Virus record (IMG/VR): IMGVR_UViG_2778261177_000005
Strand: one strand, 5' to 3'
DNA: 43,152 nt
DNA from: a virus
Lineage: Duplodnaviria; Heunggongvirae; Uroviricota; Caudoviricetes
Part shown: positions 1-43,152 of the stretch, piece by piece
How the letters are laid out: every line of letters begins with the position of its first letter
Numbering within the stretch: position 1 is the stretch's first letter
Notes under the pieces: model-generated
What the model was told of the DNA's origin: nothing
Seen by the model: only the letters and a program-made list of their open reading frames with translations
Databases searched by the model: none
Program-made: the position numbers and the translations under genes

Positions 1-84
1 ATGGCGGGTTATTTGTCCGGGTTATTCCCCCGTTGTAAAATCTCTCCTAAACTTAACGGTACGGCACCACACTTCGGGGATGAA

Positions 85-276
85 ATGTTCGCGCTGGTAC
101 TTTTTGTTTGCTACCTGGATGGCGGTTGTGAAGATATTGTTGTGGATATCTACAACACGGAACAGCAGTGTCTTTATTCTATGAGCGATCAACGGATCCG
201 CCATGGCGGTTGTTTTCCGATTGAGGATTTTATAGATGGTTTCTGGCGACCTGCACAGGAGTACGGTGATTTTTAA
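85..276 (+). CDS. yebW: small host protein, YebW-like (63 aa)
   Basis: ATG at 85 inside ORF 1..276; product MFALVLFVCYLDGGCED...EYGDF; convergent with and abutting pphA. Identity is from recollection of the K-12 yebW-pphA neighbourhood, not searched. Confidence 0.5.
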   Translation: MFALVLFVCYLDGGCEDIVVDIYNTEQQCLYSMSDQRIRHGGCFPIEDFIDGFWRPAQEYGDF

Positions 277-933
277 TTATTGCAATTGCACAAGAGTCAG
301 TTCTCCCCCAAAGACAGCACCGGTATCAATATAATGCAGGTTGCCAATATCCACGCGATGGCGCAAAGGTGTATGACCAAACCAGAAATGATCAGCACCT
401 GCAATTCCCTGCCCTTTTTGGCGTTCACCTAATCGCGAGCGGCTCCACAAGACCTGATGCAAATCGACGTCCTTTTGCCATTCATAGACATCATCTGGAT
501 AATCGGCATGAGCAATAACATGTTTGCCGGTGCGACTGTGTAATTCAAGAATAAAGGGCAGATGCTGACATTTTTCCAGCGCCGTTTTCGCTTGTTTCTG
601 TTGATTATCTGCCAGCGCAATAAACCAGTCGCCGCCATTTATCAACCATAAAGACATCTGCCGGGATGCCAGCGCATCCATCGCCATCTGTTCATGATTG
701 CCTCTTACCGAACGAACCCAATGTTGTTCCAGTAACTGCAGGCAACGTAAACTTTGCGGCCCACGATCGATAACGTCTCCCACTGAGATAAGTAAATCTC
801 GCCACGGATCAAAACGACAATGCCATAATTTGCGGCGCAACTGCTCAAGACAACCGTGTATATCGCCTGAAAGCCAGATATGTCGCCATTGATGACCCGC
901 AATTCTCTGATAAACGGGCGCAGGCTGTTTCAT
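277..933 (-). CDS. pphA: serine/threonine protein phosphatase 1 (PrpA/PphA), metallophosphoesterase
   Basis: ORF 277..936 (first codon TTG, ATG at 933); GDIHG, GDVIDRG and GNHE metallophosphatase motifs visible in the translation; host gene flanking the prophage. Confidence 0.85.
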   Translation of the reverse strand: MKQPAPVYQRIAGHQWRHIWLSGDIHGCLEQLRRKLWHCRFDPWRDLLISVGDVIDRGPQSLRCLQLLEQHWVRSVRGNHEQMAMDALASRQMSLWLINGGDWFIALADNQQKQAKTALEKCQHLPFILELHSRTGKHVIAHADYPDDVYEWQKDVDLHQVLWSRSRLGERQKGQGIAGADHFWFGHTPLRHRVDIGNLHYIDTGAVFGGELTLVQLQ

Positions 934-1066
934 CAATATTTTCCTCCCGCGCTAAAGATCACATAATTTTAACAAGAATGTTAAAAAACGCTGGACTCAG
1001 ACAGTAGAGTGTGTGTTATGGTTGACTATAAAGTCAGCGAAGGGAATGCTTCTGGCTTTTAACAGA

Positions 1067-1098
1067 TAAAAAGAGACCGAACACGATTCCTGTTTTCG
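1067..1098. repeat. attL: left copy of imperfect 32-bp direct repeat (taaaaagagaccgaacacgattcctgttttcg), host-derived remnant of the sdsR terminator
   Basis: Matches 42550..42581 with 3 mismatches (1073, 1082, 1094); identical 11-bp core acgattcctgt at 1083..1093. Confidence 0.7.
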
Positions 1099-1456
1099 TC
1101 AACAAACTACAAAATCTTTTAGAATTAATGTGTTAAATAAATTTCTGCTCATCTTTTAATCCCTAACACGTACCATTACATATTAATACATTCAATTAGT
1201 TACCATTTTTTTCGAGTTTTTTAGAGAAATTTTCGGGAATATTTCAGGTCAATCCATGCATACACAAGCAATTCCTGTATTGAATAATTCCGTAGCAATT
1301 ATGTAAAATCATCGCCGGCTGATTTTCATTCAAACTCGCGCTATCGAACGTCCATCAGCCAGCCGTGGCACGTTCTTGCATACGACGTGCTACGGTTTCA
1401 TTTATCTCCGACTGGAAACTTCTTATACAAAGTCGATACGCCAACATCATAGATGA

Positions 1457-1591
1457 TCGCTACCTTCAGGCGAGGAACTCCTGATGCAATATAATTTGTG
1501 GCTGGATTATCTGGACGCACTGGAACTGGTCGATACTTCCGGTGCGCCAGATATTGAATGGCCTACGCCTCCGGCAGTTCAGGCCAGATAA
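1457..1591 (+). pseudogene. 3' remnant of a second, inverted tail fibre assembly gene (tfa')
   Basis: Plus-strand frame without a proper 5' part encodes ...MQYNLWLDYLDALELVDTSGAPDIEWPTPPAVQAR*, clearly similar to the C-terminus of the intact Tfa on the other strand (LDYIDAVTATDTSTAPDVIWPELPEA); the two C-termini overlap convergently at 1563..1591. Confidence 0.55.
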
Positions 1592-1973
1592 CATCCGGTG
1601 CGGTGCTGGTATCTGTTGCCGTCACAGCGTCGATATAATCCAGCACAACGTTAAGTCGGGTAGTTTCTTCTTGCGTCAGTTTGCGCCCGGCCTGCAGCTT
1701 TAACTGAATCACGCTGATATTGGCCATTGCTGCGTCTATCAGCGACTGTTTTTTCTGTTCAGCGTCAGCTACCAGTTCATCATGAGAACGTTCCGGAGGG
1801 AGCGGCGCAGTAAATACCCCGTCTGAATACGCCCAGCCGACTCCGGGCTGCTCACTGATATCAGAAATATTAATGAGCTGCAGATTATCCGGCACAGTGA
1901 ATTCATCCTCGCCATCCCAGACAATGACATTCACAACCATCCCATTTTCAATAACTGCATATGACGCATTCAT
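1563..1973 (-). CDS. tfa: tail fibre assembly protein (Tfa / P2 gpG-like)
   Basis: ORF 1563..1997 starts with TTG; ATG at 1973 overlaps the tail fibre stop (TAATG); C-terminal DTSTAPD-x-WPE motif typical of Tfa proteins; directly downstream of the tail fibre gene. Confidence 0.8.
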   Translation of the reverse strand: MNASYAVIENGMVVNVIVWDGEDEFTVPDNLQLINISDISEQPGVGWAYSDGVFTAPLPPERSHDELVADAEQKKQSLIDAAMANISVIQLKLQAGRKLTQEETTRLNVVLDYIDAVTATDTSTAPDVIWPELPEA

Positions 1974-3040
1974 TATGCAAACTCCTCGATAATACAAATC
2001 CCTGCAGCGCCTTTCCCGCCCGTCATACTGGTTCCGCTATAACCGGCATCGTATGCACCACCGCCACCTGAACCATATGCCTTGCCGCTAACACCACCGC
2101 CAGCGCCTGCGCGTCCACCGCCACCCCAGTACGATGTTCCGCCTTCACCGCTGACGCCGATATTTCCGGACTGACCGTCGCCTCCACATCCACCAATGAT
2201 GTTTATATCGCCAGTACTCGGCACACCTCCGTTACCACCGTTTGTGTTTGTGACTCCTGACTTTCCGCCGCCTGCGCCACCAGGAGCAATTAACGATGCG
2301 AATAAGCTATTACCGCCATTGATGCCGTACGTCGCACTAACACCACCGGCCCCACCTGCGCCGATAGTGACTGGATAACTATTCTGTGTCGGGGTCATTA
2401 TTGAAATTATTGTTCCACCGGCCCCACCGCCAGCACCGAAAAACGTTTCATTATTGGATATAGCCTTGCAGCCGCCCCCTCCGCCACCGCCGCCCGTTAT
2501 TGTGACCCTGATCCGTTTTATTCCTGGCGTCGGGGTGTACGTACCTGATGACGTGAAAACCCGGGTATTCACCAAGCGTCCCACGTATCCGTTTGTAGCT
2601 CCCAAACCAAGATAATGAATAACCTCCTGTTTGCTTGTTTTAGCCAGAATATCCCGTCCAACATTAGTCAGGGTTGTCAGGCTGGCTGTATCATTCCCCG
2701 TAAAATACGGTAGTTTGTCTGCCGCAGTGGCAAGGCCTGCCAGTGCGGTCAGTGTGGCGTCAAGCGCCTGGAAATCCTTCCCCAAAGCCGCTTCCATTTT
2801 GGAGATAAACCCGTTCAGGTCACCATCATCAAGCACATCCAGCCCACTTTTATTAGCTGTGTACTGTGCAAGCGCTGCCGTAATAAAGCTGGCCTGTCGA
2901 ATGGCTTTGTTCACCTGCGCACTGGATGCTTTCCCTGCTGTAAATCCGGATAAAAGCGCAGGCAACGCTTCCCATTCCTCCTGCGACATAACATTGGCAT
3001 TTTTACCCGTTGCGAATGCTTTAAAGTCATTTTTTGCCAT
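1973..3040 (-). CDS. stf: side tail fibre protein (P2 gpH-like) with glycine-rich C-terminal half
   Basis: N-terminal region with LPYFTGNDTASLTTLTNVGRDILAK, typical of side tail fibres; Gly-rich C-terminus (GGGGGGGG, GAGGGAGG); start is ambiguous between the coupled ATG at 3040 and the ATG at 3058. Confidence 0.8.
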   Translation of the reverse strand: MAKNDFKAFATGKNANVMSQEEWEALPALLSGFTAGKASSAQVNKAIRQASFITAALAQYTANKSGLDVLDDGDLNGFISKMEAALGKDFQALDATLTALAGLATAADKLPYFTGNDTASLTTLTNVGRDILAKTSKQEVIHYLGLGATNGYVGRLVNTRVFTSSGTYTPTPGIKRIRVTITGGGGGGGGCKAISNNETFFGAGGGAGGTIISIMTPTQNSYPVTIGAGGAGGVSATYGINGGNSLFASLIAPGGAGGGKSGVTNTNGGNGGVPSTGDINIIGGCGGDGQSGNIGVSGEGGTSYWGGGGRAGAGGGVSGKAYGSGGGGAYDAGYSGTSMTGGKGAAGICIIEEFA

Positions 3041-3720
3041 CAGAGTAATACTCCCCATGCCCCTACATCAAAACCACTGATGAATTCGTTATCCATATCA
3101 AAACCAAAAAATTTTGAACCTTCCGATGGGGTTTCCACCGAAGGTGTTTCAATGCCACCCGCCCACACACCGGCGGCTTTTACTGTGAGATATCCCTGTT
3201 TAATTGCAGCAATTAACTCACGCGATACATCTGAAATATCAGTATCAGGAAAGACCCAGACCGATATCGTCATGTCCTGGTTATCGACTATCTGCATTCG
3301 CAGTCCGGATCCTGCTGTTGCAGCGTCAAGAATTGCCGGAAGCGAATCATTCCGTCCGTCCCAGTTATTAATCGCAATCTTCGCTTTAAGAATGACACGA
3401 TAAGTTTCATCGCTGAGATACATGTATCCTGAATCAGGATCATATGGCCCCTGCCATACCCCCTGATCATACCCAAGCCCGTCGGTATCCCAGCTGAAAT
3501 AGACACCTGAGATAAGCTGGCTGACAACACGGCTACGTCCGATCCACAATCCCAGAATGTCAAGTTGCACACCAACCGCAGAGTCAATATCAAATGCAGT
3601 AATCAGCCCTCTGGTGGCAGCCGCAACATCAATAAGCGGCCGGGTCATCAGATCAACATGTGCAAGAAATTTAGGTTTGGTGGCGTGGTAGTTTGTGATT
3701 AGTTCGGTGTATTTGCTCAT
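3040..3720 (-). CDS. baseplate/tail protein, P2 gpI-like (YmfQ/DUF2313-like)
   Basis: 226 aa; ATGA overlap with upstream gene; sits between the gpJ-like and tail fibre genes as in P2-type baseplate modules. Confidence 0.55.
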   Translation of the reverse strand: MSKYTELITNYHATKPKFLAHVDLMTRPLIDVAAATRGLITAFDIDSAVGVQLDILGLWIGRSRVVSQLISGVYFSWDTDGLGYDQGVWQGPYDPDSGYMYLSDETYRVILKAKIAINNWDGRNDSLPAILDAATAGSGLRMQIVDNQDMTISVWVFPDTDISDVSRELIAAIKQGYLTVKAAGVWAGGIETPSVETPSEGSKFFGFDMDNEFISGFDVGAWGVLL

Positions 3721-4916
3721 GACTCCACCGTTATAACGATATTTTCCGGGGTACAGGACGCAGATTCGTTGTATCTGATATCAATGTTTGATGACGACAA
3801 AGCCCCCGGGGATTTACCAATCGTCAGTTCCTGAATATCGTAATAGCGTGCATTCCCGCCACTCACCACGCCAAGATTCGCCGGTGAGTAAATGCGACTT
3901 AAAAGGACCGAATCACCAATCATCAGACTATTGATATAGTCGGAAATAGCCTGCTGGATCTGCTGCCCTATCTGTGAGGTATAACCCGTAAAAACTTTTA
4001 ATTTAATCCGGGCATAAACAGGCACATCACTGGAACGCGAGAATTTGATTACATGGGGATTGCCGTATTTATCCGGAACCGTAACGGATGTTGTACCGTG
4101 AGTGGCTGTCCCCTGGCCTTTATTCCCTCTGATAGCCTGAGCAATATCCGTCACATCACCACCATCCACAATTACAGCAACAGAGTGTGGCGGTAACCCG
4201 TTACCGTCCTCCGAACCAGTATCGTTTTCATAGAGTTTGTGGCGGGTTACACCGGCAACATTAGAAACAGCACCATCCAGTGCTTCAAATGGGGTTATTG
4301 ATGGCAACGCAACACTTTGCGACTGGCGGATACGTAACTCAGCATCAGTTTCTGCTGGAGTACCCACAGTAGCCGCAGCAGGATTGGTTACCGAAACCCA
4401 GCCACGGGTTGGCGTATTAATTTCAGTGATAGTTCCAGCCAGCGCCGCCACTGCACCACTGACGGAACATGTTGCGGTCACCATCACTGTACCATCCACG
4501 CCGACCACCACTGAAGCAGGCAAACGCCATATCACATTATTACTGTCTTTCACGCTGCCATTAATGATGGTTGTTCCGGCAGTTCCTGTAAGAAGCAAAT
4601 CAACCGTAGAGTTCGTCGCGCCTTTACGTGAAATACCATTTATTTTCACGTTACTGGTCAGTGCAGCCCCATAGCCGGTTGCCGGTGAAAAACAGTTGTA
4701 GACAGTTATCGCCGTATTATTGGCATCATGAATCGCCAGCGCCATCAGAGCCACCATCTGGCCGTCTTTACTGTCTGGTTCGAGGTAAGCATCACTGCCA
4801 TAAATCTGCTGAAAATAGCTAATCAGGGTGCTGAGTATCGTCTGATAATCAGGCGCACTGATCCCCTCCGCGGTTACCTTTGCAGATAAACCGAGAGAAT
4901 CAAGGTTCAGAGCCAT
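3717..4916 (-). CDS. baseplate J-like protein (P2 gpJ / Mu gp47-like)
   Basis: 399 aa; translationally coupled to flanking genes; family assigned from position and size. Confidence 0.6.
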   Translation of the reverse strand: MALNLDSLGLSAKVTAEGISAPDYQTILSTLISYFQQIYGSDAYLEPDSKDGQMVALMALAIHDANNTAITVYNCFSPATGYGAALTSNVKINGISRKGATNSTVDLLLTGTAGTTIINGSVKDSNNVIWRLPASVVVGVDGTVMVTATCSVSGAVAALAGTITEINTPTRGWVSVTNPAAATVGTPAETDAELRIRQSQSVALPSITPFEALDGAVSNVAGVTRHKLYENDTGSEDGNGLPPHSVAVIVDGGDVTDIAQAIRGNKGQGTATHGTTSVTVPDKYGNPHVIKFSRSSDVPVYARIKLKVFTGYTSQIGQQIQQAISDYINSLMIGDSVLLSRIYSPANLGVVSGGNARYYDIQELTIGKSPGALSSSNIDIRYNESASCTPENIVITVES

Positions 4917-5269
4917 TACGCCTCCGATGTAACAGTCGTTATTCCATAGAGAGTGTCGATTTCAGCGGAAAACATGACACGTCGGGTCGTGGTATCCACC
5001 GTCGTATTGAAAGAGAGGATTGATTTAACGCCCCGCGTTTCGAGGATGCGCTTACGGATCGCCAGGTTGTAGGTTTCCGGCTTCTGCTTACCGAGTACGG
5101 ACTGGATCCACGGAGTCCCCTCGGTGGTGTCGAGAAACCATTGTCCATACCACAATTCGAATCGCGTTTTTACCGCCTGCGCCACGGCCTCCGGTGAGTT
5201 AATCAGCCAGGTGTCATCACCGCTGCCAAAGGTGTAATCGCCATCGGCGTCTTCACGTCTGTATCGCAT
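4916..5269 (-). CDS. baseplate wedge protein, gpW/gp25-like
   Basis: 117 aa; overlapping start/stop with neighbours; between the gpV-like and gpJ-like genes. Confidence 0.55.
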   Translation of the reverse strand: MRYRREDADGDYTFGSGDDTWLINSPEAVAQAVKTRFELWYGQWFLDTTEGTPWIQSVLGKQKPETYNLAIRKRILETRGVKSILSFNTTVDTTTRRVMFSAEIDTLYGITTVTSEA

Positions 5270-6021
5270 CAGTTTACTCCGTCGGTATTGCCTCCACCGC
5301 GCTGAACACCACCATGAGTGTGCGTATCATCGATTGGCTTGCCGTTAGCCTTCACGCTACCCAAAAACTCAACAGCACCAGTGATTTTTGAAGCCACACC
5401 AGAAGCAACAGACCCCACCATGCCACCCATCCAGGTTAACAGGCCATGAATGGTTACTTTCTCAGAAAAATCAGCCAGAGGGGCAACCACATCAAGACCA
5501 CCCGGAGCGACAATTTTAATTTTCCGGGTATCAGGATTAAGCTCAAAATAGGTGCTGCCGTCGTCACTACGCAACTGTGTGGCACTGGTATTAATACCGC
5601 TAATCTTCCTAGCCTGCGACTGGGGACCGACAATACAAAACGCATCCGATAAATCATGCATTCTGTCATCGACCGGCTCCTGTATCCCGCCACTCTGCCA
5701 CCAGAAATCAATACAACGATCGGCAAAAATCACCAAACATTCATCACCGGCTTTAACTGGAAACGTTAGCGTACAGCCTCCGCCACGCGGGAATACCACT
5801 GGCACATCCACCAGCAATGGGTAATTTTTGGTAATGCGGTTGCCGTCGTTATCAATTTCAACGTAACGGATAGCAGGCTGTACAACCGCCGTCACCGCAT
5901 CAGGAGCGAATGACTGAACAATGCCAGGCAAGGCGACACGGATCTGGTTCTTTGTTGTTTCCCGTTCAGATTTAAATGTTTCGGCAAGGTCACCGCTGCG
6001 GGTCTGGTCAGATACTGCCAT
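5269..6021 (-). CDS. baseplate assembly/spike protein, gpV-like
   Basis: 250 aa; RBS GGAG 9 nt upstream of the ATG at 6021; first gene after the inserted island. Confidence 0.6.
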   Translation of the reverse strand: MAVSDQTRSGDLAETFKSERETTKNQIRVALPGIVQSFAPDAVTAVVQPAIRYVEIDNDGNRITKNYPLLVDVPVVFPRGGGCTLTFPVKAGDECLVIFADRCIDFWWQSGGIQEPVDDRMHDLSDAFCIVGPQSQARKISGINTSATQLRSDDGSTYFELNPDTRKIKIVAPGGLDVVAPLADFSEKVTIHGLLTWMGGMVGSVASGVASKITGAVEFLGSVKANGKPIDDTHTHGGVQRGGGNTDGVN

Positions 6022-6038
6022 TTAGTAGGCTCCAGAAA

Positions 6039-6062
6039 GCAAAAAACCCGCCAAGTGGCGGG
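6039..6062 (-). terminator. intrinsic terminator immediately 3' of the accessory gene pair
   Basis: Minus strand reads CCCGCC-ACTT-GGCGGG followed by UUUUUU; lies between the stop of 6086..6514 and the gpV-like RBS. Confidence 0.7.
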
Positions 6063-6085
6063 TTTGAATTTTGAGAAATTTCAGC

Positions 6086-6514
6086 TTATGCAGTTAACGA
6101 GTCATCACCAATCTTCAGTAATTGATTAACGATTGCATCGACCTCTTCCGCATCCAGAATTACACTTCTCGCGGTAATCCGGTTGATTTTCCGCTCAAGC
6201 TTGTAATCAGAATTAACACGTTGGGCATGCGTCATTTTCAGTTTAACGCCGATTTTCTTTACTGCGTTAACATCAACATCGTTAAGTGCAGCTGCCTCAC
6301 CACTACAAAAGGCCGTATAGACTCGCATGTGAACTCCACCTTTTAGTTTTTCACCATCTTGTGTAGCGGTCGGTACCAGATTGTTGGTGATCCGTAAGGC
6401 GGAATGGTACATACCATAGTATGCTCGGCTAATAGCATTTCTCGTCCACATCTCACCGTTTAGAGCCAGGGAATGCTTAGCCAATTCAAGAAAACAGGTA
6501 TGCTCAACCGACAT
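6086..6514 (-). CDS. HEPN-like helical domain protein (candidate RNase toxin / abortive-infection effector)
   Basis: 142 aa; N-terminal ...EMWTRNAISRAYYGMYHSALRI and C-terminal ...HAQRVNSDYKLER resemble the two conserved helices of classical HEPN domains as I recall them; TAATG coupling to the upstream gene; AT-richer than flanking tail genes by eye. Confidence 0.45.
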   Translation of the reverse strand: MSVEHTCFLELAKHSLALNGEMWTRNAISRAYYGMYHSALRITNNLVPTATQDGEKLKGGVHMRVYTAFCSGEAAALNDVDVNAVKKIGVKLKMTHAQRVNSDYKLERKINRITARSVILDAEEVDAIVNQLLKIGDDSLTA

Positions 6515-7245
6515 TAGAGTTCCCCGGCTTCAAAGCATCCGACGCATTCTGAATCCGCAAGCCCCGCAATAATAATCTCATCAGCCAAGGCATTATTCAT
6601 CTGCGAAAGAAGCACTGGATCGTCTGTTTTGACTTCAACGAACAGCGTATCAAGTTCTGACATTACATAAAAAGCATGAGCGCCAGCAAGACGAGCGCGG
6701 TACTTTTCTGCAACGTTCATCATGAGCCGCCCAATAGTTTTTAGCTCCTGAGCATGATCTTTTTGGGTATGCAGATAATTGAGCGTGTCATACCATTTGC
6801 CCATATCTTCAGGGCGCGGTACTTCCATTGCAGTTAGCATCGGCATCACCTTTTCAAGCAAATCGATATCAACCCAGTATGCAGAAATTGTAGCAACCTC
6901 AGCCAATATCGTTGGATTAAGTGAATCAGATGCTTTCTGAATCATCACATACTGGCGAGCATGCAAACCTAAGTTACGCAGCGCAATCGTATAGTTACAA
7001 AAAGAAACTGGATCGTTAGGCGCTATTCTCAACCCCCGCTCACAGAGTGAACATCCTTCATCTATTTCACCAAGAACAAGCTTAGCTAAGCCTTCAATTG
7101 ATAGCCCCTGATAACGTTCAGGTAGTTTCTTCGCTTCACGAATGATTCGATGGATTTCAAACTCACTCAGAAGGTTTTCACCCTTAGTTAATGAAGGAGT
7201 CAGAAGATCTAACAGTTCTCCTGATTTTGGCTGCGCTAAACTCAT
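6514..7245 (-). CDS. hypothetical protein, predicted all-helical (TPR-like?), partner of the HEPN-like protein
   Basis: 243 aa; RBS AGGA about 10 nt upstream of ATG; preceded by a 149-bp gap; no motif I recognise (no nucleotidyltransferase GS...DxD motif). Confidence 0.6.
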   Translation of the reverse strand: MSLAQPKSGELLDLLTPSLTKGENLLSEFEIHRIIREAKKLPERYQGLSIEGLAKLVLGEIDEGCSLCERGLRIAPNDPVSFCNYTIALRNLGLHARQYVMIQKASDSLNPTILAEVATISAYWVDIDLLEKVMPMLTAMEVPRPEDMGKWYDTLNYLHTQKDHAQELKTIGRLMMNVAEKYRARLAGAHAFYVMSELDTLFVEVKTDDPVLLSQMNNALADEIIIAGLADSECVGCFEAGEL

Positions 7246-7394
7246 GTTTTAGTTATTCCTGGCTTTAATGAAGTAGCATATCGATGGCAATCCACCATCA
7301 AAAAGTCAGTGCAGTGTAATCGCTCGTCTCAAAAAACAACAGTTTTTAGAGCACATTTTGTTGTTTTTCAGGCGTTACGAATTTCAGGTTACCT

Positions 7395-7736
7395 TCACCC
7401 AGCCACTTTTTTACAAGGGAAAGATCCGATGATTTTCGGCGCATCCATGCTGTTCTGCAGAAGCTGGACATTCAGGAATCGCGTTTCGGTACCAGGGCGA
7501 CGAATGTATTCAAAGCCGTAGTTGTTACCGTCTTTGGCAGGCATAAGCCCCATGTCTACTTTCAAACCATTGGTACCCAGTTCGGTGATTTTTTGAGAGG
7601 TAACTCTTTCACCGTTGATAGTCGATAACTCGCCCTGGTTTGCAACCATAGTGTAGCCACCGCATTTAACCGTGAAGCCATCCGCCCACGCGCTGCACGC
7701 AGAAAAGACAGCTAACAGAAAAATAATACCCCTCAT
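7395..7736 (-). CDS. small secreted/periplasmic protein (signal peptide, 2 Cys in mature part)
   Basis: 113 aa; N-terminus MRGIIFLLAVFSACSAWA-DG is a typical Sec signal peptide with AxA site; RBS AAGGGGA; start 3 nt after the gpD-like stop. Confidence 0.6.
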   Translation of the reverse strand: MRGIIFLLAVFSACSAWADGFTVKCGGYTMVANQGELSTINGERVTSQKITELGTNGLKVDMGLMPAKDGNNYGFEYIRRPGTETRFLNVQLLQNSMDAPKIIGSFPCKKVAG

Positions 7737-7739
7737 TGC

Positions 7740-18696: not shown

Positions 18697-18710
18697 GTGT
18701 TACCTGCGAT

Positions 18711-19484
18711 TCAGGCGGGATAAGAATGGGAGGTGGGAAAAACGATTTCTTTATAACAGCGACAATTCGGGAGCTCGCCAGCGTGACCGGTCATGCCATC
18801 AAGCGTTGGAGGTTTGCCCCATTCGACAAATTTACCTTCCATTTCCCGATGAGAATGCCTGACGTCACCATCTTCGGCTGTACGCCAGATATAACCATTC
18901 GAACCAATTGCCAGCGCACGCGCCTGATCCAGCGCGCCGGTTGCACGTCCAAGTTCAGTACGGGCAATCAGGTCAGCTCTGGACTTTGCTATATCACCCG
19001 ATGCGGCTATTTCTTTAGCAAAATGTTCCGCTCTCCCACCGGTCACAACAGCTTCAATCGCCCGATTCTGGATGTCGTACACCCTGTCAGCCGCCTCGAG
19101 GGGTAGCGATTTAATGTACTTAACCTGTTCAGCAACGATGGATTTCATCACCTGCCCTGGCGGGGCACTGTTTACCAGATTGCGTAGCTCACGGCTGATG
19201 GTTTTGCTGTGTTTACGCCACTGCTCATCATTCTTGCGCACAATATCGGCGGTAAAGTTTTCCGCGACCTTTGTCGCCCAGGGGGTGATGATTTCACTGT
19301 AGCGTTCCAGCGCCTCAATAATTTCCGTGATACTGTCATTTGAACCATCGTAGCGACCATTTACGATGTCTCCGACCGCCCGCGCTATCCTGCGTAGGCT
19401 GGTTCGATAGCGGATTTCCGCCTGACGGTTCCTGCGGTTCGTCATCAGGTTCGCCGATGCCGGGCGGCGCTTCATCTTCGGCAT
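18711..19484 (-). CDS. head morphogenesis protein (Mu gpF / SPP1 gp7 family)
   Basis: C-terminal GYIWRTAEDGDVRHSHREMEGK...NCRCY signature typical of this minor head protein family; RBS GAGGA 8 nt upstream of the ATG at 19484; overlaps the portal 3' end by about 149 nt. Confidence 0.75.
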   Translation of the reverse strand: MPKMKRRPASANLMTNRRNRQAEIRYRTSLRRIARAVGDIVNGRYDGSNDSITEIIEALERYSEIITPWATKVAENFTADIVRKNDEQWRKHSKTISRELRNLVNSAPPGQVMKSIVAEQVKYIKSLPLEAADRVYDIQNRAIEAVVTGGRAEHFAKEIAASGDIAKSRADLIARTELGRATGALDQARALAIGSNGYIWRTAEDGDVRHSHREMEGKFVEWGKPPTLDGMTGHAGELPNCRCYKEIVFPTSHSYPA

Positions 19485-20802
19485 TCTCGATGTCCTCGTC
19501 GGTAATGGATGCCCCGATGCCGGTTACGTCAGAATTTTCGCGCAAATCAGTCATAGCGGCTTTCAGTGTCATCAGACCATCACCCAGCGCTGTACTGATT
19601 GCGTTGGTGGTATTTAACGCCACCGTTGAACGATCGACATCAGACATTTGCCAGAGCGGGTTAAACTCAAACGTGAAATCATCCGGGAGCGGCTTGCCAA
19701 GTTCCGAACGATGCATGATGTCAAGTATCCGCCGCACCGGAAGACGTAAACGTCTCTCCTGCAACGAACTGATGCGGTCGTAATAGTTGGCAAGGTCTGC
19801 ATCACCGGTAGAAAATCCTTTCGGGGACTGTCCAAACAGCCGCACCAGTGGGATACCAACAGCGCCACTAATCTGTTCTGCAAACTGTGAAAGGATGTCA
19901 TCCAGACCACTGAAGCTGTACTGATGAGTTTCAAACTTATCCCGCGAGTCCATGAGCGTCATGCCTTCATTGCTCTGGAACTGTCGAATCAGGTCAATAT
20001 TCTTCAGCAACGCTTCATACGCAGGACCACCAAGTGCGATAAGCTCGCGTAGCTTCTCCACGCTGTAGGTGCGCAAATGCGCTTTGTAGACCAGCTGCGC
20101 CGCGCCGACAGTAGCGCTGTCGAACGCGGTAAGACGATCCCAGATACGCTCTACAACCGACATTCCCCATTCGTTCTCGGTCATCTTCTGCTGAAATGGC
20201 AGCGTGACGCCATCAAAGCGAATCAGTCGACTGTGATGAATGCGCCAGGCAGGAATTCCCGTTGCTGTGGTCACCACATCGTAAAACTCAGGTTTACCCA
20301 GGTCCGGCCCCATATCTTTAATGCGGCGGGTCAGTACCGGGTCAATCATCCAGCGGTCGAGCGGGAGAATCCCCTTAAACTTGCCCTTACCGATAGTTTC
20401 GGGTCGCAGCGGGGTCATTGGTGCCTGCCCCTCAATCATGATGAAACCCACCGCGCCGCCGTAGAGGCGCGACCATTTCAGCACGTCATTCAGCGCATCC
20501 CAGATTTGCAACTCATCCAGTTGTGATTCGAGAATGCCACGATCTTTTGCATCAATTTCCGAAGTGATGCGAATGCCTTTGCGGGTCATATCATCCGGGA
20601 TAGCATCGACTGCTTCGCCGATGATCCAGGATGAACGATAGGACCATTCCACCAGCATGCGGTTACGACTGGTGAAATTAGCCCGGTAGGTAGATGCTGA
20701 GTGCTGGTTAGGTGTCTGCATCCCTACGCGGGCAATAAAATTCTCATAACCATCAGCTGTGGCCTGCGCAGTTCTTCGCAGGGCTTGCTTGTTTCGTGCC
20801 AT
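19336..20802 (-). CDS. portal protein
   Basis: 488 aa; start overlaps the terminase large-subunit stop; sits between the terminase and head morphogenesis genes. Confidence 0.7.
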   Translation of the reverse strand: MARNKQALRRTAQATADGYENFIARVGMQTPNQHSASTYRANFTSRNRMLVEWSYRSSWIIGEAVDAIPDDMTRKGIRITSEIDAKDRGILESQLDELQIWDALNDVLKWSRLYGGAVGFIMIEGQAPMTPLRPETIGKGKFKGILPLDRWMIDPVLTRRIKDMGPDLGKPEFYDVVTTATGIPAWRIHHSRLIRFDGVTLPFQQKMTENEWGMSVVERIWDRLTAFDSATVGAAQLVYKAHLRTYSVEKLRELIALGGPAYEALLKNIDLIRQFQSNEGMTLMDSRDKFETHQYSFSGLDDILSQFAEQISGAVGIPLVRLFGQSPKGFSTGDADLANYYDRISSLQERRLRLPVRRILDIMHRSELGKPLPDDFTFEFNPLWQMSDVDRSTVALNTTNAISTALGDGLMTLKAAMTDLRENSDVTGIGASITDEDIENAEDEAPPGIGEPDDEPQEPSGGNPLSNQPTQDSAGGRRHRKWSLRWFK

Positions 20803-22205
20803 CAGGCCTGTCTCCCCAGCTGTTCCCAGATATCCAGCGATGTATCAATTGGCGCGAAGGCCATAATGAATGCGTCAGCAACGTTTGGTGACGGTATCTC
20901 GCGTTTTGCGAGGTCTTTTTTACTTTCGACCATCACACGTCCGTTACGGTCGAAATCACGATGAGGTGTTGTCAGTTCCAGTTTCAGCTTTTCAAGCAAC
21001 GGACAACGAGAATCTATGCTGATCAGCTCATCCACAGGATACTGTTCTCCGTTGTTAATGGCGTTAAACGTATTTCTGAAACGGTCAGCCACCAGCCACC
21101 ATGCCTGAGCCTTAAGATTTGCGAAAAAGTCTTTGTTGGGGATGCCGTTGTATTCGTCATCTGGTTCATGCACACCAGCGCCGGCGTTAAACCTCTGGTA
21201 ATTCACACGTCGCGCGTATGCATTCTCGCTCTTCCGGTCAGCGTTAATTTCAGAGAATTTAGCACCGGCAGACGCACCAACACCGATAGAGTCGTAAACA
21301 ATATCTGCTTCACGCTCCAGCGCCGACTGATAAGTACGCTGGCAGCTCTTCAGTAATTCATCTTCTTTGGCCTTCCATTCGTCGGCCCAGAAAACAACGG
21401 AACCGTGACGGTAAACGTTAGCGCACTTATCTGTACCACTGTCAGCCACGTCAAAGCCAATACGCTTTCTTCCACTGGGTTCGAAATTTAACGTTTTGTG
21501 CGCATCCACTGCGGCTTCTATCCAGGACAGTTTGATGATTGCCGCATCATCATCAGACTCCGGAACGCCCTCATACACATGTTTAAAACCATCAGGATCA
21601 CGGCGTCGCGCCGCGTCGATAACCTTAAGCATGGTGTCAGACAGAAACGGATTTTCGTCATAGTTAATTTTGCGGATGAGAGTGCCTTCAGGCGGATCAA
21701 CAACGAAGTTACGCCAGACGAAATCAGTAACAAGTCCGGGGTTGAATATGAACCAGCATTCCGAACCCTCTTTACGGATCGTTGGCTCCAGAATTTTCCA
21801 CTGGTATTCAGTCAGTGCGTGGGCTTCTTCCAGCCACAACACGTCGATCCCCTCCAGTGACTTAATTTCTTCGATGTTGCGCCATAATCCATAAAAAACA
21901 AATTCCGAGCCAGTAACCCGGTTAATGATTTTGTTGTTCAGAATCCGGAAACGGTGCCGCAGGCCAAACCTGTCTATCTGAATTTTGAGCAGGGTATACA
22001 CCGACTCTTCGATTTTATTCTGGATCTGACGGGCACAACAAAAACGCAGGGTGTATTTATTCGACAGAAATATGGCAATGCCAGCGGCATCCCATGATTT
22101 TGACGATGACCGGCCACCATAAAGCACTTTGTTACGTGCCCGCGTAGTCCAGAAACTACGTAAAGCCGGATTAAGCGTCGGTTTGGATGTCAGAATAGAA
22201 GTCAT
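20802..22205 (-). CDS. terminase large subunit
   Basis: ORF 20802..22313; Walker A-like YGGRSSSKSWD near the N-terminus; likely start among ATGs at 22205-22232 (RBS GGAGAG before 22205), overlapping the small-subunit gene. Confidence 0.75.
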   Translation of the reverse strand: MTSILTSKPTLNPALRSFWTTRARNKVLYGGRSSSKSWDAAGIAIFLSNKYTLRFCCARQIQNKIEESVYTLLKIQIDRFGLRHRFRILNNKIINRVTGSEFVFYGLWRNIEEIKSLEGIDVLWLEEAHALTEYQWKILEPTIRKEGSECWFIFNPGLVTDFVWRNFVVDPPEGTLIRKINYDENPFLSDTMLKVIDAARRRDPDGFKHVYEGVPESDDDAAIIKLSWIEAAVDAHKTLNFEPSGRKRIGFDVADSGTDKCANVYRHGSVVFWADEWKAKEDELLKSCQRTYQSALEREADIVYDSIGVGASAGAKFSEINADRKSENAYARRVNYQRFNAGAGVHEPDDEYNGIPNKDFFANLKAQAWWLVADRFRNTFNAINNGEQYPVDELISIDSRCPLLEKLKLELTTPHRDFDRNGRVMVESKKDLAKREIPSPNVADAFIMAFAPIDTSLDIWEQLGRQA

Positions 22206-22920
22206 TGAGGTCACGCTCTCCATTGCCATCATCAATACCTGCATCACGGCGAAGACGATCAGCCTCCAGAGACACCTTATCAGTGGCGGCCTTGCGGTAG
22301 GCTGTATCAGCAAATATTTTTCCTACCGTCGCAAGCGTGCCAACGATGGACTCAATACGAACTGTATTGCGCATCATTGCTTTCTCGGCGGCGCTGATAT
22401 TTTCCATCAGCATCTTCCTTTCCTGGTCCCCATTAGCATCTTCCAGCGACACCAGCCACCGACCGATATTCTCTGCAGCGACAAGGTTGTTAGCACGAAG
22501 GCGAAATAATTCGTCCTCGAGCGTCAACGCTTTAGCGTCCTCTATCACCTCATCTTTGAGCAGAAGGCGACGGGCATAACCACCGTGTTTTAATGCCTGT
22601 TGGTTACCGGGTTGGAATGGGTTAGTCGGGGGATCGGTACGCATTCCGCGTATCGGTTTCGTATCCAGTGTAGGTTCTGTTTTTAGTTGCGTACCTTTTT
22701 GTGTAAGGCCAGTAATGGCAGGCTTTCTGCTGGTACGCACTTTTCTTTTTTGCGTACCATTTTTGCAAACCTGCGTACCGCCACTGCGTACCCAACCAAG
22801 CTTTTTGGCCCTCTTCCTGATAGCCCCTTCTGTAACGCCGTATTTCTCGCCTATATCACGGAGGCTAAGGACTCCGGCCCGGTATGCCGATTCGATGGCC
22901 TCCCAGTCCGGTTTTGCCAT
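22171..22920 (-). CDS. terminase small subunit (HTH DNA-binding)
   Basis: 249 aa; N-terminal HTH GVLSLRDIGEKYGVTEGAIRKRAKK; RBS AAGAGG; immediately upstream of the large subunit. Confidence 0.6.
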   Translation of the reverse strand: MAKPDWEAIESAYRAGVLSLRDIGEKYGVTEGAIRKRAKKLGWVRSGGTQVCKNGTQKRKVRTSRKPAITGLTQKGTQLKTEPTLDTKPIRGMRTDPPTNPFQPGNQQALKHGGYARRLLLKDEVIEDAKALTLEDELFRLRANNLVAAENIGRWLVSLEDANGDQERKMLMENISAAEKAMMRNTVRIESIVGTLATVGKIFADTAYRKAATDKVSLEADRLRRDAGIDDGNGERDLNDFYSDIQTDA

Positions 22921-22977
22921 GAATTTTTCCTCTTAGTGACATTATCGAAGCCCCTTATCAAAGGAGCTTCTGTAATG

Positions 22978-23163
22978 TCAGTCCCGAACAAACGTAACCT
23001 TCGTGTTTGTCGCTCGCCTTACAAGGCGCGCCGCTTCGCGTTGCATTTCATCGATAACTTTTTGCGTCATCGGCTGATGCGCATATTTACGTTCAATCTC
23101 TGCAAAAATCCCGTTCATCGTTTCGCTGTCTGGTGGGATAACTTCAACGTTTAATCGTGCCAT
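22978..23163 (-). CDS. small hypothetical protein
   Basis: ORF 22978..23190 (TTG start); ATG at 23163 gives 61 aa; weak RBS; between the spanins and terS. Confidence 0.3.
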   Translation of the reverse strand: MARLNVEVIPPDSETMNGIFAEIERKYAHQPMTQKVIDEMQREAARLVRRATNTKVTFVRD

Positions 23164-23422
23164 TGGTTTGTGCTGCCCTGTTTTTCTCAAAAGTCCTGAT
23201 ATCGGCCTTATCCCTGTTGCACTGTGCTAACGCTGACAACAACGCAACATTCAGGTTAAGGCTGGCTCCCCACGTAAACGGGTCGGGTAAATCTGGCTGG
23301 GGTGTTTCATCCGTCAGACTGGCTGGTAACGGAACGACCGGCACCGACACGTATACCGTTCGCGTATTCGTGCAACCGCTTAACTGCGCCAGAAGGAACG
23401 ATACGAACAGCACAATCATCAT
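23144..23422 (-). CDS. o-spanin (Rz1-like outer-membrane lipoprotein)
   Basis: Lipoprotein signal MMIVLFVSFLLAQLSG-C then Pro-rich VPVVPLPASLTDETPQPDLPDP; overlaps the 3' part of the Rz-like gene in another frame. Confidence 0.6.
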   Translation of the reverse strand: MMIVLFVSFLLAQLSGCTNTRTVYVSVPVVPLPASLTDETPQPDLPDPFTWGASLNLNVALLSALAQCNRDKADIRTFEKNRAAQTNGTIKR

Positions 23423-23699
23423 CCGCAACAGCCACTTTGATATCTTCCTGGGTTCTCTGTGACTCCAGTGCGATCTGCTGTTTTGCATGCTGGTTAGCCT
23501 CTATAACTGTATTGATGATTTGCAGTGATTGCAGGACGTTACTGGTAATGGCTGTTGCAGATTCAGCATTTCGTACAGCCTCATCAGCACGCTCCTTTTC
23601 GTGTTGATATTTGCTGTAGTAATGCCCGGCAGACCAGATAAAAGAACCGATGACGGTAACAAAGAAGGCAACAATAACCAGCTTATATCTCAGCTTCAT
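23307..23699 (-). CDS. i-spanin (Rz-like)
   Basis: 130 aa; N-terminal TM helix (LVIVAFFVTVIGSFIW) then coiled-coil-like region; downstream of the endolysin with embedded Rz1-like frame. Confidence 0.65.
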   Translation of the reverse strand: MKLRYKLVIVAFFVTVIGSFIWSAGHYYSKYQHEKERADEAVRNAESATAITSNVLQSLQIINTVIEANQHAKQQIALESQRTQEDIKVAVADDDCAVRIVPSGAVKRLHEYANGIRVGAGRSVTSQSDG

Positions 23700-24159
23700 T
23701 TACCACCCCACCAGCTTCTTTAAATCGGGAAATCAGGTCACCGATTCTATGTTCATACTGACCGTAACCTGCACCAGGTAACGACGCCCAGATATTGCTG
23801 CAACGGTCGATTGCCTGACGAATATCGCCGCGGTCAATCATCGGTAAAGCGCCACGCTCTTTAATCTGCTGCAGCGCTACAGCATCCTGGCTTTCTGGAG
23901 AAAAATCTTTCAGACCAAGTTGCTTGCGGTAGGCATCCCACCAGCGTGAAAGAAGCTGGTAACGTCCGGCGGCTGTTGATTTGAGTTTCGGATTTAGCGT
24001 GACAAGTTTGCGGGGGTGATCGGAGTAATCAGTGAACAGTTCGCCACCGACAATAACATCATAACCGTGATTTCTGGTTTTCTGCCGCCCGTTATCTGTT
24101 CCTTCTGACCATGCCACCATATCAAGGAAAGCTTTACGCTGAGAATTAAGTGTCTGCAT
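23683..24159 (-). CDS. R: endolysin, lambda R-type lytic transglycosylase
   Basis: 158 aa, MQTLNSQRKAFLDMVAWSEGTDNGRQKTRNHGYDVIVGG...; near-identical in my recollection to phage lambda R. Confidence 0.85.
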   Translation of the reverse strand: MQTLNSQRKAFLDMVAWSEGTDNGRQKTRNHGYDVIVGGELFTDYSDHPRKLVTLNPKLKSTAAGRYQLLSRWWDAYRKQLGLKDFSPESQDAVALQQIKERGALPMIDRGDIRQAIDRCSNIWASLPGAGYGQYEHRIGDLISRFKEAGGVVNEAEI

Positions 24160-24162
24160 TAA

Positions 24163-24498
24163 TTACTCCTTATGGGCACCGAACTTGTTACCGATGACCC
24201 TCATTGCCGCACCACGAATAGCATCAACACCAATCAGCCCCACCCCACCACCAATGGCAACAGAAAGTGATTTAGGCCATCCGACATACTCAAGCGCGGA
24301 TGCAAAGGTCAGCGTCAGGGCACCACAGAGCAAAATCTCAAGCGTTTTTCGTTTCCAGCCCCCACCACCGCCAAAATAGGCGATGCGCAAACCAGCCATA
24401 ACGATCGACATAATCACTGCACCCAGCGGTGTGTCTCCACGCCACCAGCTCTGAAACAACTCCAGCCAGTCCGGCCAGGTATTTGGGTTATGAGGCAT
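24163..24498 (-). CDS. holin
   Basis: ORF 24163..24522; ATG at 24498 (MPHNPNTW...); two or three hydrophobic segments and a charged C-terminus; immediately upstream of the endolysin. Confidence 0.55.
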   Translation of the reverse strand: MPHNPNTWPDWLELFQSWWRGDTPLGAVIMSIVMAGLRIAYFGGGGGWKRKTLEILLCGALTLTFASALEYVGWPKSLSVAIGGGVGLIGVDAIRGAAMRVIGNKFGAHKE

Positions 24499-24620
24499 TT
24501 CATCATCTCTCACCTCGCACATATCGCGGGTGCAAATTGAGGGAATAAAAAATCCCCGAATATTCCAGGAGCGGAAACGGGGAAAGGCGTTGCACTAAAT
24601 GGGCCTGTCTGCGGCCTTAA

Positions 24621-24650
24621 ATAAAAAACCCCGGCAAATGCCGAGGTCAG
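24621..24650 (-). terminator. intrinsic terminator upstream of the lysis cassette
   Basis: Minus strand CCUCGG-CAUUUG-CCGGGG followed by UUUUUUAUUU. Confidence 0.55.
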
Positions 24651-24873
24651 TTAATCGTTGCCGCTGTTAGTGCCGCGGTGCACTATCTCTTTATCAGGCT
24701 ACTTACGCGTTAAACCGGGTGCCAACCGTAACTCAGTGATGCTTTACGCTTCCTCTCCCTCACTACGTCGCCATGGGAGCCCGACCAGATTAACGCTGTC
24801 GTCACGTTGCCAATATATGGCATCCAATGCATTCTTTTTATTTAGCTATTTCATTTTTCTATCCGTCAGAAAC

Positions 24874-24896
24874 AACAAAACCCGCTCAATGGCGGG
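24874..24896 (-). terminator. intrinsic terminator about 100 nt downstream of the ORF6N-like gene
   Basis: Minus strand AACCCGC-CAUUGA-GCGGGUU followed by UUGUUGUUUCU. Confidence 0.5.
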
Positions 24897-24993
24897 TTCT
24901 GGTAAAGTTCATGCGCTTGGTTCGCCTCGCGATACAGCTTTGCGAAGCGTACCGGAATTGAAGCAGTTTATGGCTAAAATTGCAAGAACTTTT

Positions 24994-25575
24994 TTAAAGC
25001 TGCATCAGCCTTTCCACCAGTTTATCTCTGCGAACAACAAACCAACCATTGGCTCTCGCCAGTTCCAGCCATGACTCAAGGGAAATAACAATATCATCAT
25101 CCCGCAACTGAATTGTGGAAACAGTGACACCGCCTCGCTGATAACAGAGAACTCGCGTGTCGTAACTTTTCTGGCATGAAGCTGGCGCTGACGGATCCTT
25201 TTGTCTGAAATAGCAGTCTTCCAGCTTTTCGAACACATCCCACGCCTGATCGGTTTCGAGCATTTTGGCATGACGGGCTGCTCCGCGTTCTGTCCAGAGG
25301 ATGAGGGAGCGGGCTTTCGGGGAAATTTGTAACCCTCTTAAAGATGGTTGCAAATTTTGTGAGTAGTTTAAAGCTACCCGCAATTCTTTAAGGTCATTAC
25401 CAACAACTTTGAAAAAGTGTTTCCCTTCAACGAAGCGTACTTTGTTCTCATGATGATTCTGGCGAATGCGCACCGGCTCAGTGCCGTAAAGCTGCGCCAA
25501 AAGTTCGGTGGTAATAACAGGAATCTGGTTATGGGTGATCGGGGAGAGAGTTTCAACAGAAATTTGAGTTGTCAT
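24994..25575 (-). CDS. ORF6N-domain (antirepressor-like) protein, first gene downstream of PR'/tR'
   Basis: 193 aa; N-terminal ...IPVITTELLAQLYGTE...KHFFKVVGNDLKEL...LWTERGAARHAKMLETDQAWDVFEKLEDCYF resembles the ORF6N domain as I recall it; RBS GAGGG. Confidence 0.5.
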   Translation of the reverse strand: MTTQISVETLSPITHNQIPVITTELLAQLYGTEPVRIRQNHHENKVRFVEGKHFFKVVGNDLKELRVALNYSQNLQPSLRGLQISPKARSLILWTERGAARHAKMLETDQAWDVFEKLEDCYFRQKDPSAPASCQKSYDTRVLCYQRGGVTVSTIQLRDDDIVISLESWLELARANGWFVVRRDKLVERLMQL

Positions 25576-25732
25576 AATGACGCCCTCTGGTGGTTTCTTA
25601 ATAACTCACCACCGACGACGCCAATCATCTGGTGGTGAACTGTGCAGGGTTGGCGTAACCGGGAAACCGACCGGCGCGGATCTCTCCGCCCCCACACAGC
25701 CCACCATAATTCAGATGTGCGCGTGCATGCGA

Positions 25733-25758
25733 CAATAAAAAACACGCTCGCGGCGTGT
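25733..25758 (-). terminator. tR'-like terminator of the short late leader transcript
   Basis: Minus strand ACACGC-CGCGA-GCGUGU followed by UUUUUUAUU, about 55-80 nt downstream of the PR'-like promoter. Confidence 0.6.
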
Positions 25759-25819
25759 ATCTGTCGCGGTCTCTATCCAGGACGCCAATCCCGACGCCAG
25801 ATTTTGCTGGCGCGTGAGG

Positions 25820-25849
25820 AATATAGCCCCGGATAACAGATTGAGTCAA
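25820..25849 (-). promoter_or_regulatory. PR'-like late promoter (sigma70 -35 TTGACT / 18 bp / -10 TATATT)
   Basis: Minus strand ttgactcaatctgttatccggggctatatt; the -35 overlaps the Q-like stop codon, the classic lambdoid position. Confidence 0.65.
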
Positions 25850-26400
25850 CAGACGGTTTTTAGATCCCCGGAAGAGAATGCATCACGCATCGGCAGATAG
25901 AGCATAAACTCTGCCATTTTCAACCACGCATCTATGCGATTACGGCACGTGGCGTAACACCACTCAGGGTGTGAATCATTCAGCAATTCAGCCATTTTGC
26001 GCTTAGTCATCCCCCTCCCTTCATATCGTTGCCGGAGGATACAAATCAATCCTGGGTGTTCTGCCAGCACTTCACTAATCACCCGATCAATGCATAACGC
26101 CTCTGCATCAGTACAATGTACCAGCCAGCTTTTTTGCTTGCCGTTGATCATATCCCGCAAAAAAGCCTCAAGTTCAGGTTTGTCCAGACCTGCTTTTTTC
26201 ATCCTCCGGAGCGCCTCATTAATTGCCGTTTTTGTCAGCTTTTTAGAGGTCAGCAACTGGTTAAACATATTTCCCGTCTTACCGCCGCCAATATACGACC
26301 AGCGCCCCCACATGCGCAGTTTTCCCTGAATCCAGACACTTTCCAGCGTGGTGAGACGAAGGTGTTCCCCGCTTTTGCCTGTATTTGTTGGGTAAATCAT
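25846..26400 (-). CDS. putative late antiterminator Q
   Basis: ORF 25846..26520; ATG at 26400 overlaps the upstream stop (ATGA); called from position (last nin-region gene, directly upstream of PR'/tR' and lysis genes). Confidence 0.5.
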   Translation of the reverse strand: MIYPTNTGKSGEHLRLTTLESVWIQGKLRMWGRWSYIGGGKTGNMFNQLLTSKKLTKTAINEALRRMKKAGLDKPELEAFLRDMINGKQKSWLVHCTDAEALCIDRVISEVLAEHPGLICILRQRYEGRGMTKRKMAELLNDSHPEWCYATCRNRIDAWLKMAEFMLYLPMRDAFSSGDLKTVC

Positions 26401-26687
26401 AAATAACCTTCCTTTCTCCAGATTTCTTGTGTGCGAAAAACACCTTCTGCATGCATCAGGCGTAATTCTTCTTTGGTGTAATCGCTGTTTTTTACCCGCC
26501 CGTCGATTAAATCGTGGCATGAGCTACAGGCAATCGCTGCCTGCATATCGTGTGGTTTTGTCGCTGTTCCGCACGTCCCCGCCAGCCTGTAATGCGCCAG
26601 CACAGAAGTTTCGGGATTGTGATTGCAGTAGCCAGGAATTCTGACGGTGCACATCTGCCCCCGCGCCGCTTTACGTAAATCCACCAT
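26397..26687 (-). CDS. YbcO-like (DUF1364) putative nuclease, Cys/His-rich
   Basis: 96 aa, MVDLRKAARGQMCTVRIPGYCNHNPETSVLAH...IACSSCHD; resembles DLP12 YbcO as I recall it; nin-region position. Confidence 0.55.
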   Translation of the reverse strand: MVDLRKAARGQMCTVRIPGYCNHNPETSVLAHYRLAGTCGTATKPHDMQAAIACSSCHDLIDGRVKNSDYTKEELRLMHAEGVFRTQEIWRKEGYL

Positions 26688-27286
26688 TACGCAAACTCCA
26701 GTAACTGTGCGGCCACATTTTCGACTTCCTCCGGAGAGGAAAATTTACGGAACAGGATCCAGTTCCACAGCACATTCAGTACAGATTTATAAACCTGCTG
26801 AAACTCGGTTTCGTCCATGTTCGCAAATGCGATAGATTTTGCCCTGCGCCCACGACTACCATCAGGATAAATATGCTCGGTGTAAAATCCGGCCTGAATG
26901 GTTACCCACTCGCGGAAAGCCTCAAACGACTTTAGCAATGCCGTATCCCGGGTTCTGCGTGTCGCAACTGTATTCAGATATTGCTCTGCGGCTTCGCTCA
27001 GAGCTGGCGTATGTTCCCGACCTACTGATTCGCACAGGTACTCAACGAAGCCTGATACCAGTTCTCGTTCTCGAGGCGTGATCACCCCACCGCTTGGAGT
27101 CCAGTAATCGAATCCCAGTTGCAGGAGTTTGAAAAAACGCTTGTGAAATGCGTAGTTACGCACACGCTTAAAGTCTGCGTGTATCCACTCACCTATTTTG
27201 ATTTGATGCAAAAAATCGCAACTCTCCGGCGTCGCCGGGAGAAGTAATCCGGAAGAGGTTTGTTTGACCAGTTGTATATGCGCCAT
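26687..27286 (-). CDS. hypothetical nin-region protein
   Basis: 199 aa; RBS GGAG 7 nt upstream of ATG; family not recognised with confidence. Confidence 0.5.
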   Translation of the reverse strand: MAHIQLVKQTSSGLLLPATPESCDFLHQIKIGEWIHADFKRVRNYAFHKRFFKLLQLGFDYWTPSGGVITPRERELVSGFVEYLCESVGREHTPALSEAAEQYLNTVATRRTRDTALLKSFEAFREWVTIQAGFYTEHIYPDGSRGRRAKSIAFANMDETEFQQVYKSVLNVLWNWILFRKFSSPEEVENVAAQLLEFA

Positions 27287-27357
27287 CGTAGTTCTCCGCT
27301 GGCGCAGTAGAATGGGTGTTCAGCCCGTTATGTAGTATAACAGAATTAATGCCAATA

Positions 27358-27609
27358 CTAACAGGATGCTCTGACTCGCAATTCATCCAGCAGTTTATCA
27401 TTTCCCATAATGTCACTTACCCTCATCGGTAAAAAAATTGCCTTTCGACCATTACGATACATCATTGATTTTGGGATTTCAGGGAAGTAATCCATTTCGA
27501 CTATAACTGACAGGTCATCACGACGTATGACTGCGTATTTGCAACTAAATAGTTTCTTTATTTTTTCCACGATGCCTCCGAGTTTATAAGTACAAACGGT
27601 TATATCCAC
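27358..27609 (-). CDS. small hypothetical ORF in AT-rich island
   Basis: 83-codon ORF beginning with GTG; internal GTG with GGAGG RBS would give 70 aa; very AT-rich; may not be expressed. Confidence 0.25.
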   Translation of the reverse strand: MDITVCTYKLGGIVEKIKKLFSCKYAVIRRDDLSVIVEMDYFPEIPKSMMYRNGRKAIFLPMRVSDIMGNDKLLDELRVRASC

Positions 27610-27753
27610 ATAGAGACAAAAATATTAATCTGAAAAATATTTATTTCACGCCGTATATTTGATTATTTAATGTGCAGGTACAATGACTTTTATTTTTTGT
27701 TGTGTATATAATCAAATATATGGTTATTTTTCACCCTGCGCATTCAGCGCGCA

Positions 27754-27776
27754 ACAAAAAACCCGCCGAAGCGGGT
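27754..27776 (-). terminator. intrinsic terminator about 70 nt downstream of hok
   Basis: Minus strand ACCCGC-UUCG-GCGGGU followed by UUUUUUGUU. Confidence 0.6.
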
Positions 27777-27845
27777 TAAGTGCGGGTGCGTTGAGGATGC
27801 CTGACACATCAGAGGTGGCGAGGGATTTCTCCCCCGCCGGGTCTC

Positions 27846-28001
27846 TTACTCCTCAGGTTCGTAAGCTGTGAAGACAGCGACCTCCGTCTGGCCGGTTCGG
27901 ATTCGTACCTCGCAGAGGTCTTTCCTCGTTACCAGTGCCGTCACTATGACGGTAATACAGATGACGATCAGGGCGACTAACATCGCCTTTTGCTGCTTCA
28001 T
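27846..28001 (-). CDS. hok: Hok/Gef-family type I toxin (HokD/RelF-like)
   Basis: 51 aa MKQQKAMLVALIVICITVIVTALVTRKDLCEVRIRTGQTEVAVFTAYEPEE; single TM helix then conserved Cys; RBS AAGGAG; in-frame upstream extension in ORF 27846..28058 in the mok position. Confidence 0.85.
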   Translation of the reverse strand: MKQQKAMLVALIVICITVIVTALVTRKDLCEVRIRTGQTEVAVFTAYEPEE

Positions 28002-28292
28002 AGCCTGCTTCTCCTTGCCTTTCGGCACGTAAGAGGCTAACCTAGATTTGCCGTTCATAGATTGAGCCTCAGATTAATGTTAAGCGTCTTGCAGGACGCG
28101 TAATGTTAACTGGGGCTCTTCTCTATCTGCCTTTTGGTGTTCATGCCCGAGGCAGATAGCCTCAAGCACCCGCAGCAATTTTACTTAACTCCCCTTTTCA
28201 CGCAAACCGTTTTTATCCCCAGCGGCAAATCGAATACACCACCAGCGCCACCGCCATCGCAATTCCTACCGTTGTGAATGCTTCAGGCCAGG

Positions 28293-28976
28293 TCATTGAT
28301 TCACCTCCTGCGGTGGTTCAGGCAACGCTTCCAGTGATGCTTTCACAAACCACGCTGCCTGAACTATAACGCCATGAATCCAGCGCAAATCAGCATCGCG
28401 ATCTTTCTTTTTCATCTTTTCGCCACTTAAAGCCTGGCTTATGTGGCTGCGCACCAAGTCTTCATGTAACTCCTTCGCATCCTCAACGGTGAAACCACCA
28501 GGCAAAAGAGTCGGAGTTACCGGAGAGTTGGTTGACGTTTCCGAGATTTCCCGAAAGTTTCCGGCATGAAGCATGGCGGCGCGGCAGGCGTTCCATGAAA
28601 TTTCCTGAAGGGAACGACGAATCTGTGTGCTGCATATACTCCTCCCTGACTCCTGGCTGTTAAACCATGTTTCAAATTCCGGCACTACTGGTGCTGGTTG
28701 GGTGGTGACATTGGCAAAGGCTGCACGCAACCCTGTCTTAATTTCCTCTACCTCATCAGCGCCTGGCGATGAATCTGACAGTGCGCGATGGAATGCGTAA
28801 GCCATGTCGTCGTTGATTTCTACAGGCACACTATCAGCCTTGCGGCGCTCCTGTAGCTCGCGCAGAGCCGCTGCAACATAATGACTATTGTGCTGGTCAG
28901 CCCACAGAATGAGCCGAATCAACGTTGCATTTGAAACGTATTCGTCTGTTAGTTTGCTATTGGTAAAAGTGGTCAT
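28293..28976 (-). CDS. hypothetical protein
   Basis: 227 aa; ATGA overlap with the HNH gene; no motif recognised. Confidence 0.5.
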   Translation of the reverse strand: MTTFTNSKLTDEYVSNATLIRLILWADQHNSHYVAAALRELQERRKADSVPVEINDDMAYAFHRALSDSSPGADEVEEIKTGLRAAFANVTTQPAPVVPEFETWFNSQESGRSICSTQIRRSLQEISWNACRAAMLHAGNFREISETSTNSPVTPTLLPGGFTVEDAKELHEDLVRSHISQALSGEKMKKKDRDADLRWIHGVIVQAAWFVKASLEALPEPPQEVNQ

Positions 28977-29338
28977 GCTGTAGCCCCTTCTTGATATTTT
29001 TCAAACCAGAACACAACCGGGTCAGGTTTCATTTCAACCAATCCCATACGAACCAGCGCTTTGCCTTTCCCGGACGCAAGGAATTCACGACGACCATCAC
29101 TGATAATTCGCCGATAATCTTCCAGGCTACTGCAATGCTTGTGCAGATTGCATGGGTGGCATGCCGGAACCATGTTGGATATATCGTCACGTTCCTGGTG
29201 AAGCATATTTCCAGCAAAACGAATGACCGGTTTTACATGGTCTGCATGCCACTTTTCGCCAAGTTCGCAGCCGCAATAAGCACAGCGACCGCCGAACTTC
29301 ATGCGCAGCTCTGCACGTTGTTTTTTCGTCAGTGCCAT
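28973..29338 (-). CDS. HNH endonuclease
   Basis: ORF 28973..29428; ATG at 29338 gives 121 aa with CAYCGC...HADHVKP...NMVPACHPCNLHKH, an HNH/zinc-finger nuclease signature. Confidence 0.75.
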   Translation of the reverse strand: MALTKKQRAELRMKFGGRCAYCGCELGEKWHADHVKPVIRFAGNMLHQERDDISNMVPACHPCNLHKHCSSLEDYRRIISDGRREFLASGKGKALVRMGLVEMKPDPVVFWFEKYQEGATA

Positions 29339-29339
29339 A

Positions 29340-29558
29340 TCAGCTTTCCTTATACGGATTAATTTTATTGTGCAGTGTGTTGAACGACGCCCACACCACG
29401 TCGTTATACAATTCAATAACTGGCTCAATTATTTTCCCGATTGCCCAGACAAAAATTAGCGGGGATATCGGTATCAGCAACACGATAAACAGAATGAGAA
29501 ACAAAAATTCTGTCACTCTACTTTTTCGCGGATATTCTTTTCTGAATAATGCAGTCAT
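29340..29558 (-). CDS. small hydrophobic (single-TM) protein
   Basis: 72 aa with a strongly hydrophobic core FLFLILFIVLLIPISPLIFVWAI; no clear RBS at proper spacing. Confidence 0.3.
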   Translation of the reverse strand: MTALFRKEYPRKSRVTEFLFLILFIVLLIPISPLIFVWAIGKIIEPVIELYNDVVWASFNTLHNKINPYKES

Positions 29559-29652
29559 TTATTACCGCCCTTTCGGGCGACCTCCTGATGTTCTGAGGGT
29601 GCAGAAATCCCTCCGGTTAAGGATTAAATTTTATTTACAACACTAAATTTAA

Positions 29653-30177
29653 TTATTCAGGCGCGCGAATCTGTTCCGCACAATGCAACAATGCTTCTGT
29701 CACTTCCTTAAGCGTTACGGTATCGGCATCATCCAGTCCTGCAACTTTTGCGTGCCTGACAAACGCCGCGCGAAGCTCGTTAAACGCCACCGCCCGTACA
29801 TCAGCCAGGAAAGCATCTGTAGCCGGGGTTTGCGGCATACCTCCGTCTGTTGCGCAGATATACGCATCAGATATTTCATCCTGCTCGCCATTAAACACAT
29901 AGCAACTCTGTAAGATAAATTTATTCAGCCGCGCATTCTCCGCCGCCAGCGTCATGCGTTCTTTCTCAAGTCGGAAAATTTCAGTCACGTATTTGGCGTT
30001 TTCACCCCCCTTGATTAACTCGTTAATTCGTTTGCTTTTAATTTCCAGTTCATCCAGCAGTTCCAGCACAACCTGAGGTGTGGCTTTCATACGAAATGCC
30101 AGCAATTTTTGTGGTGTGGCTGCTATTTTTATTGCTTCTGCCGCCCCACGCAGTGCCTGATAGTCAATCTTGCTCAC
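29653..30177 (-). CDS. Ead/Ea22-like protein
   Basis: 174 aa, GTG start with RBS AAGGAG; N-terminus MSKIDYQALRGAAEAIK resembles Ead/Ea22-like prophage proteins as I recall them. Confidence 0.45.
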   Translation of the reverse strand: MSKIDYQALRGAAEAIKIAATPQKLLAFRMKATPQVVLELLDELEIKSKRINELIKGGENAKYVTEIFRLEKERMTLAAENARLNKFILQSCYVFNGEQDEISDAYICATDGGMPQTPATDAFLADVRAVAFNELRAAFVRHAKVAGLDDADTVTLKEVTEALLHCAEQIRAPE

Positions 30178-30430
30178 TGGTTGTCTCCTTTTTCCATGTT
30201 TTCAGACTTTCACCACAGAACGGGCAAAATGAGACTCGAATAGGTGATTTAGAAAATTCACCGGAACGCAACATCACCAAATCAGGGGCGCGAGTTAAAT
30301 TCTCATTCCAGATTTTGTATATCAGCAGACCTTTTCGCATCGTGTATTCAGCATCATGCTCAAGGGCTTTTGCCAGTGCCGCACATGGTTCTATCTGATT
30401 GCCATTAACCTGACATTTTGATTCGCTCAC
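30164..30430 (-). CDS. small hypothetical protein with C-terminal CxxC
   Basis: 88 aa; GTG start overlapping the upstream stop (GTGA); CPFCGESL motif. Confidence 0.4.
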   Translation of the reverse strand: MSESKCQVNGNQIEPCAALAKALEHDAEYTMRKGLLIYKIWNENLTRAPDLVMLRSGEFSKSPIRVSFCPFCGESLKTWKKETTSEQD

Positions 30431-30849
30431 AGCATCACCTCCTGAAATTTCCCCTGATAAAACGCCAGCACTCGCTGCATAACCTCACTCTTCCGGCACT
30501 CGCGACAGATTATGTTCAGGTGTCTGTCGTAGCGGCGTATTTCTCCGTCAGGTAATGACCTGATAAGGTCCGGATCAACCACAGCCGTTTTCTTCACCTT
30601 TGCCCTTGAGAGTTTTTTGCGGGCGTTTTGCCAGTCCTTACGGGCCTGTTCAGAGGGAAATAACCCGTAGCCAGAGTTGTATACATCACCACTAGCAACC
30701 AGCTCTCTGGCGAGAACACTCATCAGATATCTTGTCGCACCTGTTTTCGCTTCCAGTTGCCGTAACGTCTCGCGCCCACTCCGGCGTACTAGCTCAACAA
30801 CCTGCCCTTTAATTTTTTCTCGCTCTTCCTGTGTAAATACTTTTGCCAT
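30427..30849 (-). CDS. hypothetical protein
   Basis: ORF 30427..30915; ATG at 30849 has strong RBS GGGGAGGG; 140 aa, basic, with CRECRK motif. Confidence 0.5.
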   Translation of the reverse strand: MAKVFTQEEREKIKGQVVELVRRSGRETLRQLEAKTGATRYLMSVLARELVASGDVYNSGYGLFPSEQARKDWQNARKKLSRAKVKKTAVVDPDLIRSLPDGEIRRYDRHLNIICRECRKSEVMQRVLAFYQGKFQEVML

Positions 30850-30865
30850 AAGCCCTCCCCAGGAA

Positions 30866-31627
30866 TCACTTTTCCGACACAATACGACTGGAGGAATCAA
30901 CAATCTGTCGAACAATATCCCGGTGCTTATTCAGCTCCCGCAGCGCGGCGCAGACACGCTCCCACTTCTGGACATGACTTTTCGCCCGACGCAGTTCGCG
31001 GTTTGCCATATGCAGCGATGGTAAAACCAGGTCATCCGCTTGCGTTTCGGCGAACGGTGGCAACGACTGCACAATATCCGCCACAGTTTCTGTTTTAATA
31101 TCTTCCTGTGTTGCAGCTTCCTGTACTGGTAACGCAACACCGGCTGGCTGAGGAAAGGCTTTACCATCAGTTTCCGCTACCGATGCCGCTTTCGGCTCTG
31201 CTGGTAAATTACCGCCCGGCATGCAGTAACGAAATTTACCGTTCTGATTAACACGAATCAGACGACCTTTGCTGATTGCCATTGCCAGCATTGAAGCCAC
31301 TTTGCGGGATGTTGTACCGAACAGCGTAGCCAGTTCATCCGCCGTTTGTGGTCCGCGTTGTTCAATCGTCGCGGTTAAATCGCACTCTGAGATTTTCGCT
31401 ACTGTCGCCGTGCTGGTTTCTTCCGGCTGTTCTTCTGGCGCTGGCTGTTCCTGCTGAACGTTGTTATCAGCCACACGCCAGGTGTATGCGCTTTTATCAA
31501 CGAAGCCAGCCTTTTTAAGTTCCCACAGCTCATTCAGCACTTCTTCACGACTGATATCAAGTCGCGCAGCCAGCTCTACCGACGTGGCTTTTCCCATCGC
31601 TTTCAGTGCGTCAAAAACAGTCTCCAT
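30866..31627 (-). CDS. double winged-helix DNA-binding protein (DUF1627-like)
   Basis: 253 aa; two wHTH-like segments ([29 protein letters not shown] and [32 protein letters not shown]) separated by a Glu/Pro/Gln-rich linker. Confidence 0.5.
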
Positions 31628-31647
31628 AAATTTCCTCCCGGTAAAAA

Positions 31648-32394
31648 TTACTTTTCAATACCTGGCTGACCAACATTCGGGCGCCAGCTCTCCCAGTTAA
31701 AATTCACCCAGCGCCCGCCGTTCATGGTCATGCGATCCATAATCCGCTCGCCGAGCAATGTTTTCATGGCCTCATAGTTCAGGTTTGTCAGCATTCCCAC
31801 GCTACGCATCGACGCTGTCCGTCGATCAATAATCTGGTGCAGTACCACCTGCTCGTTTTTCGTCTCGCGCTGAATGCCAATTTCATCAAGAACCAGCAGA
31901 TCCACTTCGCACAGTTCCCGCAAAAATTTTTCGCCTGACTGCCCGTCGTCATAGCTGGCGTGCAGGGCGCTCATAACATCAGCCACGGTAACCACAATCA
32001 CTGTCTGACCGTCTTTCAGCAGGCGATTCCCGATAGCTGCCGCTAAGTGATTCTTCCCGGTACCAGGTTTTCCGCTGAACGCAAAATTTGTACACCCGGT
32101 CATCAGTTCATCGGCGATGGATTTCGCCTGGCTTAACGCGTATCGCTGGCCGTCGTTCTGCACCTGGTAATTCGCAAACGAGCATTTACGGTGCAACGGC
32201 TGGATGCCTGAGCGATTCAGAATTTTTTCCACCCGCAACTGGCGATTCAGGCGGTTGATCTCCTCGCTACGTTTCTGGCCTTCAGCAAGTTGCCACTCGC
32301 GCCACTCCGCAACCGTTCTGAATGGGGCGGTTACATGTGGTGGGGTCAGTCTGCGGATACGCTCCAGAACGCCTCCTGTCGCAATATTTTTCAT
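31648..32394 (-). CDS. DnaC-like helicase loader (IstB-like AAA+ ATPase)
   Basis: 248 aa; Walker [11 protein letters not shown] and Walker B LLVLDEIG visible; downstream of the O-like gene. Confidence 0.8.
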
Positions 32395-32400
32395 GGTCTG

Positions 32401-33189
32401 TTACCCCCTGAAGCCTGGCGGGATCGCACTGTCCGGCAACGAGACGGTGTTAACCTGTCGGAGCAACGTCTCAGGCCGAACACCTTTCGGCGCGAACAGG
32501 CCCTGGTATTCATTGGCGATGCTGTGTCGAATCACCTGCTCAGGTGTAAAACCCTGCTGACGGAATTTTTCCAGTTCCCGTATCGCCCCGTTAGCGCCCT
32601 GCTCCGTTCGAATCGGTTTTCGCAATGCCTGTCTGAACCGGACCCACTCATGCCAGAGTGTTTCCGGCAACCAATCGGGCAGCTCAATAGCCTCCGGCTC
32701 GAATTTTTTAGACGCTCGTTTTTGGCGAGGGGGATTTAGGGGGAGATCAGTATTTAGATCTTCCTCTTCCTCTTCCTCTGGTAGCGCTTTTTGATCCGTT
32801 TGTGTAACGCCGGCAGCGTTACCTTTTCGTTTCAGTTCACGTATTTTTGTAACTCGCTCGTTTGTAACCGCCCGTTTTTTAGAGCTTTTTCCGTTATGGC
32901 GTTCAAAGTTAGGTAGAGAAAGCCCAACGTCATTTTCGACCAGCCATCCAACCTGAATTAACGCATCAGCAAAACCAGCCATAAAAGTGATGCGATCTAT
33001 TGCACTTTTTGTAACGCCGCGAGCGTTACAATCTGCATTACCGTCTATCATTTGTTGATCCGCCCATGCCCAGAAGCGAATAACCTTCCCTAATGCGGCA
33101 TCTGGATCAATATTCAGAATCTCAGCAAGCCTGAATATTTCCGGCTTATCCGGCGTAATAACCTCGAGCTTTATCCAGTTTGAAGCCAT
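32401..33189 (-). CDS. replication initiation/replisome organiser protein (O-like, YdaU/DUF1376-like)
   Basis: 262 aa; RBS AAGGTGA; poly-Glu linker (EEEEEED); position upstream of the DnaC-like gene. Confidence 0.55.
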   Translation of the reverse strand: MASNWIKLEVITPDKPEIFRLAEILNIDPDAALGKVIRFWAWADQQMIDGNADCNARGVTKSAIDRITFMAGFADALIQVGWLVENDVGLSLPNFERHNGKSSKKRAVTNERVTKIRELKRKGNAAGVTQTDQKALPEEEEEEDLNTDLPLNPPRQKRASKKFEPEAIELPDWLPETLWHEWVRFRQALRKPIRTEQGANGAIRELEKFRQQGFTPEQVIRHSIANEYQGLFAPKGVRPETLLRQVNTVSLPDSAIPPGFRG

Positions 33190-33221
33190 TTGTTTTCACC
33201 TTGTAACGCTCGCAGCGTTAC
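32803..33221. repeat. three copies of a 19-bp palindrome GTAACGC-N5-GCGTTAC (32803..32821, 33011..33029, 33203..33221)
   Basis: Read directly: gtaacgccggcagcgttac, gtaacgccgcgagcgttac, gtaacgctcgcagcgttac; two inside the O-like gene, one just upstream of its start; about 200-bp spacing. Confidence 0.7.
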
Positions 33222-33266
33222 ATTTAACTGATACCGAACAAAACAATCCGGCACGATTAATTTCAA

Positions 33267-33689
33267 TCAATGCACTACGACAGAATCACCGGGCGACCCA
33301 CCACCGCTGAAATGTGCTTTCCGGTAAACGGCCTGGACTGCATCATCATGCGCATCAATTGCCGTACTCAACGCTTCCTGCGCCGCCAGTAATGCACGGC
33401 GTTCCAGGGTATCGAAGATGCAGAGTCGGTGACGCAGCTCGCGCGGAAGAATTGCCAGAACCGCAGGGATCAGTGTCTGAATTTTTTCCCTTTGCGCTTT
33501 CGTTTCACCTTTTAACCAACGGTGATAGATGTTCTGCTGATTATTCCAGTCCTTGCCTGGTACCAGGGGCAATTCGCCGCCCCCCTGGCGCAGATATTCT
33601 TCAGTAATTGCATTGGCTACCCACGCCTGCCCTTTTTCGGCTGCCAGGGCTAACAACACTGATTCGATGTGCTCATGCCTGATTTTCAT
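33267..33689 (-). CDS. YdaT-like protein (Rac-type early regulator/toxin family)
   Basis: 140 aa; ATGA overlap with the cro-like gene; length and sequence resemble Rac YdaT as I recall it. Confidence 0.5.
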   Translation of the reverse strand: MKIRHEHIESVLLALAAEKGQAWVANAITEEYLRQGGGELPLVPGKDWNNQQNIYHRWLKGETKAQREKIQTLIPAVLAILPRELRHRLCIFDTLERRALLAAQEALSTAIDAHDDAVQAVYRKAHFSGGGSPGDSVVVH

Positions 33690-33928
33690 GAATCAACCGC
33701 TCCTATGCTGTTTTCGCTATGCTTACCGTCTGGGGGGAATACATCGTCAAGTCCACAATGAGCGCCAAGCCGATTAAGGGTAGAAACAATTTTTCTGCAC
33801 TCCTCTAGTCCAGGGGTACGAAAATTTGCTTCGTAATTTGCCAGTCGGCTTTGTATCCACCCTAACTGAACAGCAAGTTGTCTTTGAGACAGCCCAAGCT
33901 GTTTTCGATATGTTGAAATTTTGTTCAT
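33686..33928 (-). CDS. Cro/YdaS-like HTH regulator
   Basis: 80 aa; HTH YRKQLGLSQRQLAVQLGWIQSRLANYE; strong RBS GGAGG; divergent from the repressor gene. Confidence 0.7.
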   Translation of the reverse strand: MNKISTYRKQLGLSQRQLAVQLGWIQSRLANYEANFRTPGLEECRKIVSTLNRLGAHCGLDDVFPPDGKHSENSIGAVDS

Positions 33929-33952
33929 TGAAAACCTCCGATGACAATTTTA

Positions 33953-34013
33953 AACACACCTTGTGTTATATGGTCAAGCTGTTTTGTGTTTTATGTAAAT
34001 CACGATTCGTGAT
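33953..34013. promoter_or_regulatory. divergent promoter/operator region between the cro-like and repressor genes
   Basis: Palindromes aacac-acctt-gtgtt (33953..33967) and atcac-gattc-gtgat (33999..34013); candidate -35/-10 elements on both strands. Confidence 0.6.
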
Positions 34014-34024
34014 ACAAGGATGCA

Positions 34025-34444
34025 ATGGAAAAAGAAAACGAAAAAATTGCCGCTAGTAGGCTCAATGACAAAATTGCAATGCGTCTTAAAGAGCGCAGGC
34101 AGAAGCTTGGTTTATCTCAAGGAAAACTTGCTGAAATCTGCGGATGGACGCAATCGCGTATAGGTAACTATGAGGCGGGCAGCAGAAATGTTGGAGTGCA
34201 TGACGCTGTCGTATTGGGAAAGGCACTTGGCATATCTCCTCCTGAGCTCCTCTTTGGAGAACAGGAATCTTCTGAATTGTGGTTAAATGAATCCCAACGA
34301 AAACTTCTTGAGTTGTTTAACCAGCTACCGGGCTCAGAACAACAACGAATGATTGAGCTATTTGAAGTCCGGCTAAAAGAAATCGATGAGTATGTAGAAA
34401 AATATTTGAGAGGCAGGCTTAAAGATAATCCCCCACCGGAGTAA
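34025..34444 (+). CDS. prophage repressor, HTH XRE-family (RacR/CI-like, no peptidase domain)
   Basis: 139 aa; HTH RQKLGLSQGKLAEICGWTQSRIGNYEAG; RBS AAGGA; divergent from the cro-like gene; followed by a terminator. Confidence 0.75.
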   Translation: MEKENEKIAASRLNDKIAMRLKERRQKLGLSQGKLAEICGWTQSRIGNYEAGSRNVGVHDAVVLGKALGISPPELLFGEQESSELWLNESQRKLLELFNQLPGSEQQRMIELFEVRLKEIDEYVEKYLRGRLKDNPPPE

Positions 34445-34474
34445 TGATCTTGCTATCACAGTAATATGCCAATC

Positions 34475-34498
34475 AGCCCGCTATCAGCGGGCTTTTTT
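34475..34498 (+). terminator. intrinsic terminator after the repressor gene
   Basis: AGCCCGC-UAUCA-GCGGGCU followed by UUUUUU. Confidence 0.75.
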
Positions 34499-34527
34499 GT
34501 ACCATCATAATATGATACCCACCGCAA

Positions 34528-34569
34528 AACACATTTCGTGTTGACACAAGAAAACACATTGTGTTTAAT
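34528..34569 (+). promoter_or_regulatory. PL-like early promoter with two operator palindromes
   Basis: -35 TTGACA (34541..34546), 17 bp, -10 TTTAAT (34564..34569); palindromes aacac-atttc-gtgtt (34528..34542, overlapping -35) and aaacaca-t-tgtgttt (34552..34566). Confidence 0.65.
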
Positions 34570-34743
34570 AAGCATATCCAAACAACGCCCCACCAGAGAA
34601 CGGCAGGACAATACCTCGAGTTATCCAGCCACTGAACAGGGCTAAGTAGCCAGCCTGAGGCATACGAACATGACGGCAGTTGTTGATTGATACAAAGCGC
34701 AGTAGATAAAACGTTCCGCCACCCGGCGTTAAGGGGAAAAAAG

Positions 34744-34962
34744 ATGGTTGGTGAAGATCTGGTTGTTATTAACGGTCAATTGTGCAGCAAAGATGTGGCA
34801 GCCATGCTTATTAGCAAGGTTCTTCCAACTGTGCTGGAGGTCATTGCAGAAAAAGTAAAGGCTGGTCATCCAGACAAGGAAGTTGAAGAGGCGGCAAAAA
34901 CAGTTGTTCATGCCGCTACAGAAGCAATTATTTTGAAGAGCCTAGTTTCGCCCAAGCCTTAA
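34744..34962 (+). CDS. small hypothetical protein, first gene of the PL-like operon
   Basis: ORF 34687..34962; ATG at 34744 has RBS GGGGA 8 nt upstream; 72 aa; not N-like (no arginine-rich motif). Confidence 0.35.
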   Translation: MVGEDLVVINGQLCSKDVAAMLISKVLPTVLEVIAEKVKAGHPDKEVEEAAKTVVHAATEAIILKSLVSPKP

Positions 34963-35122
34963 GTGAATCGGCGCTTTTTTTAGCATCACGTTCATTGAGT
35001 AGTGACAAAAACTCATTCTCAGCATTCTCGATTTCCGAGAAAAATTCTTGATGAGTTGTTTCTCGCTGCGATCTGATGCTGAAAGCTAAAGCAAGTAGCC
35101 AGGCTTTGTCTTTATTATCCAT
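34928..35122 (-). CDS. small hypothetical protein, convergent with 34744..34962
   Basis: 64 aa; weak RBS AAGG; overlaps the 3' end of the plus-strand ORF by 35 nt; one of the pair may be spurious. Confidence 0.3.
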   Translation of the reverse strand: MDNKDKAWLLALAFSIRSQRETTHQEFFSEIENAENEFLSLLNERDAKKSADSLKAWAKLGSSK

Positions 35123-35517
35123 CGGAATACCTTATTACTGGTTGTGTGAGAACTCCAGTATACCACCGAGCCTGAAGTGGTAAAAAGACAGGCGCACAAC
35201 ACGAAGGCGCATTTCCGGTATTCATAAAGAGTCGGTCTTGTCTGTTAAATTTAAATGGTGGGAGTGCGCCTCCGGTTGTAAATAACGACATTGCTATGTG
35301 TAGTCTTTGGCGGCATAAGTTCTACTCCGTGGCTGCCCTGCCACCCCTTTTTAAAGTGAATTTTGTGATGCGGTGAATGCGGCTAAGCGCACGCGGCACA
35401 GTTAAAAGCATCAGTGTTATGGGTGGATTATCCGGCGTTAATTGTTAACTGGTTAACGTCACCTGGAGGCACCAGGCACCGCATCGACAAAATTCATTTG
35501 TAAAAATGGAGATAATT

Positions 35518-35739
35518 ATGATTGCTCATCACTTCGGAACTGATGAAATACCACGTCAGTGTGTGACCCCTGGCGATTATGTTCTTCATGAAGGTCGGAC
35601 ATATATCGCCTCGGCAAACAATATTAAAAAGCGAAAACTTTATATTCGTAGCCTGACTACAAAAACATGCATTTCTGACTGCATGATTAGAGTCTTCCTC
35701 GGTCGTGATGGTTTACCTGTAAAGGCGGAGTCATGGTAA
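35518..35739 (+). CDS. KilR-like small protein (putative cell-division inhibitor)
   Basis: ORF 35506..35739; ATG at 35518 with RBS GGAG; 73 aa, the length of Rac KilR; Rac-like gene order (kilR-ydaE-racC-recE-recT). Confidence 0.45.
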
Positions 35740-35912
35740 TGACTAAGAAAATAAAATGTGCTTATCACCTTTGCAATAAAGAAATTGAAGAAAGCAAAAT
35801 CATTACAAGACCACTTCATTTCATGCGTGGAGTTATACCAACGACGGAAATGAAAAAATATTGTAGTGAAATCTGTGCCGAAAAAGACCAGATGGCACAC
35901 GAACTTTAATTA
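35739..35912 (+). CDS. YdaE-like small zinc-binding protein
   Basis: 57-aa ORF not in the supplied track (below 60 aa), translated by hand; TAATG coupling to the KilR-like gene; CAYHLC...CSEIC Cys pairs. Confidence 0.4.
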
Positions 35913-35983
35913 ACTGACTATCCGAAACTGAATTTATGCCAGCAATGGCAGGGATTCGCTCAACCTTAATTAAGGAGAAAAAC

Positions 35984-36229
35984 ATGATTACCAGTTATGA
36001 AGCCACTGTTGTTACTACTGATGACATTGTTCACGAAGTTACCCTGGAAGGAAAGCGTATTGGCTACGTGATTAAGACAGAAAATAAAGAAACCCCATTC
36101 ACTGTGGTTGATATCGACGGTCCATCAGGCAACGTTAAAACACTTAACGATGGTGTTAAAAAAATGTGTCTGGTGCACATAGGAAAGAATCTGCCCGCAG
36201 AAAAAAAGCCGAATTTCTGGCAACTCTGA
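35984..36229 (+). CDS. small hypothetical protein (RacC position)
   Basis: ORF 35936..36229; ATG at 35984 has strong RBS AAGGAG; 81 aa. Confidence 0.4.
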   Translation: MITSYEATVVTTDDIVHEVTLEGKRIGYVIKTENKETPFTVVDIDGPSGNVKTLNDGVKKMCLVHIGKNLPAEKKPNFWQL

Positions 36230-36357
36230 TTGCAATGAAATTAAAAGGTGAAATCTGAAAAAAAGAAAGCCTGCACACTGTGCAGGCCTGAGTGAAGAAC
36301 CTGGGACATTTATTCATCACTCGCATTAATTTTAATCTGAGTTGAGGTTAAAAAACA

Positions 36358-39300
36358 ATGAGCACCGATAAACAAGTTTACCCACTGTATTACGAAGCAA
36401 AAAATGACAAAGTAAGAAAACGTCTCGGTATTAAAGGCGGTTTCTACTGGGCTGAAGCGAAAAAATTATCCATTGCCATCTCCCGTGGTGCTGTTGCGAT
36501 TGACGATGCTGGCTACGATGAAGATGACTTTAAAAAACCTGTTCGCGTCAATTTGCCCGTTGTTGATGACCTTCCACCAGAAGGCGTATTTGATACGGAA
36601 TTCTGCAACCGTTACGAAAAAGGCGGGGAAGATGGCATCACAATGGTATTTATCGCGCCCTCATCCTCTGCGCAGGACAAACCAGCCAGCACTGACAATA
36701 CCAATGTTAATGGCGAAGACATGACGGAGATTGAGGAGAATATGCTACTCCCGATTTCCGGTCAGGAGCTGCCCATTCGCTGGCTTGCTCAACACGGCAG
36801 CGAAAAACCGGTAACGCACGTTTCACGCGACGAACTACAGGCATTACACATTGCACGAGCTGAAGAACTACCAGCTGTTACTGCCCTGGCTGTTTCCCAC
36901 AAAACCAGCCTGCTCGACCCGCTGGAAATTCGCGATCTCCACAAACTGGTGCGTGATACTGACAGAGTTTTCCCTAATCCAGGCAATTCAAGCCTGGGGC
37001 TGATGACTGCTTTTTTCGAAGCATACCTGGACGCAGACTACACCGATCGCGGTCTGCTGACAAAAGAGTGGATGAAAGGAAATCGTGTTTCATGCATCAC
37101 GCGCACGGCTTCCGGCGCTAATGCTGGCGGCGGGAACCTCACCGATCGCGGCGAAGGTTTCGTTCACGATCTGACGTCACTGGCGCGCGACGTAGCGACT
37201 GGCGTACTGGCTCGTTCAATGGACGTGGACATTTATAACCTTCATCCGGCACACGCTAAACGTGTCGAGGAAATTATCGCTGAAAATAAACCGCCCTTTT
37301 CTGTTTTCCGCGACAAATTCATCACCATGCCTGGCGGGCTGGATTATTCCCGCGCCATCGTGGTTGCGTCCGTAAAAGAAGCACCAATTGGGATCGAGGT
37401 TATCCCCGCACACGTCACTGAATATCTTAACAAAGTTCTGACTGAAACTGATCATGCCAACCCTGATCCAGAAATCGTGGATATTGCCTGCGGTCGTTCC
37501 TCTGCCCCGATGCCGCAGCGTGTAACAGAAGAAGAAAAACAGGATGATGAAGAAAAACTGCAACCATCTTGCGCAATGGCAGATGAACAGGCAACGGCTG
37601 AAACAGTGGAACCGGATGCAACTGAACATCATCAGGACACGCAGCCGCTGGATGCTCAGTCACAGGTAAATTCTGTTGATGCGAAATATCAGAAACTGCG
37701 GGCAGAACTCTATGAAGCCCGGAAAAACATTCCGCCCAAAAATCCTGTCGATGCAGACAAATTACTGGCTGCCTCTCGCGGAGAATTTGTTGAAGGGATT
37801 AGCGACCCGAATGATCCGAAATGGGTTAAGGGGATCCAGACCCGCGATTCTGTGTACCAGAATCAGCCAGAAACGGAACAGAACGACCCAAATACGCAAC
37901 AAAACGAGCCAGAAACGAAACAGCCTGAGCCAGTAGTGCAACAACAGGAAACGGAGAAAGTTTGCACCGCCTGCGGTAAGGCTGGCGGCGGCAACTGTCC
38001 TGACTGTGGCGCGGTGATGGGCGACGCAACGTATCAGAAAACCTTTAATGAAGAAAATCAGAATGAATATCAGGAAAAAGGTCTGGAGGAAATGGAAGGT
38101 GCTGAACATCCGCACAAGGAGAACGCTGGCAGCAATCCGCATTGCGATTGCAGTGATGAAGCTGGTGAAACGACAGCACCTGTAGTAACTGAAATCATGT
38201 GGCCGTCATATTTCGAGCCTGGCCGCTATGAAAACCTCCCGAACGAGGTTTATCACTCCGCCAACGGAATAAGCAGCACAATGCTGAAGGATGCCCGCAT
38301 CAGCCTGATGTATTACCACGGACGGCACATTGCCGGAACTATTCCGGGCGAGGAAAGTGATGCATTGCTGCGTGGGCGGATTATTCACAGTTATGTTCTG
38401 GAAACGGATAAATTCGCTGATGAGTATGCCATTCCGGTACCGGTTCCTGAATATGTGGTTACTACTTCTAACGAACTGATCGCCATCATTAAAAAACACA
38501 ATGCCAGTCTGCCAGCACTGATGACACCAGAGCAGATGAAAGAGTGGATCGAAAGCTACAACAGCACTCTTATACAGCCACTGTCGGTAAGTGCCGGGGC
38601 CGAAGAAACAGGCATCCTTTACGGTTCGCTTCCGGAGGAATTCCGGCGTATTCCTGAGGGGGAAAAACACACAGCATCAGCAATGAAAGCCTGTATTAAA
38701 GAATACAACGCAAGCCTCCCTCCTCTGCTGAAAGCCAGTGGAACACGAGAGCAGCTCCTGGAGCAAATTGAAACTGTAGATCCAGAACTGGCAAAAAAAG
38801 AACGTGCTAAATCTTTGCCTTACAACATCAGTGGCACAAAAGAGCAATTAACCGAAATCGCCCGGAAAATTCGCCCGGAACTGGTAACACTGGAGGACTG
38901 GCAAAAACGCCAGCAAGAAGAACACGCCGGGAAAACGTTTATCAGTCCGGATATGTATGAACAGGCAAAAAATATTCACGCAGCACTGCAAAACAATACT
39001 GATGCAGCAAGGCTACTCAACCACCCGGATCGCAAATCTGAAATCAGCTATTTCGGGTTTGATGAAGAAACCGGGCTGGAAATCAGGGTCCGTCCTGATA
39101 TCGAAATCCGGCTGCCATACGAAAGCATTTGCGCCGACGTGAAGTCAGTCAGCCTCGGTTATGTGCGACAGGAACGACTGAAAGATCGCCTGCACCGTGA
39201 AATTATTGAACGTGATTATCACCTCAGCGCAGCAATGTATTGCGATGTGGCAAACCTGGACAAATTTTTCTGGATCTTCGTCAACAAAGATGCTGGCTAT

Positions 39301-39486
39301 CACTGGGTGGCCGTCGTGGAAGCCTCGCAGGAACTCCTGGAACTTGGTCGACAGGAATATCGCCGGACACTACGACAGATAAACGAAGCTCTGGAGACAA
39401 ACAACTGGCCAGCACCGATTACCGAAAGTTATACCGACGAATTAAACGACTTTGATCTTCGTCGTCTTGAAGCACTGAGCATCTGA
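36358..39486 (+). CDS. exodeoxyribonuclease VIII-like recombination exonuclease (RecE-like), enlarged
   Basis: 1042 aa; central region (...[40 protein letters not shown]...) resembles Rac RecE as I recall it; zinc-ribbon [16 protein letters not shown]; divergent N- and C-terminal parts. Confidence 0.7.
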
Positions 39487-39497
39487 GGAAGGACACA

Positions 39498-40550
39498 ATG
39501 AACGAATTAACTCAACAAGAAAATATTAACTCTAATGTTGCGGTTTTCAGCCCTCAGTCCCTGGCTGCAATTCAGACATTTTCCCAGGTAATGGCTTCCG
39601 GCATGGCTACTGTACCGGAACACCTCCGGGGAAATCCATCAGACTGCATGGCCATCACCATGCAGGCGATGCAGTGGCAAATGAACCCTTACGCAGTAGC
39701 TCAGAAAACTTTCGTTGTGAATGGTGTGCTCGGATATGAAGCGCAACTGGTTAATGCCGTAATCAGTACTCGTGGGCCGCTAACCGGGCGTATTGAATAT
39801 GACTGGTTCGGGCCGTGGGAAAAAATTATCGGGAAATTTGAAATCAGGAAGAACGACAAGGGGAAAGAATATCGTGTACCTGGCTGGAAGCTGGCCGATG
39901 AAAACGGGATCGGAGTTCGCGTCCAGGCAACACTACGCGGAGAGAGCAAGCCACGCGTACTGGAGTTACTTCTGGCGCAGGCCAGAACACGTAACTCAAC
40001 GTTATGGGCCGATGATCCTCGCCAGCAGCTTGCCTATCTGGCACTGAAACGCTGGGCGCGCCTTTATTGCCCTGAAGTGATTCTTGGAGTGTACACCCGG
40101 GACGAACTGGACGAACCACAGGAAAAAATCATTAATCCGGTTCAGGAATATAAAAATACATCCGCCTGCCGTGCGGAACGTGAAACAACAATTATTGAGC
40201 AGGATGCCGGGGAAAACTGGATCAGTGCTTTCCGTGAACGTATTGAGCAGGCACAAAGCACCGGAGAAACAACAGCACTTCGCCAGGAAGTGGAAGATCA
40301 TAAAAATACACTTGGCGCTCTCTACACAGAACTTAAAGGAAAAGTGGTTCAGCGTCATCACCGTCTCAATGCTATTGCCCGTATTGAGAAGATGATAAAT
40401 GACCTGCCTTCATCAGGTGATCCAGAAGCAGAACTAAAATTTATTGCTCTGGAAAATACGCTGAATGCTGCACGACCACATCTGGGAGAATTATATGAGG
40501 CGTATAAAACGACACTGACAGATATGAAACCAGAATATATCGGCTCCTGA
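39498..40550 (+). CDS. single-strand annealing recombinase (RecT-like partner of the RecE-like exonuclease)
   Basis: 350 aa; RBS GAGGAAGGA; immediately downstream of the exonuclease gene; family assigned by position. Confidence 0.5.
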   Translation: MNELTQQENINSNVAVFSPQSLAAIQTFSQVMASGMATVPEHLRGNPSDCMAITMQAMQWQMNPYAVAQKTFVVNGVLGYEAQLVNAVISTRGPLTGRIEYDWFGPWEKIIGKFEIRKNDKGKEYRVPGWKLADENGIGVRVQATLRGESKPRVLELLLAQARTRNSTLWADDPRQQLAYLALKRWARLYCPEVILGVYTRDELDEPQEKIINPVQEYKNTSACRAERETTIIEQDAGENWISAFRERIEQAQSTGETTALRQEVEDHKNTLGALYTELKGKVVQRHHRLNAIARIEKMINDLPSSGDPEAELKFIALENTLNAARPHLGELYEAYKTTLTDMKPEYIGS

Positions 40551-40613
40551 TATTTACTATGGCGGTGTAGCCTCACCGCCATAACAAAACTTTATTTTAT
40601 GAGAGAAAAGACA

Positions 40614-40808
40614 ATGCGGTATGAAAAAGTCAAACCATGTCCGTTTTGTGGTTGTCCATCAGTAACGGTGAAAGCCATTTCAGGATATTATCGCGCAAAG
40701 TGTAACGGATGCGAATCCCGAACCGGCTATAGTGGAAGTGAAAAAGAAGCACTCGAAAGATGGAATAAACGAACTACTGGAAATAATAATGGAGGTGTTC
40801 ATGTATAA
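40614..40808 (+). CDS. Lar-family restriction alleviation protein (RalR-like)
   Basis: ORF 40599..40808; ATG at 40614 gives 64 aa with CPFCG...CNGC zinc-ribbon; position after recT as in Rac. Confidence 0.55.
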   Translation: MRYEKVKPCPFCGCPSVTVKAISGYYRAKCNGCESRTGYSGSEKEALERWNKRTTGNNNGGVHV

Positions 40809-40989
40809 AATTACTGCCACTATTGAAAAGGAAGGTGGCACTCCTACTAACTGGACAAGATATTCAAAATCTAAATTAACGAAATCAGAATGCGAAAAAA
40901 TGCTCTCAGGGAAAAAAGAAGCAGGCGTGTCCAGAGAGCAGAAAGTAAAGCTGATAAATTTTAATTGCGAGAAACTTCTGTCCTCGTGA
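40801..40989 (+). CDS. small hypothetical protein
   Basis: ORF 40732..40989; ATG at 40801 has RBS GGAGG; 62 aa. Confidence 0.4.
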   Translation: MYKITATIEKEGGTPTNWTRYSKSKLTKSECEKMLSGKKEAGVSREQKVKLINFNCEKLLSS

Positions 40990-41095
40990 GCTGCATTATA
41001 TACAAATTAGAACTTCATAGCTGATTATTAAAAATCAACCACACCCGCCAGTATTCTGTATATTTACTGGCGGTCATATCGTAAGAGGTATGGCA

Positions 41096-41377
41096 ATGAA
41101 TCTTGTGACACTCAAAACGTGGGGAAAACTCAGATATCCGGATAACCCACCATCAATATCAACGCTGAGACGATGGGCAAGGAATGGAAACATTTATCCT
41201 GCACCTGAACTACACGGGAGGAGTTACAGGGTGGTTCCGGAGGCTTTCTATATCAACCCAAATAAGGTTGATACCGATATAACACACCATCAGCCTAATG
41301 GGCGACAAGGGAGAGACAGTCCGTTACTGGAGAAATTAAAACATGCAGCGGAAAAAATACGATCCCAATTTGCCTAA
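41096..41377 (+). CDS. xis: excisionase (Xis)
   Basis: ORF 41090..41377; second ATG (41096) has better spacing to RBS AAGAGGT; 93 aa; immediately upstream of and overlapping int. Confidence 0.7.
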   Translation: MNLVTLKTWGKLRYPDNPPSISTLRRWARNGNIYPAPELHGRSYRVVPEAFYINPNKVDTDITHHQPNGRQGRDSPLLEKLKHAAEKIRSQFA

Positions 41378-42419
41378 AAACTTAACATATCGAAGGAGGG
41401 ACAAAGCATATTACTGGCGCAACCCTCTGACGAAAGAAGAATTTACACTAGGTAAAATTTCAAGAAGAGATGCAGTAGCGCAGGCAATTGAAGCAAATCA
41501 TTATATATACAAAAACTACTCTCCTGCTGCCTTAATTGAAAAGCTTAAAGGGTTCGACTCATTTACTATGGCAGACTGGATTGAACGTTACAAAACGATT
41601 CTTATAAGGAGAAAAGTGTCCAGAAATACTTATAAAATCCGGGTAAATCAACTGGAGACAATAAAAGAAAAATTGGGAGAGATTTTACTGACAGAAATAA
41701 CCACTCGCCATATTGCCGAATTTCTTGATTTGTGGATTGAAGGAGGGAAAAACACAATGGCAGGATCAATGCGTTCTGTGTTGTCTGATATGTTTCGCGA
41801 GGCCATTGTTGAAGGACGTATATCTCAAAATCCAGTAACGCCAACAAGAGCACCGAAAATAGTAGTTACAAGAGAACGACTGAAACTAAAGACATACAAC
41901 TGCATCAGGGAGGCAGCAGATCAACTTCCGGCATGGTTCCCATTAGCTATGGATTTAGCCCTTGTAACAGGACAACGTCGCGAAGACATAACGAATATGC
42001 GGTTCAGTGATATTTATGATGATCGTCTCCACATCAGGCAAATTAAGACAGGAATGATGATTGCTATCCCCCTGTCACTCAGCCTTCCTGTCGCTGGTCT
42101 ACGGCTTGGTACAGTAGTTGAACGGTGCCGCCTGGTAAGCCGGGGAGATTATCTAATCAGTGCCGGGATTAGAAAAAACAGCCCTGACGGCAGCATTCAC
42201 CCGGATGGCCTGACAAAAAAATTTGTCGCAGCCAGAAAATTAACAGGTATCCAGTTCAGTGAAAACCCACCAACTTTTCACGAGATCAGAAGCCTGGCTG
42301 GACGATTGTACAAAGAAACATGTGGAGAAGAATTTGCTCAGCGTCTACTTGGCCACACATCGGAGAAGACAACAAAAATGTATCTTGATGAGAGAGAAAA
42401 AACGTACTTACTGCTCTGA
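41343..42419 (+). CDS. int: tyrosine integrase (lambda Int family)
   Basis: 358 aa; C-terminal catalytic region with ...[11 protein letters not shown]... and ...[13 protein letters not shown]...; xis-int overlap; adjacent to attR. Confidence 0.9.
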
Positions 42420-42549
42420 TTTTAACGTAAATGGATTGTTAAATGTATTTTGGTTGTGATATAACCAAAAAAGACCGGAATACAGAAATTCGAGTAAATT
42501 TCGGGGAATTTCGGGGAGACGCTTGCAACTGATTGATTTTAAATACAAT

Positions 42550-42581
42550 TAAAAAAAGACCGAATACGATTCCTGTATTCG
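42550..42581. repeat. attR: right copy of the 32-bp direct repeat (taaaaaaagaccgaatacgattcctgtattcgg)
   Basis: Matches 1067..1098 with 3 mismatches; forms the 3' terminator hairpin of sdsR. Confidence 0.7.
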
Positions 42582-42653
42582 GTCCAGGGAAATGGCTCTT
42601 GGGAGAGAGCCGTGCGCTAAAAGTTGGCATTAATGCAGGCTTAGTTGCCTTGC
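42551..42653 (-). ncRNA. sdsR: SdsR (RyeB) small RNA
   Basis: Minus strand reads GCAAGGCAACUAAGCCUGCAUUAAUGCCAACUUUUAGCGCACGGCUCUCUCCCAAGAGCCAUUUCCCUGGACCGAAUACAGGAAUCGUAUUCGGUC + U-tract, which matches my recollection of E. coli SdsR; terminator stem CCGAAUAC/GUAUUCGG. Confidence 0.8.
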
Positions 42654-42744
42654 TCTTTAAGAATAGATGACGACGCCAGGTTTTCCAGTTTGCGTGCAAA
42701 ATGGTCAATAAAAAGCGTGGTGGTCATCAGCTTAAATGTTAAAA

Positions 42745-42781
42745 ACCGCCCGTTCTGGTGAAAGAACTGAGGCGGTTTTTT
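42745..42781. terminator. bidirectional intrinsic terminator between yebY and the ryeA/sdsR locus
   Basis: CCGCC...(internal GUUC/GAAC)...GGCGG with UUUUUU on the plus strand and a U-run on the minus strand; 30 nt downstream of the yebY stop. Confidence 0.6.
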
Positions 42782-42810
42782 ATTGGAAATCAAAAGGCTA
42801 TTTTAGGTAA

Positions 42811-43152
42811 TTAACAGAGTTTTTCAGCTCGCTCTATAAACAGTGCCAGACTCATTTTTTCGCCGGGATTGTTAGGATCATCAATCTGAATCACCGAAAT
42901 GGGTTGGGCTTTAGTCTTCCCACTGGCAACTTCCTTTTGTGCGATATCGTTTAAAGGATACTGCACGAGAGTACTTGGGTTAATGACATACAAAGCATTA
43001 CCTGGTCGGCAAGTCAGCATCACCTCTTCGCGATTAAACGCCCATTTGTCTTTACCCACTTCAAAACGGCTGACGGTAATCACCTGCGGTGCCGCCAGCG
43101 CAGCTGCAGAACTGGTGAGTAACAGAAACGCCAGAATGCTTTTTTTCATCAT
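42811..43152 (-). CDS. yebY: YebY-like periplasmic protein (DUF2511)
   Basis: 113 aa; signal peptide [22 protein letters not shown]; start codon is at the window edge; host gene right of the prophage. Confidence 0.75.

Follow-up and report, generated by a model that had tools for sequence, protein, structure and literature searches.

Elements that integrate at the 3′ ends of RNA genes and bring a replacement 3′ end include P4, P22, CP4-57 (ssrA), and P2-like phages (ryeE/cyaR) (PMC3603311). Within Salmonella enterica, the ryeA/ryeB locus is reported to harbour phage remnants and phage phiW104, the latter in the last 23 bp of ryeB, internal to ryeA (Balbontin et al. 2008, J Bacteriol 190:4075, as summarised in PMC7380047 and PMC3333887); phiW104 alters the 5′ region of RyeA, with ryeA levels falling and ryeB levels rising (PMC7380047). 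Prophage ECO26_P14 of E. coli O26:H11 strain 11368 is recorded as 'inserted at ryeB' (PMC7649339), and the Islander/TIGER island catalogues use a 'RyeB' target label, for example Cfr111.52.RyeB (PMC10111431). In K-12, RyeA is 261-272 nt long and its transcription interferes with sdsR; RyeA is lost when TATGGT is changed to CTCGAG by primer PM_RyeAF, and pphA is transcribed mainly via read-through from the sdsR promoter (PMC6610125).

The window analysed here is the whole 43,152-nt stretch of DNA. It is interpreted as a 41.5-kb temperate phage integrated in the last bases of sdsR, together with the integrase action and RNA consequences proposed below, and the probability of this reading is put at roughly 85 %. 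The attachment sites and the main parts of the element are as follows.

1062..1098: attL copy of the repeat, with the exact core at 1083-1093
42545..42581: attR copy of the repeat, with the exact core at 42566-42576
1094..42565: prophage body, 41,472 bp (~41.5 kb), from the PGAP annotation of the closest prophage, PEC148, and Pfam and PHROG matches
1563-22920, minus strand: late and tail genes
41090..41377, plus strand: excisionase (PF07825, E 6.5e-14)
41343..42419, plus strand: tyrosine integrase of the lambda/HK022 family, 358 aa (PF00589, PF22022, PF09003)

The preliminary description placed the element between imperfect 32-bp direct repeats, and 29 of 32 bases do match over 1067-1098 around an exact 11-bp core. 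A repeat search reports one flanking pair, of 37 nt at 86 % identity (32/37); the core, ACGATTCCTGT, is bracketed by mismatches, C/T at 1082/42565 and T/A at 1094/42577. Alignment with an uninterrupted locus, which had been suggested as a check, bears out integration in the 3′ end of sdsR: the empty sites of K-12 and STEC299 read AAAAAGAGACCGAAC-ACGATTCCTGT-ATTCGGTCC, base for base the left side of attL, the core, and the right side of attR. This attB is unbroken in 5190 of the 5426 complete E. coli genomes (best match 99.9 % over 990 nt). The converse attP, made of attR-left, core, and attL-right, is unbroken in four phage or viral records: PP818812.1 (91 % over 597 nt) and the IMG/VR contigs L127 (95.7 % over 601 nt), L128, and L129. 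The core at attR is 15-25 nt from the 3′ end of SdsR as placed by Rfam (42551) and within the Rfam RyeA match, and the overlapping xis and int genes adjoin attR and sdsR.

Judged from its sequence, the element appears to be a complete temperate phage with morphogenesis genes for a contractile tail and an early region of lambdoid/Rac-like type, and it is related to phages vB_EcoM-606R2 and SEN34. Besides the late and tail genes there are lysis genes, a Q-like antiterminator, hok/sok, and O-like and DnaC-like replication genes; the early region has cII-like and cro/cI-like HTH genes, recE/recT, ralR/RalA, xis, and int. The integrase has an N-terminal arm-DNA-binding domain (PF09003, E 2e-6), a core-binding domain, and a catalytic domain (PF00589, E 9e-17), with the R..HxxR..H..Y signature present in its translation as GQRRED, HEIR, GHTS, and KMYLD. 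It is 41 % identical to HK022 Int and 98 % identical to the Int of PP818812.1.

The features of the sRNA locus, now distributed over both ends of the prophage, are listed here.

42551..42650, minus strand: sdsR (ryeB), full length (Rfam RF00111, model positions 1-100)
42665-42660, minus strand: sigma-S -10 box of sdsR, TATTCT, located from primer PM_SdsRF (PMC6610125)
42811..43152, minus strand: yebY, the conserved right neighbour of sdsR
1014..1022, plus strand: K-12-type ryeA promoter, extended -10 TGtTATGGT, with the hexamer TATGGT at 1017-1022
1026..1093, plus strand: stranded 5′ part of K-12-type RyeA, ~65 nt, mapped on the empty site from the -10 position and RyeA length
42577..42783, plus strand: RyeA 3′ part, running antisense across the whole of SdsR (Rfam RF00101)
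42741-42780, plus strand: RyeA terminator hairpin and U-run (-20 kcal/mol, z -4.6)
42457..42465, plus strand: candidate outward promoter in the phage arm, extended -10 TGaTATAAC, putative by sequence

SdsR scores 118.1 bits against a gathering threshold of 38 with the RF00111 covariance model, compared with 114.4 bits for K-12 SdsR. Because Rfam puts the full SdsR model at 42650-42551 on the minus strand, the right copy of the repeat is the sdsR terminator, as had been proposed; the terminator scan finds it at 42585-42557 as GGACCGAATAC-AGGAATC-GTATTCGGTCT followed by TTTTTTT, with ACGATTCCTGT forming the loop and the adjoining stem bases. Phage DNA makes up the 3′ arm past the core (42565-42557) and the U-tract (42556-42550). 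The attP of the phage includes ~30 bp that duplicate the 3′ end of sdsR. Of the 10 bases in the 3′ arm, 8 come from the phage, as does the entire U-tract, in agreement with the claim that the phage arm replaces the native half of the terminator. The displaced 3′ half, GUGUUCGGUCUCUUUUU, is found at 1064-1084 on the minus strand, within attL, and this remnant folds no better than shuffles (z 0.47). It had also been stated that the left copy would give a stem with a G-U pair and a UCUCUUUUU tail. The uninterrupted terminator does have both, since the K-12 and STEC299 empty sites read so, as does primer SdsRtMF (PMC6610125); however, the stem energy is the same in the native and hybrid forms (-15.8 kcal/mol, ViennaRNA), and the real difference is in the U-tract, seven unbroken U in the hybrid against UCUUUUU in the native terminator. 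As the predicted stability of the stem is unchanged, any change in SdsR through termination alone may be small.

On the opposite strand, ryeA is split by the prophage, as the preliminary description had expected. The mapped K-12 -10 box is on the attL side and faces the left, tail-fibre end of the prophage, with a transcription start that would fall at ~1026-1030; the body and terminator of RyeA are on the attR side. The unbroken K-12 RyeA unit of ~270 nt is not found in the window, where 41.5 kb of prophage separates the promoter at 1017-1022 from the terminator at 42741-42781. Standard annotation would not reveal this, because the 145-nt Rfam model begins 19 nt left of the core and is matched fully (RF00101, 42547-42691, 180 bits, model positions 1-145).

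The left flank and the arms of attP have the following features.

960..1023, plus strand: probable fossil int 3′ end, from the catalytic-Tyr region through the last codons, by local alignment
277..933, minus strand: pphA, NinI-like Ser/Thr phosphatase (PGAP annotation of the homologous locus; phrog_246, E 4.9e-87)
1094..1394: int-distal (P′) arm of attP, joined directly to the P arm in PP818812.1 and IMG/VR L127
1229-1238: arm-type-like motif ATTTTCGGGA, in the P′ arm
42420..42565: P arm of attP, int-proximal, a block kept across integrase clades
42498-42506 and 42508-42516: two exact ATTTCGGGG repeats in tandem, in the P arm
42486-42494: AAATTCGAG, related to ATTTCGGGG, in the P arm
42538-42526, minus strand: exact IHF consensus WATCAANNNNTTR, beside the core

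The flank that counts as 'native' to E. coli, with the K-12 ryeA -10 box in it, is probably itself phage-derived, the 3′ end of an older integrase gene that would belong to a second clade of sdsR-targeting elements. Local alignment of 960-1023 with the int 3′ ends of loci L036, L043, and L013 scores 36-37, against a maximum of 22-26 for shuffles and 31 among 5552 real control windows, and nhmmer gives a match of 12.5 bits, confined to the expected position and strand. The two integrase clades have homologous arms (alignment score 54, null maximum 27). Exact copies of ATTTCGGGG are limited to those two in the whole window; with one mismatch allowed, the window has 11 matches for 11.2 expected, which is no enrichment. 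These P-arm motifs are candidate protein-binding sites.

There is probably an outward promoter in the phage arm itself, which bears on whether RyeA is changed or simply lost. The hexamer of the TGaTATAAC box ends 101 nt before the core. In eight further int-linked or remnant loci TGnTATAA precedes the core by 100-102 nt; the distance is 85 nt in S. diarizonae and 90 nt in remnant locus L006. Measured against the homologous arm block, the TGaTATAAC box is no more than 4 nt away from the place that TGtTATGGT occupies in the other clade. No plus-strand terminator is predicted between int and the core. Because an extended -10-like box is in the same position in related elements, a swap of the RyeA promoter is more likely than a plain loss of the RNA. 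In the event of loss, ryeA would be decapitated with no functional promoter in the phage arm, and there would be no antisense RNA over sdsR save rare read-through from int. Such a locus would have the SdsR 'toxin' without the RyeA 'antitoxin'. The mapped K-12 promoter is indeed beyond the prophage, on its other side, a sigma-70 consensus scan calls no promoter on the plus strand of 42300-42566, and the box ends in C rather than T; it could also be conserved as a binding site for an intasome protein instead of a promoter. However, the box keeps a fixed distance from the core in arms whose integrases are only 58-94 % identical, it is non-coding in this integrase clade, and its counterpart in the other clade is the ryeA -10 box verified by experiment in K-12. 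For Salmonella lysogens, a modified RyeA at a reduced level is reported rather than its absence (PMC7380047). Outright loss of RyeA is considered unlikely, if still a serious competitor. With a probable promoter in the phage arm, RyeA is more likely to be a chimera than to be abolished, which agrees with what that source reports for phiW104 lysogens.

Two further explanations concern the element rather than the RNAs. Some decay of the prophage has occurred, as shown by the Pin-type invertase gene at its left end, which is reduced to 34 codons. This truncation, a collapsed invertible tail-fibre segment, and best database prophages that are only ~97-98 % identical over long stretches, with none higher, would suit a defective, locked-in prophage that has lost excision and made the rearrangement of the sRNA locus permanent in the lineage. 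That is improbable, however, in view of the intact int, xis, and att sites, the full set of open reading frames for replication, lysis, head, and tail, and the collinearity with prophage PEC148 and the deposited phage genomes vB_EcoM-606R2/611R5. Short two-copy repeats are common here, with at least 60 repeat families in the window, and it could be argued that the flanking pair is a chance match or a piece of a larger unrelated duplication around DNA that was not site-specifically integrated. Against this, the two 500-nt junction regions, shuffled 60 times, reach at most 24/37, and similarity ceases beyond both ends of the 37-mer. The unbroken attB in E. coli genomes and attP in PP818812.1 and IMG/VR L127, each recovered independently, refute the chance or duplication reading, which retains practically no probability; a larger duplication had been named in the preliminary description as contrary evidence.

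For the preferred reading, site-specific integration with exchange of the RyeA promoter, the following course is proposed. The lambda-family integrase would exchange strands inside the 11-bp core; SdsR retains its promoter, body, and 5′ stem and gains a phage-made 3′ stem arm and a cleaner U-run. The old left flank, with the sigma-70 ryeA -10 and the first ~65 nt of RyeA, has been shifted 41.5 kb off to attL, and convergent transcription from the old promoter would presumably cease to interfere with sdsR. In its place, the TGaTATAAC promoter or read-through from int could be the antisense source, giving a chimeric RyeA of ~310 nt, ~40 nt longer, that would start near 42472, cover all of SdsR, and end at the RyeA terminator. 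The insertion also cuts the sdsR-to-pphA read-through operon: pphA is now 41.5 kb from the sdsR promoter, would have lost its main promoter, and follows the phage late operon; no minus-strand terminator is predicted between the phage tail genes and pphA. By analogy, the expected net outcome would be like that in Salmonella phiW104 lysogens, with RyeA down and SdsR up.

Integration at sdsR is of an already published and fairly common kind. The same integrase/sdsR junction is present in 228 of 5426 complete E. coli genomes, and only 23-41 genomes share over 80 % of one or the other half of the prophage. Among 95 informative species representatives, 10 have Int homologues (47-98 % identity) at a distance of 95-150 nt from this core and five more have remnants, and the identical 19-bp target is present in at least 115 species representatives. 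Beyond the preliminary description, the present analysis adds the candidate promoter in the phage arm, the integrase-fossil flank, and the cut sdsR-pphA read-through operon.

In comparison with phiW104, the target is the same, and there too the phage copy restores ryeB/sdsR and the 5′ part of RyeA is replaced; the arm of a Salmonella diarizonae remnant aligns with the phage arm of the window. However, expression shifts were measured for phiW104 and are only predicted here, the host in this case is E. coli, and the integrated phage is a mosaic of contractile-tail type with vB_EcoM-606R2 and SEN34 as relatives. ECO26_P14 and the 'RyeB' islands are likewise E. coli or enterobacterial elements at this sRNA gene, but their cargo differs, and the sources record the site only, without the rebuilt terminator, RyeA, or pphA. 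With the lambda/HK022 type the element shares the arm-binding, core-binding, and catalytic domains of the integrase and the overlap of xis with int, and the repeated motifs of its arms and the IHF consensus beside the core may correspond to the arm-type and IHF sites of that type; it differs in the candidate outward-facing promoter downstream of int, and in that an sRNA terminator with another core sequence is the target rather than the gal-bio intergenic site. As in elements of the P4/P22/CP4-57 type, crossover is in the hairpin-forming 3′ end of a conserved RNA gene, and the RNA stays functional because the element brings along its own version of the stretch that is displaced. Unlike those sites, the sdsR locus is transcribed on both strands, and therefore restoring SdsR necessarily rewrites RyeA and cuts the pphA read-through operon.

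The two ends of the window and the prophage between them carry the following features.

Window start: yebW and pphA (pphA at 277-933, minus strand)
27996-28171, minus strand: hok/sok
40599-40808, plus strand: RalR (Lar family), with the RalA antitoxin sRNA at 40807-40985, minus strand (RalA 222.8 bits)
Adjoining attR: excisionase (PF07825)
Adjoining attR: integrase of 358 aa with lambda arm-binding, core-binding and catalytic domains
42547-42691, plus strand: SraC/RyeA (Rfam, 180 bits, full model)
42650-42551, minus strand: SdsR/RyeB (Rfam, 118.1 bits, full model)
42811-43152, minus strand: yebY, at the right end of the window

The element is bracketed by repeats at 1062-1098 (attL) and 42545-42581 (attR), identical at 32 of 37 positions and the sole such pair in the window; shuffling the two junction regions 60 times gave at most 24 of 37. 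The longest exact stretch, ACGATTCCTGT, lies at 1083-1093 and 42566-42576 and is bordered by mismatches (C/T at 1082/42565, T/A at 1094/42577), as the preliminary description had reported. The predicted empty site, window 600-1093 joined to 42577-43072, is contiguous in 5190 of 5426 complete E. coli genomes (best match 99.9 % over all 990 nt). The query found 5662 places in these genomes, therefore about 236 of them have a split site. Base-level alignment with K-12 and STEC299 gives attB as ...AAAAAGAGACCGAAC-ACGATTCCTGT-ATTCGGTCC..., so that the uninterrupted site is exactly the left side of attL, the core and the right side of attR. STEC299, with an empty site, is also the best match to the flanks (99.9 %). 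The reciprocal attP junction (left of attR, core, right of attL) is unbroken in phage genome PP818812.1 (91 % over 597 nt) and contiguous in three IMG/VR contigs, L127 (95.7 % over 601 nt), L128 and L129. A chance match or a larger duplication as the origin of the repeats is ruled out by the shuffles, the empty site and the attP records. The same int/att junction is present in 228 of the 5426 genomes.

PP818812.1 (L003 among the compared records) was deposited as 'Actinobacillus phage vB_Apl-pPE4', and its integrase is 98 % identical in amino acids to that of the window. The host label looks doubtful, since the attP fits the sdsR terminator of E. coli and other enterobacteria and the integrase is shared.

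The prophage body (1094-42565; 41,472 bp) has a full gene set, with head, contractile-tail, baseplate, tail-fibre, lysis and replication genes, a Q-like antiterminator, cI/cro/cII-like regulators and RecET. It is collinear with the PEC148 prophage, which sits at the same site; its left half is 97 % identical over 73 % to phages vB_EcoM-606R2/611R5, and the best database prophages match each half at 96-98 % identity over 86-93 %. The integrase shares 41 % identity with HK022 Int. A Pin/Gin-type DNA invertase gene is reduced to its final 34 codons (1401-1502, minus strand; 88 % identity to PEC148 prophage pinE), and the 268 bp adjoining this remnant (1481-1748) match PEC148 in inverted orientation; the invertible tail-fibre cassette has thus collapsed, with loss of the invertase. 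C4 antisense RNA, isrK and c4 a1/b1 target sites (Rfam; 25628-25826, minus strand) lie directly upstream of an ORF encoding an ORF6N-domain protein (24994-25575, minus strand); this locus is an antisense-RNA-controlled antirepressor module of the P1/Gifsy-1 type. There are two type I toxin–antitoxin pairs, hok/sok and RalR/RalA; the RalR/RalA pair is familiar from the Rac prophage. A palindromic 24-mer occurs three times (TTTGTGTAACGCCGGCAGCGTTAC and variants; 32799-32822, 33006-33029 and 33198-33221), within and just past the replication-initiator gene (32401-33189, minus strand), and these copies are probably origin iterons.

SdsR is among the most abundant stationary-phase sRNAs, with mutS, tolC, porins and yhcB as targets and RyeA as antagonist. 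The crossover core supplies the loop and adjoining bases of its terminator, and in the lysogen the phage provides the U-tract and that part of the terminator 3′ arm which lies past the core. The promoter region of sdsR stays as it was. The native terminator RNA reads GGACCGAAUAC-AGGAAUC-GUGUUCGGUCU-CUUUUUAUC and the hybrid GGACCGAAUAC-AGGAAUC-GUAUUCGGUCU-UUUUUUAAU. The predicted fold energy is -15.8 kcal/mol for both, therefore the change amounts to an A-U pair for a G.U pair without energetic consequence, plus an uninterrupted U run. A stronger stem as the meaning of the phage copy was rejected: with either pair the energy is the same, and the U-tract alone differs. The displaced 3′ half at attL has lost its fold (z 0.47). 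Among species representatives (L006-L125), the base left of the core is T in 88 sdsR loci, which makes the terminator stem perfect, and C in 27, which leaves a U.G wobble; C is found in E. coli, Klebsiella, Raoultella and several Pantoea, and the phage copy has the commoner T. In one E. coli lysogen (L099), attR shows C together with an extra A.

The preliminary description had also held that ryeA is split, and this is borne out. In K-12, replacing the -10 hexamer with CTCGAG abolishes RyeA (Choi et al., primer PM_RyeAF, PMC6610125), and the context of this hexamer is GTGTGT-TATGGT-TGACTATAAAG (PMC6610125). The TATGGT hexamer lies at 1017-1022 of the window, preceded by TG at 1014-1015. The attL side thus keeps the mapped sigma-70 promoter and about 65 nt of RyeA, now facing the AT-rich left arm of the phage, and the attR side keeps the remaining approximately 207 nt, with the whole SdsR-complementary region and the terminator (predicted -20 kcal/mol, z -4.6). 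In the chimeric RNA running from the old promoter into the phage (1029-1160) there is no structure above shuffles (z 0.5) and no predicted terminator. Rfam does not detect the split because its model starts just 19 nt left of the core; both hybrids score higher than their K-12 counterparts (RyeA 180 versus 175 bits, SdsR 118 versus 114).

Whether RyeA is lost or replaced was addressed by comparing sdsR loci, one genome per species, with the core and right flank as query. At least 115 representatives of enterobacterial species share the 19-mer without any difference. Among the 95 loci with enough upstream sequence, ten have a full-length homologue of the window integrase, 47-98 % identical and with its end 95-150 nt from the core, and five more have integrase remnants. 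The related arms share elements at fixed positions, namely repeated ATTTCGG-type motifs, an IHF consensus and a TGnTATAA box. In the window this box is TGaTATAAC (42457-42465), its hexamer ending 101 nt ahead of the core; it is found at 100-102 nt in eight other loci, two of them with integrases just 58-60 % identical, at 85 nt in the S. diarizonae remnant and at 90 nt in another remnant locus (L006). It is non-coding in this integrase clade. A second clade, in Enterobacter, Lelliottia and Leclercia (loci L036, L043, L013, L114 and L086), has TATGTTATGGTTTAG, with TATGGT ending 97 nt ahead of the core. Homology links the arms of both clades (score 54 versus a null maximum of 27), and relative to the homologous block their TGnTATAA and TGtTATGGT boxes are at most 4 nt apart.

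Conservation of the TGnTATAA box, together with its counterpart in the second clade, makes it likely that the phage arm carries an outward promoter, with TGaTATAAC as the candidate -10 element. Alternatively, this box may be an intasome binding site and not a promoter; a consensus promoter scan does not call it, as it ends in C. With an outward promoter, the lysogen would make a chimeric RyeA of about 310 nt, still spanning SdsR. This proposal fits the summary of Salmonella phiW104 in PMC7380047, in which the ryeA 5′ part is modified, ryeA is down and ryeB is up. A further candidate, TTGCAA-N15-TACAAT (42523-42549), was dropped: its spacer is 15 nt, and its TTGCAA sits inside an exact IHF consensus that related arms keep as such. 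A partial second copy of the att left arm follows directly on the candidate -10 box (42467-42485; AAAAAAGACCGGAATACAG versus AAAAAAAGACCGAATACGA) and is conserved in related arms of both clades. A second minus-strand hairpin with a U-run (42495-42466), which takes in this copy, was weighed as a back-up terminator and proved weak (-8.5 kcal/mol, z -1.4).

The second clade also bears on the native flank. Its integrases end ...K K Y L D A R G A E Y V M V stop, and the E. coli spacer that separates pphA from the att repeat (window 960-1023) is 69 % identical to the last approximately 64 nt of these genes. The local score of 36-37 compares with a maximum of 22-26 in 300 shuffles and of 31 in 5552 real control windows, none of which reached 34. 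An nhmmer profile of integrase 3′ ends gave 10.7-12.5 bits on the K-12 and STEC299 loci (E 0.29-1 in a 10-Mb search space), and in 23 kb it matched nowhere but at the predicted place and strand. This result convinces solely through place and strand; the case for a relic rests mainly on the spacer alignments and their nulls. The alignment stops exactly at TGTTATGGTT, the extended -10 box of K-12 ryeA, which in E. coli, E. ruysiae and E. whittamii is 61 nt from the core, 36 nt nearer than in intact elements. In Salmonella and Shigella the sraC -10 box is 'about 35 bp further upstream' and SraC is about 35 nt longer (PMC3333887), and the 36 nt shortfall of the E. coli arm matches this shift. Among 100 species-representative loci without a detected full integrase, 80 left flanks are significantly similar to the integrase 3′ end and arm of occupied loci; those that are not come mainly from Erwiniaceae, Pectobacteriaceae and Yersiniaceae. 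The pphA-sdsR spacer resembles an integrase 3′ end in all Escherichia examined.

It is about an even chance (roughly 0.5) that RyeA/SraC is a mobile-element by-product and not the ancestral partner of SdsR, the K-12 promoter TGtTATGGT being a fossil of the closing codons (...Y V M V stop) of some ancient integrase gene. Every sdsR-targeting integrase module would then bear an outward extended -10 promoter about 100 nt from the core, at or just past the integrase end, which on integration would transcribe antisense across sdsR. The fossil arm would have lost 36 nt, and each new integration, including that in the window, would replace the phage-derived promoter and 5′ end of RyeA by those of the newcomer. 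The pphA product is a NinI-like phage phosphatase (phrog_246, E 5e-87); its gene starts 27 nt from the relic and is directed away from it, and nin genes are likewise directed away from int. On this reading pphA, perhaps with yebW, would be the last remaining cargo of that ancient lambdoid prophage, and the sdsR-to-pphA read-through operon would derive from a deletion within it. PHROG matches of yebW are a weak sign of phage origin; the host gene yebY matches a PHROG too, because prophage predictions overshoot into the flanks. A search of the 9 kb to the left of sdsR in K-12 (L130) recovered no far-side att relic, even with 8 mismatches allowed in 35 nt.

Transcripts of pphA in K-12 come mainly from read-through of the sdsR terminator, the sdsR promoter being 'primarily responsible', and ryeA transcription damps this by interference (PMC6610125). 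In the window sdsR and pphA are 41.5 kb apart, and pphA is now downstream of the phage late/tail operon (minus strand, 22920 to 1563), with no minus-strand terminator predicted between them in 900-1700. The predictions that follow from this arrangement, absent from the preliminary description, are that RpoS-linked pphA expression would be lost in the lysogen and that pphA may be co-expressed with the late genes upon induction.

With a prophage at sdsR in about 4 % of complete E. coli genomes, strain differences in the SdsR/RyeA balance and in pphA expression are predicted, and ordinary annotation misses them because Rfam calls both RNAs intact. SdsR/RyeA has been proposed as an sRNA toxin–antitoxin pair. 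If the fossil origin of the ryeA promoter is true, the textbook bidirectional sRNA pair becomes a host RNA with a phage-derived antisense, and the variable sraC/ryeA promoters across enterobacteria, versus an invariant sdsR, are explained. The prophage is real and was correctly interpreted in the preliminary description, and integration at ryeB is of a kind already published and at textbook level. According to later papers, Balbontin et al. (2008) described Salmonella phages and islands in the last 23 bp of ryeB, with ryeA modified; ryeB is among the known phage targets in Bobay et al. (PMC3603311), the catalogue entry of ECO26_P14, an E. coli O26 prophage, reads 'inserted at ryeB' (PMC7649339), and 'RyeB' is a target label in island catalogues (PMC10111431). 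Against these known systems, what may be new is the candidate outward promoter conserved in the arms, the proposed descent of the K-12 ryeA promoter from an integrase gene and the severing of the pphA operon.

Follow-up and report, generated by a model that had tools for sequence, protein, structure and literature searches.

Salmonella phage SEN34 has been characterized as a phage with a lambda-like genome and Myoviridae morphology, and electron microscopy identified it as a myovirus (PMC5261728). Its lambdoid early region and Q/lysis control stand ahead of a myovirus module, and this overall plan is the one found in the window (the whole stretch of 43,152 nucleotides analyzed here), with the architecture shared gene for gene and a genome of 40.7 kb compared with 41.5 kb. 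The whole-genome nucleotide similarity of the two is only about 30% (a rough estimate from blastn, with 15.9 kb aligned at ~78%), which on that estimate lies below the 70% genus criterion of ICTV guidance. Two further phages each share one half. In coliphage vB_EcoM-606R2 the window's late module follows an unrelated early region that encodes a DNA polymerase, a helicase, and a TIR-like protein, and in vB_EcoS-666R9 the window's early region precedes a lambda-like siphovirus tail; together they show module exchange directly.

We propose that positions 1074-42576 form a single integrated temperate phage of ~41.5 kb, an E. coli prophage of lambdoid layout and control, in which a late half of the SEN34/Brunovirus type is joined to a Rac-type early half with swapped alleles and carries a moron cassette. 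The probability of this joint reading is placed at roughly 0.88. The element is mosaic, as an earlier note on this sequence had proposed, but the proposed set of four modules drawn from as many phage groups is not borne out.

Ends, insertion site, and layout

The 20-nt att core AGACCGAAYACGATTCCTGT occurs exactly twice in the window, at 1074-1093 and 42557-42576 (chance expectation, 0), in agreement with the ends previously placed at 1083 and 42576. Relative to prophage-free K-12, homology extends up to 1098 at the left end and resumes at 42550 at the right, giving an attB overlap of 32 nt. Rfam detects both sRNAs of the right-hand locus at full length (SdsR_RyeB, 42551-42650, minus strand; SraC_RyeA, 42547-42691, plus strand), and the K-12 alignment and Rfam place the insertion point at the 3' end of sdsR/ryeB, between pphA and yebY. 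A passage in PMC3333887, citing Balbontin 2008, refers to this 3' end as a known insertion hot spot. The lambda Int-like integrase would have directed insertion into the terminator of this sRNA gene.

Gene content and order were derived from the ORFs, the RefSeq annotation of the near-identical PEC148 prophage, tblastn against reference phages, and Pfam/PHROGs, all of which agree with those given in the earlier note. The order is lambdoid: int-xis, recombination, immunity, replication, nin, Q, lysis, terminase, head, and contractile tail. We regard the locus as one element because att cores are present solely as a pair at its outer ends and because the integrase, the lysis cassette, and the full set of virion genes each occur once. 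It could otherwise be read as two adjacent or nested remnants, a cryptic Rac-like prophage and a SEN34-like element, or as an assembly chimera, given that the K-12 Rac prophage is a decayed remnant, that insertions have occurred repeatedly at the sdsR locus, and that an invertase and alternative fibre genes have been lost at one end. Against this, no function is duplicated, the canonical order has no gaps, the size is similar to that of SEN34, and the composite lies at the same site in nine named, independently assembled complete E. coli genomes, all of which makes such a reading very unlikely. Of the ~20 complete E. coli genomes in which each half is found (≥80% of the respective half in 22 and 19 genomes), at least 9 have both as one collinear composite.

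Table 1. Features of the prophage and its insertion site (positions in the window; capital letters in brackets are gene names given in the earlier note)
Feature	Position	Strand	Evidence
att core, pphA side, one of two copies; prophage end adjoining tail fibre genes	1074..1093	.	
3' remnant (~97 nt) of Pin/Gin-type DNA invertase gene	1399..1495	-	PEC148 alignment
C-terminal fragment of alternative tail fibre assembly gene; relic of invertible fibre segment	1481..1592	+	Sequence read
Tail fibre assembly protein (G)	1563..1997	-	Pfam Caudo_TAP 4e-22
Tail fibre (H)	1973..3058	-	N-terminus conserved, tip variable; Gly_rich_2 domain
Baseplate wedge, DUF2612/Phage_Wedge1 (I)	3040..3720	-	Pfam DUF2612 3e-46; 81% aa to SEN34
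Baseplate wedge, Baseplate_J family (J)	3717..4916	-	Pfam Baseplate_J; PDB relatives XM1 gp16, phi92 gp145, Pam3 gp22, E217 gp44; Mu gp47 at E 1e-3 only
Sheath initiator/gp25-like wedge protein (W)	4916..5269	-	PHROG 120 baseplate wedge subunit
Central spike (V)	5269..6021	-	Pfam PF18352 N-terminal spike domain, GpV Apex motif; PDB relatives E217 gp43, Pam3 gp20, phi92 gp138
Intrinsic terminator-like hairpin at cargo cassette end	6044..6065	-	9-bp stem, 6 GC pairs, then T run
Cargo gene 2: 142-aa HEPN-fold protein, UPF0332-like	6086..6514	-	AF2 pLDDT 91
Cargo gene 1: 243-aa TPR-like protein, small C-terminal alpha/beta domain	6514..7245	-	AF2 pLDDT 90.5
113-aa secreted or lipoprotein-like protein after hub gene (STY1065/STY2022 family)	7395..7736	-	PHROG 3443
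Baseplate hub (D)	7740..8801	-	PHROG 196 baseplate hub 1e-88; 83% aa to SEN34 hub
Baseplate plug, Pam3 gp18 family (X)	8804..9106	-	Pfam Pam3_gp18 6e-25
Dit-like baseplate protein (U)	9106..9693	-	Pfam Dit_like 7e-34
Tape measure protein	9693..11699	-	Position; weak PhageMin_Tail match; 63% aa to SEN34 TMP
Tail assembly chaperone	11856..12308	-	Pfam Phage_TAC_15
Tail tube	12312..12752	-	Pfam KPP10_Orf10/Phage_Tube_PhiTE; PDB relative Pam3 tube
Tail sheath	12763..13908	-	Pfam DUF3383/E217_gp31_N 6e-101; PDB XM1 gp6, Pam3 sheath
Neck/head completion: tail terminator, adaptor, Neck1, DUF4054, small ORF	13912..15971	-	Pfam Phage_tail_terminator_9, DUF4054; PHROGs 222, 939; 69-96% aa to SEN34
Major capsid protein	16013..16954	-	Pfam PF09950 Major_capside 7e-88; PDB relative Pam3 capsid 8hdt
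Capsid cement protein	16966..17472	-	Pfam XM1_gp53/Phage_cement (E217 gp24, Pam3 gp6)
DUF2213 head protein	17476..18696	-	Pfam DUF2213; 89% aa to SEN34_5
Mu F/SPP1 gp7-like head morphogenesis protein, 257 aa	18711..19484	-	Pfam Phage_Mu_F 2e-17
Portal (DUF1073/Phage_portal_3)	19336..20802	-	Pfam 5e-106; PDB relatives Pam3, E217 portals
terL (20802-22313), terS (22171-22920)	20802..22920	-	Pfam Terminase_3; PHROG 370 terS
Lysis cassette: Rz/Rz1 23144-23699, endolysin 23683-24159, holin 24163-24522	23144..24522	-	PHROGs 126, 214
ORF6N-domain protein, antirepressor-like, between Q and holin	24994..25575	-	Pfam ORF6N
PR'-like promoter, short terminated leader, C4 RNA	25628..25849	-	Consensus matches, Rfam
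Q-type late antiterminator (DUF1133)	25846..26520	-	Pfam DUF1133 1e-107
nin-like region with variable morons: DUF1364, NinB-like, hok/sok, HNH-like, unknowns	26397..30915	-	PHROG 319 NinB; Rfam sok 27996-28171
Rac-type replication block: ydaW-like, ydaV, ydaU-like, ydaT	30866..33689	-	93%, 95%, 85%, 96% aa to Rac
Immunity pair: cro-like HTH 33686-33928 (minus), repressor 34025-34444 (plus)	33686..34444	.	PHROG repressor families
kilR, ydaE, racC	35506..36229	+	94%, 74%, 92% aa to K-12 Rac
recE (36358-39486), recT (39498-40550), joint within recE	36358..40550	+	K-12 comparison
ralR toxin, RalA antitoxin sRNA, rcbA	40599..40989	.	Rfam RalA 222.8 bits; ralR 94%, rcbA 96% aa to K-12
Excisionase and tyrosine integrase, lambda Int-like	41090..42419	+	32%, 39% aa to lambda Xis, Int
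att core copy 42557-42576 within reconstituted sdsR/ryeB-ryeA/sraC sRNA locus	42547..42691	.	Rfam, K-12 alignment

Head and tail genes

The genes from portal to tail fibre are one coherent, co-inherited module of the SEN34 (Brunovirus)/Pam3/XM1/E217 type. The module is collinear with that of SEN34 (63-96% aa identity) and 97% identical in DNA to that of the induced coliphage 606R2 (96-98% across the induced phages 606R2, 611R5, 683R1, and 689R2), and head and tail occur together as a collinear block in SEN34, 606R2, and 330 E. coli genomes. Pfam and PDB relatives from Pam3, XM1, E217, and phi92 cover sheath, tube, plug, spike, wedge, portal, capsid, and cement. As head and tail co-occur collinearly and both have Pam3/E217/XM1 relatives, no joint separates them. 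The virion would be a simple contractile-tailed particle of the Pam3/XM1/E217 structural type with Mu-like gene order, in which the DUF2213 protein, by its position, may be a scaffold or protease.

The earlier note had instead seen a Mu/SPP1-type head joined to a P2/R-pyocin-type tail, in a four-way chimera completed by a Rac-type early region and lambda-type late control. The Mu F/SPP1 gp7-like domain of the 257-aa head protein, the Baseplate_J family common to P2 J and Mu gp47, and the GpV Apex motif of the spike with its sub-threshold match to TIGR01644 phage_P2_V (31.9 bits; cut-off, 46.75) all lend themselves to that view, and U, X, D, V, W, J, I, H, and G have functional equivalents common to all contractile tails. 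However, in BLAST the head and tail proteins resemble neither P2 nor Mu, except over a short part of the fibre (a 16% stretch in the comparison with P2), and the Pfam families of sheath, tube, U, X, D, W, and I differ from those of both phages. The tail has only the Pfam family Baseplate_J in common with P2, and the head has only the Mu F-like domain in common with Mu, whose portal and capsid families differ. Assignments of U to Phage_P2_GpU, X to Phage_tail_X, D to Phage_GPD, and I to Tail_P2_I were each ruled out in favor of the families in Table 1 (for D, PHROG 196 with a weak Pfam E217_GP41 match); a Pfam search of W gave no match to GPW_gp25, and its Salmonella orthologue has PF10934 Sheath_initiator. 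Nor is the order that of P2. Sheath-tube-chaperone-TMP-hub-spike-wedge-fibre is the order of Mu and SEN34, whereas in P2 the V-W-J-I-H-G genes lie upstream of FI-FII-E-T-U-D in a separate operon, with baseplate and fibre genes preceding sheath and tube. With head and tail in one block of common relatives, a chimera of those four sources is more unlikely still than two remnants.

The terminase genes appear to be a separately exchanged pair: TerL is only 36% identical to TerL of SEN34 and 606R2, and terS-terL is ~83% identical in nucleotides to Klebsiella prophage-derived phages. At the other end of the module, the N-terminal 42% of the fibre is 80% identical (aa) to the SEN34 fibre, and its tip is absent from PEC148 and 606R2. 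Positions 1481-1748 correspond to PEC148 42871-43138, inverted relative to the flanks; the PEC148 alignment of window 1-1495 reaches the last ~97 nt of pinE, and the window's ORF list contains no invertase ORF. This deletion of the invertase and alternative fibre genes amounts to some decay and counts against our preferred reading. The lost inversion system and the defence-like cargo could suggest a domesticated tailocin or a defective element, no longer a phage and retained for its cargo. Head, packaging, lysis, replication, and integration genes are nevertheless all full length, with 100% coverage against the induced phages 606R2 and SEN34, and a tailocin would be without capsid, portal, and terminase genes, making this the least likely of the readings considered. 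The temperate phage that we favor may, as judged from its sequence, be inducible.

Early region and late control

The Rac-type early region is a patchwork in its own right. Its DNA is ~92% identical to that of 666R9, a complete Rac-type siphovirus, and its recombination, kil, and replication genes make up a set of the Rac type. A Rac attribution, made in the earlier note for the early region, stands for ralR, rcbA, racC, ydaE, kilR, ydaT, ydaV, and ydaW (74-96% aa identity to K-12) and for the replication block at the nucleotide level (91-93%), but not for Int, Xis, RecT, the RecE nuclease domain, the repressor, or the cro-like gene. The integrase has no match to IntR. RecE residues 58-755 are 70% identical to K-12 RecE, whereas identity falls to 29% in the C-terminal nuclease domain, and nucleotide homology within recE stops at 38169. 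RecT belongs to the Pfam RecT family and has no BLAST match to K-12 RecT. The immunity pair, previously called racR/ydaS-like, matched neither YdaS nor RacR significantly in BLASTP. Int-xis, the RecE nuclease domain with RecT, and the immunity genes were probably swapped for other alleles, and the repressor/cro switch would control divergent early operons. Within the nin-like region, 28296-30422 is absent from PEC148.

The description of Q and lysis as lambda-like is borne out. The Q protein also matches Phage_antitermQ (26.6 bits; cut-off, 26), the endolysin shares 88% identity with lambda R, and Q is followed by a promoter-like site (25849-25820) and a terminator-like site (25758-25742), both of them consensus matches only. 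This putative PR'/tR' site coincides with an IsrK/C4-antirepressor-type module (isrK, 25737-25813; c4-a1b1, 25774-25826; C4, 25628-25711; all above the Rfam gathering score) and might serve an IsrK/C4 circuit alongside, or in place of, the classic PR'/tR'. Q acting at the site just 3' of its gene would give one long late transcript through lysis, terminase, head, and tail.

Cargo slot and module exchange

The accessory genes reported between hub and spike are indeed there, as a TPR-like and HEPN-fold pair. The 113-aa gene beside the hub is not part of this cargo: its product, with signal peptide MRGIIFLLAVFSACSAWA, is conserved throughout the lineage, occurs in most related loci, and is 71% identical (aa) to its counterpart in SEN34 and 55% to that in 606R2. 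Foldseek matches of the first cargo protein are TPR proteins (PHROG 22649, function unknown), and its gene always adjoins the HEPN gene in the loci examined. For the second, the top Foldseek matches are HEPN proteins (2hsb, 2q00, 1ufb, the sacsin HEPN domain, and HepT), with a weak PADLOC HEPN_IX match and invariant residues H96, R99, D103, and Y104; tblastn did not find it in SEN34 or 606R2. Across Enterobacterales, 33 unrelated families of cargo occupy this slot, and known defence genes are among them. The pair is a moron cassette in a lineage-wide cargo slot, and its function is probably of the defence or toxin-antitoxin type. As to a reference phage with the entire collinear architecture and the island, no deposited phage record covers ≥80% of either half or holds the island, and SEN34, which matches the architecture, has a different cargo gene in the slot.

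The real joints are finer than the four-module borders first drawn and fall elsewhere: within recE, at int-xis, around the immunity genes, between terS-terL and portal, at the tip of the fibre, and at the cargo slot. The slot with its unrelated families is the only mildly new point, the remainder of the prophage being ordinary. Joining Rac-like early genes to a SEN34-type head and contractile tail is likewise ordinary phage mosaicism. The lysis block is common to 606R2 (87%) and 666R9 (91%), and the holin-endolysin block, shared by both "parent" types, is a plausible crossover site. As late expression would depend only on read-through from the promoter after Q, recombination could exchange whole late modules between co-resident prophages.

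Prophage boundaries and genome plan

Apart from its flanking genes, pphA and yebY, the window consists of one element in the E. coli chromosome, and this element is a real, single prophage. In prophage-free K-12, only the sRNA pair sdsR/ryeB and ryeA/sraC separates the two flanking genes. The alignment of the window to K-12 extends on the left through 1098 and resumes on the right at 42550, and the 32-nt overlap of the two alignments is the attB core. A 20-nt core, AGACCGAAYACGATTCCTGT, is present exactly twice in the window, with no copies expected by chance, and the ends proposed in the earlier note (1083 and 42576) are right, as the two copies lie at those sites. Full-length matches to SdsR_RyeB and SraC_RyeA were identified with Rfam, and it follows that the phage integrated at the 3' terminator of sdsR, a gene overlapping ryeA/sraC, and restored full-length sdsR. 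The sdsR locus is described as a hot spot for foreign DNA and phage attachment in the part of PMC3333887 that cites Balbontin et al. 2008. Integration proceeds without tRNA involvement. Tandem prophages and an assembly artefact were both considered and are ruled out by the number of att copies and by recurrence in independent genomes. The prophage is probably intact. Separately, the phage-side att copy, in which full-length SdsR is restored, carries one C-to-T change that converts a C.A mismatch in the terminator stem to a T-A pair.

Coordinates of features in the window
Feature	Position	Remark
pphA	277-936	left flank
att core, two copies	1074-1093; 42557-42576	20 nt
phage-side att copy with rebuilt SdsR	42547-42691; 1074-1098	one C-to-T change
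invertase remnant and fibre assembly gene fragment	1399-1592	last ~97 nt and 35 codons, respectively
spike gene	5269-6021	"D/V junction", V side
terminator closing cargo pair	6065-6044	strong
cargo pair	6086-7245	two overlapping genes
hub gene	7740-8801	"D/V junction", D side
portal gene	19336-20802	
gene pair of terS-terL type	20802-22920	one of two alternative types
terminase-type joint	~20831-20891	terL/portal boundary
terS-terL exchange unit	20892-23560	
holin-endolysin block	~23561-24516	
C4 antisense RNA	25628-25711	Rfam
isrK	25737-25813	Rfam
terminator-like hairpin	25758-25742	tR'-like
c4-a1b1	25774-25826	Rfam
promoter-like site	25849-25820	PR'-like, 10/12 matches
hok/sok	27846-28171	nin-like region
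PtuB-like gene	28973-29428	151 aa
350-aa RecT gene	within 36358-40550	adjoins recE
Rac nucleotide homology stops	38169	inside recE
Rac nucleotide homology restarts	40593	in ralR
ralR/RalA	40599-40985	type I system
SdsR_RyeB and SraC_RyeA	42547-42691	Rfam, full length
yebY	42811-43152	right flank

The gene map was built from ORFs, the RefSeq annotation of E. coli strain PEC148 (whose prophage occupies the same site and is 96-98% identical), tblastn against reference genomes, and Pfam and PHROGs scans. From the integrase end, it reads int-xis, rcbA, ralR with the RalA sRNA, recT, recE, racC, ydaE, and kilR, followed by a repressor gene divergent from a cro-like gene, and then ydaT, ydaU-like, ydaV, and ydaW-like genes. 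A variable nin-like region (hok/sok, NinB-like) leads to Q, an ORF6N gene, holin, endolysin, Rz/Rz1, terS, and terL. The head genes encode the portal, a Mu F-like protein, DUF2213, cement, capsid, and neck proteins, and the tail genes encode the sheath, tube, chaperone, tape measure, a Dit-like protein, plug, hub, a 113-aa secreted protein, and two cargo proteins. The map ends with the spike, sheath initiator, Baseplate_J, DUF2612 wedge, fibre, and fibre assembly protein. As an observation, the gene list and order in the earlier note are essentially correct.

This plan is shared with SEN34 (NC_028699; Brunovirus SEN34; "temperate 26" lambda cluster), which likewise has int-xis, recombination genes, kil, HTH repressors, a cro-like gene, replication genes, a nin region, Q, holin-endolysin-Rz, terS-terL, and an identical portal-to-tfa order, with a small secreted protein and then cargo between hub and spike. 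A lambdoid early, Q, and lysis organisation thus precedes the morphogenetic module in both. The early genes of SEN34 are lambda type (exo, bet/RecT-like, gam), whereas those of the window are of the Rac-type RecE/RacC/YdaE/KilR set, and the two also differ in integrase and host; SEN34 additionally carries an O-acetyltransferase moron. At the DNA level, 15,887 of ~41,500 bases align at 74-85% identity (~78%). ICTV places the genus boundary at ~70% nucleotide similarity over the whole genome, and similarity to SEN34 is ~30% by our own estimate rather than by VIRIDIC, which is below this level for Brunovirus. The 2017 description of SEN34 (PMC5261728) gave it a lambda-like genome and Myoviridae morphology and made it the type phage of a new lambda cluster, and the architecture is therefore known. 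By analogy with the electron microscopy of SEN34, and given the sheath and tube genes, the virion of the window phage would be expected to have a contractile tail. The window's combination of alleles is an undescribed but unremarkable member of this kind. Among characterised phages, SEN34 comes closest in architecture, and the Rac-type phages come closest over part of the early region.

Sheath-tube DNA was found in 330 of 5426 complete E. coli genomes. Separate searches with the two halves of the window gave 22 and 19 genomes with coverage of at least 80%. Nine strains reach this coverage for both halves (PEC148, PEC178, PEC399, FDAARGOS_1289, C25, COL60J, CS6L, CE0021a, and CD45). No reference phage with the entire architecture was found, and no phage record covers at least 80% of either half. 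Two observations on public records may be added here. The E. coli Rac-type early region has a 94% identical counterpart in PP818812.1, a record labelled "Actinobacillus phage vB_Apl-pPE4", and assemblies labelled Chryseobacterium and Bacillus contain copies of the hub gene that are 92-98% identical in amino acid sequence (tblastn). These labels probably reflect host misattribution or contamination.

One head and tail module

The earlier note had described a Mu/SPP1-type head combined with a P2-type tail. Our comparisons show instead that head and tail are one known module. From the portal to the N-terminal part of the fibre, every protein is collinear with its SEN34 orthologue at 63-96% amino acid identity and ~100% coverage, as in a SEN34-like (Brunovirus) phage. 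The induced coliphages vB_EcoM-606R2, 611R5, 683R1, and 689R2 (ON470579 and others) are 96-98% identical in nucleotide sequence to window positions 2807-6065 and 7404-20891, and their lysis genes are 87% identical, but they have a different fibre tip and different terS-terL genes. A literature search for vB_EcoM-606R2 found nothing.

Protein families place the module with simple myophages. The head proteins fall into Phage_portal_3, Phage_Mu_F, DUF2213, the XM1 gp53/E217 gp24/Pam3 gp6 cement family, and PF09950 Major_capside. Those of the tail fall into DUF3383/E217_gp31_N (sheath), KPP10_Orf10/Phage_Tube_PhiTE (tube), Phage_TAC_15, Dit_like, Pam3_gp18 (plug), E217_GP41 (hub, weak), PF18352 with the GpV apex motif (spike), Baseplate_J, and DUF2612. 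A PDB sequence search retrieved cryo-EM structures of Pam3, XM1, E217, and phi92 for the sheath, tube, wedge, spike, portal, and capsid. Homologues of the sheath, tube, plug, spike, wedge, portal, capsid, and cement are detectable in Pam3, XM1, and E217, at low identities that are seen by HMM and phmmer E-values only. To our knowledge, these three are lytic phages or phages of unrelated hosts, without a lambdoid early region.

Membership of P2 was tested by tblastn and Pfam and rejected. The P2 tail families (Phage_sheath_1, Phage_tube, Phage_P2_GpU, Phage_tail_X, Phage_GPD, Phage_base_V, GPW_gp25, and Tail_P2_I) are not those of the window proteins, with overlap in Baseplate_J only; the families of the sheath, tube, U, X, D, W, and I all differ. 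By tblastn (1e-3), no head or tail protein of the window matches P2 or Mu except for a short stretch that covers 16% of the fibre and is the only match to a P2 tail protein. The window spike scores 31.9 bits against TIGR01644 (phage_P2_V), below the cut-off of 46.75. P2 and the R-type pyocins do possess functional counterparts to all core contractile-tail parts and share with the window Baseplate_J, the spike apex motif, and this weak phage_P2_V signal. The P2 gene names U, X, D, V, W, J, I, H, and G that had been given to the tail genes can accordingly be kept as functional analogies but not as family assignments.

Gene order leads away from P2 as well. In P2, the V-W-J-I-H-G operon lies upstream of and apart from the FI-FII-E/E'-T-U-D operon, and X is near the lysis genes, so that relative to the window the order is reversed and split; R-pyocin tail genes follow the P2 order. 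The Mu tail genes run from sheath, tube, and chaperone through tape measure, gp43, hub, spike, gp46, gp47, and gp48 to the fibre and its assembly protein, and end with an inverted alternative fibre pair and then an invertase. The window order of sheath-tube-TAC-TMP-Dit-plug-hub-spike-wedge-fibre is that of Mu, as in SEN34, and the "P2/R-pyocin-like order" was therefore mistaken. Relationship to Mu itself does not extend beyond gene order, with tblastn and Pfam both against it. The Mu families (Portal_Mu, Mu-like_gpT, Tail_tube, DNA_circ_N, Gp44-like, Phage_Mu_Gp45, GP46, and Phage_Mu_Gp48) are absent by Pfam from the window, which has an integrase and no transposase A/B. Baseplate_J is common to the window, P2, and Mu, and the Mu F domain, common to the window and Mu only, is all that remains of the proposed Mu/SPP1-type head.

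At the fibre end, PEC148 keeps an alternative fibre pair and an intact pinE invertase gene, whereas the window invertase is a remnant. The invertible segment is flipped in the window relative to PEC148 and locked by a deletion, and the prophage would therefore express a single fibre tip. A search for intact inverted crossover sites found one 18-nt imperfect pair only. We conclude that the inversion system has been deleted rather than remaining active. The window also retains the end of the Pin-type invertase gene and a fragment of the alternative tail-fibre assembly gene (Table).

Early region, late control, and module exchange

The early region is a patchwork rather than simply "Rac-type". 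The recE-racC-ydaE-kilR, ralR/RalA, and ydaT-U-V-W genes are those of Rac (74-96% amino acid and 87-93% nucleotide identity, with RalA identified by Rfam). By tblastn to K-12 Rac, the values are 94% for ralR, 96% for rcbA, 92% for racC, 74% for ydaE, 94% for kilR, 96% for ydaT, 95% for ydaV, 93% for ydaW, and 85% for the C-terminal half of ydaU, and the recE match is restricted to RecE residues 58-755. The integrase and excisionase are 39% and 32% identical to lambda Int and Xis; the integrase has no similarity to Rac IntR, and the element sits in sdsR, without IntR/XisR and the ttcA site. The window repressor, cro-like protein, and RecT gave no significant BLASTP match to the RacR/YdaS immunity alleles or to Rac RecT, although the window RecT still belongs to the Pfam RecT family. 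Among the closest known systems for this region (K-12 Rac, Rac-SA53, and vB_EcoS-666R9), Rac is distinguished from the window by its ttcA site, IntR/XisR, RacR/YdaS immunity, 269-aa RecT, trkG, and lambda-like siphovirus tail. In place of that non-contractile tail (H-M-L-K-I, stfR, and tfaR in 666R9 and K-12), the window has sheath and tube genes.

A recombination joint lies within recE, near 38169. Residues 58-755 of RecE are 70% identical to K-12 RecE, and the C-terminal nuclease domain is 29% identical. Combined with the interval over which Rac nucleotide homology is lost (Table), this implies that the nuclease domain and its RecT partner were exchanged together, and the interacting pair appears to have been swapped as one unit. 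The adjoining 350-aa RecT is, like the nuclease domain, of a different lineage from that of Rac.

Further exchange is visible in other phages. vB_EcoS-666R9 (ON470614) is a complete Rac-type siphovirus with IntR, RecET, trkG, and a lambda-like H-M-L-K-I tail, and it is ~92% identical in nucleotide sequence to the window over the replication, Q, and lysis regions. In 606R2, the window's late module is preceded by an early region that is unrelated to that of the window and has genes for a DNA polymerase, a helicase, and a TIR-like protein. The holin-endolysin block is present in both at 87-91%, and it is plausible that it has acted as a shared crossover site. A further exchange unit is terS-terL, which is ~83% identical in nucleotide sequence to prophage-derived phages of Klebsiella, with a TerL that is 36% identical in amino acid sequence to those of SEN34 and 606R2. 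Two alternative terS-terL types occur in the SEN34-like lineage: a Terminase_3/PBSX-type TerL in the window, PEC148, and the Klebsiella phages, and the TerL of SEN34 and 606R2. A terminase-type joint is located at the terL/portal boundary. Across the genome, joints are placed at about 20.8, 23.6, 33.7, 34.6, 38.2, 40.6, and 41.0 kb.

The putative late-control elements agree with the PR'/tR' arrangement proposed in the earlier note. Q belongs to the DUF1133 family and also scores above the Phage_antitermQ cut-off. A putative promoter directly follows its stop codon, the number of promoter-like sites not exceeding that in shuffled sequences, and a candidate terminator lies downstream, ahead of the lysis genes. 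Rfam matches to isrK, c4-a1b1, and C4 antisense RNA coincide with these elements, between Q and the antirepressor-like ORF6N gene. We take this arrangement (25628-25849) to resemble the P1 c4-ant and Gifsy-1 isrK-anrP circuits, which suggests that a circuit of the P1 immI/Gifsy-1 IsrK-AnrP type could be embedded in the late leader. From this resemblance, the short terminated transcript may have a second role.

The nin-like region also contains hok/sok (Rfam sok, 106.7 bits; Hok ORF of 70 aa), a toxin-antitoxin locus of type I, and ralR/RalA constitutes another type I system. A 151-aa protein in the same variable region matches the PADLOC PtuB and PDC-M01B HNH-type nuclease models (best E-value, 3e-8). 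No PtuA partner was found near its gene, and the protein is probably a stand-alone HNH endonuclease.

Cargo between the hub and spike genes

Accessory genes had been noticed at the "D/V junction", which is the interval between the hub and spike genes. The 113-aa gene beside the hub, which encodes a signal peptide, is conserved across relatives (71% in SEN34, 55% in 606R2, and present in most related loci) and therefore does not count as cargo. The cargo proper consists of two genes that overlap. The first product, of 243 aa, is predicted (pLDDT, 90.5) to consist of TPR-like helices and a small alpha/beta domain, and a fold search returned generic TPR proteins only. The second, of 142 aa, has a predicted four-helix HEPN fold (pLDDT, 91.4), with 2hsb, 2q00, 1ufb, the sacsin HEPN domain, and the HepT toxin as top PDB matches (probability, 0.95-1.0; TM, 0.53-0.67), and several of its homologues are named UPF0332 by JGI. 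Its invariant residues are H96, R99, D103, and Y104 (R-x4-Y), and the canonical Rx4-6H RNase motif is absent, as no histidine is found 4-6 residues after R99. Neither the cargo proteins nor the 113-aa protein matched a model in Pfam or NCBIfam, and PADLOC gave weak matches only for the cargo (HEPN_IX, E 0.009; PDC-M71B, E 0.037).

The pair is present in 33 of 5426 E. coli genomes and is common in Salmonella, in the same slot as in the window; the pair also occupies this slot in Citrobacter and Pseudocitrobacter myovirus prophages. Sensitive blastn against 50,697 phage records likewise left the island DNA without a match. In Klebsiella variicola (6001-7148, three loci), a pair with 40% (TPR-like) and 53% (HEPN) amino acid identity is part of the tail operon of a siphovirus prophage, where the YdaY-like chaperone and TMP_2 tape measure genes flank it. 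This location implies that the pair is a mobile moron that moves between the late operons of unrelated phage types.

The slot was surveyed in 45 hub-containing loci (one genome per species, mostly Enterobacterales) and three additional Salmonella loci, in which hub and spike are 86 nt to 5 kb apart. Cargo is present in ~30 loci and absent between the 113-aa gene (or hub) and spike in 11, of which three also lack the 113-aa gene, seven have that gene only, and one has it ~4.5 kb downstream of the hub. The cargo belongs to 33 unrelated families, mostly on the tail-gene strand; SEN34 has one 138-aa protein and the 606R2 group one 170-aa ORF where the window has the TPR-like and HEPN pair. Scans of 26 cargo representatives identified PD-Lambda-1 (2.8e-82, T5orf172/MUG113), PDC-S42, PDC-S57, PDC-S02, Mrr_cat (Mrr-type nuclease), the YafO toxin, and a ClpP-like protein. 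With this number of families and these defence matches, the junction emerges as a lineage-wide cargo site enriched in defence-type genes.

Late-operon morons and phage defence hot spots are established ideas, with HK97 gp15, Tab, and Rousset 2022 (all cited in PMC10884400) and a preprint on systematic hot-spot annotation as examples. Our literature search found no description of the hub-spike slot. It could be speculated that this gap is an undescribed lineage-wide anti-phage cargo hot spot and that the pair is a new two-gene defence or abortive-infection cassette moving between unrelated tail operons, a proposal that we consider tentative and, as a whole, rather unlikely. The slot and the TPR-HEPN pair are a modest lead.

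In conclusion, the mosaicism of this prophage is genuine but of the ordinary lambdoid kind, and its modules are drawn differently from the earlier sketch. Little is at stake in the finding as first stated: lambdoid modular exchange has been textbook knowledge since HK97/HK022, and SEN34 had already provided a published case of a contractile tail in a lambdoid genome. The prophage does provide a worked example of such exchange, with the same late module behind two early regions, the same early region before two tails, and a recE-internal joint that keeps the nuclease domain and RecT together. The part worth following up is the hub-spike slot, since known defence genes, such as PD-Lambda-1, are concentrated there together with candidates that have yet to be characterised. 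The practical value lies in annotation, as a common enterobacterial prophage type is to be labelled SEN34/Pam3-type and not P2-type.

Follow-up and report, generated by a model that had tools for sequence, protein, structure and literature searches.

A tail-fibre assembly gene (tfa) that is met head-on by a short piece of a second, inverted tfa raises the question whether this prophage once carried an invertible host-range switch and, if so, how it was lost. The locus lies at one prophage end within the window, which is the whole stretch of 43,152 nucleotides analysed here. A sequence-only reading had proposed that positions 1288-1591 contain a remnant of the second tfa in the geometry of the invertible segments Mu G, P1 C and e14 P, that the alternative fibre exon and the invertase are missing and have left an AT-rich stretch (1099-1456) behind, and that the fibre is locked in one state. 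The core of this reading, namely that a lost switch has left behind part of its inverted second tfa, is supported by the breakpoints against an intact relative, Escherichia coli DEC5E, and by the remnants of both genes, tfa' and pin'. Judged by this comparison, the locus is in all likelihood a scar left by a deletion within an invertible tail-fibre segment of the Din family (Gin/Cin/Pin type) at the prophage end.

The first genes of the window are chromosomal E. coli genes, yebW (1-276; Pfam DUF1482) and, on the minus strand, pphA (277-936); the prophage begins after pphA, and the window ends in yebY. The pphA-side end of the prophage carries the following feature.

1067-1098, no strand: att core repeat, a partial copy of sdsR/ryeA

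This repeat of 32 nt recurs at 42550-42581 (90.6% identity) in direct orientation and marks both prophage ends. The integrase open reading frame (ORF) is located at 41343-42419, and SraC/RyeA and SdsR are found in full length at the integrase end (42547-42691). An Rfam scan of 900-1700 gave sub-threshold matches only, neither of which was counted as a gene; the weak partial RyeA/SdsR matches at 1064-1152 represent the partial copy at the att site. From the repeat ends, RyeA/SdsR and the placement of integrase and yebY it follows that the prophage has inserted between pphA and yebY, into the small-RNA locus sdsR/ryeA, and this locus serves as phage attachment site in Salmonella as well (PMC3333887). 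The deposited phage records vB_EcoM-611R5 and 606R2 share 98% identity with the structural genes, Salmonella phage SEN34 shares ~81%, and the prophage is a SEN34-like temperate myovirus of roughly 41 kb. Further inside the window, matches above the Rfam gathering scores were obtained for the C4 antisense RNA/isrK region (25628-25826), the sok antitoxin RNA of hok/sok (27996-28171) and the RalA antitoxin RNA (40807-40985).

A related prophage in DEC5E (E. coli O55:H7; locus L001) occupies the same pphA/sdsR site and contains the full switch, with the gene order pinE (minus), an alternative tip of 124 codons (plus), tfa' (plus), tfa (minus), fibre (minus), DUF2612 and baseplate J. Its inverted repeats of 20 nt (95% complementary; L001 8065-8084 and 9930-9949) match the published crossover repeat of the e14 P segment, CCTTCTCCCAAACCAA (PMC12529663). 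The geometry claimed for the window is thereby borne out, as an intact switch with e14-like repeats exists at the same site, and the comparison with prophages carrying complete segments, which the sequence-only reading had suggested, places the window as a ~1.2 kb deletion of this arrangement. As in e14 P/PinE, Mu G/Gin and P1 C/Cin, pairs of tip and tfa face each other and the invertase lies beside the segment, transcribed in the same direction as the constant part of the fibre. The window shares with DEC5E the site, the prophage end (98%), the baseplate and fibre constant region (96.7%), the 3' end of tfa' and a 29-bp overlap of the coding ends. In DEC5E, unlike the window, pinE and tfa' are complete and the alternative tip is present together with both crossover sites; the expressed tip and tfa of DEC5E belong to another cassette.

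In the window a single full set of tip and tfa is present (1563-3058, minus strand), encoded by two genes.

1563-1973, minus strand: expressed tfa, 136 aa (Pfam Caudo_TAP, E 3.6e-22; PHROG 188, E 1.6e-31)
1973-3058, minus strand: tail-fibre gene, 361 aa, with a glycine-rich C-terminal tip (Pfam Gly_rich_2, E 8.5e-14; PHROG tail-fibre families)

The expressed tfa is translationally coupled to the fibre gene via a TAATG overlap at 1971-1975, and its product covers the same range of the PHROG 188 profile as the intact Tfa' of DEC5E. RefSeq flags orthologues of this 136-aa Tfa as N-terminally incomplete pseudogenes (L002 4614-4964; L007 3968-4324). The ORF is however of full length, coupled to the fibre gene and matched by a full-length homologue in the lytic phage Goslar (64% identical), which suggests that the "incomplete" flag given by RefSeq/PGAP is over-cautious. 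The N-terminal part of the fibre (from 2807) shares 96.7% identity with its DEC5E counterpart. The tip cassette at 1491-2761, comprising the glycine-rich tip, tfa and the 3' end of tfa' (L003 5001-6271), is 98% identical (blastn) to cassettes of P2-like prophages, in which it is joined to a P2 H-type fibre and a longer tfa' relic remains beside the sheath gene. The cassette appears to have moved by horizontal exchange between unrelated myoviruses, a familiar process. P2-type phages have been described as carrying such relics, which is given here as background and not used as evidence.

The other set is reduced to a fragment of its assembly gene.

1487-1591, plus strand: tfa' remnant, the last 34 codons (Q114-R147) and the stop codon of a tail-fibre assembly gene in inverted orientation

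The remnant is read within a plus-strand ORF of 35 codons (1484-1591; translation MQYNLWLDYLDALELVDTSGAPDIEWPTPPAVQAR), the opening ATG of which (1484-1486) derives from the pin side of the deletion joint described below. This ORF matches Pfam Caudo_TAP (PF02413) with an E-value of 3.5e-9 (37.3 bits, cut-off 22.1), the match spanning only profile positions 100-131 of 131, i.e., the C-terminal 32, and the remnant is thus a Caudo_TAP fragment and not a complete family member. With 16/34 identical residues (E 2e-9) it is homologous to the C-terminus of the minus-strand Tfa, as had been claimed, and the convergent overlap with the intact tfa, predicted to be about 29 bp, is exactly that (1563-1591); in DEC5E the overlap of tfa and tfa' is likewise 29 bp (L001 8819-8847). 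Bases 1486-1590 are 100% identical to the 3' end of the intact 147-codon tfa' of DEC5E (L001 8742-8846), and the intact tfa' of phage vB_EcoM-606R2 (146 aa) ends in the same C-terminus. An 18-nt inverted repeat (1501-1518/1627-1644) links tfa' and tfa and might be taken as a sign that the plus-strand reading is due to chance or is a mirror artefact of the minus-strand tfa; the repeat however reflects two homologous genes facing each other, and this explanation is excluded with near certainty by the independent Caudo_TAP match above threshold together with the identical 3' ends of intact tfa' genes in DEC5E and 606R2. While the Tfa homology claimed for 1288-1591 is real, it starts only at ~1487, since positions 1-1495 are colinear with the pphA-to-pinE DNA of DEC5E. 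The DNA at 1288-1483 needs no Tfa explanation because it is colinear with the 3' region of pin, its other frames contain stop codons, and an apparent extension of the Tfa homology by "GEEL" is the microhomology of the joint itself.

Between the att site and tfa', two further features were assigned.

1099-1397, no strand: non-coding end of the prophage, reaching from att to the stop codon of pin, 98% identical to DEC5E (L001)
1398-1490, minus strand: pin' remnant, the stop codon (1398-1400) and the last 30 codons (I155-K184), the helix-turn-helix of a Pin/Gin-family serine DNA invertase

On the minus strand, 1398-1490 translates into IASGVPRLKVAIIYDVGVSTLYKKFPVGDK followed by the stop. It aligns with residues 155-184 of DEC5E PinE (184 aa; BLASTP 30/34 identical, E 2e-19) and matches Pfam HTH_7 (E 5.8e-6, 26.8 bits, cut-off 23.8), and the invertase is therefore truncated rather than absent, which contradicts the earlier claim that it is missing. 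From the domains of a serine recombinase, pin' contains HTH_7 and lacks the N-terminal resolvase catalytic domain; measured against a full-length invertase of ~180-190 aa, codons 1-154 are missing relative to DEC5E PinE, and the ORF list of the window contains no full invertase ORF. In RefSeq, the orthologue of pin' in strain R1 is annotated as an N-terminally incomplete helix-turn-helix pseudogene.

The AT-rich stretch at 1099-1456, regarded in the sequence-only reading as what the loss had left behind, is a normal prophage end which is truly AT-rich only at ~1100-1300: the GC content is 25-32% only there and 39-50% from 1250 to 1450. As 1099-1397 is found also downstream of intact pinE in relatives at the sdsR site, the AT-rich DNA is not the scar. 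The minus strand of 1290-1420 is predicted to fold with -49.1 kcal/mol (z -4.8) into a strong hairpin (~1300-1365) with a U-run, which is located 3' of the pin' stop and is probably the pin terminator. A fragmentary, sub-threshold Rfam match of 57 nt to the Shigella sRNA CssrB (1364-1420) overlaps the 3' end of pin and the hairpin. Taken literally, the sequence-only reading, in which invertase and exon are wholly gone, 1099-1456 is the AT-rich leftover and the tfa fragment extends over 1288-1591, agrees with the presence of the tfa' fragment and with the lack of a full invertase ORF, but is scarcely tenable in view of the 98% colinearity of 1-1495 with DEC5E, the surviving 30 codons of Pin and the occurrence of the AT-rich DNA beside an intact pinE.

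The preferred reading, a deletion scar within a former switch, can be followed to the base pair when the window is aligned with DEC5E DNA from both the pin and the tfa' side; this three-way alignment places the following joint.

1469-1490, no strand: deletion joint, with the crossover in GCAAT (1486-1490), preceded by the imperfect repeat GGCGAGGAACT (1469-1479)

Positions 1-1495 of the window correspond to L001 6052-7545 with 98% identity, reaching from pphA into the 3' end of pinE, and positions 1468-1748 correspond to L001 8727-9004. The microhomology GCAAT of 5 bp is present in the window (1486-1490) and at both DEC5E positions (L001 7537-7541 and 8742-8746), it is preceded by GGYGAGGAACT on both sides of the joint, and the breakpoint in tfa' carries the counterpart of GGCGAGGAACT as GGTGAGGAACT. 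As a result, 30 pin codons (1398-1490, minus strand) abut 34 tfa' codons (1487-1591, plus strand). Relative to DEC5E, 1,205 bp are missing, which include pin codons 1-154, the pin-proximal crossover site, the alternative fibre tip and tfa' codons 1-113. Compared with DEC5E the window has a clean internal deletion of ~1.2 kb, its exact size and content being estimated from a relative and not from a direct ancestor, as DEC5E is 86% identical across the tfa part and has a different expressed tip.

The ancestral order would have been the fibre constant part, a crossover site, tip A and tfaA facing tfa'B and tip B, a second crossover site, and pin. About 1.2 kb would then have been lost between short imperfect direct repeats (GGYGAGGAACT...GCAAT), one inside pin and the other inside tfa', and the mechanism may have been microhomology-mediated illegitimate recombination (slippage) that was not catalysed by Pin, the exact microhomology being only 5 bp. 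A deletion mediated by Pin was considered and rejected, as the breakpoints show no similarity to crossover sites. The lost part of pin includes the catalytic serine domain and, by analogy with gin, cin and hin, would have contained the enhancer in the 5' coding region. In each of these three genes, a recombinational enhancer that depends on Fis is established within the 5' part, and because the whole 5' part of pin is deleted, any enhancer located there would be gone.

For an inversion two crossover sites in inverted orientation are present in DEC5E; in the window a single, diverged site was found.

2595-2620, no strand: diverged pix/gix-like crossover site, GTAGCTCCCAAACC AA GATAATGAATAA, at the LGLG codons of the fibre gene

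In an alignment with the sites of DEC5E and ET791, the DEC5E site reads CCTTCTCCCAAACC AA GGTTTTCGAGAG; the half-site inside the invertible segment is conserved, and the outer half differs from DEC5E (GGTTTTCGAGAG) and from ET791 (GGTATGTGAGAA). Its core CTCCCAAACCAA, which matches the e14 repeat CCTTCTCCCAAACCAA just as pin' is PinE-like, is found once in the whole window. Pattern searches with up to 3 mismatches detected no full crossover site in the window, and an inverted-repeat search of 1000-3200 returned no crossover pair but the mirror homology of tfa and tfa', a palindrome within the fibre gene and a 15-nt pair (80%) that flanks the hairpin downstream of pin. The crossover repeats that had been suggested for 1099-1460 are absent from this stretch, and the lone site at 2595-2620 has no partner in the 43 kb. 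The comparison with DEC5E confirms that the alternative fibre exon is missing. Since a catalytic invertase, a partner site and an alternative tip are all lacking, the fibre should be unable to invert, even if a Pin-type invertase were supplied in trans, as PinQ, PinR and PinE act in trans on the e14 P segment in K-12 (PMC12529663). The claim that the fibre is locked in one state is supported by the same three losses. The glycine-rich tip, together with its cognate Tfa, would remain fixed to the fibre gene permanently, and the phage may still be viable with a single host-range state.

Unlike e14 P, the window contains a scar without catalytic domain, second site and alternative tip, its second tfa is 34 codons long, and it appears to be incapable of inversion. 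PinR and PinQ, orphan Pin-type recombinases of cryptic prophages of K-12, are not known to have an invertible segment of their own. There, an active invertase is kept without a segment; the window represents the opposite case, in which the invertase is destroyed and one fibre set is kept.

The exact joint is found in 3 of 5,426 complete E. coli genomes, each time at a different integration site.

R1 (L002): sdsR site, same as the window; identical joint
Br_190_kylling (L004): bioA-ybhB site; identical joint
EcE.CRE.COL (L009): next to intS at tRNA-Arg (argW/intS); identical joint with a different expressed fibre and tfa

All carriers share the crossover point, their flanks differ, two different expressed fibre/tfa cassettes occur among them, and the SNPs of pin' are shuffled between them. 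The pin-side DNA (1150-1490, coverage of at least 80%) is carried by 56 complete genomes and is followed by the joint in only one of these, R1; among the matches listed of these 56 genomes, a full pinE is present. With the identical joint at three att sites, a single origin of the scar in an ancestral phage and its later spread by mosaic recombination are probable and the simplest account, and the loss is probably older than the residence of the prophage at this site. A deletion in situ in the strain lineage after lysogenisation, i.e., a private decay that was not inherited with a phage module, is in line with the common decay of prophage ends and with R1 sharing the joint at the same site. 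We consider it unlikely, however, given the identical crossover at bioA-ybhB and argW/intS with different sequence downstream of pin, the different expressed fibre and tfa of one carrier and the shuffled SNPs of pin'. The occurrence of the same joint in four contexts could also indicate a recurrent product of a hotspot, generated either by an invertase at quasi crossover sites, which Din invertases are known to use, or by slippage at the same repeats. This is improbable, as neither breakpoint resembles a CCCAAACC-type site, a longer identity of 8 bp just upstream (GAGGAACT) is never used while all four carriers cross in GCAAT, and the other pin truncations of relatives have their breakpoints elsewhere.

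The homologies, the breakpoints, the missing parts and the single site are observed directly, and the remnants they define would be without function. A remnant kept for its function could act as a Tfa C-terminal peptide, which for example hinders the fibre assembly of superinfecting phages, or as a terminator of the late tail operon: the ATG at 1484 lies eight bases after GAGG (1472-1475) and opens 34 intact tfa' codons, the joint persists in several mosaic contexts, and a stable hairpin is located 3' of pin'. Such a role is nevertheless highly improbable, since the Shine-Dalgarno-like motif is weakened in EcE.CRE.COL (GAAGAA), the joint is carried by only 3 of 5,426 genomes and a terminator role would belong to the region downstream of pin and not to the tfa' relic; the fragment is moreover too short and too recently shared with intact copies for a selection test. 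We give hardly any credence to the more specific idea that the joint itself is not inert and that a fortuitous, translatable 35-codon ORF for the conserved C-terminus of the Tfa chaperone, or a module of scar and terminator, was retained and spread via interference with the fibre assembly of competitors or insulation of the late operon; if true, a functional joint would explain why prophages integrated at three sites and equipped with different fibre cassettes share one identical joint.

In relatives, the same switch has decayed several times independently.

RM8082 (L011): pin' of ~42 codons, followed by a serine acetyltransferase gene; independent decay
Phage 606R2: pin truncated at its 3' end; independent decay
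ET791 (L005): near-complete switch that has a recombinase, an alternative tip and multiple sites and expresses the same glycine-rich tip; IS1 in tfa'
IAI1: neither pin nor tfa', an acyltransferase gene instead
B18271 and CX12 (P2-like prophages): longer, differently truncated tfa' relics

Like the window, the decayed switches of RM8082, ET791, IAI1, vB_EcoM-606R2, B18271 and CX12 show a truncated pin and/or a tfa' convergent with the expressed tfa; they differ in their breakpoints and causes, which include the insertion of an acetyltransferase gene or of other genes, IS1, and other deletions. The prophage has a fixed tail-fibre specificity, and the significance of the locus is mostly local: the system is well known and only an inactive relic of it is left, decaying Din-type switches, like orphan pin/tfa fragments, are familiar from E. 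coli prophages, and no new question is opened. A literature search for papers on remnant invertible segments found none. The locus provides a base-pair-resolved case of the decay of a host-range switch by microhomology deletion at a moron-prone prophage end, its scar travels among mosaic phages and can be used as a lineage marker for the phage module, and it explains two short pseudogenes that annotation pipelines reported without context (R1, RefSeq).

The position of the lost switch holds cargo in several relatives, namely the serine acetyltransferase gene in RM8082 (L011 4449-5207), the acyltransferase gene in IAI1 (L007 2645-3712) and an ORF of 281 aa in phage 606R2 (L010 2579-3779), and the end of the prophage next to pin looks like a hot spot at which such genes insert. 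ET791 contains three crossover-like sites, two of them on the pin side (L005 2013-2043, 2545-2560 and 5108-5138), which suggests that the switch also exists in this phage group in a multi-site form resembling a shufflon.

What the first reader, a model, noticed from the sequence alone, without database searches (positions are those of the whole stretch)
6022..7739. Compositionally distinct accessory island with its own terminator inside the P2-type tail operon
Every other junction in the tail module is translationally coupled (ATGA/TAATG overlaps), but between the gpD-like gene (7740..8801) and the gpV-like gene (5269..6021) there are three extra minus-strand genes: a secreted 113-aa protein, a 243-aa protein preceded by a 149-bp gap, and a 142-aa HEPN-like protein. 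A strong intrinsic terminator (6039..6062) sits directly 3' of the pair and only 16 bp upstream of the gpV RBS, so downstream baseplate genes must rely on Q-mediated read-through. Hand-counted GC in 100-bp samples is about 40% in the insert versus about 55% in the adjacent tail genes. This is classic moron architecture at a module junction, the kind of site where phage-borne anti-phage or toxin systems are found.
Basis: partly seen in the sequence, partly recalled or inferred. Interest (0 to 1): 0.85.

Follow-up and report, generated by a model that had tools for sequence, protein, structure and literature searches.

The report
Swappable HEPN gene pair in prophage tail
Between two baseplate genes of an E. 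coli prophage sits a small exchangeable two-gene cassette (a repeat-protein partner plus a putative HEPN RNase) with its own terminator; it is most likely an uncharacterised toxin/anti-phage module in a cargo hotspot, which is a known kind of arrangement.

Summary
The "three-gene island" is really two layers.

1. The 113-aa gene encodes a Sec-exported protein with two invariant cysteines. It has backbone-like composition (GC 48%) and occurs next to the hub gene in most relatives.

- **Rarity:** 33 of 5,426 complete E. coli genomes carry the cassette, while 353 carry the surrounding tail genes.
- **Variable slot:** other prophages hold at least 10 other cargo types at the same site. These include three divergent alleles of the same partner+HEPN pair, a YafO toxin pair and small membrane proteins.
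- **Mobility:** the pair also sits in four unrelated phage contexts.
- **Empty site:** hub and spike genes are directly adjacent in phages BP63 and Pam3.

The phage is SEN34/Brunovirus-like with a lambdoid early region and a Q-like gene. It is not P2.

Best reading: a moron carrying a toxin-antitoxin-like or abortive-infection module. That function is inferred, not shown. It is a new variant of a known kind, of moderate interest.

The parts
7740..8801 (-). Baseplate hub gene (353 aa). It forms the left backbone flank of the slot.
   Evidence: phrog_196 baseplate hub E 1.2e-88. PF22759 E217_GP41 at 22.8 bits, below its cutoff. Adjacent to the spike gene in BP63 and Pam3.
7395..7736 (-). 113-aa Sec-exported protein with two invariant cysteines (C25, C108). 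It is a lineage-conserved accessory gene, not part of the mobile cassette.
   Evidence: Family of 396 clusters. Alignment shows the signal peptide, and that C14 is not conserved, so it is not a lipoprotein. GC 48.2%. Present with DUF2335, DUF4282 and other cargos. phrog_3443.
7331..7371 (-). Weak A/U-rich hairpin in the cassette's upstream non-coding DNA. The TGTTGT(C)GTTTTT block is shared with the Salmonella and Lelliottia copies.
   Evidence: Folding energy -10.1 kcal/mol, z = -2.0. Alignment A4.
7275..7301 (-). Candidate sigma-70 promoter: -35 TTGATG at 7301..7296, a 15-nt spacer containing the inverted repeat GATGG-N7-CCATC, and -10 TATGCT at 7280..7275. It is weak and unverified.
   Evidence: Read from the sequence. 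Below the 9/12 threshold of the scan. Other copies of the cassette carry a clearer TTGAAG-N17-TAnnCT motif with a palindromic spacer.
6514..7245 (-). 243-aa partner protein: a TPR-like helical solenoid (about residues 7-181) plus a small C-terminal beta-beta-alpha-beta domain (186-240).
6086..6514 (-). 142-aa HEPN-fold protein of the AF0298/UPF0332-like branch. Invariant residues include H62, H96, R99, D103 and Y104. It is the putative RNase effector.
6041..6065 (-). Intrinsic terminator AAACCCGCC-ACUU-GGCGGGUUUUUU. It is the right boundary of the cassette and is also the conserved hairpin in front of the spike gene in all slot variants.
   Evidence: -15.7 kcal/mol. Conserved with every cargo. 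A near-identical hairpin follows the HEPN gene in Lelliottia, phage Chronis and Enterobacter contexts. Backbone homology with the 07_3722 prophage resumes at 6065.
5269..6021 (-). Baseplate spike gene (250 aa; RBS GGAG at 6030..6033). It forms the right backbone flank.
   Evidence: PF18352 E 3.7e-43 and PF18946 Apex.
25846..26520 (-). Q-like late antiterminator gene. It would allow read-through of the 6041..6065 terminator during lytic growth.
   Evidence: PF06576 DUF1133 E 1.2e-107. PF06530 Phage_antitermQ at 26.6 bits, cutoff 26.

Best explanation
The segment of about 6066..7394 is a mobile two-gene moron cassette. It sits in a cargo hotspot between the baseplate hub and spike genes of a temperate myovirus prophage, which combines a SEN34/Brunovirus-type tail with a lambdoid early region.

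Contents of the cassette:
- about 150 bp of its own upstream non-coding DNA, with a weak promoter-like site;
- a 243-aa TPR-like partner;
- a translationally coupled 142-aa HEPN protein of the AF0298-like branch;
- a strong intrinsic terminator.

Proposed mechanism (inferred):
- The HEPN protein is a latent RNase effector. It would use the non-canonical site described for AF0298-like HEPN domains: the motif arginine (R99) plus an alternative histidine from the helix 2-3 insert (H62).
- The TPR-like partner binds and restrains or regulates it, as an antitoxin, a sensor or both.
- In the lysogen the pair would act as a toxin-antitoxin-like or abortive-infection module. It would exclude competing phages or stabilise the prophage.
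- The terminator would insulate the downstream baseplate genes from cassette transcription in the lysogen.
- Q-modified RNA polymerase would read through the terminator during lytic growth.

Shown: cassette mobility and boundaries, site variability, both protein folds, co-inheritance of the two genes, the terminator, and the Q-like gene.

Inferred: RNase activity, toxicity, the partner's role, promoter activity, expression in the lysogen, and any anti-phage effect.
For: Patchy presence:
- The cassette is in 33 of 5,426 complete E. coli genomes, while the flanking tail genes are in 353.

Variable slot:
- At least 10 alternative cargos occupy the same slot: DUF2335; DUF4282; a YafO toxin pair; a 170-aa protein with an RNNLFH motif; a 184-aa membrane protein plus a 56-aa protein; a 241-aa lipoprotein; and three divergent alleles of the same partner+HEPN architecture.

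Empty site:
- Hub and spike genes overlap directly in BP63 and Pam3.

The pair is a unit:
- The two genes always co-occur and are coupled.
- They co-diverge, and the partner evolves faster. Identity to the window proteins falls to 26% for the partner and 46% for the HEPN protein in phage Chronis.
- The pair lies in five different phage contexts: the Brunovirus slot; after a lambda-like tape-measure gene in Lelliottia; before the tape-measure gene in a K. variicola siphovirus; in an Enterobacter/Serratia myovirus tail island; and in the nin-like early region of Klebsiella phage Chronis.
- A terminator follows it in every context examined, near-identical in three of them.

Composition:
- GC is 44% against 50-55%, and GC3 is 38-41% against 47-64%.

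HEPN fold and residues:
- Invariant R99, D103, Y104 and H62. This matches the published description of AF0298-like HEPN-T: the motif histidine is absent, replaced by aspartate, with an alternative histidine from the helix 2-3 insert (PMC3710099).

Precedents and regulation:
- Prophage HEPN defences triggered by tail proteins are known: Tha (PMC11087260) and HepS (PMC13043305).
- Morons in late operons are known (PMC10884400).
- A Q-like antiterminator gene is present.
Against: - No experiment or transcript data support any function.
- The window protein matches no Pfam or NCBIfam family. PADLOC gives only E = 0.009 to HEPN_IX, and no known system includes the pair.
- The canonical Rx4-6H catalytic motif is absent at the expected site, so the protein could be a non-catalytic binding domain.
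- The partner has no recognisable DNA-binding or enzymatic domain, unlike classical antitoxins or MNT.
- The promoter candidate in this copy is weak (15-nt spacer, 8/12 match). No minus-strand promoter-like site reached the scan threshold. The genes run in the same direction as the late operon and could simply be late-expressed.
- The terminator is also present with every other cargo, so it cannot be assigned uniquely to this cassette.
- Yersinia phage YP3 carries a partner-like gene without a HEPN gene, which a strict toxin-antitoxin logic does not predict.
Confidence: 0.6

Rival explanations
1. The pair is a pure addiction (toxin-antitoxin) module. It stabilises the prophage or the cassette itself and gives no anti-phage benefit.
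For: - Gene order and TAATG coupling are typical of toxin-antitoxin pairs.
- A YafO toxin pair occupies the same slot in other prophages.
- A palindrome lies in the promoter-like spacer upstream of several copies. The Serratia copy carries a compensating change (TTACC..GGTAA becomes TTGCC..GGCAA), which suggests an autoregulatory operator.
Against: - The partner lacks a DNA-binding fold.
- Several divergent alleles occupy one hotspot, and the partner evolves faster than the HEPN protein. This looks more like an arms race.
- Toxin-antitoxin and abortive-infection roles are not mutually exclusive.
Confidence: 0.15
2. The pair acts for the phage during lytic growth. It would be a late-expressed counter-defence or host-takeover function, transcribed as part of the Q-dependent late operon rather than in the lysogen.
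For: - It runs in the same direction as the late operon and sits inside it.
- No strong own promoter is present.
- It is found in tail modules in four of five contexts.
- YP3 carries a partner-like gene alone, which could act as an anti-toxin or anti-defence factor.
Against: - The pair also lies in an early nin-like region in phage Chronis.
- It carries its own upstream non-coding DNA and a terminator from context to context.
- It is absent from about 90% of otherwise near-identical prophages.
- Known HEPN proteins encoded in prophages act as defences.
Confidence: 0.15
3. All three genes are conserved tail or assembly components of this phage lineage.
For: - They lie between structural genes.
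- The 113-aa gene is nearly universal in the lineage and lies 3 nt after the hub stop codon.
Against: - The 243+142 pair is missing from most relatives and is replaced by unrelated genes.
- The pair occurs in a non-structural region in phage Chronis.
- Hub and spike genes are adjacent in BP63 and in the structurally solved Pam3.
- The 113-aa protein has a Sec signal peptide, so it leaves the cytoplasm where virions assemble.
Confidence: 0.03

Closest known systems
AF0298-like HEPN-T family (UPF0332 / classical HEPN, PDB 2hsb; Anantharaman et al. 2013, PMC3710099)
   Same: - 'SRAYYxMYH' helix.
- 'R-x3-D-Y' motif with aspartate in place of the catalytic histidine.
- A conserved histidine (H62) in the helix 2-3 insert.
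   Different: - Only 19% identity.
- The window protein does not reach the Pfam HEPN model.
- The partner gene is a TPR-like protein, not a minimal nucleotidyltransferase.
- The family is phage-borne and, in these searches, restricted to Enterobacterales.
HepT/MntA (HEPN-MNT) type VII toxin-antitoxin systems (PDB 5yep, 7ae2)
   Same: - Two-gene operon with a small HEPN protein downstream of its regulator.
- A conserved tyrosine next to the motif (Y104).
   Different: - No MNT. The partner has no GSx10DxD and no nucleotidyltransferase fold.
- No Rx4H histidine.
- Neutralisation by AMPylation cannot be assumed.
Prophage-encoded solo HEPN abortive-infection proteins: HepS (Gifsy-1, PMC13043305) and Tha (S. 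aureus, PMC11087260)
   Same: Both are small HEPN proteins carried as prophage accessory genes. They act as latent RNases triggered by tail proteins of incoming phages.
   Different: - HepS and Tha are single proteins with a canonical Rx4-6H motif and no obligatory partner.
- Here the motif is non-canonical and a TPR-like partner is always present.
- No activity has been shown.
Morons and cargo hotspots in phage late operons: HK97 gp15, JBD26 Tab, and the P2 Z/fun and old/tin hotspots (PMC10884400; PMC9122126; bioRxiv 10.1101/2024.10.15.618418)
   Same: - A variable accessory cassette between conserved structural genes.
- Different composition.
- A terminator.
- Cargo that includes toxin-antitoxin and defence-type genes.
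   Different: - A different phage lineage (SEN34/Brunovirus-like) and a different junction (hub-spike). The literature searches found no description of this hotspot.
- Defence by any cargo of this slot is untested.

Membership tests
HEPN superfamily (AF0298-like HEPN-T branch) | Four-helix up-down HEPN fold | tested here: met
   [not shown]
HEPN superfamily (AF0298-like HEPN-T branch) | Conserved arginine of the Rx4-6H motif at the helix 3-4 junction | tested here: met
   R99 is invariant in 20 sequences. It aligns with the arginine of 'LREESDY' in AF0298.
HEPN superfamily (canonical RNase type) | Histidine 4-6 residues after that arginine (Rx4-6H) | tested here: not met
   The sequence is R99-V-N-S-D103-Y104, with no histidine. 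This is as described for the AF0298 subgroup.
HEPN superfamily (AF0298-like HEPN-T branch) | Alternative conserved histidine in the insert between helices 2 and 3 | tested here: met
   H62 is invariant, in the motif GG-x-H-x-R. It lies between helix 21-43 and helix 61-71 of the model. Divergent alleles also carry histidine(s) in this insert. Spatial proximity to R99 was not measured.
Pfam HEPN (PF05168) | Score above the gathering threshold | tested here: not met
   The window protein gives no hit at E <= 0.01. The APEC-O117H42 allele scores 18.5 bits against a cutoff of 22.
HEPN-MNT (HepT/MntA) toxin-antitoxin | Adjacent minimal nucleotidyltransferase antitoxin | tested here: not met
   [not shown]
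Moron (Juhala/Hendrix sense) | Present in some but absent from other closely related phages, between conserved genes | tested here: met
   33 against 353 E. coli genomes. Alternative cargos occupy the site. Hub and spike genes are adjacent in BP63 and Pam3.
Moron (Juhala/Hendrix sense) | Own terminator downstream | tested here: met
   Hairpin of -15.7 kcal/mol plus a U-tract. A terminator follows the pair in all other contexts examined. The same hairpin also bounds every other cargo of the slot.
Moron (Juhala/Hendrix sense) | Own promoter upstream | tested here: inconclusive
   No minus-strand site reached the scan threshold. A weak candidate lies at 7275..7301. Four other copies carry a clearer conserved TTGAAG-N17-TAnnCT motif.
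Moron (Juhala/Hendrix sense) | Nucleotide composition different from neighbours | tested here: met
   GC 44.0% against 50.2-54.5%. GC3 38-41% against 47-64%. Lowest 11% of same-size windows.
Moron (Juhala/Hendrix sense) | Expressed from the repressed prophage | not testable with these tools
   This needs RNA-seq or 5' RACE of a lysogen.
Known anti-phage defence systems (PADLOC-DB v2) | Significant match to a system's protein models | tested here: not met
   HEPN_IX E 0.009 and PDC-M71B E 0.037 only. Alleles reach E 1.6e-4 to 3e-3 against HEPN_IX.
P2-like phage hotspots (Rousset et al. 2022) | Flanked by P2 backbone genes | tested here: not met
   The closest phages are SEN34 (Brunovirus), YP3 and the vB_EcoM-xxxR prophages. 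The tail-gene Pfam families are of the E217/Pam3 type. The early region is lambdoid.

The most novel reading that the evidence does not exclude
The TPR-like partner plus AF0298-like HEPN pair (PHROGs 22649/37103/17809 with 5176) is a previously undescribed family of phage-borne anti-phage systems.

- A repeat-protein sensor would control an RNase that uses the alternative His/Arg site predicted in 2013 but, as far as the literature read here shows, not demonstrated.
- The hub-spike junction of SEN34-like prophages would be an unmined defence hotspot.
- Its cargos would be exchanged by recombination between the 3' end of the 113-aa gene and a shared terminator hairpin.
Probability: 0.35. Interest if true: 0.6.

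Novelty: new variant of a known kind. Interest (0 to 1): 0.45.

Why it matters
If the pair is active, it adds a compact, easily cloned two-gene system of about 1.3 kb to the list of prophage defences. It would give an experimental handle on the non-canonical active site proposed for AF0298-like HEPN domains. This is a very large and mostly uncharacterised branch, usually paired with MNT.

The slot itself is a ready-made natural library. It holds at least 10 cargo types, including four divergent alleles of the same architecture, and could be used to discover superinfection-exclusion and defence genes in E. coli, Salmonella and Klebsiella prophages.

If the pair is inactive or only an addiction module, the finding is an ordinary moron.

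Tried and rejected
Searches that gave nothing useful:
- Pfam and NCBIfam gave nothing for any of the three proteins.
- PADLOC gave only marginal hits.
- Rfam on 5900..7900 gave only sub-threshold matches caused by the terminator hairpin.
- No repeats were found that would suggest att sites or transposon ends. Transposition was therefore rejected in favour of recombination at conserved flanks.
- The promoter scan found no minus-strand site.
- The afdb50 fold library was unavailable.
- The profile search of 1.84 billion representatives found about 50 full-length relatives of 240-270 aa. Otherwise it found only generic TPR proteins, and no fusions that reveal function.

Literature:
- Searches for the RefSeq accessions, for TPR-HEPN terms, and of the DefensePredictor supplements found nothing.

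Ideas rejected:
- The 113-aa protein is not a lipoprotein. Cys14 in its signal peptide is not conserved in the family, and the pattern fits signal peptidase I cleavage.
- A tail-component role for the pair was rejected.
Full report
**1. Observation**

- Hub: 7740..8801.
- 113-aa ORF: 7395..7736.
- 243-aa ORF: 6514..7245.
- 142-aa ORF: 6086..6514, overlapping the 243-aa stop codon in TAATG.
- Spike: 5269..6021.

Downstream of the tape-measure gene, every other junction overlaps or is 2-3 nt apart. The exceptions are the 149-bp gap before the 243-aa gene and the 64-bp gap before the spike gene.

The terminator is real. It has a 9-bp stem at 6044..6065, a tetraloop and a U-tract. Its folding energy is -15.7 kcal/mol, and 0 of 200 shuffles fold as well.

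The composition difference is real but smaller than hand-counted.
- The two cassette genes are 44% GC (GC3 38-41%) and the gap is 38%.
- The hub is 54.5%, the spike 50.2% and the whole window 49.1%.
- The cassette lies in the lowest 11% of same-size windows.
- The 113-aa gene is 48% GC (GC3 53%), which is like the backbone.

**2. What phage this is**

The window is a whole prophage.
- An integrase, excisionase, RecE/RecT and a cI-like repressor are present.
- A Q-like antiterminator (DUF1133/PF06530) lies at 25846..26520, and a holin follows.
- The contractile-tail module has Pfam and PHROG signatures of the E217/Pam3/SEN34 type: Dit-like, Pam3_gp18 plug, hub, spike with apex motif, and Baseplate_J.
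- The closest phages are Salmonella phage SEN34 (Brunovirus), Yersinia phage YP3 and the E. coli vB_EcoM-xxxR phages.

"P2-type" is therefore only a functional analogy: gpD corresponds to the hub and gpV to the spike.

**3. The site is a cargo hotspot**

The flanking genes occur in 353 of 5,426 complete E. coli genomes. Only 32-33 of these carry this insert.

Other prophages and phages hold different genes between hub and spike:

| Source | Cargo |
|---|---|
| PEC411 | 113-aa gene + DUF2335 |
| TBE6 | 113-aa gene + DUF4282 |
| PSS-04 | 154-aa exported protein + 190-aa protein + YafO toxin |
| 85.0412 | 241-aa lipoprotein |
| strain 48 and phage vB_EcoM-689R2 | 111-aa protein + 170-aa protein with an RNNLFH motif |
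| UTAK-4 | 115-aa protein + 184-aa membrane protein + 56-aa protein |
| SEN34, YP3, Mulock | other combinations |

In more distant phages with the same tail module, hub and spike genes overlap directly. Examples are the virulent Salmonella phage BP63 and the structurally characterised cyanophage Pam3. So everything between hub and spike is accessory to the tail.

**4. Two layers**

The first layer is the 113-aa protein.
- It belongs to a large family of 396 clusters in Klebsiella, E. coli, Salmonella and related genera.
- It has a signal peptide of the signal peptidase I type. Two cysteines in the mature part, C25 and C108, are invariant.
- It is present with most alternative cargos.

It is an older, lineage-fixed exported accessory protein. 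Superinfection exclusion is a reasonable guess but is untested.

The second layer is the exchangeable unit.
- It begins at the stop codon of the 113-aa gene and ends at the terminator stem.
- Backbone homology with the 07_3722 prophage, which carries a divergent allele, stops at 7405 and resumes exactly at 6065.

**5. The cassette is mobile and is a unit**

Homologues of the 243-aa and 142-aa proteins form small families, of 26 and 30 clusters respectively, found only in Enterobacterales. The two genes are always adjacent and coupled.

They co-diverge, and the partner diverges faster. Identity to the window proteins is 69% (partner) and 71% (HEPN) in Salmonella. It is 40% and 58% in Lelliottia, and 26% and 46% in phage Chronis.

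The pair lies in five different contexts:
- the Brunovirus slot in E. coli, Salmonella, Ewingella and metagenomes;
- directly after a lambda-type tape-measure gene in Lelliottia;
- between tube/chaperone genes and the tape-measure gene in a K. variicola siphovirus;
- in a tail-module island of an Enterobacter/Serratia myovirus;
- in the nin-like early region of Klebsiella phage Chronis.

An intrinsic terminator follows the HEPN gene in every context examined. It is near-identical in Lelliottia, Chronis and Enterobacter.

The same hairpin also precedes the spike gene with every other cargo of the Brunovirus slot. In Klebsiella phage Mulock it shows compensatory stem changes. Ewingella has two hairpins in tandem. 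I infer that the terminator doubles as the shared right-hand recombination junction.

The same E. coli slot also holds three further divergent alleles of the partner+HEPN architecture.
- 07_3722: 243 + 140 aa.
- APEC-O117H42: 256 + 131 aa.
- TUM17668: 257 aa plus an unannotated HEPN ORF.

This pattern fits diversifying selection.

**6. The proteins**

The 142-aa protein models confidently (mean pLDDT 90.7). Its best structural matches are HEPN domains.
- ST0689, sacsin, the HepT toxins, LsoA and Csm6 also match.

It lacks the canonical Rx4-6H motif. The invariant motif is H96-x2-R99-V-x-[AS]-D103-Y104, and an invariant H62 lies in the insert between helices 2 and 3.

This is the pattern that Anantharaman et al. 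described for AF0298-like HEPN-T proteins. In those, the motif histidine is replaced, often by aspartate, and an alternative histidine from the helix 2-3 insert is proposed to complete an RNase site (PMC3710099). Catalysis is therefore plausible but unproven.

The 243-aa protein (mean pLDDT 90.5) is a TPR-like solenoid with a small C-terminal beta-beta-alpha-beta domain.
- Only TPR proteins match it.
- No nucleotidyltransferase, DNA-binding or enzymatic domain is detectable.
- Its N-terminal 60 residues are the most conserved part, and residues 136-195 are the most variable.

**7. Regulation**

No minus-strand promoter reached the consensus threshold.

The upstream non-coding DNA travels with the cassette. 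Blocks are shared between E. coli, Salmonella and Lelliottia.

In the Ewingella, K. variicola, Serratia and Chronis copies there is a conserved TTGAAG-N17-TAnnCT motif. Its spacer is a palindrome (TTACC-N5-GGTAA), and Serratia carries a compensating variant, TTGCC-N5-GGCAA.

In this window the best candidate is TTGATG (7301..7296), then 15 nt, then TATGCT (7280..7275). It is weak.

Together with the Q-like gene, this fits the classical moron model but does not prove it. In that model the cassette has its own weak, possibly autoregulated promoter. A terminator insulates the baseplate genes in the lysogen, and antiterminated read-through occurs in lytic growth.

**8. Comparison with known systems**

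The arrangement is a known kind.
- Morons and defence hotspots occur inside late operons. Examples are HK97 gp15, Tab, and the P2 Z/fun and old/tin hotspots.
- Prophage HEPN abortive-infection proteins triggered by tail proteins are known: Tha and HepS.

What differs is the following.
- The phage lineage and the junction are different.
- The partner is obligatory and TPR-like, not an MNT, and the HEPN protein is not solo.
- The HEPN motif is non-canonical.

No paper, PADLOC model or curated family describing the pair was found. All its PHROG families are annotated "unknown function".

**9. Verdict**

- The island has two genes, not three.
- The GC contrast is modest.
- The terminator is a shared feature of the slot.
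- The phage is not P2.

The function as a toxin-antitoxin-like or abortive-infection RNase module is the best-supported inference (about 0.6), but it is untested. This is a new variant of a known kind, of moderate interest.

Noticed in passing
window 7395-7736 (-): The 113-aa protein is a conserved Sec-exported protein. It has a signal peptidase I type signal peptide and invariant C25 and C108. It is fixed next to the hub gene across Klebsiella, E. coli and Salmonella prophages (396 clusters). It may be a superinfection-exclusion factor, but its function is unknown.
   Followed up: partly
L032 (E. coli TUM17668, NZ_CP134353) about 2472-2870: RefSeq leaves a 440-nt 'empty' stretch that encodes a HEPN ORF of about 130 aa ('...SRAYYSMLHE...RNEADYDL...'). 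It lies downstream of a 257-aa partner-like gene, so this is a missed gene.
   Followed up: partly
L005 (Salmonella phage SEN34) 2766-3109: SEN34_20 is annotated as 77 aa. It appears to be an N-terminally truncated call of the 113-aa exported-protein family, because a signal-peptide-like sequence lies in frame upstream.
   Followed up: partly
L006 (Yersinia phage YP3) 2773-3573: YP3 carries a 266-aa protein in the slot. It is weakly related to the partner family (E 0.003 to the TUM17668 partner), but no HEPN gene is present. It may be an orphan partner.
   Followed up: no
L023 / L033 1596-2108 (E. coli strain 48; phage vB_EcoM-689R2): The alternative cargo is a 170-aa protein (phrog_19013) with an 'RNNLFH' (Rx4H) motif. 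It is a candidate solo HEPN-type RNase in the same slot.
   Followed up: no
L004 (E. coli PSS-04) about 2235-2290: A remnant of the 3' end of the 113-aa gene ('MDAPKIIGSFPCKKVDG*') persists after a replacing 154-aa exported protein. It is a scar of a past cargo exchange.
   Followed up: no
L015 (Ewingella) 8161-8232: Two terminator-like hairpins lie in tandem between the HEPN and spike genes. One follows the HEPN stop codon directly, and the other is the conserved hairpin before the spike gene. This is consistent with the cassette and the slot each contributing one.
   Followed up: partly
L015, L017, L009, L020 upstream of the partner gene (alignment A4): A promoter-like motif TTGAAG-N17-TAnnCT is conserved. 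Its spacer is a palindrome (TTACC-N5-GGTAA), and Serratia carries the compensating variant TTGCC-N5-GGCAA. It may be an operator.
   Followed up: partly
window 277-1350: A very low-GC stretch (33% at about 900-1350) lies next to a calcineurin-like phosphoesterase ORF (277..936, minus strand). It sits beyond the tail-fibre assembly gene and is probably another moron at the prophage end.
   Followed up: no
L036 (Burkholderia phage BgManors32) 3493-3951: A single 152-aa gene on the opposite strand sits between hub and spike. The junction therefore accepts cargo well outside the Enterobacterales.
   Followed up: no
L024 (E. coli UTAK-4) 1622-2176: The 184-aa membrane-protein cargo gives a weak PADLOC match to the PycTM effector (E 2.6e-4).
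   Followed up: no

Follow-up and report, generated by a model that had tools for sequence, protein, structure and literature searches.

The stretch of DNA analyzed here (the window; 43,152 nt in full) represents the nearly complete genome of a temperate phage integrated in E. coli. Of its two halves, the structural one belongs to the SEN34/Brunovirus myovirus type, baseplate J included, and the other is Rac-like. Between the genes of the membrane-puncturing spike and the hub-like protein lies a cassette of two genes encoding a small HEPN-domain protein and a larger protein, referred to below as the partner (Table 1). The complete genome closest to the window is that of E. coli PEC148 (96–98% identity), in which the integrase end abuts yebY/copD. 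In E. coli WAT, this structural module, its cassette 100% identical, is combined with a lambda-Red-type early region and integrated between torS and torT. The PEC148-like and WAT arrangements together imply that the cassette rides in at least two prophage mosaics.

Table 1. Positions of the two-gene cassette, its sequence signals and the phage genes named in the text (window coordinates)
Feature	Position	Strand	Basis or remark
Membrane-puncturing spike	5269-6021		
Intrinsic-terminator-like hairpin AAACCCGCC-ACTT-GGCGGGTTT, then T-run	6044..6065	-	Scan; 21 nt after HEPN stop
HEPN-domain gene, 142 aa, ATG start, AF0298-like HEPN-T subtype	6086..6514	-	ORF call
R99-V-N-S-D103-Y104 codons, HEPN motif position, Arg kept, canonical His absent	6203..6220	-	R99, D103, Y104 invariant
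H62 codon	6329..6331	-	Invariant in alignment A3; residue at start of short helix 61-71
S29-L40 codons (SRAYYGMYHSAL), helix-2 signature common to AF0298	6395..6430	-	S29, Y32, Y33, H37 invariant
TAATG stop/start overlap, partner stop and HEPN start	6512..6516	-	Read from sequence
Partner gene, 243 aa, ATG start	6514..7245	-	ORF call
Non-coding gap, 149 nt, upstream of partner	7246..7394	-	Sequence
Hub-like protein	7740-8801		
Tape-measure-like protein	9693-11699		
recE	36358-39486		
recT	39498-40550		
Integrase	41343-42419		

A check of the sequence showed that both minus-strand ORFs and their TAATG overlap are present exactly as the first-pass annotation had described them. The plus-strand CATTA at positions 6512-6516 corresponds to TAATG on the coding strand, with one base common to the partner stop codon and the HEPN start codon, an arrangement that predicts translational coupling of the two genes. 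In nearly all homologous loci the two genes likewise overlap or are separated by at most 14 nt, the gap at one locus (L050) being 40 nt. Intact homologous pairs were found at about 60 loci, reaching down to about 30% identity, and strong purifying selection was detected on both genes, with dN/dS values of 0.05–0.14 against close relatives in the comparisons with unsaturated dS. The intact homologous pairs and the low dN/dS indicated that both ORFs are real genes and not chance reading frames.

The terminator-like hairpin downstream of the HEPN gene is a recurrent feature. An equivalent hairpin follows the HEPN stop codon in 20 of 21 loci, covering all context types, compared with 11% of random windows (P about 1e-18), and the stem CCCGCC...GGCGGG recurs often among these hairpins. 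On the other side of the cassette, the gap upstream of the partner gene contains an AGGAA resembling an RBS (7256-7260) and, as read by eye, a weak promoter-like TTGATG-15 nt-TATGCT (7275-7301). A sigma-70 consensus scan of this strand upstream of the partner in the window returned no site with 9 of 12 matches, and thus no strong sigma-70 promoter at this place. Expression of the cassette in the lysogen from the window is therefore putative, as no convincing sigma-70 promoter lies upstream. A gap of this length is unusual inside a tail operon.

To characterize the 142-aa protein, its structure was predicted with AlphaFold2, which afforded a confident model (pLDDT 91.4; 24-sequence alignment). 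The model shows four helices in an up-down bundle, helices 2 and 3 being separated by an insert, and resembles solved HEPN domains; the core helices comprise residues 21–43 and 82–104, and a short helix (residues 61–71) lies inside the insert between them. Both signature segments of the family profile align to AF0298 (PDB 2hsb), the S29–L40 segment with 'STAYYAMFHAA' and the R99–Y104 segment with 'LREESDY' of that protein, and a PDB sequence search with the HEPN family at E up to 10 gave 2hsb as the sole match. An HEPN-like fold had been proposed in the first-pass annotation on the basis of two motifs, which were confirmed at residues 29–40 (SRAYYGMYHSAL) and 98–104 (QRVNSDY), and the proposal is borne out by the structure model, the fold similarity and the profile alignment to AF0298.

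Searches of the family databases were less informative. The Pfam HEPN profiles, which had been suggested as a check on the fold, yielded no match for the 142-aa protein even at E up to 10, and the gathering threshold of PF05168 was not reached, though some relatives carry this family. The extended profile (A3) retrieves 255 proteins, some of them with precomputed PF05168 matches or with UniRef names containing 'HEPN domain-containing'; the relatives with precomputed PF05168 matches include P0120, P0124, P0143 and P0145, one of these matches being marked weak. Neither protein of the pair matched NCBIfam, the PADLOC matches of the two proteins were weak (E = 0.009 for the 142-aa protein with HEPN_IX, and E = 0.037), and the PHROGs match of the 142-aa protein was phrog_5176, a family of unknown function.

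Analysis of the extended family alignment (A3) revealed that E21, R25, S29, Y32, Y33, H37, H62, D81, R99, D103 and Y104 are invariant over a range of 31–100% identity. According to the model and this alignment, E21 is located at the beginning of helix 2 and H62 in the helix 2–3 insert. No His is found 4–6 residues after R99 in any family member, and the canonical R-x4-6-H is thus absent. The likeness of the R-x3-DY stretch to classical HEPN domains, claimed earlier, was retained in one respect, as the Arg occupies the motif position and the segment aligns to AF0298, but not in the other, as the stretch is not the catalytic R-x4-6-H and lacks its His. AF0298-like HEPN-T and AbiV proteins are described as having kept the Arg and lost the His, often to Asp, with a second conserved His in the helix 2–3 insert; this loop His and an acidic residue on helix 2 have been put forward, as a proposal only, as their alternative active site (PMC3710099). 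In the window protein R99 is kept, D103 stands in place of the His, and H62 is the second conserved His in the insert. These results placed the small protein in the HEPN superfamily, where it fits the AF0298-like HEPN-T subtype, and the invariance of H62, E21 and R99 in the alignment matches the description of the putative alternative site in AF0298-like HEPN-T and AbiV proteins.

The 11 invariant polar residues within 142 aa argue for chemistry or the binding of a specific ligand, catalysis being putative, and the RNase activity of the protein is uncertain because the canonical catalytic His is absent. The missing His could also be explained if the HEPN were non-catalytic, namely a lysogen-expressed RNA- or nucleotide-binding regulator of host physiology or of the lysis-lysogeny decision with the TPR protein as its adaptor, like the inactive MtlR-type HEPNs. 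The HEPN census indeed allows non-catalytic members, in which the inactive proteins serve as regulators or RNA binders (PMC3710099). We nevertheless consider this explanation unlikely, since the invariant polar residues cluster at known HEPN site positions, suggesting chemistry over mere binding, and since the genomic distribution described below also weighs against it.

The partner protein consists of a conserved N-terminal segment (residues 1–60), TPR-type helical repeats (residues ~42–180) and a C-terminal beta-beta-alpha-beta module (residues 186–240). The earlier reading of it as helical and possibly TPR-like gained support, as its predicted fold has a TPR-type helical domain together with an unrecognized C-terminal module, and the statement that it is not a minimal nucleotidyltransferase (MNT) proved right, as no nucleotidyltransferase profile matched it and its predicted fold combines TPR with a small alpha/beta module. 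Its match in Pfam was a weak one to TPR_17 (E = 0.023), and sequence-profile searches with the C-terminal module gave no significant match in PDB or Pfam. When 1.84 billion representatives were searched exhaustively with its profile, about 55 full-length relatives were identified, all of them stand-alone proteins of 236–280 aa; the remaining matches were generic multi-TPR proteins aligned over positions 42–112 only. Residues 1–60 are the most conserved part of the protein and residues 141–200 the most variable. Diversifying selection in this variable center was not supported, omega being ≤0.2 in all regions, which is a point against the partner as an arms-race sensor and one that favors a non-catalytic regulator.

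Next to the HEPN genes the partner is found with great regularity. By tblastn, it lies directly upstream of the HEPN gene in 45 of the 48 loci that the HEPN profile had retrieved. At L049 and L050 the partners are divergent TPR-like proteins of 260–270 aa, and at L025 an IS3-family element is inserted 11 nt before the HEPN start, 3–4 codons before the partner stop. The L025 locus was considered as proof that the HEPN is harmless without its partner and was found to be neutral, because the partner is probably nearly intact beyond the insertion element, with the HEPN uncoupled from it. All distant HEPN relatives have an upstream partner of 245–266 aa overlapping or nearly abutting the HEPN gene, and these distant pairs are carried by Proteus (638 contigs), Pseudomonas, Dickeya, an unassigned metagenomic prophage, the Klebsiella phages vB_Kpn_Chronis and ST405-OXA48phi1.3, and a P2-like Vibrio phage. 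In all of the ~25 divergent loci whose genes were inspected, the HEPN has a partner of this kind and no MNT neighbor. Across 24 loci, the identity matrices of HEPN and partner correlate with r = 0.97 (Mantel, 0 of 2000), and the partner evolves faster than the HEPN (mean identity 0.30 vs. 0.43). Nearly all carriers of the cassette are temperate phages or prophages, and among 50,697 deposited phage genomes it occurs in 3. Co-occurrence of the two genes in other genomes, which had been expected of a true pair, was thus established, with the two genes adjacent at all of the roughly 60 loci analyzed, which range from Escherichia to Proteus, Pseudomonas and Vibrio. HEPN and partner co-diverge and form an obligate, mobile unit.

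Within its phage, the cassette is accessory, 'moron'-like cargo: it is dispensable, low in GC and equipped with its own terminator, a promoter not being convincingly found. The pair is present as a single chromosomal copy in 33 of the 5,426 complete E. coli genomes, compared with 314 for the flanking spike gene, and it is absent from about 90% of the prophages with the same spike gene. The GC content of the cassette is 0.41–0.45, that of its flanks 0.50–0.57. The location between baseplate hub and spike, shared by the window and five loci (L032, L039, L045, L046 and L047; down to 40% identity) as well as by Dickeya, would suit a virion or tail-assembly accessory. Against such a role stand the lack of the pair in most prophages with this spike gene, its non-structural slots in other phages, the lower GC, the terminator of its own and the HEPN fold, and the distribution effectively refutes it.

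The cassette occupies at least eight kinds of slot. In addition to the hub-spike interval of myoviruses, it separates the major tail protein from the tape measure in a siphovirus (L040) and the tape measure from the tail-tip genes in a lambda-like Lelliottia prophage, and it was found in an endolysin-terminase interval (L043), among Rha/Ant regulators (L006), at a mutS/integrase border in Pseudomonas, and directly downstream of a cI-type repressor on the same strand (L049, L052–54 and L058). In Proteus, the order is cI, a gap of 34 nt, partner, HEPN, terminator, PL-like site and N-like gene; the gap between the repressor stop and the partner start contains no terminator, and a TTGACT-17-GAATAT site precedes the N-like gene. 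Phage lambda has the layout PRM-cI-rexA-rexB followed by PL-N, in which rexAB is the classical lysogen-expressed exclusion system. The Proteus-type pair is like RexA/RexB in forming a two-gene operon directly behind cI and on its strand, with a terminator and then PL-N beyond it, whereas the proteins are unrelated, RexB being a membrane protein and the pair consisting of soluble HEPN and TPR proteins. The lambda-like, cI-adjacent layout in Proteus implies expression in the repressed prophage, and the gene order makes co-transcription with the cI repressor likely in several phages. In the P2-like Vibrio phage, the cassette lies between the portal gene and replication gene A, which is the gpA-gpQ hotspot known from P2 to hold old/tin and other defense systems (Rousset 2022).

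These positions bear on two of the alternatives. Likely co-transcription with cI would be in keeping with a regulatory, non-catalytic HEPN, but the unrelated slots (tail, lysis-terminase, integrase border) make little sense for a lysogeny regulator, and the dispensability of the cassette in ~90% of related prophages also speaks against it. A counter-defense module, in which the pair disarms host immunity during lytic growth, e.g., by degrading a signaling nucleotide or host RNA, is conceivable insofar as HEPN proteins bind or cleave nucleotide-containing substrates and the window cassette lies inside a late (tail) operon without a clear promoter of its own. We regard it as very improbable, since the same-strand position 34 nt behind cI implies expression in the repressed prophage and not in early infection, the cassette is almost confined to temperate phages and prophages, and no similarity to known anti-defense proteins was seen.

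The pair was then compared with the known systems that it resembles most. AF0298-like HEPN-T proteins (UPF0332/PF05168, PDB 2hsb) are of the same subtype as the window protein, which itself falls below every Pfam threshold. Proteins of the AF0298 type are typically paired or fused with MNTs, or occur solo in archaea and thermophiles (PMC3710099), while the window HEPN has a TPR partner and is carried by a proteobacterial prophage. HepT of the HEPN-MNT system HepT/MntA (type VII toxin-antitoxin) has the canonical R-x4-H that the window HEPN lacks, and neither an adjacent or fused MNT nor its GS-x-DxD motif was found in the window pair. As there is no MNT, neutralization by AMPylation as in HepT/MntA cannot apply to the pair. 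AbiV of Lactococcus is a solo Firmicutes protein without a TPR partner, and its similarity to the window HEPN is much weaker than that of AF0298.

HepS, a solo, RNA-targeting HEPN abortive-infection protein by which the Gifsy-1 prophage defends its host, is constitutive in lysogens and triggered by a phage structural protein (PMC13043305). It is like the window HEPN in being a small HEPN in a prophage accessory slot and agrees in concept with the role proposed below, and differs in being a single, self-sensing gene product with a canonical R100-x4-H105, whereas the window system has an obligate TPR partner. A relationship to HepS was rejected, as HepS is absent among the sequence matches and the fold matches listed, its motif differs, and the partner of the window HEPN is obligatory.

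The first-pass annotation did not recognize a HEPN with a non-MNT partner as a described system, but the arrangement has precedents: RnlA/RnlB is known, and LA2681-TPR and AbiU2-Sel1 combinations have been catalogued (PMC3710099). RnlA and LsoA are large, contain several domains and carry canonical motifs, and RnlB is small, labile and not of the TPR type; the window pair has no sequence relationship with RnlA/RnlB or LsoA/LsoB. Closer in organization are the LA2681 HEPN family, found in operons with TPR proteins, and AbiU2, found with Sel1-repeat proteins, both known from a computational catalogue (PMC3710099). Like the window pair, they combine a HEPN and a TPR/Sel1-type repeat protein in one operon; unlike the window HEPN, they are listed with the canonical R-x4-6-H, and it is by their descriptions that they are set apart. 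Identity with DefensePredictor DS-28 of E. coli (a 163-aa HEPN plus a 252-aa protein; WP_000528930 / WP_000494510) was also rejected, BLASTP giving E = 1.7 and 0.75, i.e., unrelated proteins. The WP accessions of the pair were not found in the supplements of the DefensePredictor paper or in the literature searched, which likewise contained no paper describing the pair; a model for it is also lacking in PADLOC 2.0, the weak HEPN_IX match aside. We therefore classed the pair as a candidate two-gene conflict system based on HEPN, in which the partner is of a new type and the HEPN is non-canonical.

A plain toxin-antitoxin addiction module, in which a labile TPR antitoxin and a HEPN toxin stabilize the prophage or element with no anti-phage role, would account for several of these features: the larger 'antitoxin' gene comes first, the genes appear translationally coupled and are strictly co-inherited, HEPN toxins are established in HepT/MntA and RnlAB, and the pair is also found at integrase-border islands. 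In our judgment this explanation has a small chance of being correct, for the partner has no DNA-binding domain for autoregulation and, at 243 aa, exceeds typical antitoxins, and it is for exclusion genes, not for stability genes, that the cI-N and gpA-gpQ positions are known. Toxin-antitoxin and abortive-infection roles are, moreover, not mutually exclusive.

The reading that we prefer, and hold to be probable by a modest measure, is that the pair is a self-contained temperate-phage cassette, expressed from the prophage, that encodes a two-component abortive-infection or toxin-antitoxin-like exclusion system. This reading is suggested by the effector-type HEPN fold with its conserved putative active site, the coupled and linked partner, the moron-like features and the slots typical of exclusion or defense genes, namely the cI-N position, the gpA-gpQ hotspot and an integrase border. 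From the fold and the genomic context we infer a toxin or abortive-infection role, and with it toxicity, physical interaction of the two proteins, RNase activity, sensing and protection against phages. In the mechanism that we propose, the small HEPN would be the effector, an RNase or RNA-binding toxin, with a site of the alternative AF0298/AbiV type formed by R99, the loop residue His62 and Glu21, and possibly D103/Y104. The translationally coupled TPR protein would bind the HEPN and keep it inactive, its N-terminal 60 residues and its C-terminal module being candidate contact surfaces, and the TPR groove might recognize a protein made by an infecting phage. Such recognition would release or activate the HEPN, which would cut or sequester RNA and so stop translation before the invader completes its cycle. 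The model of a HEPN held inactive until triggered was drawn by analogy with RnlA/RnlB and HepS.

More tentatively, and with rather less confidence than in the exclusion system itself, the pair may be the founding member of a prophage exclusion family extending from Enterobacterales to Vibrio/Pseudomonas, in which a protein made of TPRs and a novel domain acts as sensor or antitoxin for an 'H-less' HEPN of the AF0298 type. If this were true, classical 'MNT-type' HEPNs would have been given a new partner in the form of a protein-sensing module. Few effectors of bacterial immunity are as common as HEPN RNases, and to our knowledge no activity has been assigned to the AF0298-like branch, which lacks the catalytic His. 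Here, this branch occurs in a cassette that is compact and strictly conserved and that temperate phages move from one recognized exclusion slot to another. If the HEPN is active, the pair would give a first access to the function and mechanism of the alternative HEPN active site that was proposed in 2013 for AF0298-like HEPN-T and AbiV proteins. If the pair protects lysogens, it would put this proposed site to the test and represent a new defense family that is common among prophages of clinical Proteus, Klebsiella and E. coli, and escape phages could serve to map what triggers its small TPR-based sensor.

Phage tRNA genes were considered as self-immunity partners of an anticodon nuclease and were rejected, as the window has no tRNA gene and none was consistently found near the pair at 27 loci. 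The lead had come from strain WAT, which differs from the window outside the cassette.

Guilt by association proved uninformative for the hub-spike slot, the alternative cargo being devoid of known defense families. The ten slot proteins analyzed, encoded by nine alternative-cargo genes and the 113-aa ORF of the window, matched no Pfam or PADLOC family and gave one weak PycTM-like match. In related prophages and phages, the same interval holds at least six alternative gene sets, all of them hypothetical, and the hub-spike interval of SEN34/Brunovirus-type prophages is an unstudied cargo hotspot.

Prophages of the SEN34/Brunovirus type have a cargo hotspot between the hub-like baseplate gene and the spike gene, and the cassette in the window is one of its occupants. 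At least six alternative gene sets were found at this place in the loci compared with the window, every one annotated as hypothetical, and comparison with Pfam and PADLOC gave no match for these sets except a single weak PycTM-like one (L061:4190-4744, E=9e-4). Coordinates of the features discussed here are collected in the table.

Features in and around the hub-spike interval and in a Klebsiella phage
Feature	Locus and coordinates	Strand	Description
Hub-spike interval	window 6022-7739; loci L002, L051, L059-L064		alternative gene sets
113-aa ORF	window 7395-7736	-	N-terminal signal peptide; between baseplate hub gene and cassette
AT-rich inverted repeat	window 7331-7368	-	followed by T residues; 3' of the 113-aa ORF, upstream of the cassette
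Intact 131-aa HEPN ORF	L067 3501-3896		Klebsiella phage ST405-OXA48phi1.3, MK416008.1

The 113-aa ORF, whose signal peptide has its cleavage point between MRGIIFLLAVFSACSAWA and DG, matched no family in Pfam or PADLOC. Since other small genes, of 110-117 aa or of 233-298 aa, fill its position in related prophages, this ORF may be cargo as well and could, for instance, encode an exclusion protein of the periplasm. The inverted repeat that follows it (arms AAAAACAAC and GTTGTTTTT, loop of about 19 nt) may act in regulation or as a weak terminator. Comparison of the partner gene with its homologs in three cassette loci (L005, L023 and L030) revealed that synonymous divergence in the first 180 nt (window 7066-7245, codons 1-60) is clearly below that in the remainder of the gene, with pS of 0.07-0.23 versus 0.18-0.60. 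This pattern could result from recombination or from constraint at the nucleotide level, and such constraint could reflect, for example, a regulatory or translation-initiation element.

At L025, an IS3-family transposase gene (positions 1-348, orfA-like MKKRFSDEQIISILREAEAG...) adjoins the cassette, and homology to the window begins just 11 nt 5' of the HEPN start codon; therefore, the IS was inserted 3-4 codons before the partner stop codon and parted both genes, in a contig that ends within the IS. In the Klebsiella phage, the GenBank entry divides the HEPN ORF into two, both short and labelled hypothetical (3553-3684 and 3681-3896). This appears to be a misannotation of the ORF, not a pseudogene.

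The window prophage is a mosaic. In E. coli WAT (L001/L068), the same structural module and a 100% identical cassette are combined with a lambda-Red-type early region at torS/torT, and tRNA-Asn and tRNA-Thr are located after Q; in the window, the early region attached to this module is a Rac-like recE/recT one that adjoins yebY, and the prophage carries no tRNA genes. The Rac-like early region of E. coli PEC148 (L069), the closest annotated relative, which corresponds by homology to about 27,800-41,000 of the window, encodes several small toxins and killing functions as read in PEC148, namely hokD, a ydaT-family gene, kilR and ralR. On the structural side, the tail-fibre gene of WAT has as neighbours two genes for tail-fibre assembly and a gp53-like fragment, oriented in opposite directions (L001 6673-8122, roughly window 750-2200), a gene layout that resembles an invertible host-range segment and makes this region a candidate for one.

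Follow-up and report, generated by a model that had tools for sequence, protein, structure and literature searches.

The minus-strand gene at 7395..7736 (stop codon included), encoding a 113-aa exported protein with a predicted beta-barrel fold, is the standard occupant of a dedicated slot in the tail modules of SEN34/Brunovirus-like temperate myophages of Enterobacterales. Taken together, its sequence features and the comparisons of loci described below make it highly probable that the product, hereafter called the barrel, is exported and is not a part of the virion. The gene belongs to an already catalogued, uncharacterised family, and the new element is the pattern observed at the level of the slot. 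The window, i.e., the whole 43,152-nt stretch of DNA that was analysed, constitutes a complete SEN34/Brunovirus-type prophage of E. coli, in which lambdoid early genes are combined with a contractile tail. Matches to the region were obtained in 353 of 5426 complete E. coli genomes as well as in Yersinia phage YP3 and Salmonella phage SEN34.

The Barrel Gene and Its Export Signal

The product of the 113-aa open reading frame begins with MRGIIFLLAVFSACSAWA and is read from the minus strand; the original prediction had given no strand. A match to phrog_3443, purifying selection, and the existence of hundreds of homologues supported the view that the open reading frame is a real gene. The minus-strand junction with the preceding hub gene reads GGGGA-TGA-GCA-ATG, in which a Shine-Dalgarno-like GGGGA (7743-7747) is followed by the stop codon of the hub gene (7740-7742) and then by the ATG of the barrel gene (7734-7736). 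The hub stop codon falls between the GGGGA and the ATG in this coupling junction (7740..7747), and the hub and barrel genes, which are 3 nt apart, are therefore arranged for translational coupling, in agreement with the coupling to a baseplate hub gene that had been predicted. A scan of synonymous-site conservation gave values of 0.51-0.57 at the 3' end of the hub gene against a mean of 0.61, so that this end was only slightly more conserved.

The first 18 codons (7683..7736, minus strand) specify a Sec signal peptide with a predicted signal-peptidase-I cut after A-W-A, and the mature domain of 95 aa is encoded at 7398..7682 (minus strand). A positive n-region (MRG), a hydrophobic h-region (IIFLLAVFSAC), and small -3/-1 residues (SAWA, ahead of DG) are all present in the leader. 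Signal peptides were called with a home-made predictor, which was positive for 8% of other ORFs. When 258 distinct full-length homologues were analysed, a hydrophobic N-terminal core was found in every one of them (best 9-residue Kyte-Doolittle mean of at least 2.13, median 2.8), K or R was found within residues 2-7 in 224, and a small -3/-1 site was located immediately ahead of the first conserved Cys in 241. The conservation of these leader features across the homologues is indirect yet consistent evidence for the Sec signal peptide noticed originally, and the two cysteines noticed in the mature part were identified as C25 and C108, which are invariant in the family. The pairwise dN/dS was 0.79 in the leader and 0.17 in the mature part. 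The mature part, with a value of 0.17, is under purifying selection, and the combination of a low mature and a high leader dN/dS is the usual pattern of an exported protein.

A lipoprotein reading of the barrel family was rejected. The window protein has F-S-A-C, with F at -3, in place of the lipobox [LVI][ASTVI][GAS]C, and a strict lipobox was observed in none of the 258 distinct full-length homologues. Further, Cys14 of the window allele is not conserved and is missing from most homologues; the family rule is therefore processing by signal peptidase I and not lipidation, with a residual chance left of signal peptidase II processing for the window allele specifically.

Homologues of the Barrel

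In a PHROG hmmscan, residues 2-112 of the 113 residues matched phrog_3443 ("unknown function") with an E-value of 8.4e-48. The identical RefSeq protein, WP_001214055.1, carries the name "hypothetical protein" or, in the newest PGAP annotation, "STY1065/STY2022 family phage-derived protein". Along its full length the window protein belongs to this phrog_3443 or STY1065/STY2022 family, and both labels only say that the function is unknown. Database searches yielded 396 and then 591 homologues, all of them from Enterobacterales, and these were unnamed or were named "hypothetical" or "secreted protein"; when 1.8 billion representatives were searched exhaustively with a profile, only 40 more were gained. 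The exact protein is indexed in 2982 blocks of a public assembly collection. No match of the barrel protein was observed in Pfam (E up to 0.01), in NCBIfam (release 20), or among the defence models of PADLOC-DB 2.0 (E up to 0.1), and the family profile did not match any PDB sequence even at an E-value of 10. A search of the literature for STY1065, STY2022, WP_001214055, phrog_3443, Brunovirus, and exclusion together with tail-operon found no functional study.

The exhaustive profile search also returned giant T/S/G-rich repeat proteins (P0124, P0143, P0144, P0158, and P0160), which are repetitive surface proteins with up to 19 matched stretches and E-values down to 2e-33. They were rejected as homologues, since their scores are sums of weak repeat matches. 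In the SEN34 record (L002 5992-6225, SEN34_20), the gene is annotated from an internal start as a 77-aa protein with its signal peptide cut off, and the record of Klebsiella phage ST340-VIM1phi10.1 (L005 5097-5330) has the same 77-aa internal start with loss of the signal peptide. A tblastn search showed the full-length form to be conserved in both phages.

Organization of the Tail Module

Every tail gene of the window is located on the minus strand. The genes for the tape measure (9693-11699), a Dit-like tube initiator (9106-9693), and a Pam3-gp18-like plug (8804-9106) precede that of the 353-aa baseplate hub (7740..8801), which lies directly upstream of the barrel gene. The hub matched phrog_196 ("baseplate hub") with an E-value of 1.2e-88, and its match to Pfam E217_GP41 was weak (E 6e-5, under the gathering score). 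Behind the barrel gene, an AT-rich spacer of 149 nt (7246..7394, minus strand, 37.6% GC), which contains only a weak A/T-rich hairpin, leads to a cassette of variable cargo (6086..7245) consisting of a 243-aa gene (6514-7245) and a 142-aa gene (6086-6514), the latter with a weak HEPN-like match (HEPN_IX, E 0.009). This cassette is closed by a strong intrinsic terminator (6044..6065, minus strand) just upstream of the gene for a gpV-like spike with an Apex motif (5269..6021), which forms the downstream border of the slot and is followed by the genes for the sheath initiator (4916-5269) and Baseplate J (3717-4916). A complete lysis cassette is present on the minus strand at 23144-24522, with holin (24163-24522), endolysin (23683-24159), Rz (23307-23699), and Rz1 (23144-23488) genes.

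The barrel gene has a GC content of 48% and a GC3 of 0.53, both within the range of the tail genes. No sigma-70-like promoter was found upstream of it on the minus strand, and no terminator was found directly after it. The 243/142-aa cassette, with its GC content of 44% and GC3 of 0.38-0.41, falls below the tail genes and is compositionally foreign. The suggestion that the barrel gene might be part of the adjacent accessory island was not upheld, as its composition is tail-like and the neighbouring cassette is foreign and has its own terminator. The 243/142-aa pair recurs in about 36 of 131 hub-spike slots in versions that are 31-100% identical; it has no Pfam or convincing PADLOC match and is a candidate defence or toxin-antitoxin cassette.

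Residues of about 490-625 of the tape measure (about 9825-10230 in the window, minus strand) are homologous to the solved "Endolysin" 7q47 (E 9.5e-13) and, at an E-value of 7e-20, to the N-terminal part of Gp29 in 9vvp; the tail tip therefore carries a muralytic domain. Of the 59 species-level loci, only about 19 encode this muralytic domain, and different C-termini occur in the rest.

A Slot for Exported Proteins Between the Hub and Spike Genes

We compared the region behind the hub gene in 80 viral contigs with a hub that shares at least 96% identity with that of the window (close relatives) and in a species-level sample of 59 loci, with one genome per species, three of which were unusable. 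An intact barrel gene follows the hub gene in 71 of the 80 close relatives. In the nine others, a different exported protein is encoded at the barrel position and no intact barrel is present. Four of these replacements are a 241-aa lipoprotein (beginning MSRLAITTIVFSLFLTSC) and five are a Sec protein of 153-158 aa (containing ISLLVPMSGLSA followed by PG), and a 17-codon remnant of the 3' end of the barrel gene is retained in three of the five Sec-protein cases. No Pfam or PADLOC match was found for either of the two replacing families (241-aa lipoprotein and 153-aa Sec protein).

Position and predicted export were maintained well beyond the close relatives. In 51 species-level loci, the first slot gene starts between -8 and +19 nt from the hub stop codon, and a signal peptide was predicted for all 51 of these first genes, as compared with 8% of 1353 other ORFs. 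Barrel homologues account for 46 of the 51 (E 5e-14 or better), the rest being lipoproteins or other Sec proteins. Over 131 slots, the first gene encodes the barrel in 113, a lipoprotein of family F6 in seven, and a Sec protein of family F8 in six. The other five slots are not established exceptions, as at least three of them (L072, L101, and L120) have an exported first gene and the automatic picker erred. The original prediction had described the gene as a hitch-hiker in the late operon; this reading does not agree with a barrel gene that comes first in 113 of 131 slots and whose position is kept in Klebsiella phages by homologues that are only 27-28% identical.

In five of the 59 species-level loci, those with the most divergent hubs (L137, L138, L139, L141, and L142), the hub and spike genes are 42-69 nt apart with no slot gene. 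This slot-less arrangement is probably ancestral; if so, the slot would be a later acquisition by one Enterobacterales sub-lineage.

One lipoprotein N-domain occurs both in fusions with the barrel (L099, L100, and P0146) and in a fusion with the F6 C-domain (L095). Since this N-domain is shared by the barrel and F6, the slot occupants look functionally interchangeable. Replacement and fusion genes are located at 6068-6793 in L046, 5446-5907 in L043, 11068-12207 in L095, 11075-11941 in L099, and 11099-11989 in L100. Behind the first gene, the cargo differs from prophage to prophage across the 131 slots and comprises the 243/142-aa pair, another two-gene pair, membrane and exported proteins, and a Phd/Doc-like pair. 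In the shortest slots, where hub and spike are 373-418 nt apart, no gene other than the barrel gene lies between them. One prophage that appeared to be decayed but for an intact barrel gene (L232) was set aside, because frameshifts in four large genes within 8 kb look like sequencing error.

Relation of the Barrel to the Tail, to Morons, and to Lysis

A baseplate component is expected wherever its cognate hub is present. The barrel gene is replaced in 9 of the 80 close relatives, on hubs that are at least 96% identical, and five hub lineages lack a slot gene altogether. Being replaceable or absent on an unchanged tail backbone, the barrel is therefore not a tail part and is dispensable for the tail, which agrees with the assertion of the original prediction that it is not a tail component. 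We found no virion proteomics for this phage group in the literature, and the SEN34 paper reports none.

A moron is an independent transcription unit inserted into a phage operon and is marked by its own promoter, its own terminator, and a deviant base composition. The barrel gene has no promoter or terminator of its own, is coupled at its start to the hub stop codon, and is tail-like in composition, and thus it is not a classical moron; the 243/142-aa cassette fits the definition better. A lysis role of the barrel is unlikely because the holin, endolysin, Rz, and Rz1 genes are present at 23144-24522, and a spanin or other lysis function was rejected on the ground that this full cassette is located elsewhere in the window.

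Predicted Fold of the Mature Domain

An AlphaFold2 model of the mature domain, built from a 25-sequence alignment, had a pLDDT of 88.7 and a pTM of 0.79, and all five models reached at least 87.8. The domain, of about 10 kDa, is thus confidently predicted to fold as an 8-stranded up-and-down beta-barrel, with C25 in the first strand and C108 in the last. Fold comparison gave scores of 8.5 for an Erythrocruorin linker, 7.3-8.4 for avidins, 7.9 for Cap15, 7.0 for PliC-St, 7.0 for the T6SS immunity protein BtaiB, 6.8 for Brucella PhiA, and 5.6 for MliC/YdhA, with sequence identities of 14% or less. As the likeness is spread over unrelated barrels at such low identity, the predicted fold informs on location, namely that of a soluble, periplasmic-type barrel, and not on function. 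Structure prediction and fold comparison had been proposed as a check of the original prediction; they were in line with the periplasmic location and gave no informative match as to function. A Foldseek search against viral models gave no match at E-values up to 0.001. The best Foldseek name, "Lipoprotein [Serratia phage Scapp]", was followed through the Scapp genome record and paper and led nowhere.

The best-conserved segments of the family are INGERVTSQK, DMGLMPAKDGNNYGF, and RFLNVQLLQNSMDAPKIIGSFPC, and its variable parts are the first hairpin and the loops that bear indels. Judging from strand order only, one end of the barrel would be expected to carry the conserved loops.

Allelic Diversity and Association with Other Tail Genes

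No gene of the module is more variable than that of the barrel. Its alleles show 53-100% identity, against an identity of mostly 88-100% for Dit, plug, hub, and W, and the recombination junction lies at the hub stop codon. As judged from the sequences, this allelic diversity is arms-race-like. The spike is also mosaic (window 5269-6021, minus strand, loci L008-L087), being 61-100% identical on the mostly 88-100% identical backbone, and barrel, cargo, and spike together form a hypervariable island.

We examined the association of barrel alleles with those of other tail genes by an association index (AMI), which was 0.26 for the tape measure, 0.08 for the spike, and 0.075 for the fibre C-terminus, a value reached by 5.4% of 500 shuffles. 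The main barrel allele (n=20) was found with 16 fibre C-terminal clusters. The alleles thus reassort independently of tape measure, spike, and fibre, which argues against both receptor masking and a cognate lysozyme inhibitor. Accordingly, three candidates were rejected: receptor masking of the Llp/Cor type matched to the fibre (16 fibre types, AMI 0.075), co-evolution with the spike or the tape measure (AMI 0.08 and 0.26), and a cognate inhibitor of the tape-measure muralytic domain, which is present in about 19 of the 59 loci and is lacking from many barrel loci. What remains is an action in the envelope, where the barrel would target something that all hosts, or all tails of the lineage, have in common.

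Comparison with Known Phage Envelope Proteins

T5 Llp, Cor of phi80/T1/N15, T4 Sp, P1 Sim, and HK97 gp15 are exclusion proteins located in the envelope, and several of them are encoded in or beside tail genes. Both Llp and Cor are lipoproteins; each is matched to a single receptor, FhuA, and travels with the matching receptor-binding protein. T4 Sp and P1 Sim are soluble periplasmic proteins, exported by Sec, that block a post-adsorption step without masking a receptor; Sp, a helical protein, is directed against the gp5 lysozyme, and neither Sp nor Sim is known to be encoded inside a late tail operon. HK97 gp15 and lambda lom/bor are morons, accessory envelope proteins encoded among late structural genes.

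In kind, the barrel gene most resembles these known phage envelope accessory proteins. T5 Llp and Cor are small phage proteins that are exported, bear a disulfide or lipid anchor, are encoded in or beside tail or receptor-binding genes, and work in the envelope of the infected cell or the lysogen; the barrel would share these features. It differs from Llp and Cor in having no lipobox, no link to fibre type, and no detectable sequence similarity to them. By analogy, the mode of action of T4 Sp and P1 Sim would fit the barrel best, although the barrel, unlike T4 Sp, is predicted to be all-beta and shows no link to the tape-measure muralytic domain. The barrel gene is embedded among late structural genes like those of HK97 gp15 and lambda lom/bor, but it differs from them in having no promoter, terminator, or deviant composition of its own and in keeping one position down to 27% identity. 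The periplasmic lysozyme inhibitors PliC/MliC and Brucella PhiA differ from the barrel in that they give no sequence or profile match to it and in that the barrel does not co-occur with a muralytic domain; its likeness to PliC/MliC and PhiA appears no stronger than that to avidins, Cap15, and designed barrels.

Possible Function of the Barrel

We propose, with a probability of roughly 0.4, that the barrel provides a periplasmic, receptor-independent block of a post-adsorption step, serving superinfection exclusion or guarding sibling cells against the contractile tails of the phage itself. The barrel would be synthesised along with the late proteins of the tail and then exported, and a C25-C108 disulfide would stabilise it in the periplasm. 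One conserved loop face could then bind a conserved partner, either a component of the host envelope or a conserved component of the tail tip, and this binding would block tail penetration or DNA delivery. The outcome would be the exclusion of superinfecting phages, or sibling cells shielded from the phage's own tails, whichever receptor is recognised by the tail fibre. Several results speak against exclusion. No promoter for expression in the lysogen was found upstream on the minus strand, and the barrel gene may be expressed only late in the lytic cycle, an odd timing for an exclusion protein. The barrel alleles do not covary specifically with any candidate target tail protein, and no sequence similarity to known exclusion or defence families was detected in Pfam, NCBIfam, PADLOC, or PDB sequences. 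A broader and more doubtful proposal is that the proteins encoded in the hub-adjacent slot form a class of periplasmic "shield", not recognised before, that keeps contractile tails from penetrating or from delivering DNA, whichever receptor these tails use. This class would comprise the barrel, the F6 domain, and the F8 family, in soluble or lipid-anchored form, and would serve temperate Enterobacterales myophages as a generic post-adsorption exclusion layer whose diversity is kept by cassette exchange at the hub stop codon.

Other functions have to be weighed against a post-adsorption block. A host-fitness or lysogenic-conversion factor, such as a periplasmic ligand-binding barrel of the avidin or lipocalin kind or a modulator of envelope stress, capsule, or virulence, would agree with the loops being the most conserved segments of the barrel, with the spread of the family over many Enterobacterales genera whatever the tail-fibre type, and with the membrane or exported proteins that further slot genes often encode. 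However, the coupling to the hub and the lack of an own promoter suggest late lytic expression, which is atypical of conversion genes, the barrel was never found outside the hub-spike slot in the loci examined, and it has no sequence relation to avidins or lipocalins, so that we consider such a factor unlikely. Late lytic expression would suit a periplasmic helper that tunes lysis timing in the manner of the antiholin T4 RI or remodels the envelope before release, and the embedding of the hub-coupled barrel gene in the late tail operon, its presence as the only hub-spike gene in the shortest slots, and its base composition, which is like that of the resident tail genes, are all in keeping with this role. 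Such a helper is nevertheless rather improbable, given that the complete lysis cassette is about 16 kb away, that the barrel is swapped for unrelated exported proteins or is missing on the same tail backbone, and that its high allelic diversity would be unusual for a housekeeping lysis factor.

The homology of the window tape-measure C-terminus to endolysin 7q47 (E 9.5e-13) raises the question of a peptidoglycan-hydrolase inhibitor acting in the manner of PliC/MliC or Brucella PhiA, which would neutralise the incoming tape-measure muralytic domain as T4 Sp does gp5. We give this little credence: the muralytic domain is restricted to about 19 of the 59 loci and many barrel loci are devoid of it, barrel alleles do not track the tape-measure C-terminal alleles, no match to Pfam MliC (PF09864) or, at an E-value of 10, to any PDB sequence was obtained, and the fold likeness appears no better than to dozens of unrelated barrels. 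Finally, the tight coupling to the hub across deep divergence would be expected of a structural or assembly protein of the tail, whose N-terminus is not used for export or which, once exported, decorates the baseplate after lysis, and the search that found no virion proteomics for the phage group, the SEN34 paper included, leaves some room for it. Its replacement or absence on near-identical hubs, and a barrel identity of 53-100% while the hub is 96-100% identical, make such a role very improbable. The conserved small -3/-1 site and the cysteine pair further fit periplasmic folding, and Pfam covers the neighbours (the Dit-like protein, the Pam3 gp18 plug, and the E217 gp41 hub) but not the barrel.

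The barrel gene is the most conserved accessory gene of a common type of prophage. The presence of three unrelated exported families at one coupled position, where they swap domains, points to a selected envelope function that is tied to the tail lineage. If the receptor-independent exclusion of contractile tails proposed here is true, prophage-mediated phage resistance would gain a new mechanism, with consequences for phage therapy directed at E. coli, Klebsiella, and Salmonella. The gene that follows the hub gene would then also serve as a simple genomic marker in the search for further such factors.

Follow-up and report, generated by a model that had tools for sequence, protein, structure and literature searches.

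A probable antirepressor cassette of the P1 immI type between the Q gene and the likely late promoter of a lambdoid prophage

Introduction

In the immI regions of the plasmid prophages P1 and P7, ordered a1/b1, c4, a2/b2, icd, ant, the leader of the antirepressor gene, downstream of c4, contains a target copy for the c4 RNA, and P1 differs from P7 by changes in c4 that are matched in its targets; the c4/ant mechanism was reportedly described by Citron and Schuster in 1990. The Rfam models RF01695 and RF03163, used below, presumably derive from P1/P7.

The antQ-isrK-orf45-anrP-isrJ locus of the Salmonella Typhimurium phage Gifsy-1 is among the systems closest to the one described below (Hershko-Shalev et al. 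2016, PMC4825925). Its promoter PisrK fires independently of Q, most transcripts terminating as the RNA IsrK, and also drives transcription of anrP; the read-through RNA extends no further than the IsrJ terminator, short of the late genes. IsrK activates translation of the antirepressor in trans, a step demonstrated with compensatory mutants (G28/C162, G31/C159) at what are here called b1:b′ positions, and expression of AnrP raises early-operon and antQ (Q) mRNA and induces Gifsy-1 (PMC4825925). For IsrJ, a separate transcript of 74 nt has been mapped (PMC2330248).

Shiga toxin phages also carry ant genes (VT2-Sakai orf34-ant; Phi24B Ant). Knocking out Phi24B Ant alters expression of a pR′ reporter during induction, and a role in promoting efficient induction was proposed by the authors (Fogg et al. 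2011, PMC3064807).

The 43,152-nt virus sequence IMGVR_UViG_2778261177_000005 (here called the window, to which all coordinates refer) carries a gene of this kind. Its cassette is best explained as the equivalent in E. coli of the Gifsy-1 isrK-orf45-anrP locus: a self-contained, mobile antirepressor cassette of the P1 immI type that sits between the Q stop codon and a Q-linked unit, the likely late promoter and terminator, so that ant would not be the first late gene.

The Q-to-holin region

On the minus strand, a Q-type gene (26400..25846) and a lambda-family holin gene (24522..24163) flank a 193-aa ORF6N gene (25575..24994). The Q-type product (184 aa) belongs to the DUF1133 family (Pfam, 6.3e-108), with a weak Phage_antitermQ match (Pfam, 3.2e-06) and a match to PHROG 753, “anti-termination protein Q-like” (2e-81). 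The holin, S (Pfam Phage_holin_3_1, 3.3e-27), is the first recognizable late gene; in the near-identical prophage of E. coli AH19B041 (L002, 99% identity), PGAP starts it 24 nt later. The ~470 bp between the ORF6N gene and the holin (24993..24523) contain no credible ORF and are left unannotated by PGAP in near-identical E. coli genomes, and ARAGORN detects no tRNA anywhere in the window. To this extent the preliminary description of the region holds: the ORF6N-like protein of 193 aa, some 470 bp of noncoding DNA, two minus-strand intrinsic terminators within it (24901..24876 and 24648..24627), and the absence of toxin and tRNA genes.

The 270 bp separating Q from the ORF6N gene (hereafter ant) contain Rfam matches to isrK/c4-a1b1 and to the c4 antisense RNA, so this interval is no plain late leader.

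The cassette promoter and the IsrK RNA

The Q stop codon (TGA, 25848..25846) falls within the −35 hexamer of a sigma-70 promoter, PisrK (TTGACT-18-TATATT, 25849..25820, minus strand), which is the sole promoter-like match of a consensus scan of 22500..27500. By alignment, TTGAC and TATATT are kept in the window, VT2-Sakai (in the nin region), Gifsy-1, and pPE4. Because TTGAC-18-TATATT is retained across three different genomic contexts, PisrK is, to judge from its conservation, the cassette's own promoter, kept with the cassette wherever the cassette sits.

A homolog of the sRNA IsrK, equivalent to the a1/b1 decoy segment of c4 systems, is found at 25813..25737 (minus strand). RF01394 (isrK) matches here over its full length (1-77) at 75.5 bits (gathering score 50), and RF03163 (c4-a1b1) matches 25826..25774 at 50.5 bits (gathering score 46.7). 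The b1 site (GAUUGGCGUC, 25790..25781) lies within the homolog. The hairpin at 25758..25742 had been taken for tR′; it is instead the weak intrinsic terminator of the isrK homolog (−8.1 kcal/mol, z −1.75).

PisrK lies at the Q stop codon, where pR′ sits in lambda-type phages, and like pR′ it is followed by a short terminated RNA. It could conceivably be the Q-dependent pR′ itself (25849..25820), with the IsrK terminator as tR′ and the ORF6N gene as the first late gene, expressed in bulk after Q; a passing remark by Sy et al. (2020) has IsrK arising from an antitermination-regulated promoter (PMC7547250). However, PisrK and its RNA are also found ~2 kb upstream of a different Q in the Stx nin region, and behind an unrelated 82-type Q in Gifsy-1. 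A Q protein is known to act through a specific binding site located at its own promoter. Moreover, 49 of 80 relatives with the same Q have no PisrK, yet carry the unit at 24995..24867 (see below) at the Q stop, and the PisrK read-through RNA of Gifsy-1 terminates before the late genes, at the IsrJ terminator. An identity of PisrK with pR′ is thus unlikely, and PisrK is treated below as part of the cassette.

The c4 RNA, the b sites, and the ant leader

A c4-type antisense RNA (STnc1160 in Salmonella) is matched at 25711..25628 (minus strand; RF01695, 66.7 bits, gathering score 45). In an RNAalifold consensus of eight distinct variants, it has 27 pairs, eight of them with changes on both sides and pairing retained, and none broken. 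An unpaired bulge of this RNA contains the b′ site (ACGCCAAC, 25656..25649). The b2 target site in the ant leader (GAUUGGCGUC, 25626..25617) is identical to b1 and complementary to b′. Among 16 distinct cassettes, b1, b′, and b2 change jointly, in four sequence types (type 2 has GAUUAGCACC / GUGCUAAC), and the three-way compensation includes one compensated 1-nt insertion. Pairing of c4 with the leader through b′ is supported by this covariation; its repressive direction we infer from P1 and Gifsy-1.

Pairing of a1 with a′ was also considered and was rejected: a1 is the same in all variants although both hairpin loops of c4 change, and an interaction is therefore claimed for the b sites only. 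No a2 site was found in the window. Whole-RNA duplex predictions (c4 with IsrK, and c4 with the leader) gave long, nonspecific duplexes and were set aside, so that the RNA argument rests on the covarying b sites.

The b2 site overlaps no obvious ribosome-binding site, and is predicted to pair with the region of the ant Shine-Dalgarno sequence (GAGGG, 25587..25583, minus strand). With such a hairpin, c4 binding to b2 could open, not close, the ant ribosome-binding site.

An upstream ORF of 33 codons (25707..25606, minus strand) occupies the position of Gifsy-1 orf45. Its AUG is inside the 5′ arm of c4, and it ends with a TGA (25608..25606) 30 nt ahead of the ant AUG. Across 16 variants the AUG is conserved, while the length ranges from 27 to at least 47 codons, the reading frame varies, and the sequence of the leader peptide is not kept; only in Gifsy-1 does the ORF overlap the ant AUG. 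Coupling through overlapping stop and start codons, as for orf45, is not found in the window: the frame in the ant leader that makes an AUGA overlap has no conserved start codon. An 18-codon ORF from the AUG at 25628 was rejected as a coupled leader, this AUG being ACG in Sakai and in eight IMG/VR loci. It is possible that translation of the upstream ORF and ant is coupled by ribosomes unfolding a predicted GGUGGU...ACCACC hairpin.

The ORF6N protein

The 193-aa protein has an ORF6N N-terminal domain and an AnrP-type C-terminal domain of ~65 aa. Pfam ORF6N (PF10543) matches residues 12-105 (model positions 3-86 of 86; E 1.1e-19), and at 71 bits against a cut-off of 27.8 the homology first proposed from the sequence is borne out. 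The protein also matches PHROG 2379, “anti-repressor” (7e-94), and over residues 1-190 of 193 (98% coverage) is 54.9% identical to Gifsy-1 AnrP (STM2616; tblastn, E 2e-53); by these two matches it does belong to an antirepressor-type family, as “antirepressor-like” had implied. The N-domain is ~92% identical to Ant of Stx phages. The ORF is intact, with 88-99% identity to hundreds of database clusters: this is a common prophage antirepressor-type gene, an ordinary and abundant element.

Structure prediction (AF2) gives pLDDT values of 75-87 for the N-domain and ~50 (low confidence) for the C-domain. A Foldseek search of the PDB with the model returned no match below E 0.1, and a PDB sequence search returned none; the top-ranking folds, none of them significant, are those of DNA-binding domains (Ski/Dachshund, Mbp1 APSES). 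As a database query, the C-terminal 70 aa alone retrieved nothing but fragments of this protein. PADLOC gave weak PDC-S05 matches (E 4e-05, ~21 bits); a reading of the gene as a defense system was rejected, these matches being marginal and confined to the shared N-domain.

Comparison with Gifsy-1, P1/P7, and Stx phages

The Rfam families isrK, c4-a1b1, and C4 occur in the same order and with the same spacing in the window, Gifsy-1, VT2-Sakai, and pPE4. Given these RNAs and the full-length AnrP homolog, the locus is of the published Gifsy-1 type. The two have in common Q, PisrK, a 77-nt IsrK with its weak terminator, a c4-like RNA (STnc1160), an ORF6N protein homologous along its full length (55% identity), and a short promoter-plus-terminator unit after the antirepressor gene (PMC4825925); they also share a b1:b′ sequence type. 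They differ in Q (82-type in Gifsy-1, DUF1133 in the window), in the post-ant unit (unrelated in sequence, and with no isrJ match in the window), in the upstream ORF (45 codons with an AUGA overlap for orf45, against 33 codons ending 30 nt early), in the Ant C-domains, which are weakly similar, and in the absence of tRNA or virulence cargo after ant in the window.

With P1/P7 immI, the window shares matches to RF01695 and RF03163, a target copy downstream of c4 in the antirepressor leader, and sequence types that differ by matched c4/target changes. In contrast to immI, it has no icd-like conserved leader protein and no recognizable a2 site, and it is a lambdoid rather than a plasmid prophage.

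The Stx phages (VT2-Sakai orf34-ant, Phi24B Ant) share the promoter, IsrK, c4, the leader, and the first 125 codons of ant at 97-98% DNA identity, a 632-bp block of RNAs plus N-domain, and in both cases the gene belongs to the rightward early transcription unit. In the Stx phages, however, a ninE-like gene and roi flank the cassette, which has a different Q ~2 kb further downstream and encodes a 244-aa Ant with a P22-Ant-like C-terminal domain where that of the window is AnrP-like.

The arrangement is present in 926 of 5426 complete E. coli genomes (~17%), with up to four cassette copies per genome; with this distribution, and a published description in Gifsy-1, it can hardly be called an odd regulatory arrangement, as it had been.

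A Q-linked unit downstream of ant

Directly 3′ of ant is a 129-bp unit (24995..24867) that is 93% identical to the DNA immediately following the Q stop codon of vB_EcoS-666R9, a phage without the cassette. For comparison, the 80 closest IMG/VR loci with the DUF1133-type Q family of the window were examined. The unit is found at 79 of these, and the contig of the remaining one (L009) ends before it. At 31 loci the cassette lies between Q and the unit; at the other 49 there is no cassette, and the unit begins at the Q stop or no more than ~25 nt from it. It is the sole noncoding element seen across the Q family.

The unit includes a candidate pR′ (24985..24957, minus strand): TTGCAA (24985..24980), a 17-nt spacer, and an extended −10, TGcTTCAAT (24965..24957). 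The −10 hexamer (TTCAAT) is poor and is rescued by the upstream TG alone, and the consensus promoter scan did not call the candidate. From the start predicted for it, a transcript of ~80 nt (24950..24868) would end at tR′. Loci of the Q family differ hardly at all in the first ~45 transcribed nt (GCUUCGCAAAGCUGUAUCGCGAGGCG), and the candidate promoter is likewise kept; the terminator hairpin has been exchanged in ~25 loci. A conserved first ~45 nt with an exchangeable terminator is the pattern expected of a Q-utilization site, and on these comparisons the 129-bp unit is likely pR′/tR′. If so, ant is probably no late-operon moron. The gene had been placed between tR′ and the holin, in the “moron slot,” and was thought to be expressed as the first late gene; a comparison of the Q-to-S region across relatives argues otherwise on both counts, with the Q-linked unit coming after the ORF and PisrK traveling with the cassette.

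In its predicted anatomy the unit, like IsrJ in Gifsy-1, resembles the regions of lambda 6S RNA and StxS (PMC7547250): where Q ends there is a constitutive-looking promoter, which is followed by an RNA of ~75-80 nt, a strong terminator, and then cargo and lysis genes. The likeness of 24985..24868 to lambda 6S and StxS is one of anatomy alone, with no sequence similarity. A parallel arrangement is seen with 82-type Q genes, of which 45 loci show the IsrJ unit at the Q stop codon and 32 show it after an intervening cassette; two cassette-bearing loci (L119, L121) have no IsrJ unit within 2.9 kb. This comparative placement of the Q-linked unit suggests that IsrJ is the short late-promoter (pR′) transcript of Gifsy-1, parallel to StxS. 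In the window, the 470-bp region yielded no isrJ homolog at E values up to 1, and the 129-bp unit matched no Rfam family. In the literature collection searched, no paper links IsrJ to a late promoter, and a search for the published phage 82 pR′ as a sequence string had no match. The single modest novelty is where the cassette lies with respect to pR′.

Terminators, cargo slot, and holin leader

The terminator after ant (24901..24876, minus strand), the tR′ candidate, is strong (−16.1 kcal/mol, z −4.6) and has a U tract. A second strong terminator (24648..24627; −15.4 kcal/mol, z −4.0) is in a leader that travels with the holin: the last 110-140 nt ahead of the holin are common to loci with other slot contents (L011, L039). 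A hairpin at 24570..24554 was rejected as a third terminator, being no better than shuffled sequence (z 0.06).

The actual cargo slot, downstream of tR′ (24866..24661, minus strand), is empty, with no credible ORF; a 40-aa ORF at 24832..24710 has neither a Shine-Dalgarno sequence nor a PADLOC family match. Homology to two related loci (L003, L004) ends at 24867, where both have a 189-aa ORF. The slot sequence is found in 36 of 5426 E. coli genomes, nearly always unannotated.

The empty slot next to it, and an upstream ORF that is no longer AUGA-coupled to ant, might suggest a cassette in decay that no longer serves any function in the window prophage. On the other hand, the ant ORF is unbroken and has hundreds of database clusters at 88-99% identity, each of the three RNA elements exceeds its curated threshold, and compensatory changes across variants have preserved stems and target sites; together these make decay highly improbable.

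The resident repressor and prophage induction

The prophage repressor (34025..34444, plus strand; 139 aa) has an HTH_3 domain only (Pfam, 4.7e-13), without an S24 self-cleavage or peptidase domain in the Pfam search. It is DicA-like, with a match to the NCBIfam DicA subfamily that is below cut-off; on the opposite strand from it are a Cro-like HTH protein and then YdaT. No LexA box (CTGT-N8-ACAG) is found anywhere in the window, and SOS control of the cassette was therefore set aside. With no self-cleavage domain in the repressor and no LexA box detected, some antirepressor would be needed. We infer that the 139-aa repressor is the target of Ant; relief of DicA-type repressors by a prophage antirepressor has been described (10.1101/2023.04.14.536235).

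A strictly cognate Ant-repressor pair is not supported, because one Ant C-domain type occurs beside divergent repressors. The type of the window (93-100% identity) is found with a window-type repressor at ~20 loci, but also with repressors only 61-64% identical, and at least seven loci combine it with a distant (30% identity) or undetected repressor and only a distant YdaT homolog.

This loose association raises the question of whether the protein is an antirepressor of its own prophage at all. Its ORF6N (KilA-N-like) domain could bind DNA, or a regulator of another phage or of the host, and the protein would then serve to induce other prophages, to exclude superinfecting phages, or to take over the host, the RNAs merely silencing a toxic product. 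The non-significant fold matches to DNA-binding domains and the PDC-S05 matches (E 4e-05) would fit, as would an RNA module 97-98% identical to that of Stx phages and present in up to four copies per genome; Gifsy antirepressors are reported to act on other prophages (PMC3121763). But AnrP, the sole full-length homolog to have been tested, induces its own prophage, the PADLOC scores are marginal and concern the shared N-domain only, and a non-cleavable repressor in a window with no LexA box calls for some antirepressor. A function apart from the resident repressor is therefore rather doubtful, and an RNA-gated antirepressor is, on the same grounds of repressor type and missing SOS box, the most plausible induction route of the window prophage.

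Proposed mechanism

The cassette would work in the order PisrK, IsrK (a1/b1), c4 RNA, leader with b2, ant, with ant as the last gene of the early-right transcription unit and with a promoter of its own. By analogy with Gifsy-1, PisrK would fire without Q, and most transcripts would end at the weak IsrK terminator to give the 77-nt IsrK. The read-through RNA (c4, leader, ant) would end at the strong terminator at 24901..24876, with a predicted extent of 25813 to ~24870, or ~940 nt, against ~910 nt measured in Gifsy-1. This long RNA would be translationally silent because the b′ site of c4, in cis or as a processed RNA in trans, pairs with b2 and locks the upstream ORF and the ant ribosome-binding region. 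Free IsrK would titrate b′ through b1, so that the leader opens, the upstream ORF is translated, and Ant is made. Ant, if it acts like AnrP, would then inactivate the HTH-only, non-cleavable repressor, turning on the early operon and Q. Finally, as its comparative linkage suggests, Q may act on RNA polymerase from the downstream promoter (~24985..24957), and the modified polymerase would read through 24901..24876 and 24648..24627 into the lysis genes.

A broader, tentative possibility is that the cassette is a portable, RNA-addressed induction switch, inserted at the same spot (between the Q stop and the −35 of pR′) in two unrelated Q families.

Implications

The main value of these results is a corrected annotation: the gene is probably not late-operon cargo comparable to stx, but an abundant regulatory module. 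If the cassette is indeed a portable switch, IsrK is not the late-promoter transcript formerly assumed, and Gifsy-1 IsrJ and the ~80-nt RNA at 24950..24868 would be the true pR′ short transcripts. A role in invasion has been reported for IsrJ, an sRNA of Salmonella.

In its RNA part the cassette is 97-98% identical to those of Stx1 and Stx2 phages, and as many as four copies reside together in a single genome; a testable hypothesis is that prophages influence one another through these RNAs, with possible consequences for the induction of Shiga toxin phages. Under the portable-switch reading, the b1/b′/b2 sequence types, at least four in number, would define RNA-level immunity classes. Prophages of the same type (that of the window, Sakai-type Stx phages, and Gifsy-1) could then switch each other's antirepressors, on through IsrK and off through c4, and a harmless Rac-like prophage could tune the induction of an Stx phage.

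Gene order between Q and the holin

On the minus strand, a DUF1367 gene (27286..26687), a YbcO gene (26687..26397) and a DUF1133-family antiterminator of the Q type (26400..25846) are followed by ant, a 193-aa ORF (25575..24994), and then, after a stretch of 471 bp with no credible gene, by a lambda-family holin (24522..24163) and a lysozyme (24159..23683). As a list of features, the preliminary description holds: the 193-aa protein is ORF6N by family-model search (Pfam, 71 bits against a curated threshold of 27.8, E 1.1e-19); both terminators it named are real and strong (24901..24876, −16.1 kcal/mol, z −4.6; 24648..24627, −15.4 kcal/mol, z −4.0); the ~470 bp it called non-coding contain no credible gene; and there are no tRNA genes in the window. 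A hairpin at 24570..24554 is no better than shuffled sequence. The observation as a whole is confirmed in part, and the interpretation placed on these features is supported in part only, as described below.

RNA elements upstream of ant

The 270 bp between Q and ant are full of known RNA elements (Rfam), all on the minus strand. Each exceeds its gathering score: isrK (25813..25737) has 75.5 bits against 50, the “a1, b1 targets of c4” motif (25826..25774) 50.5 against 46.7, and the c4 antisense RNA (25711..25628) 66.7 against 45. The sole sigma-70-like promoter in the 5 kb scanned, TTGACT-18-TATATT (25849..25820, minus strand), is positioned for an IsrK start at 25813, and the Q stop codon falls within its −35 hexamer. 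The hairpin at 25758..25742, formerly read as tR′, actually terminates IsrK. Its weakness (−8.1 kcal/mol, z −1.75) fits partial read-through.

Sixteen distinct segments from promoter to ant AUG were aligned, from IMG/VR relatives, VT2-Sakai, Gifsy-1, and the phage pPE4. The b′ site of c4, its upstream copy b1, and its downstream copy b2 change together, giving four types: b1/b2 GAUUGGCGUC with b′ ACGCCAAC (this window, Sakai, Gifsy-1); GAUUAGCACC with GUGCUAAC (pPE4 and loci L006 and L035); GAUUGGAACC with GUUCCAAC (the L008 group); and GAUUAGGAACC with GUUCCUAAC (the L015, L031 group), the last having a 1-nt insertion matched in b1, b′, and b2. Among eight distinct sequences, none of the 27 consensus pairs of the c4 fold is broken, and 8 have changed on both sides with pairing kept; b′ is located in an unpaired bulge. 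Together, the co-changing b sites and compensatory pairs are comparative evidence for selection on the RNA part of the cassette. The a1 loop is invariant, and the aligned segments yielded no site that covaries with it and no a2 site.

A conserved AUG at 25707, in the 5′ arm of c4, opens an ORF of 27 to at least 47 codons, in varying frame. In the window it is 33 codons long, with its stop 30 nt short of the ant AUG; among the variants compared, an overlap with the ant start is seen in Gifsy-1 alone. Since length and frame both vary, the leader peptide shows no conservation at the protein level, and the way in which leader and ant are coupled probably differs in detail between variants. A predicted pairing of b2 with the ant Shine-Dalgarno region also makes the sign of the b′:b2 interaction uncertain. 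By comparison with Gifsy-1 and P1, the overall logic would be that c4 acts as a brake and IsrK as a decoy.

Relationship to Gifsy-1 and P1

The ant product is a full-length homolog of Gifsy-1 STM2616 (anrP; 54.9% identity over residues 1–190, tblastn E 2e-53), and its whole length is covered by a match to PHROG 2379, “anti-repressor” (7e-94). The order in Gifsy-1 is as here, Q, isrK, C4, anrP, with isrJ, tRNA-Arg, isrI, gogA, and the holin beyond. There, anrP is transcribed from PisrK by read-through of the IsrK terminator, as part of a ~910 nt untranslated RNA whose 3′ end is the IsrJ terminator; IsrK supplied in trans switches on translation via an upstream ORF, and AnrP induces Gifsy-1 and raises antQ-operon mRNA (Hershko-Shalev et al., 2016, PMC4825925). 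The compensatory mutants in that study, G28/C162 and G31/C159, map to the b1 and b′ sites in Rfam and P1 literature naming. Its authors likened the processed RNA, STnc1160, to P4 CI and did not mention P1 immI; Rfam classes this element as c4, and the Gifsy-1 system is itself built like P1/P7 immI. Given the shared order, the AnrP homology, and the Rfam c4 class, the window locus belongs to the described Gifsy-1 system, as an E. coli member. The Q upstream of the cassette is 82-type in Gifsy-1 and of the DUF1133 family here.

Position relative to the late promoter

IsrK has been said in passing to come from an antitermination-regulated promoter (Sy et al., 2020, PMC7547250), and the preliminary description placed ant between tR′ and the holin as the first late gene; our reading departs from both. 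The block 25836..25205 is 97–98% identical to Stx1 and Stx2 phages. In VT2-Sakai its homolog is in the nin region, with a ninE-like gene on one side and roi on the other, and the Q gene, a different one, lies ~2 kb downstream. TTGAC and TATATT are kept in the VT2-Sakai nin region, Gifsy-1, and the window, so the promoter travels with the cassette.

What follows ant, by contrast, goes with Q. Immediately beyond the ant stop, 129 bp (24995..24867) share 93% identity with DNA directly 3′ of the Q stop in phage vB_EcoS-666R9, which has the same Q family and no cassette. Among the 80 closest IMG/VR loci with a window-type Q, this unit is found in 79; the contig of the other (L009) ends before its position. 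The cassette is present in 31, between Q and the unit; in the 49 cassette-less loci the unit begins at the Q stop (TGA inside TTGATT) or no more than ~25 nt from it. What is conserved in it is a promoter-like TTGNNN-17-TGcTTCAAT and the ~45 nt next to it downstream; the terminator hairpin behind is swapped for another in ~25 loci, as would be expected if a Q-utilisation site were followed by tR′. The layout repeats in the unrelated 82-type Q family with the Gifsy-1 IsrJ unit (TTGCAA-17-TATATT, then a conserved start, AUGUAAAUCUGAUAUCGUCGCC): in 45 loci that lack the cassette, as well as in phages CobraSix, ST11-VIM1phi8.1, and PhiR47_2, this unit overlaps the stop of Q; in 32 loci with the cassette, it comes after anrP. 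It was undetected within 2.9 kb in two further cassette-bearing loci (L119, L121).

Given a promoter that travels with the cassette and a unit linked to Q in both families, we conclude on comparative grounds that the insertion lies between Q and pR′, with 24985..24957 as the likely pR′; tR′ would be 24901..24876. With its own promoter, and with the Q-linked unit behind it, ant would not be a late-operon cargo gene; the true cargo slot would be 24866..~24661, empty here. Relatives carry a 189-aa ORF at this position, and the slot sequence is rare and unannotated (36/5426 E. coli genomes).

The C-terminal tail of Q differs with cassette presence (...MRDAFSSGDLKTVC, 184 aa, window 25846..25880; ...MRESFAQKIA, 180 aa, in cassette-less L003, 2110–2143), so the insertion joint is apparently in the last Q codons; in both forms the stop TGA lies within the TTGA of a −35 hexamer. 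In L217–L219 and L224, 0.8–2.4 kb of extra DNA separates Q and cassette, and L204, L205, and L207 have an E. coli-type Ant with no DUF1133 Q detected upstream.

IsrJ with its promoter (Gifsy-1, locus L005, 3560–3680) is homologous to the Q-stop-overlapping DNA of cassette-less 82-type phages (for counterparts, L086, L087, and L088 at ~1500–1610). IsrJ thus looks like the Gifsy-1 parallel of StxS, a short transcript from pR′; the literature searched yielded no paper linking it to a late promoter.

Ant domains and likely target

The N-domain of Ant is well conserved and swapped between phages as a mosaic block; Stx phages have the same N-domain joined to a P22-Ant-like C-domain. The C-domain (~65 aa) is of an E. 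coli or a Salmonella (AnrP) type, with only scattered residues in common. In the 31 cassette-bearing loci of this Q family its DNA is 97–100% identical, whereas the RNA region and N-domain range from 73 to 100%, which places a recombination joint near codon 125. An AlphaFold model is usable for the N-domain (pLDDT 75–87) and poor for the C-domain (~50), and gave no significant Foldseek match.

The prophage repressor (34025..34444, plus strand) is a DicA-like, HTH-only protein of 139 aa with no S24 self-cleavage domain. A Cro-like HTH protein (33928..33686) and a YdaT-like protein (33689..33267), both on the minus strand, complete an immunity region of the DicA/RacR kind, and there is no canonical LexA box in the whole 43-kb window. 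Such a non-cleavable repressor would need an antirepressor for induction, by analogy with DicA and Rem (10.1101/2023.04.14.536235) and the Gifsy phages (PMC4825925), where this requirement has been shown. In IMG/VR loci L169–L230 with 10-kb flanks, the Ant C-domain (93–100% identity) occurs alongside a window-type repressor (99–100% identical) in ~20 loci, with repressors 61–64% identical in four (L169, L170, L192, L227), and with a repressor ≤30% identical or undetected in three (L179, L181, L215), where just a distant YdaT homolog is present. Because one C-domain accompanies several repressor types, Ant either acts broadly, like P22 Ant, or has another target. The antirepressor is linked to Q and pR′, without a link to immunity type.

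Other prophage features

Two toxin-antitoxin RNA systems are present on the minus strand: hok/sok (27846..28171), where Rfam scores sok at 106.7 bits and a 70-aa ORF is of hok type, and RalA (40807..40985; 222.8 bits), which is the RalR antitoxin and also occurs in the Rac prophage. To judge by their location near ralR/ralA, a 1042-aa ORF (36358..39486, plus strand) in the early-left region and the 350-aa ORF after it may be recE/recT-like. The host sRNA pair SraC/RyeA and SdsR/RyeB (42547..42691), just past a lambda-type integrase gene (41343..42419, plus strand), probably marks the prophage end and integration site. “Actinobacillus phage vB_Apl-pPE4” (PP818812.1, our L004) matches the E. coli prophage region at ~89% identity over 1.7 kb and shares its Q, cassette, and hok; the stated host of this phage, Actinobacillus pleuropneumoniae, looks doubtful.

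Abundance and novelty

Contrary to what had been suggested, the arrangement is not odd: besides the layout already described for Gifsy-1, the RNA module occurs in 926/5426 complete E. coli genomes (1278 places, up to four per genome), and the Ant protein family has >5000 database clusters. The full Q-to-holin arrangement of the window is found in 48 genomes. Our additions are modest: for two Q families, the apparent position of the cassette between Q and a unit linked to Q; the four types of covarying b sites; and the reading of IsrJ as a late-promoter transcript of Gifsy-1.
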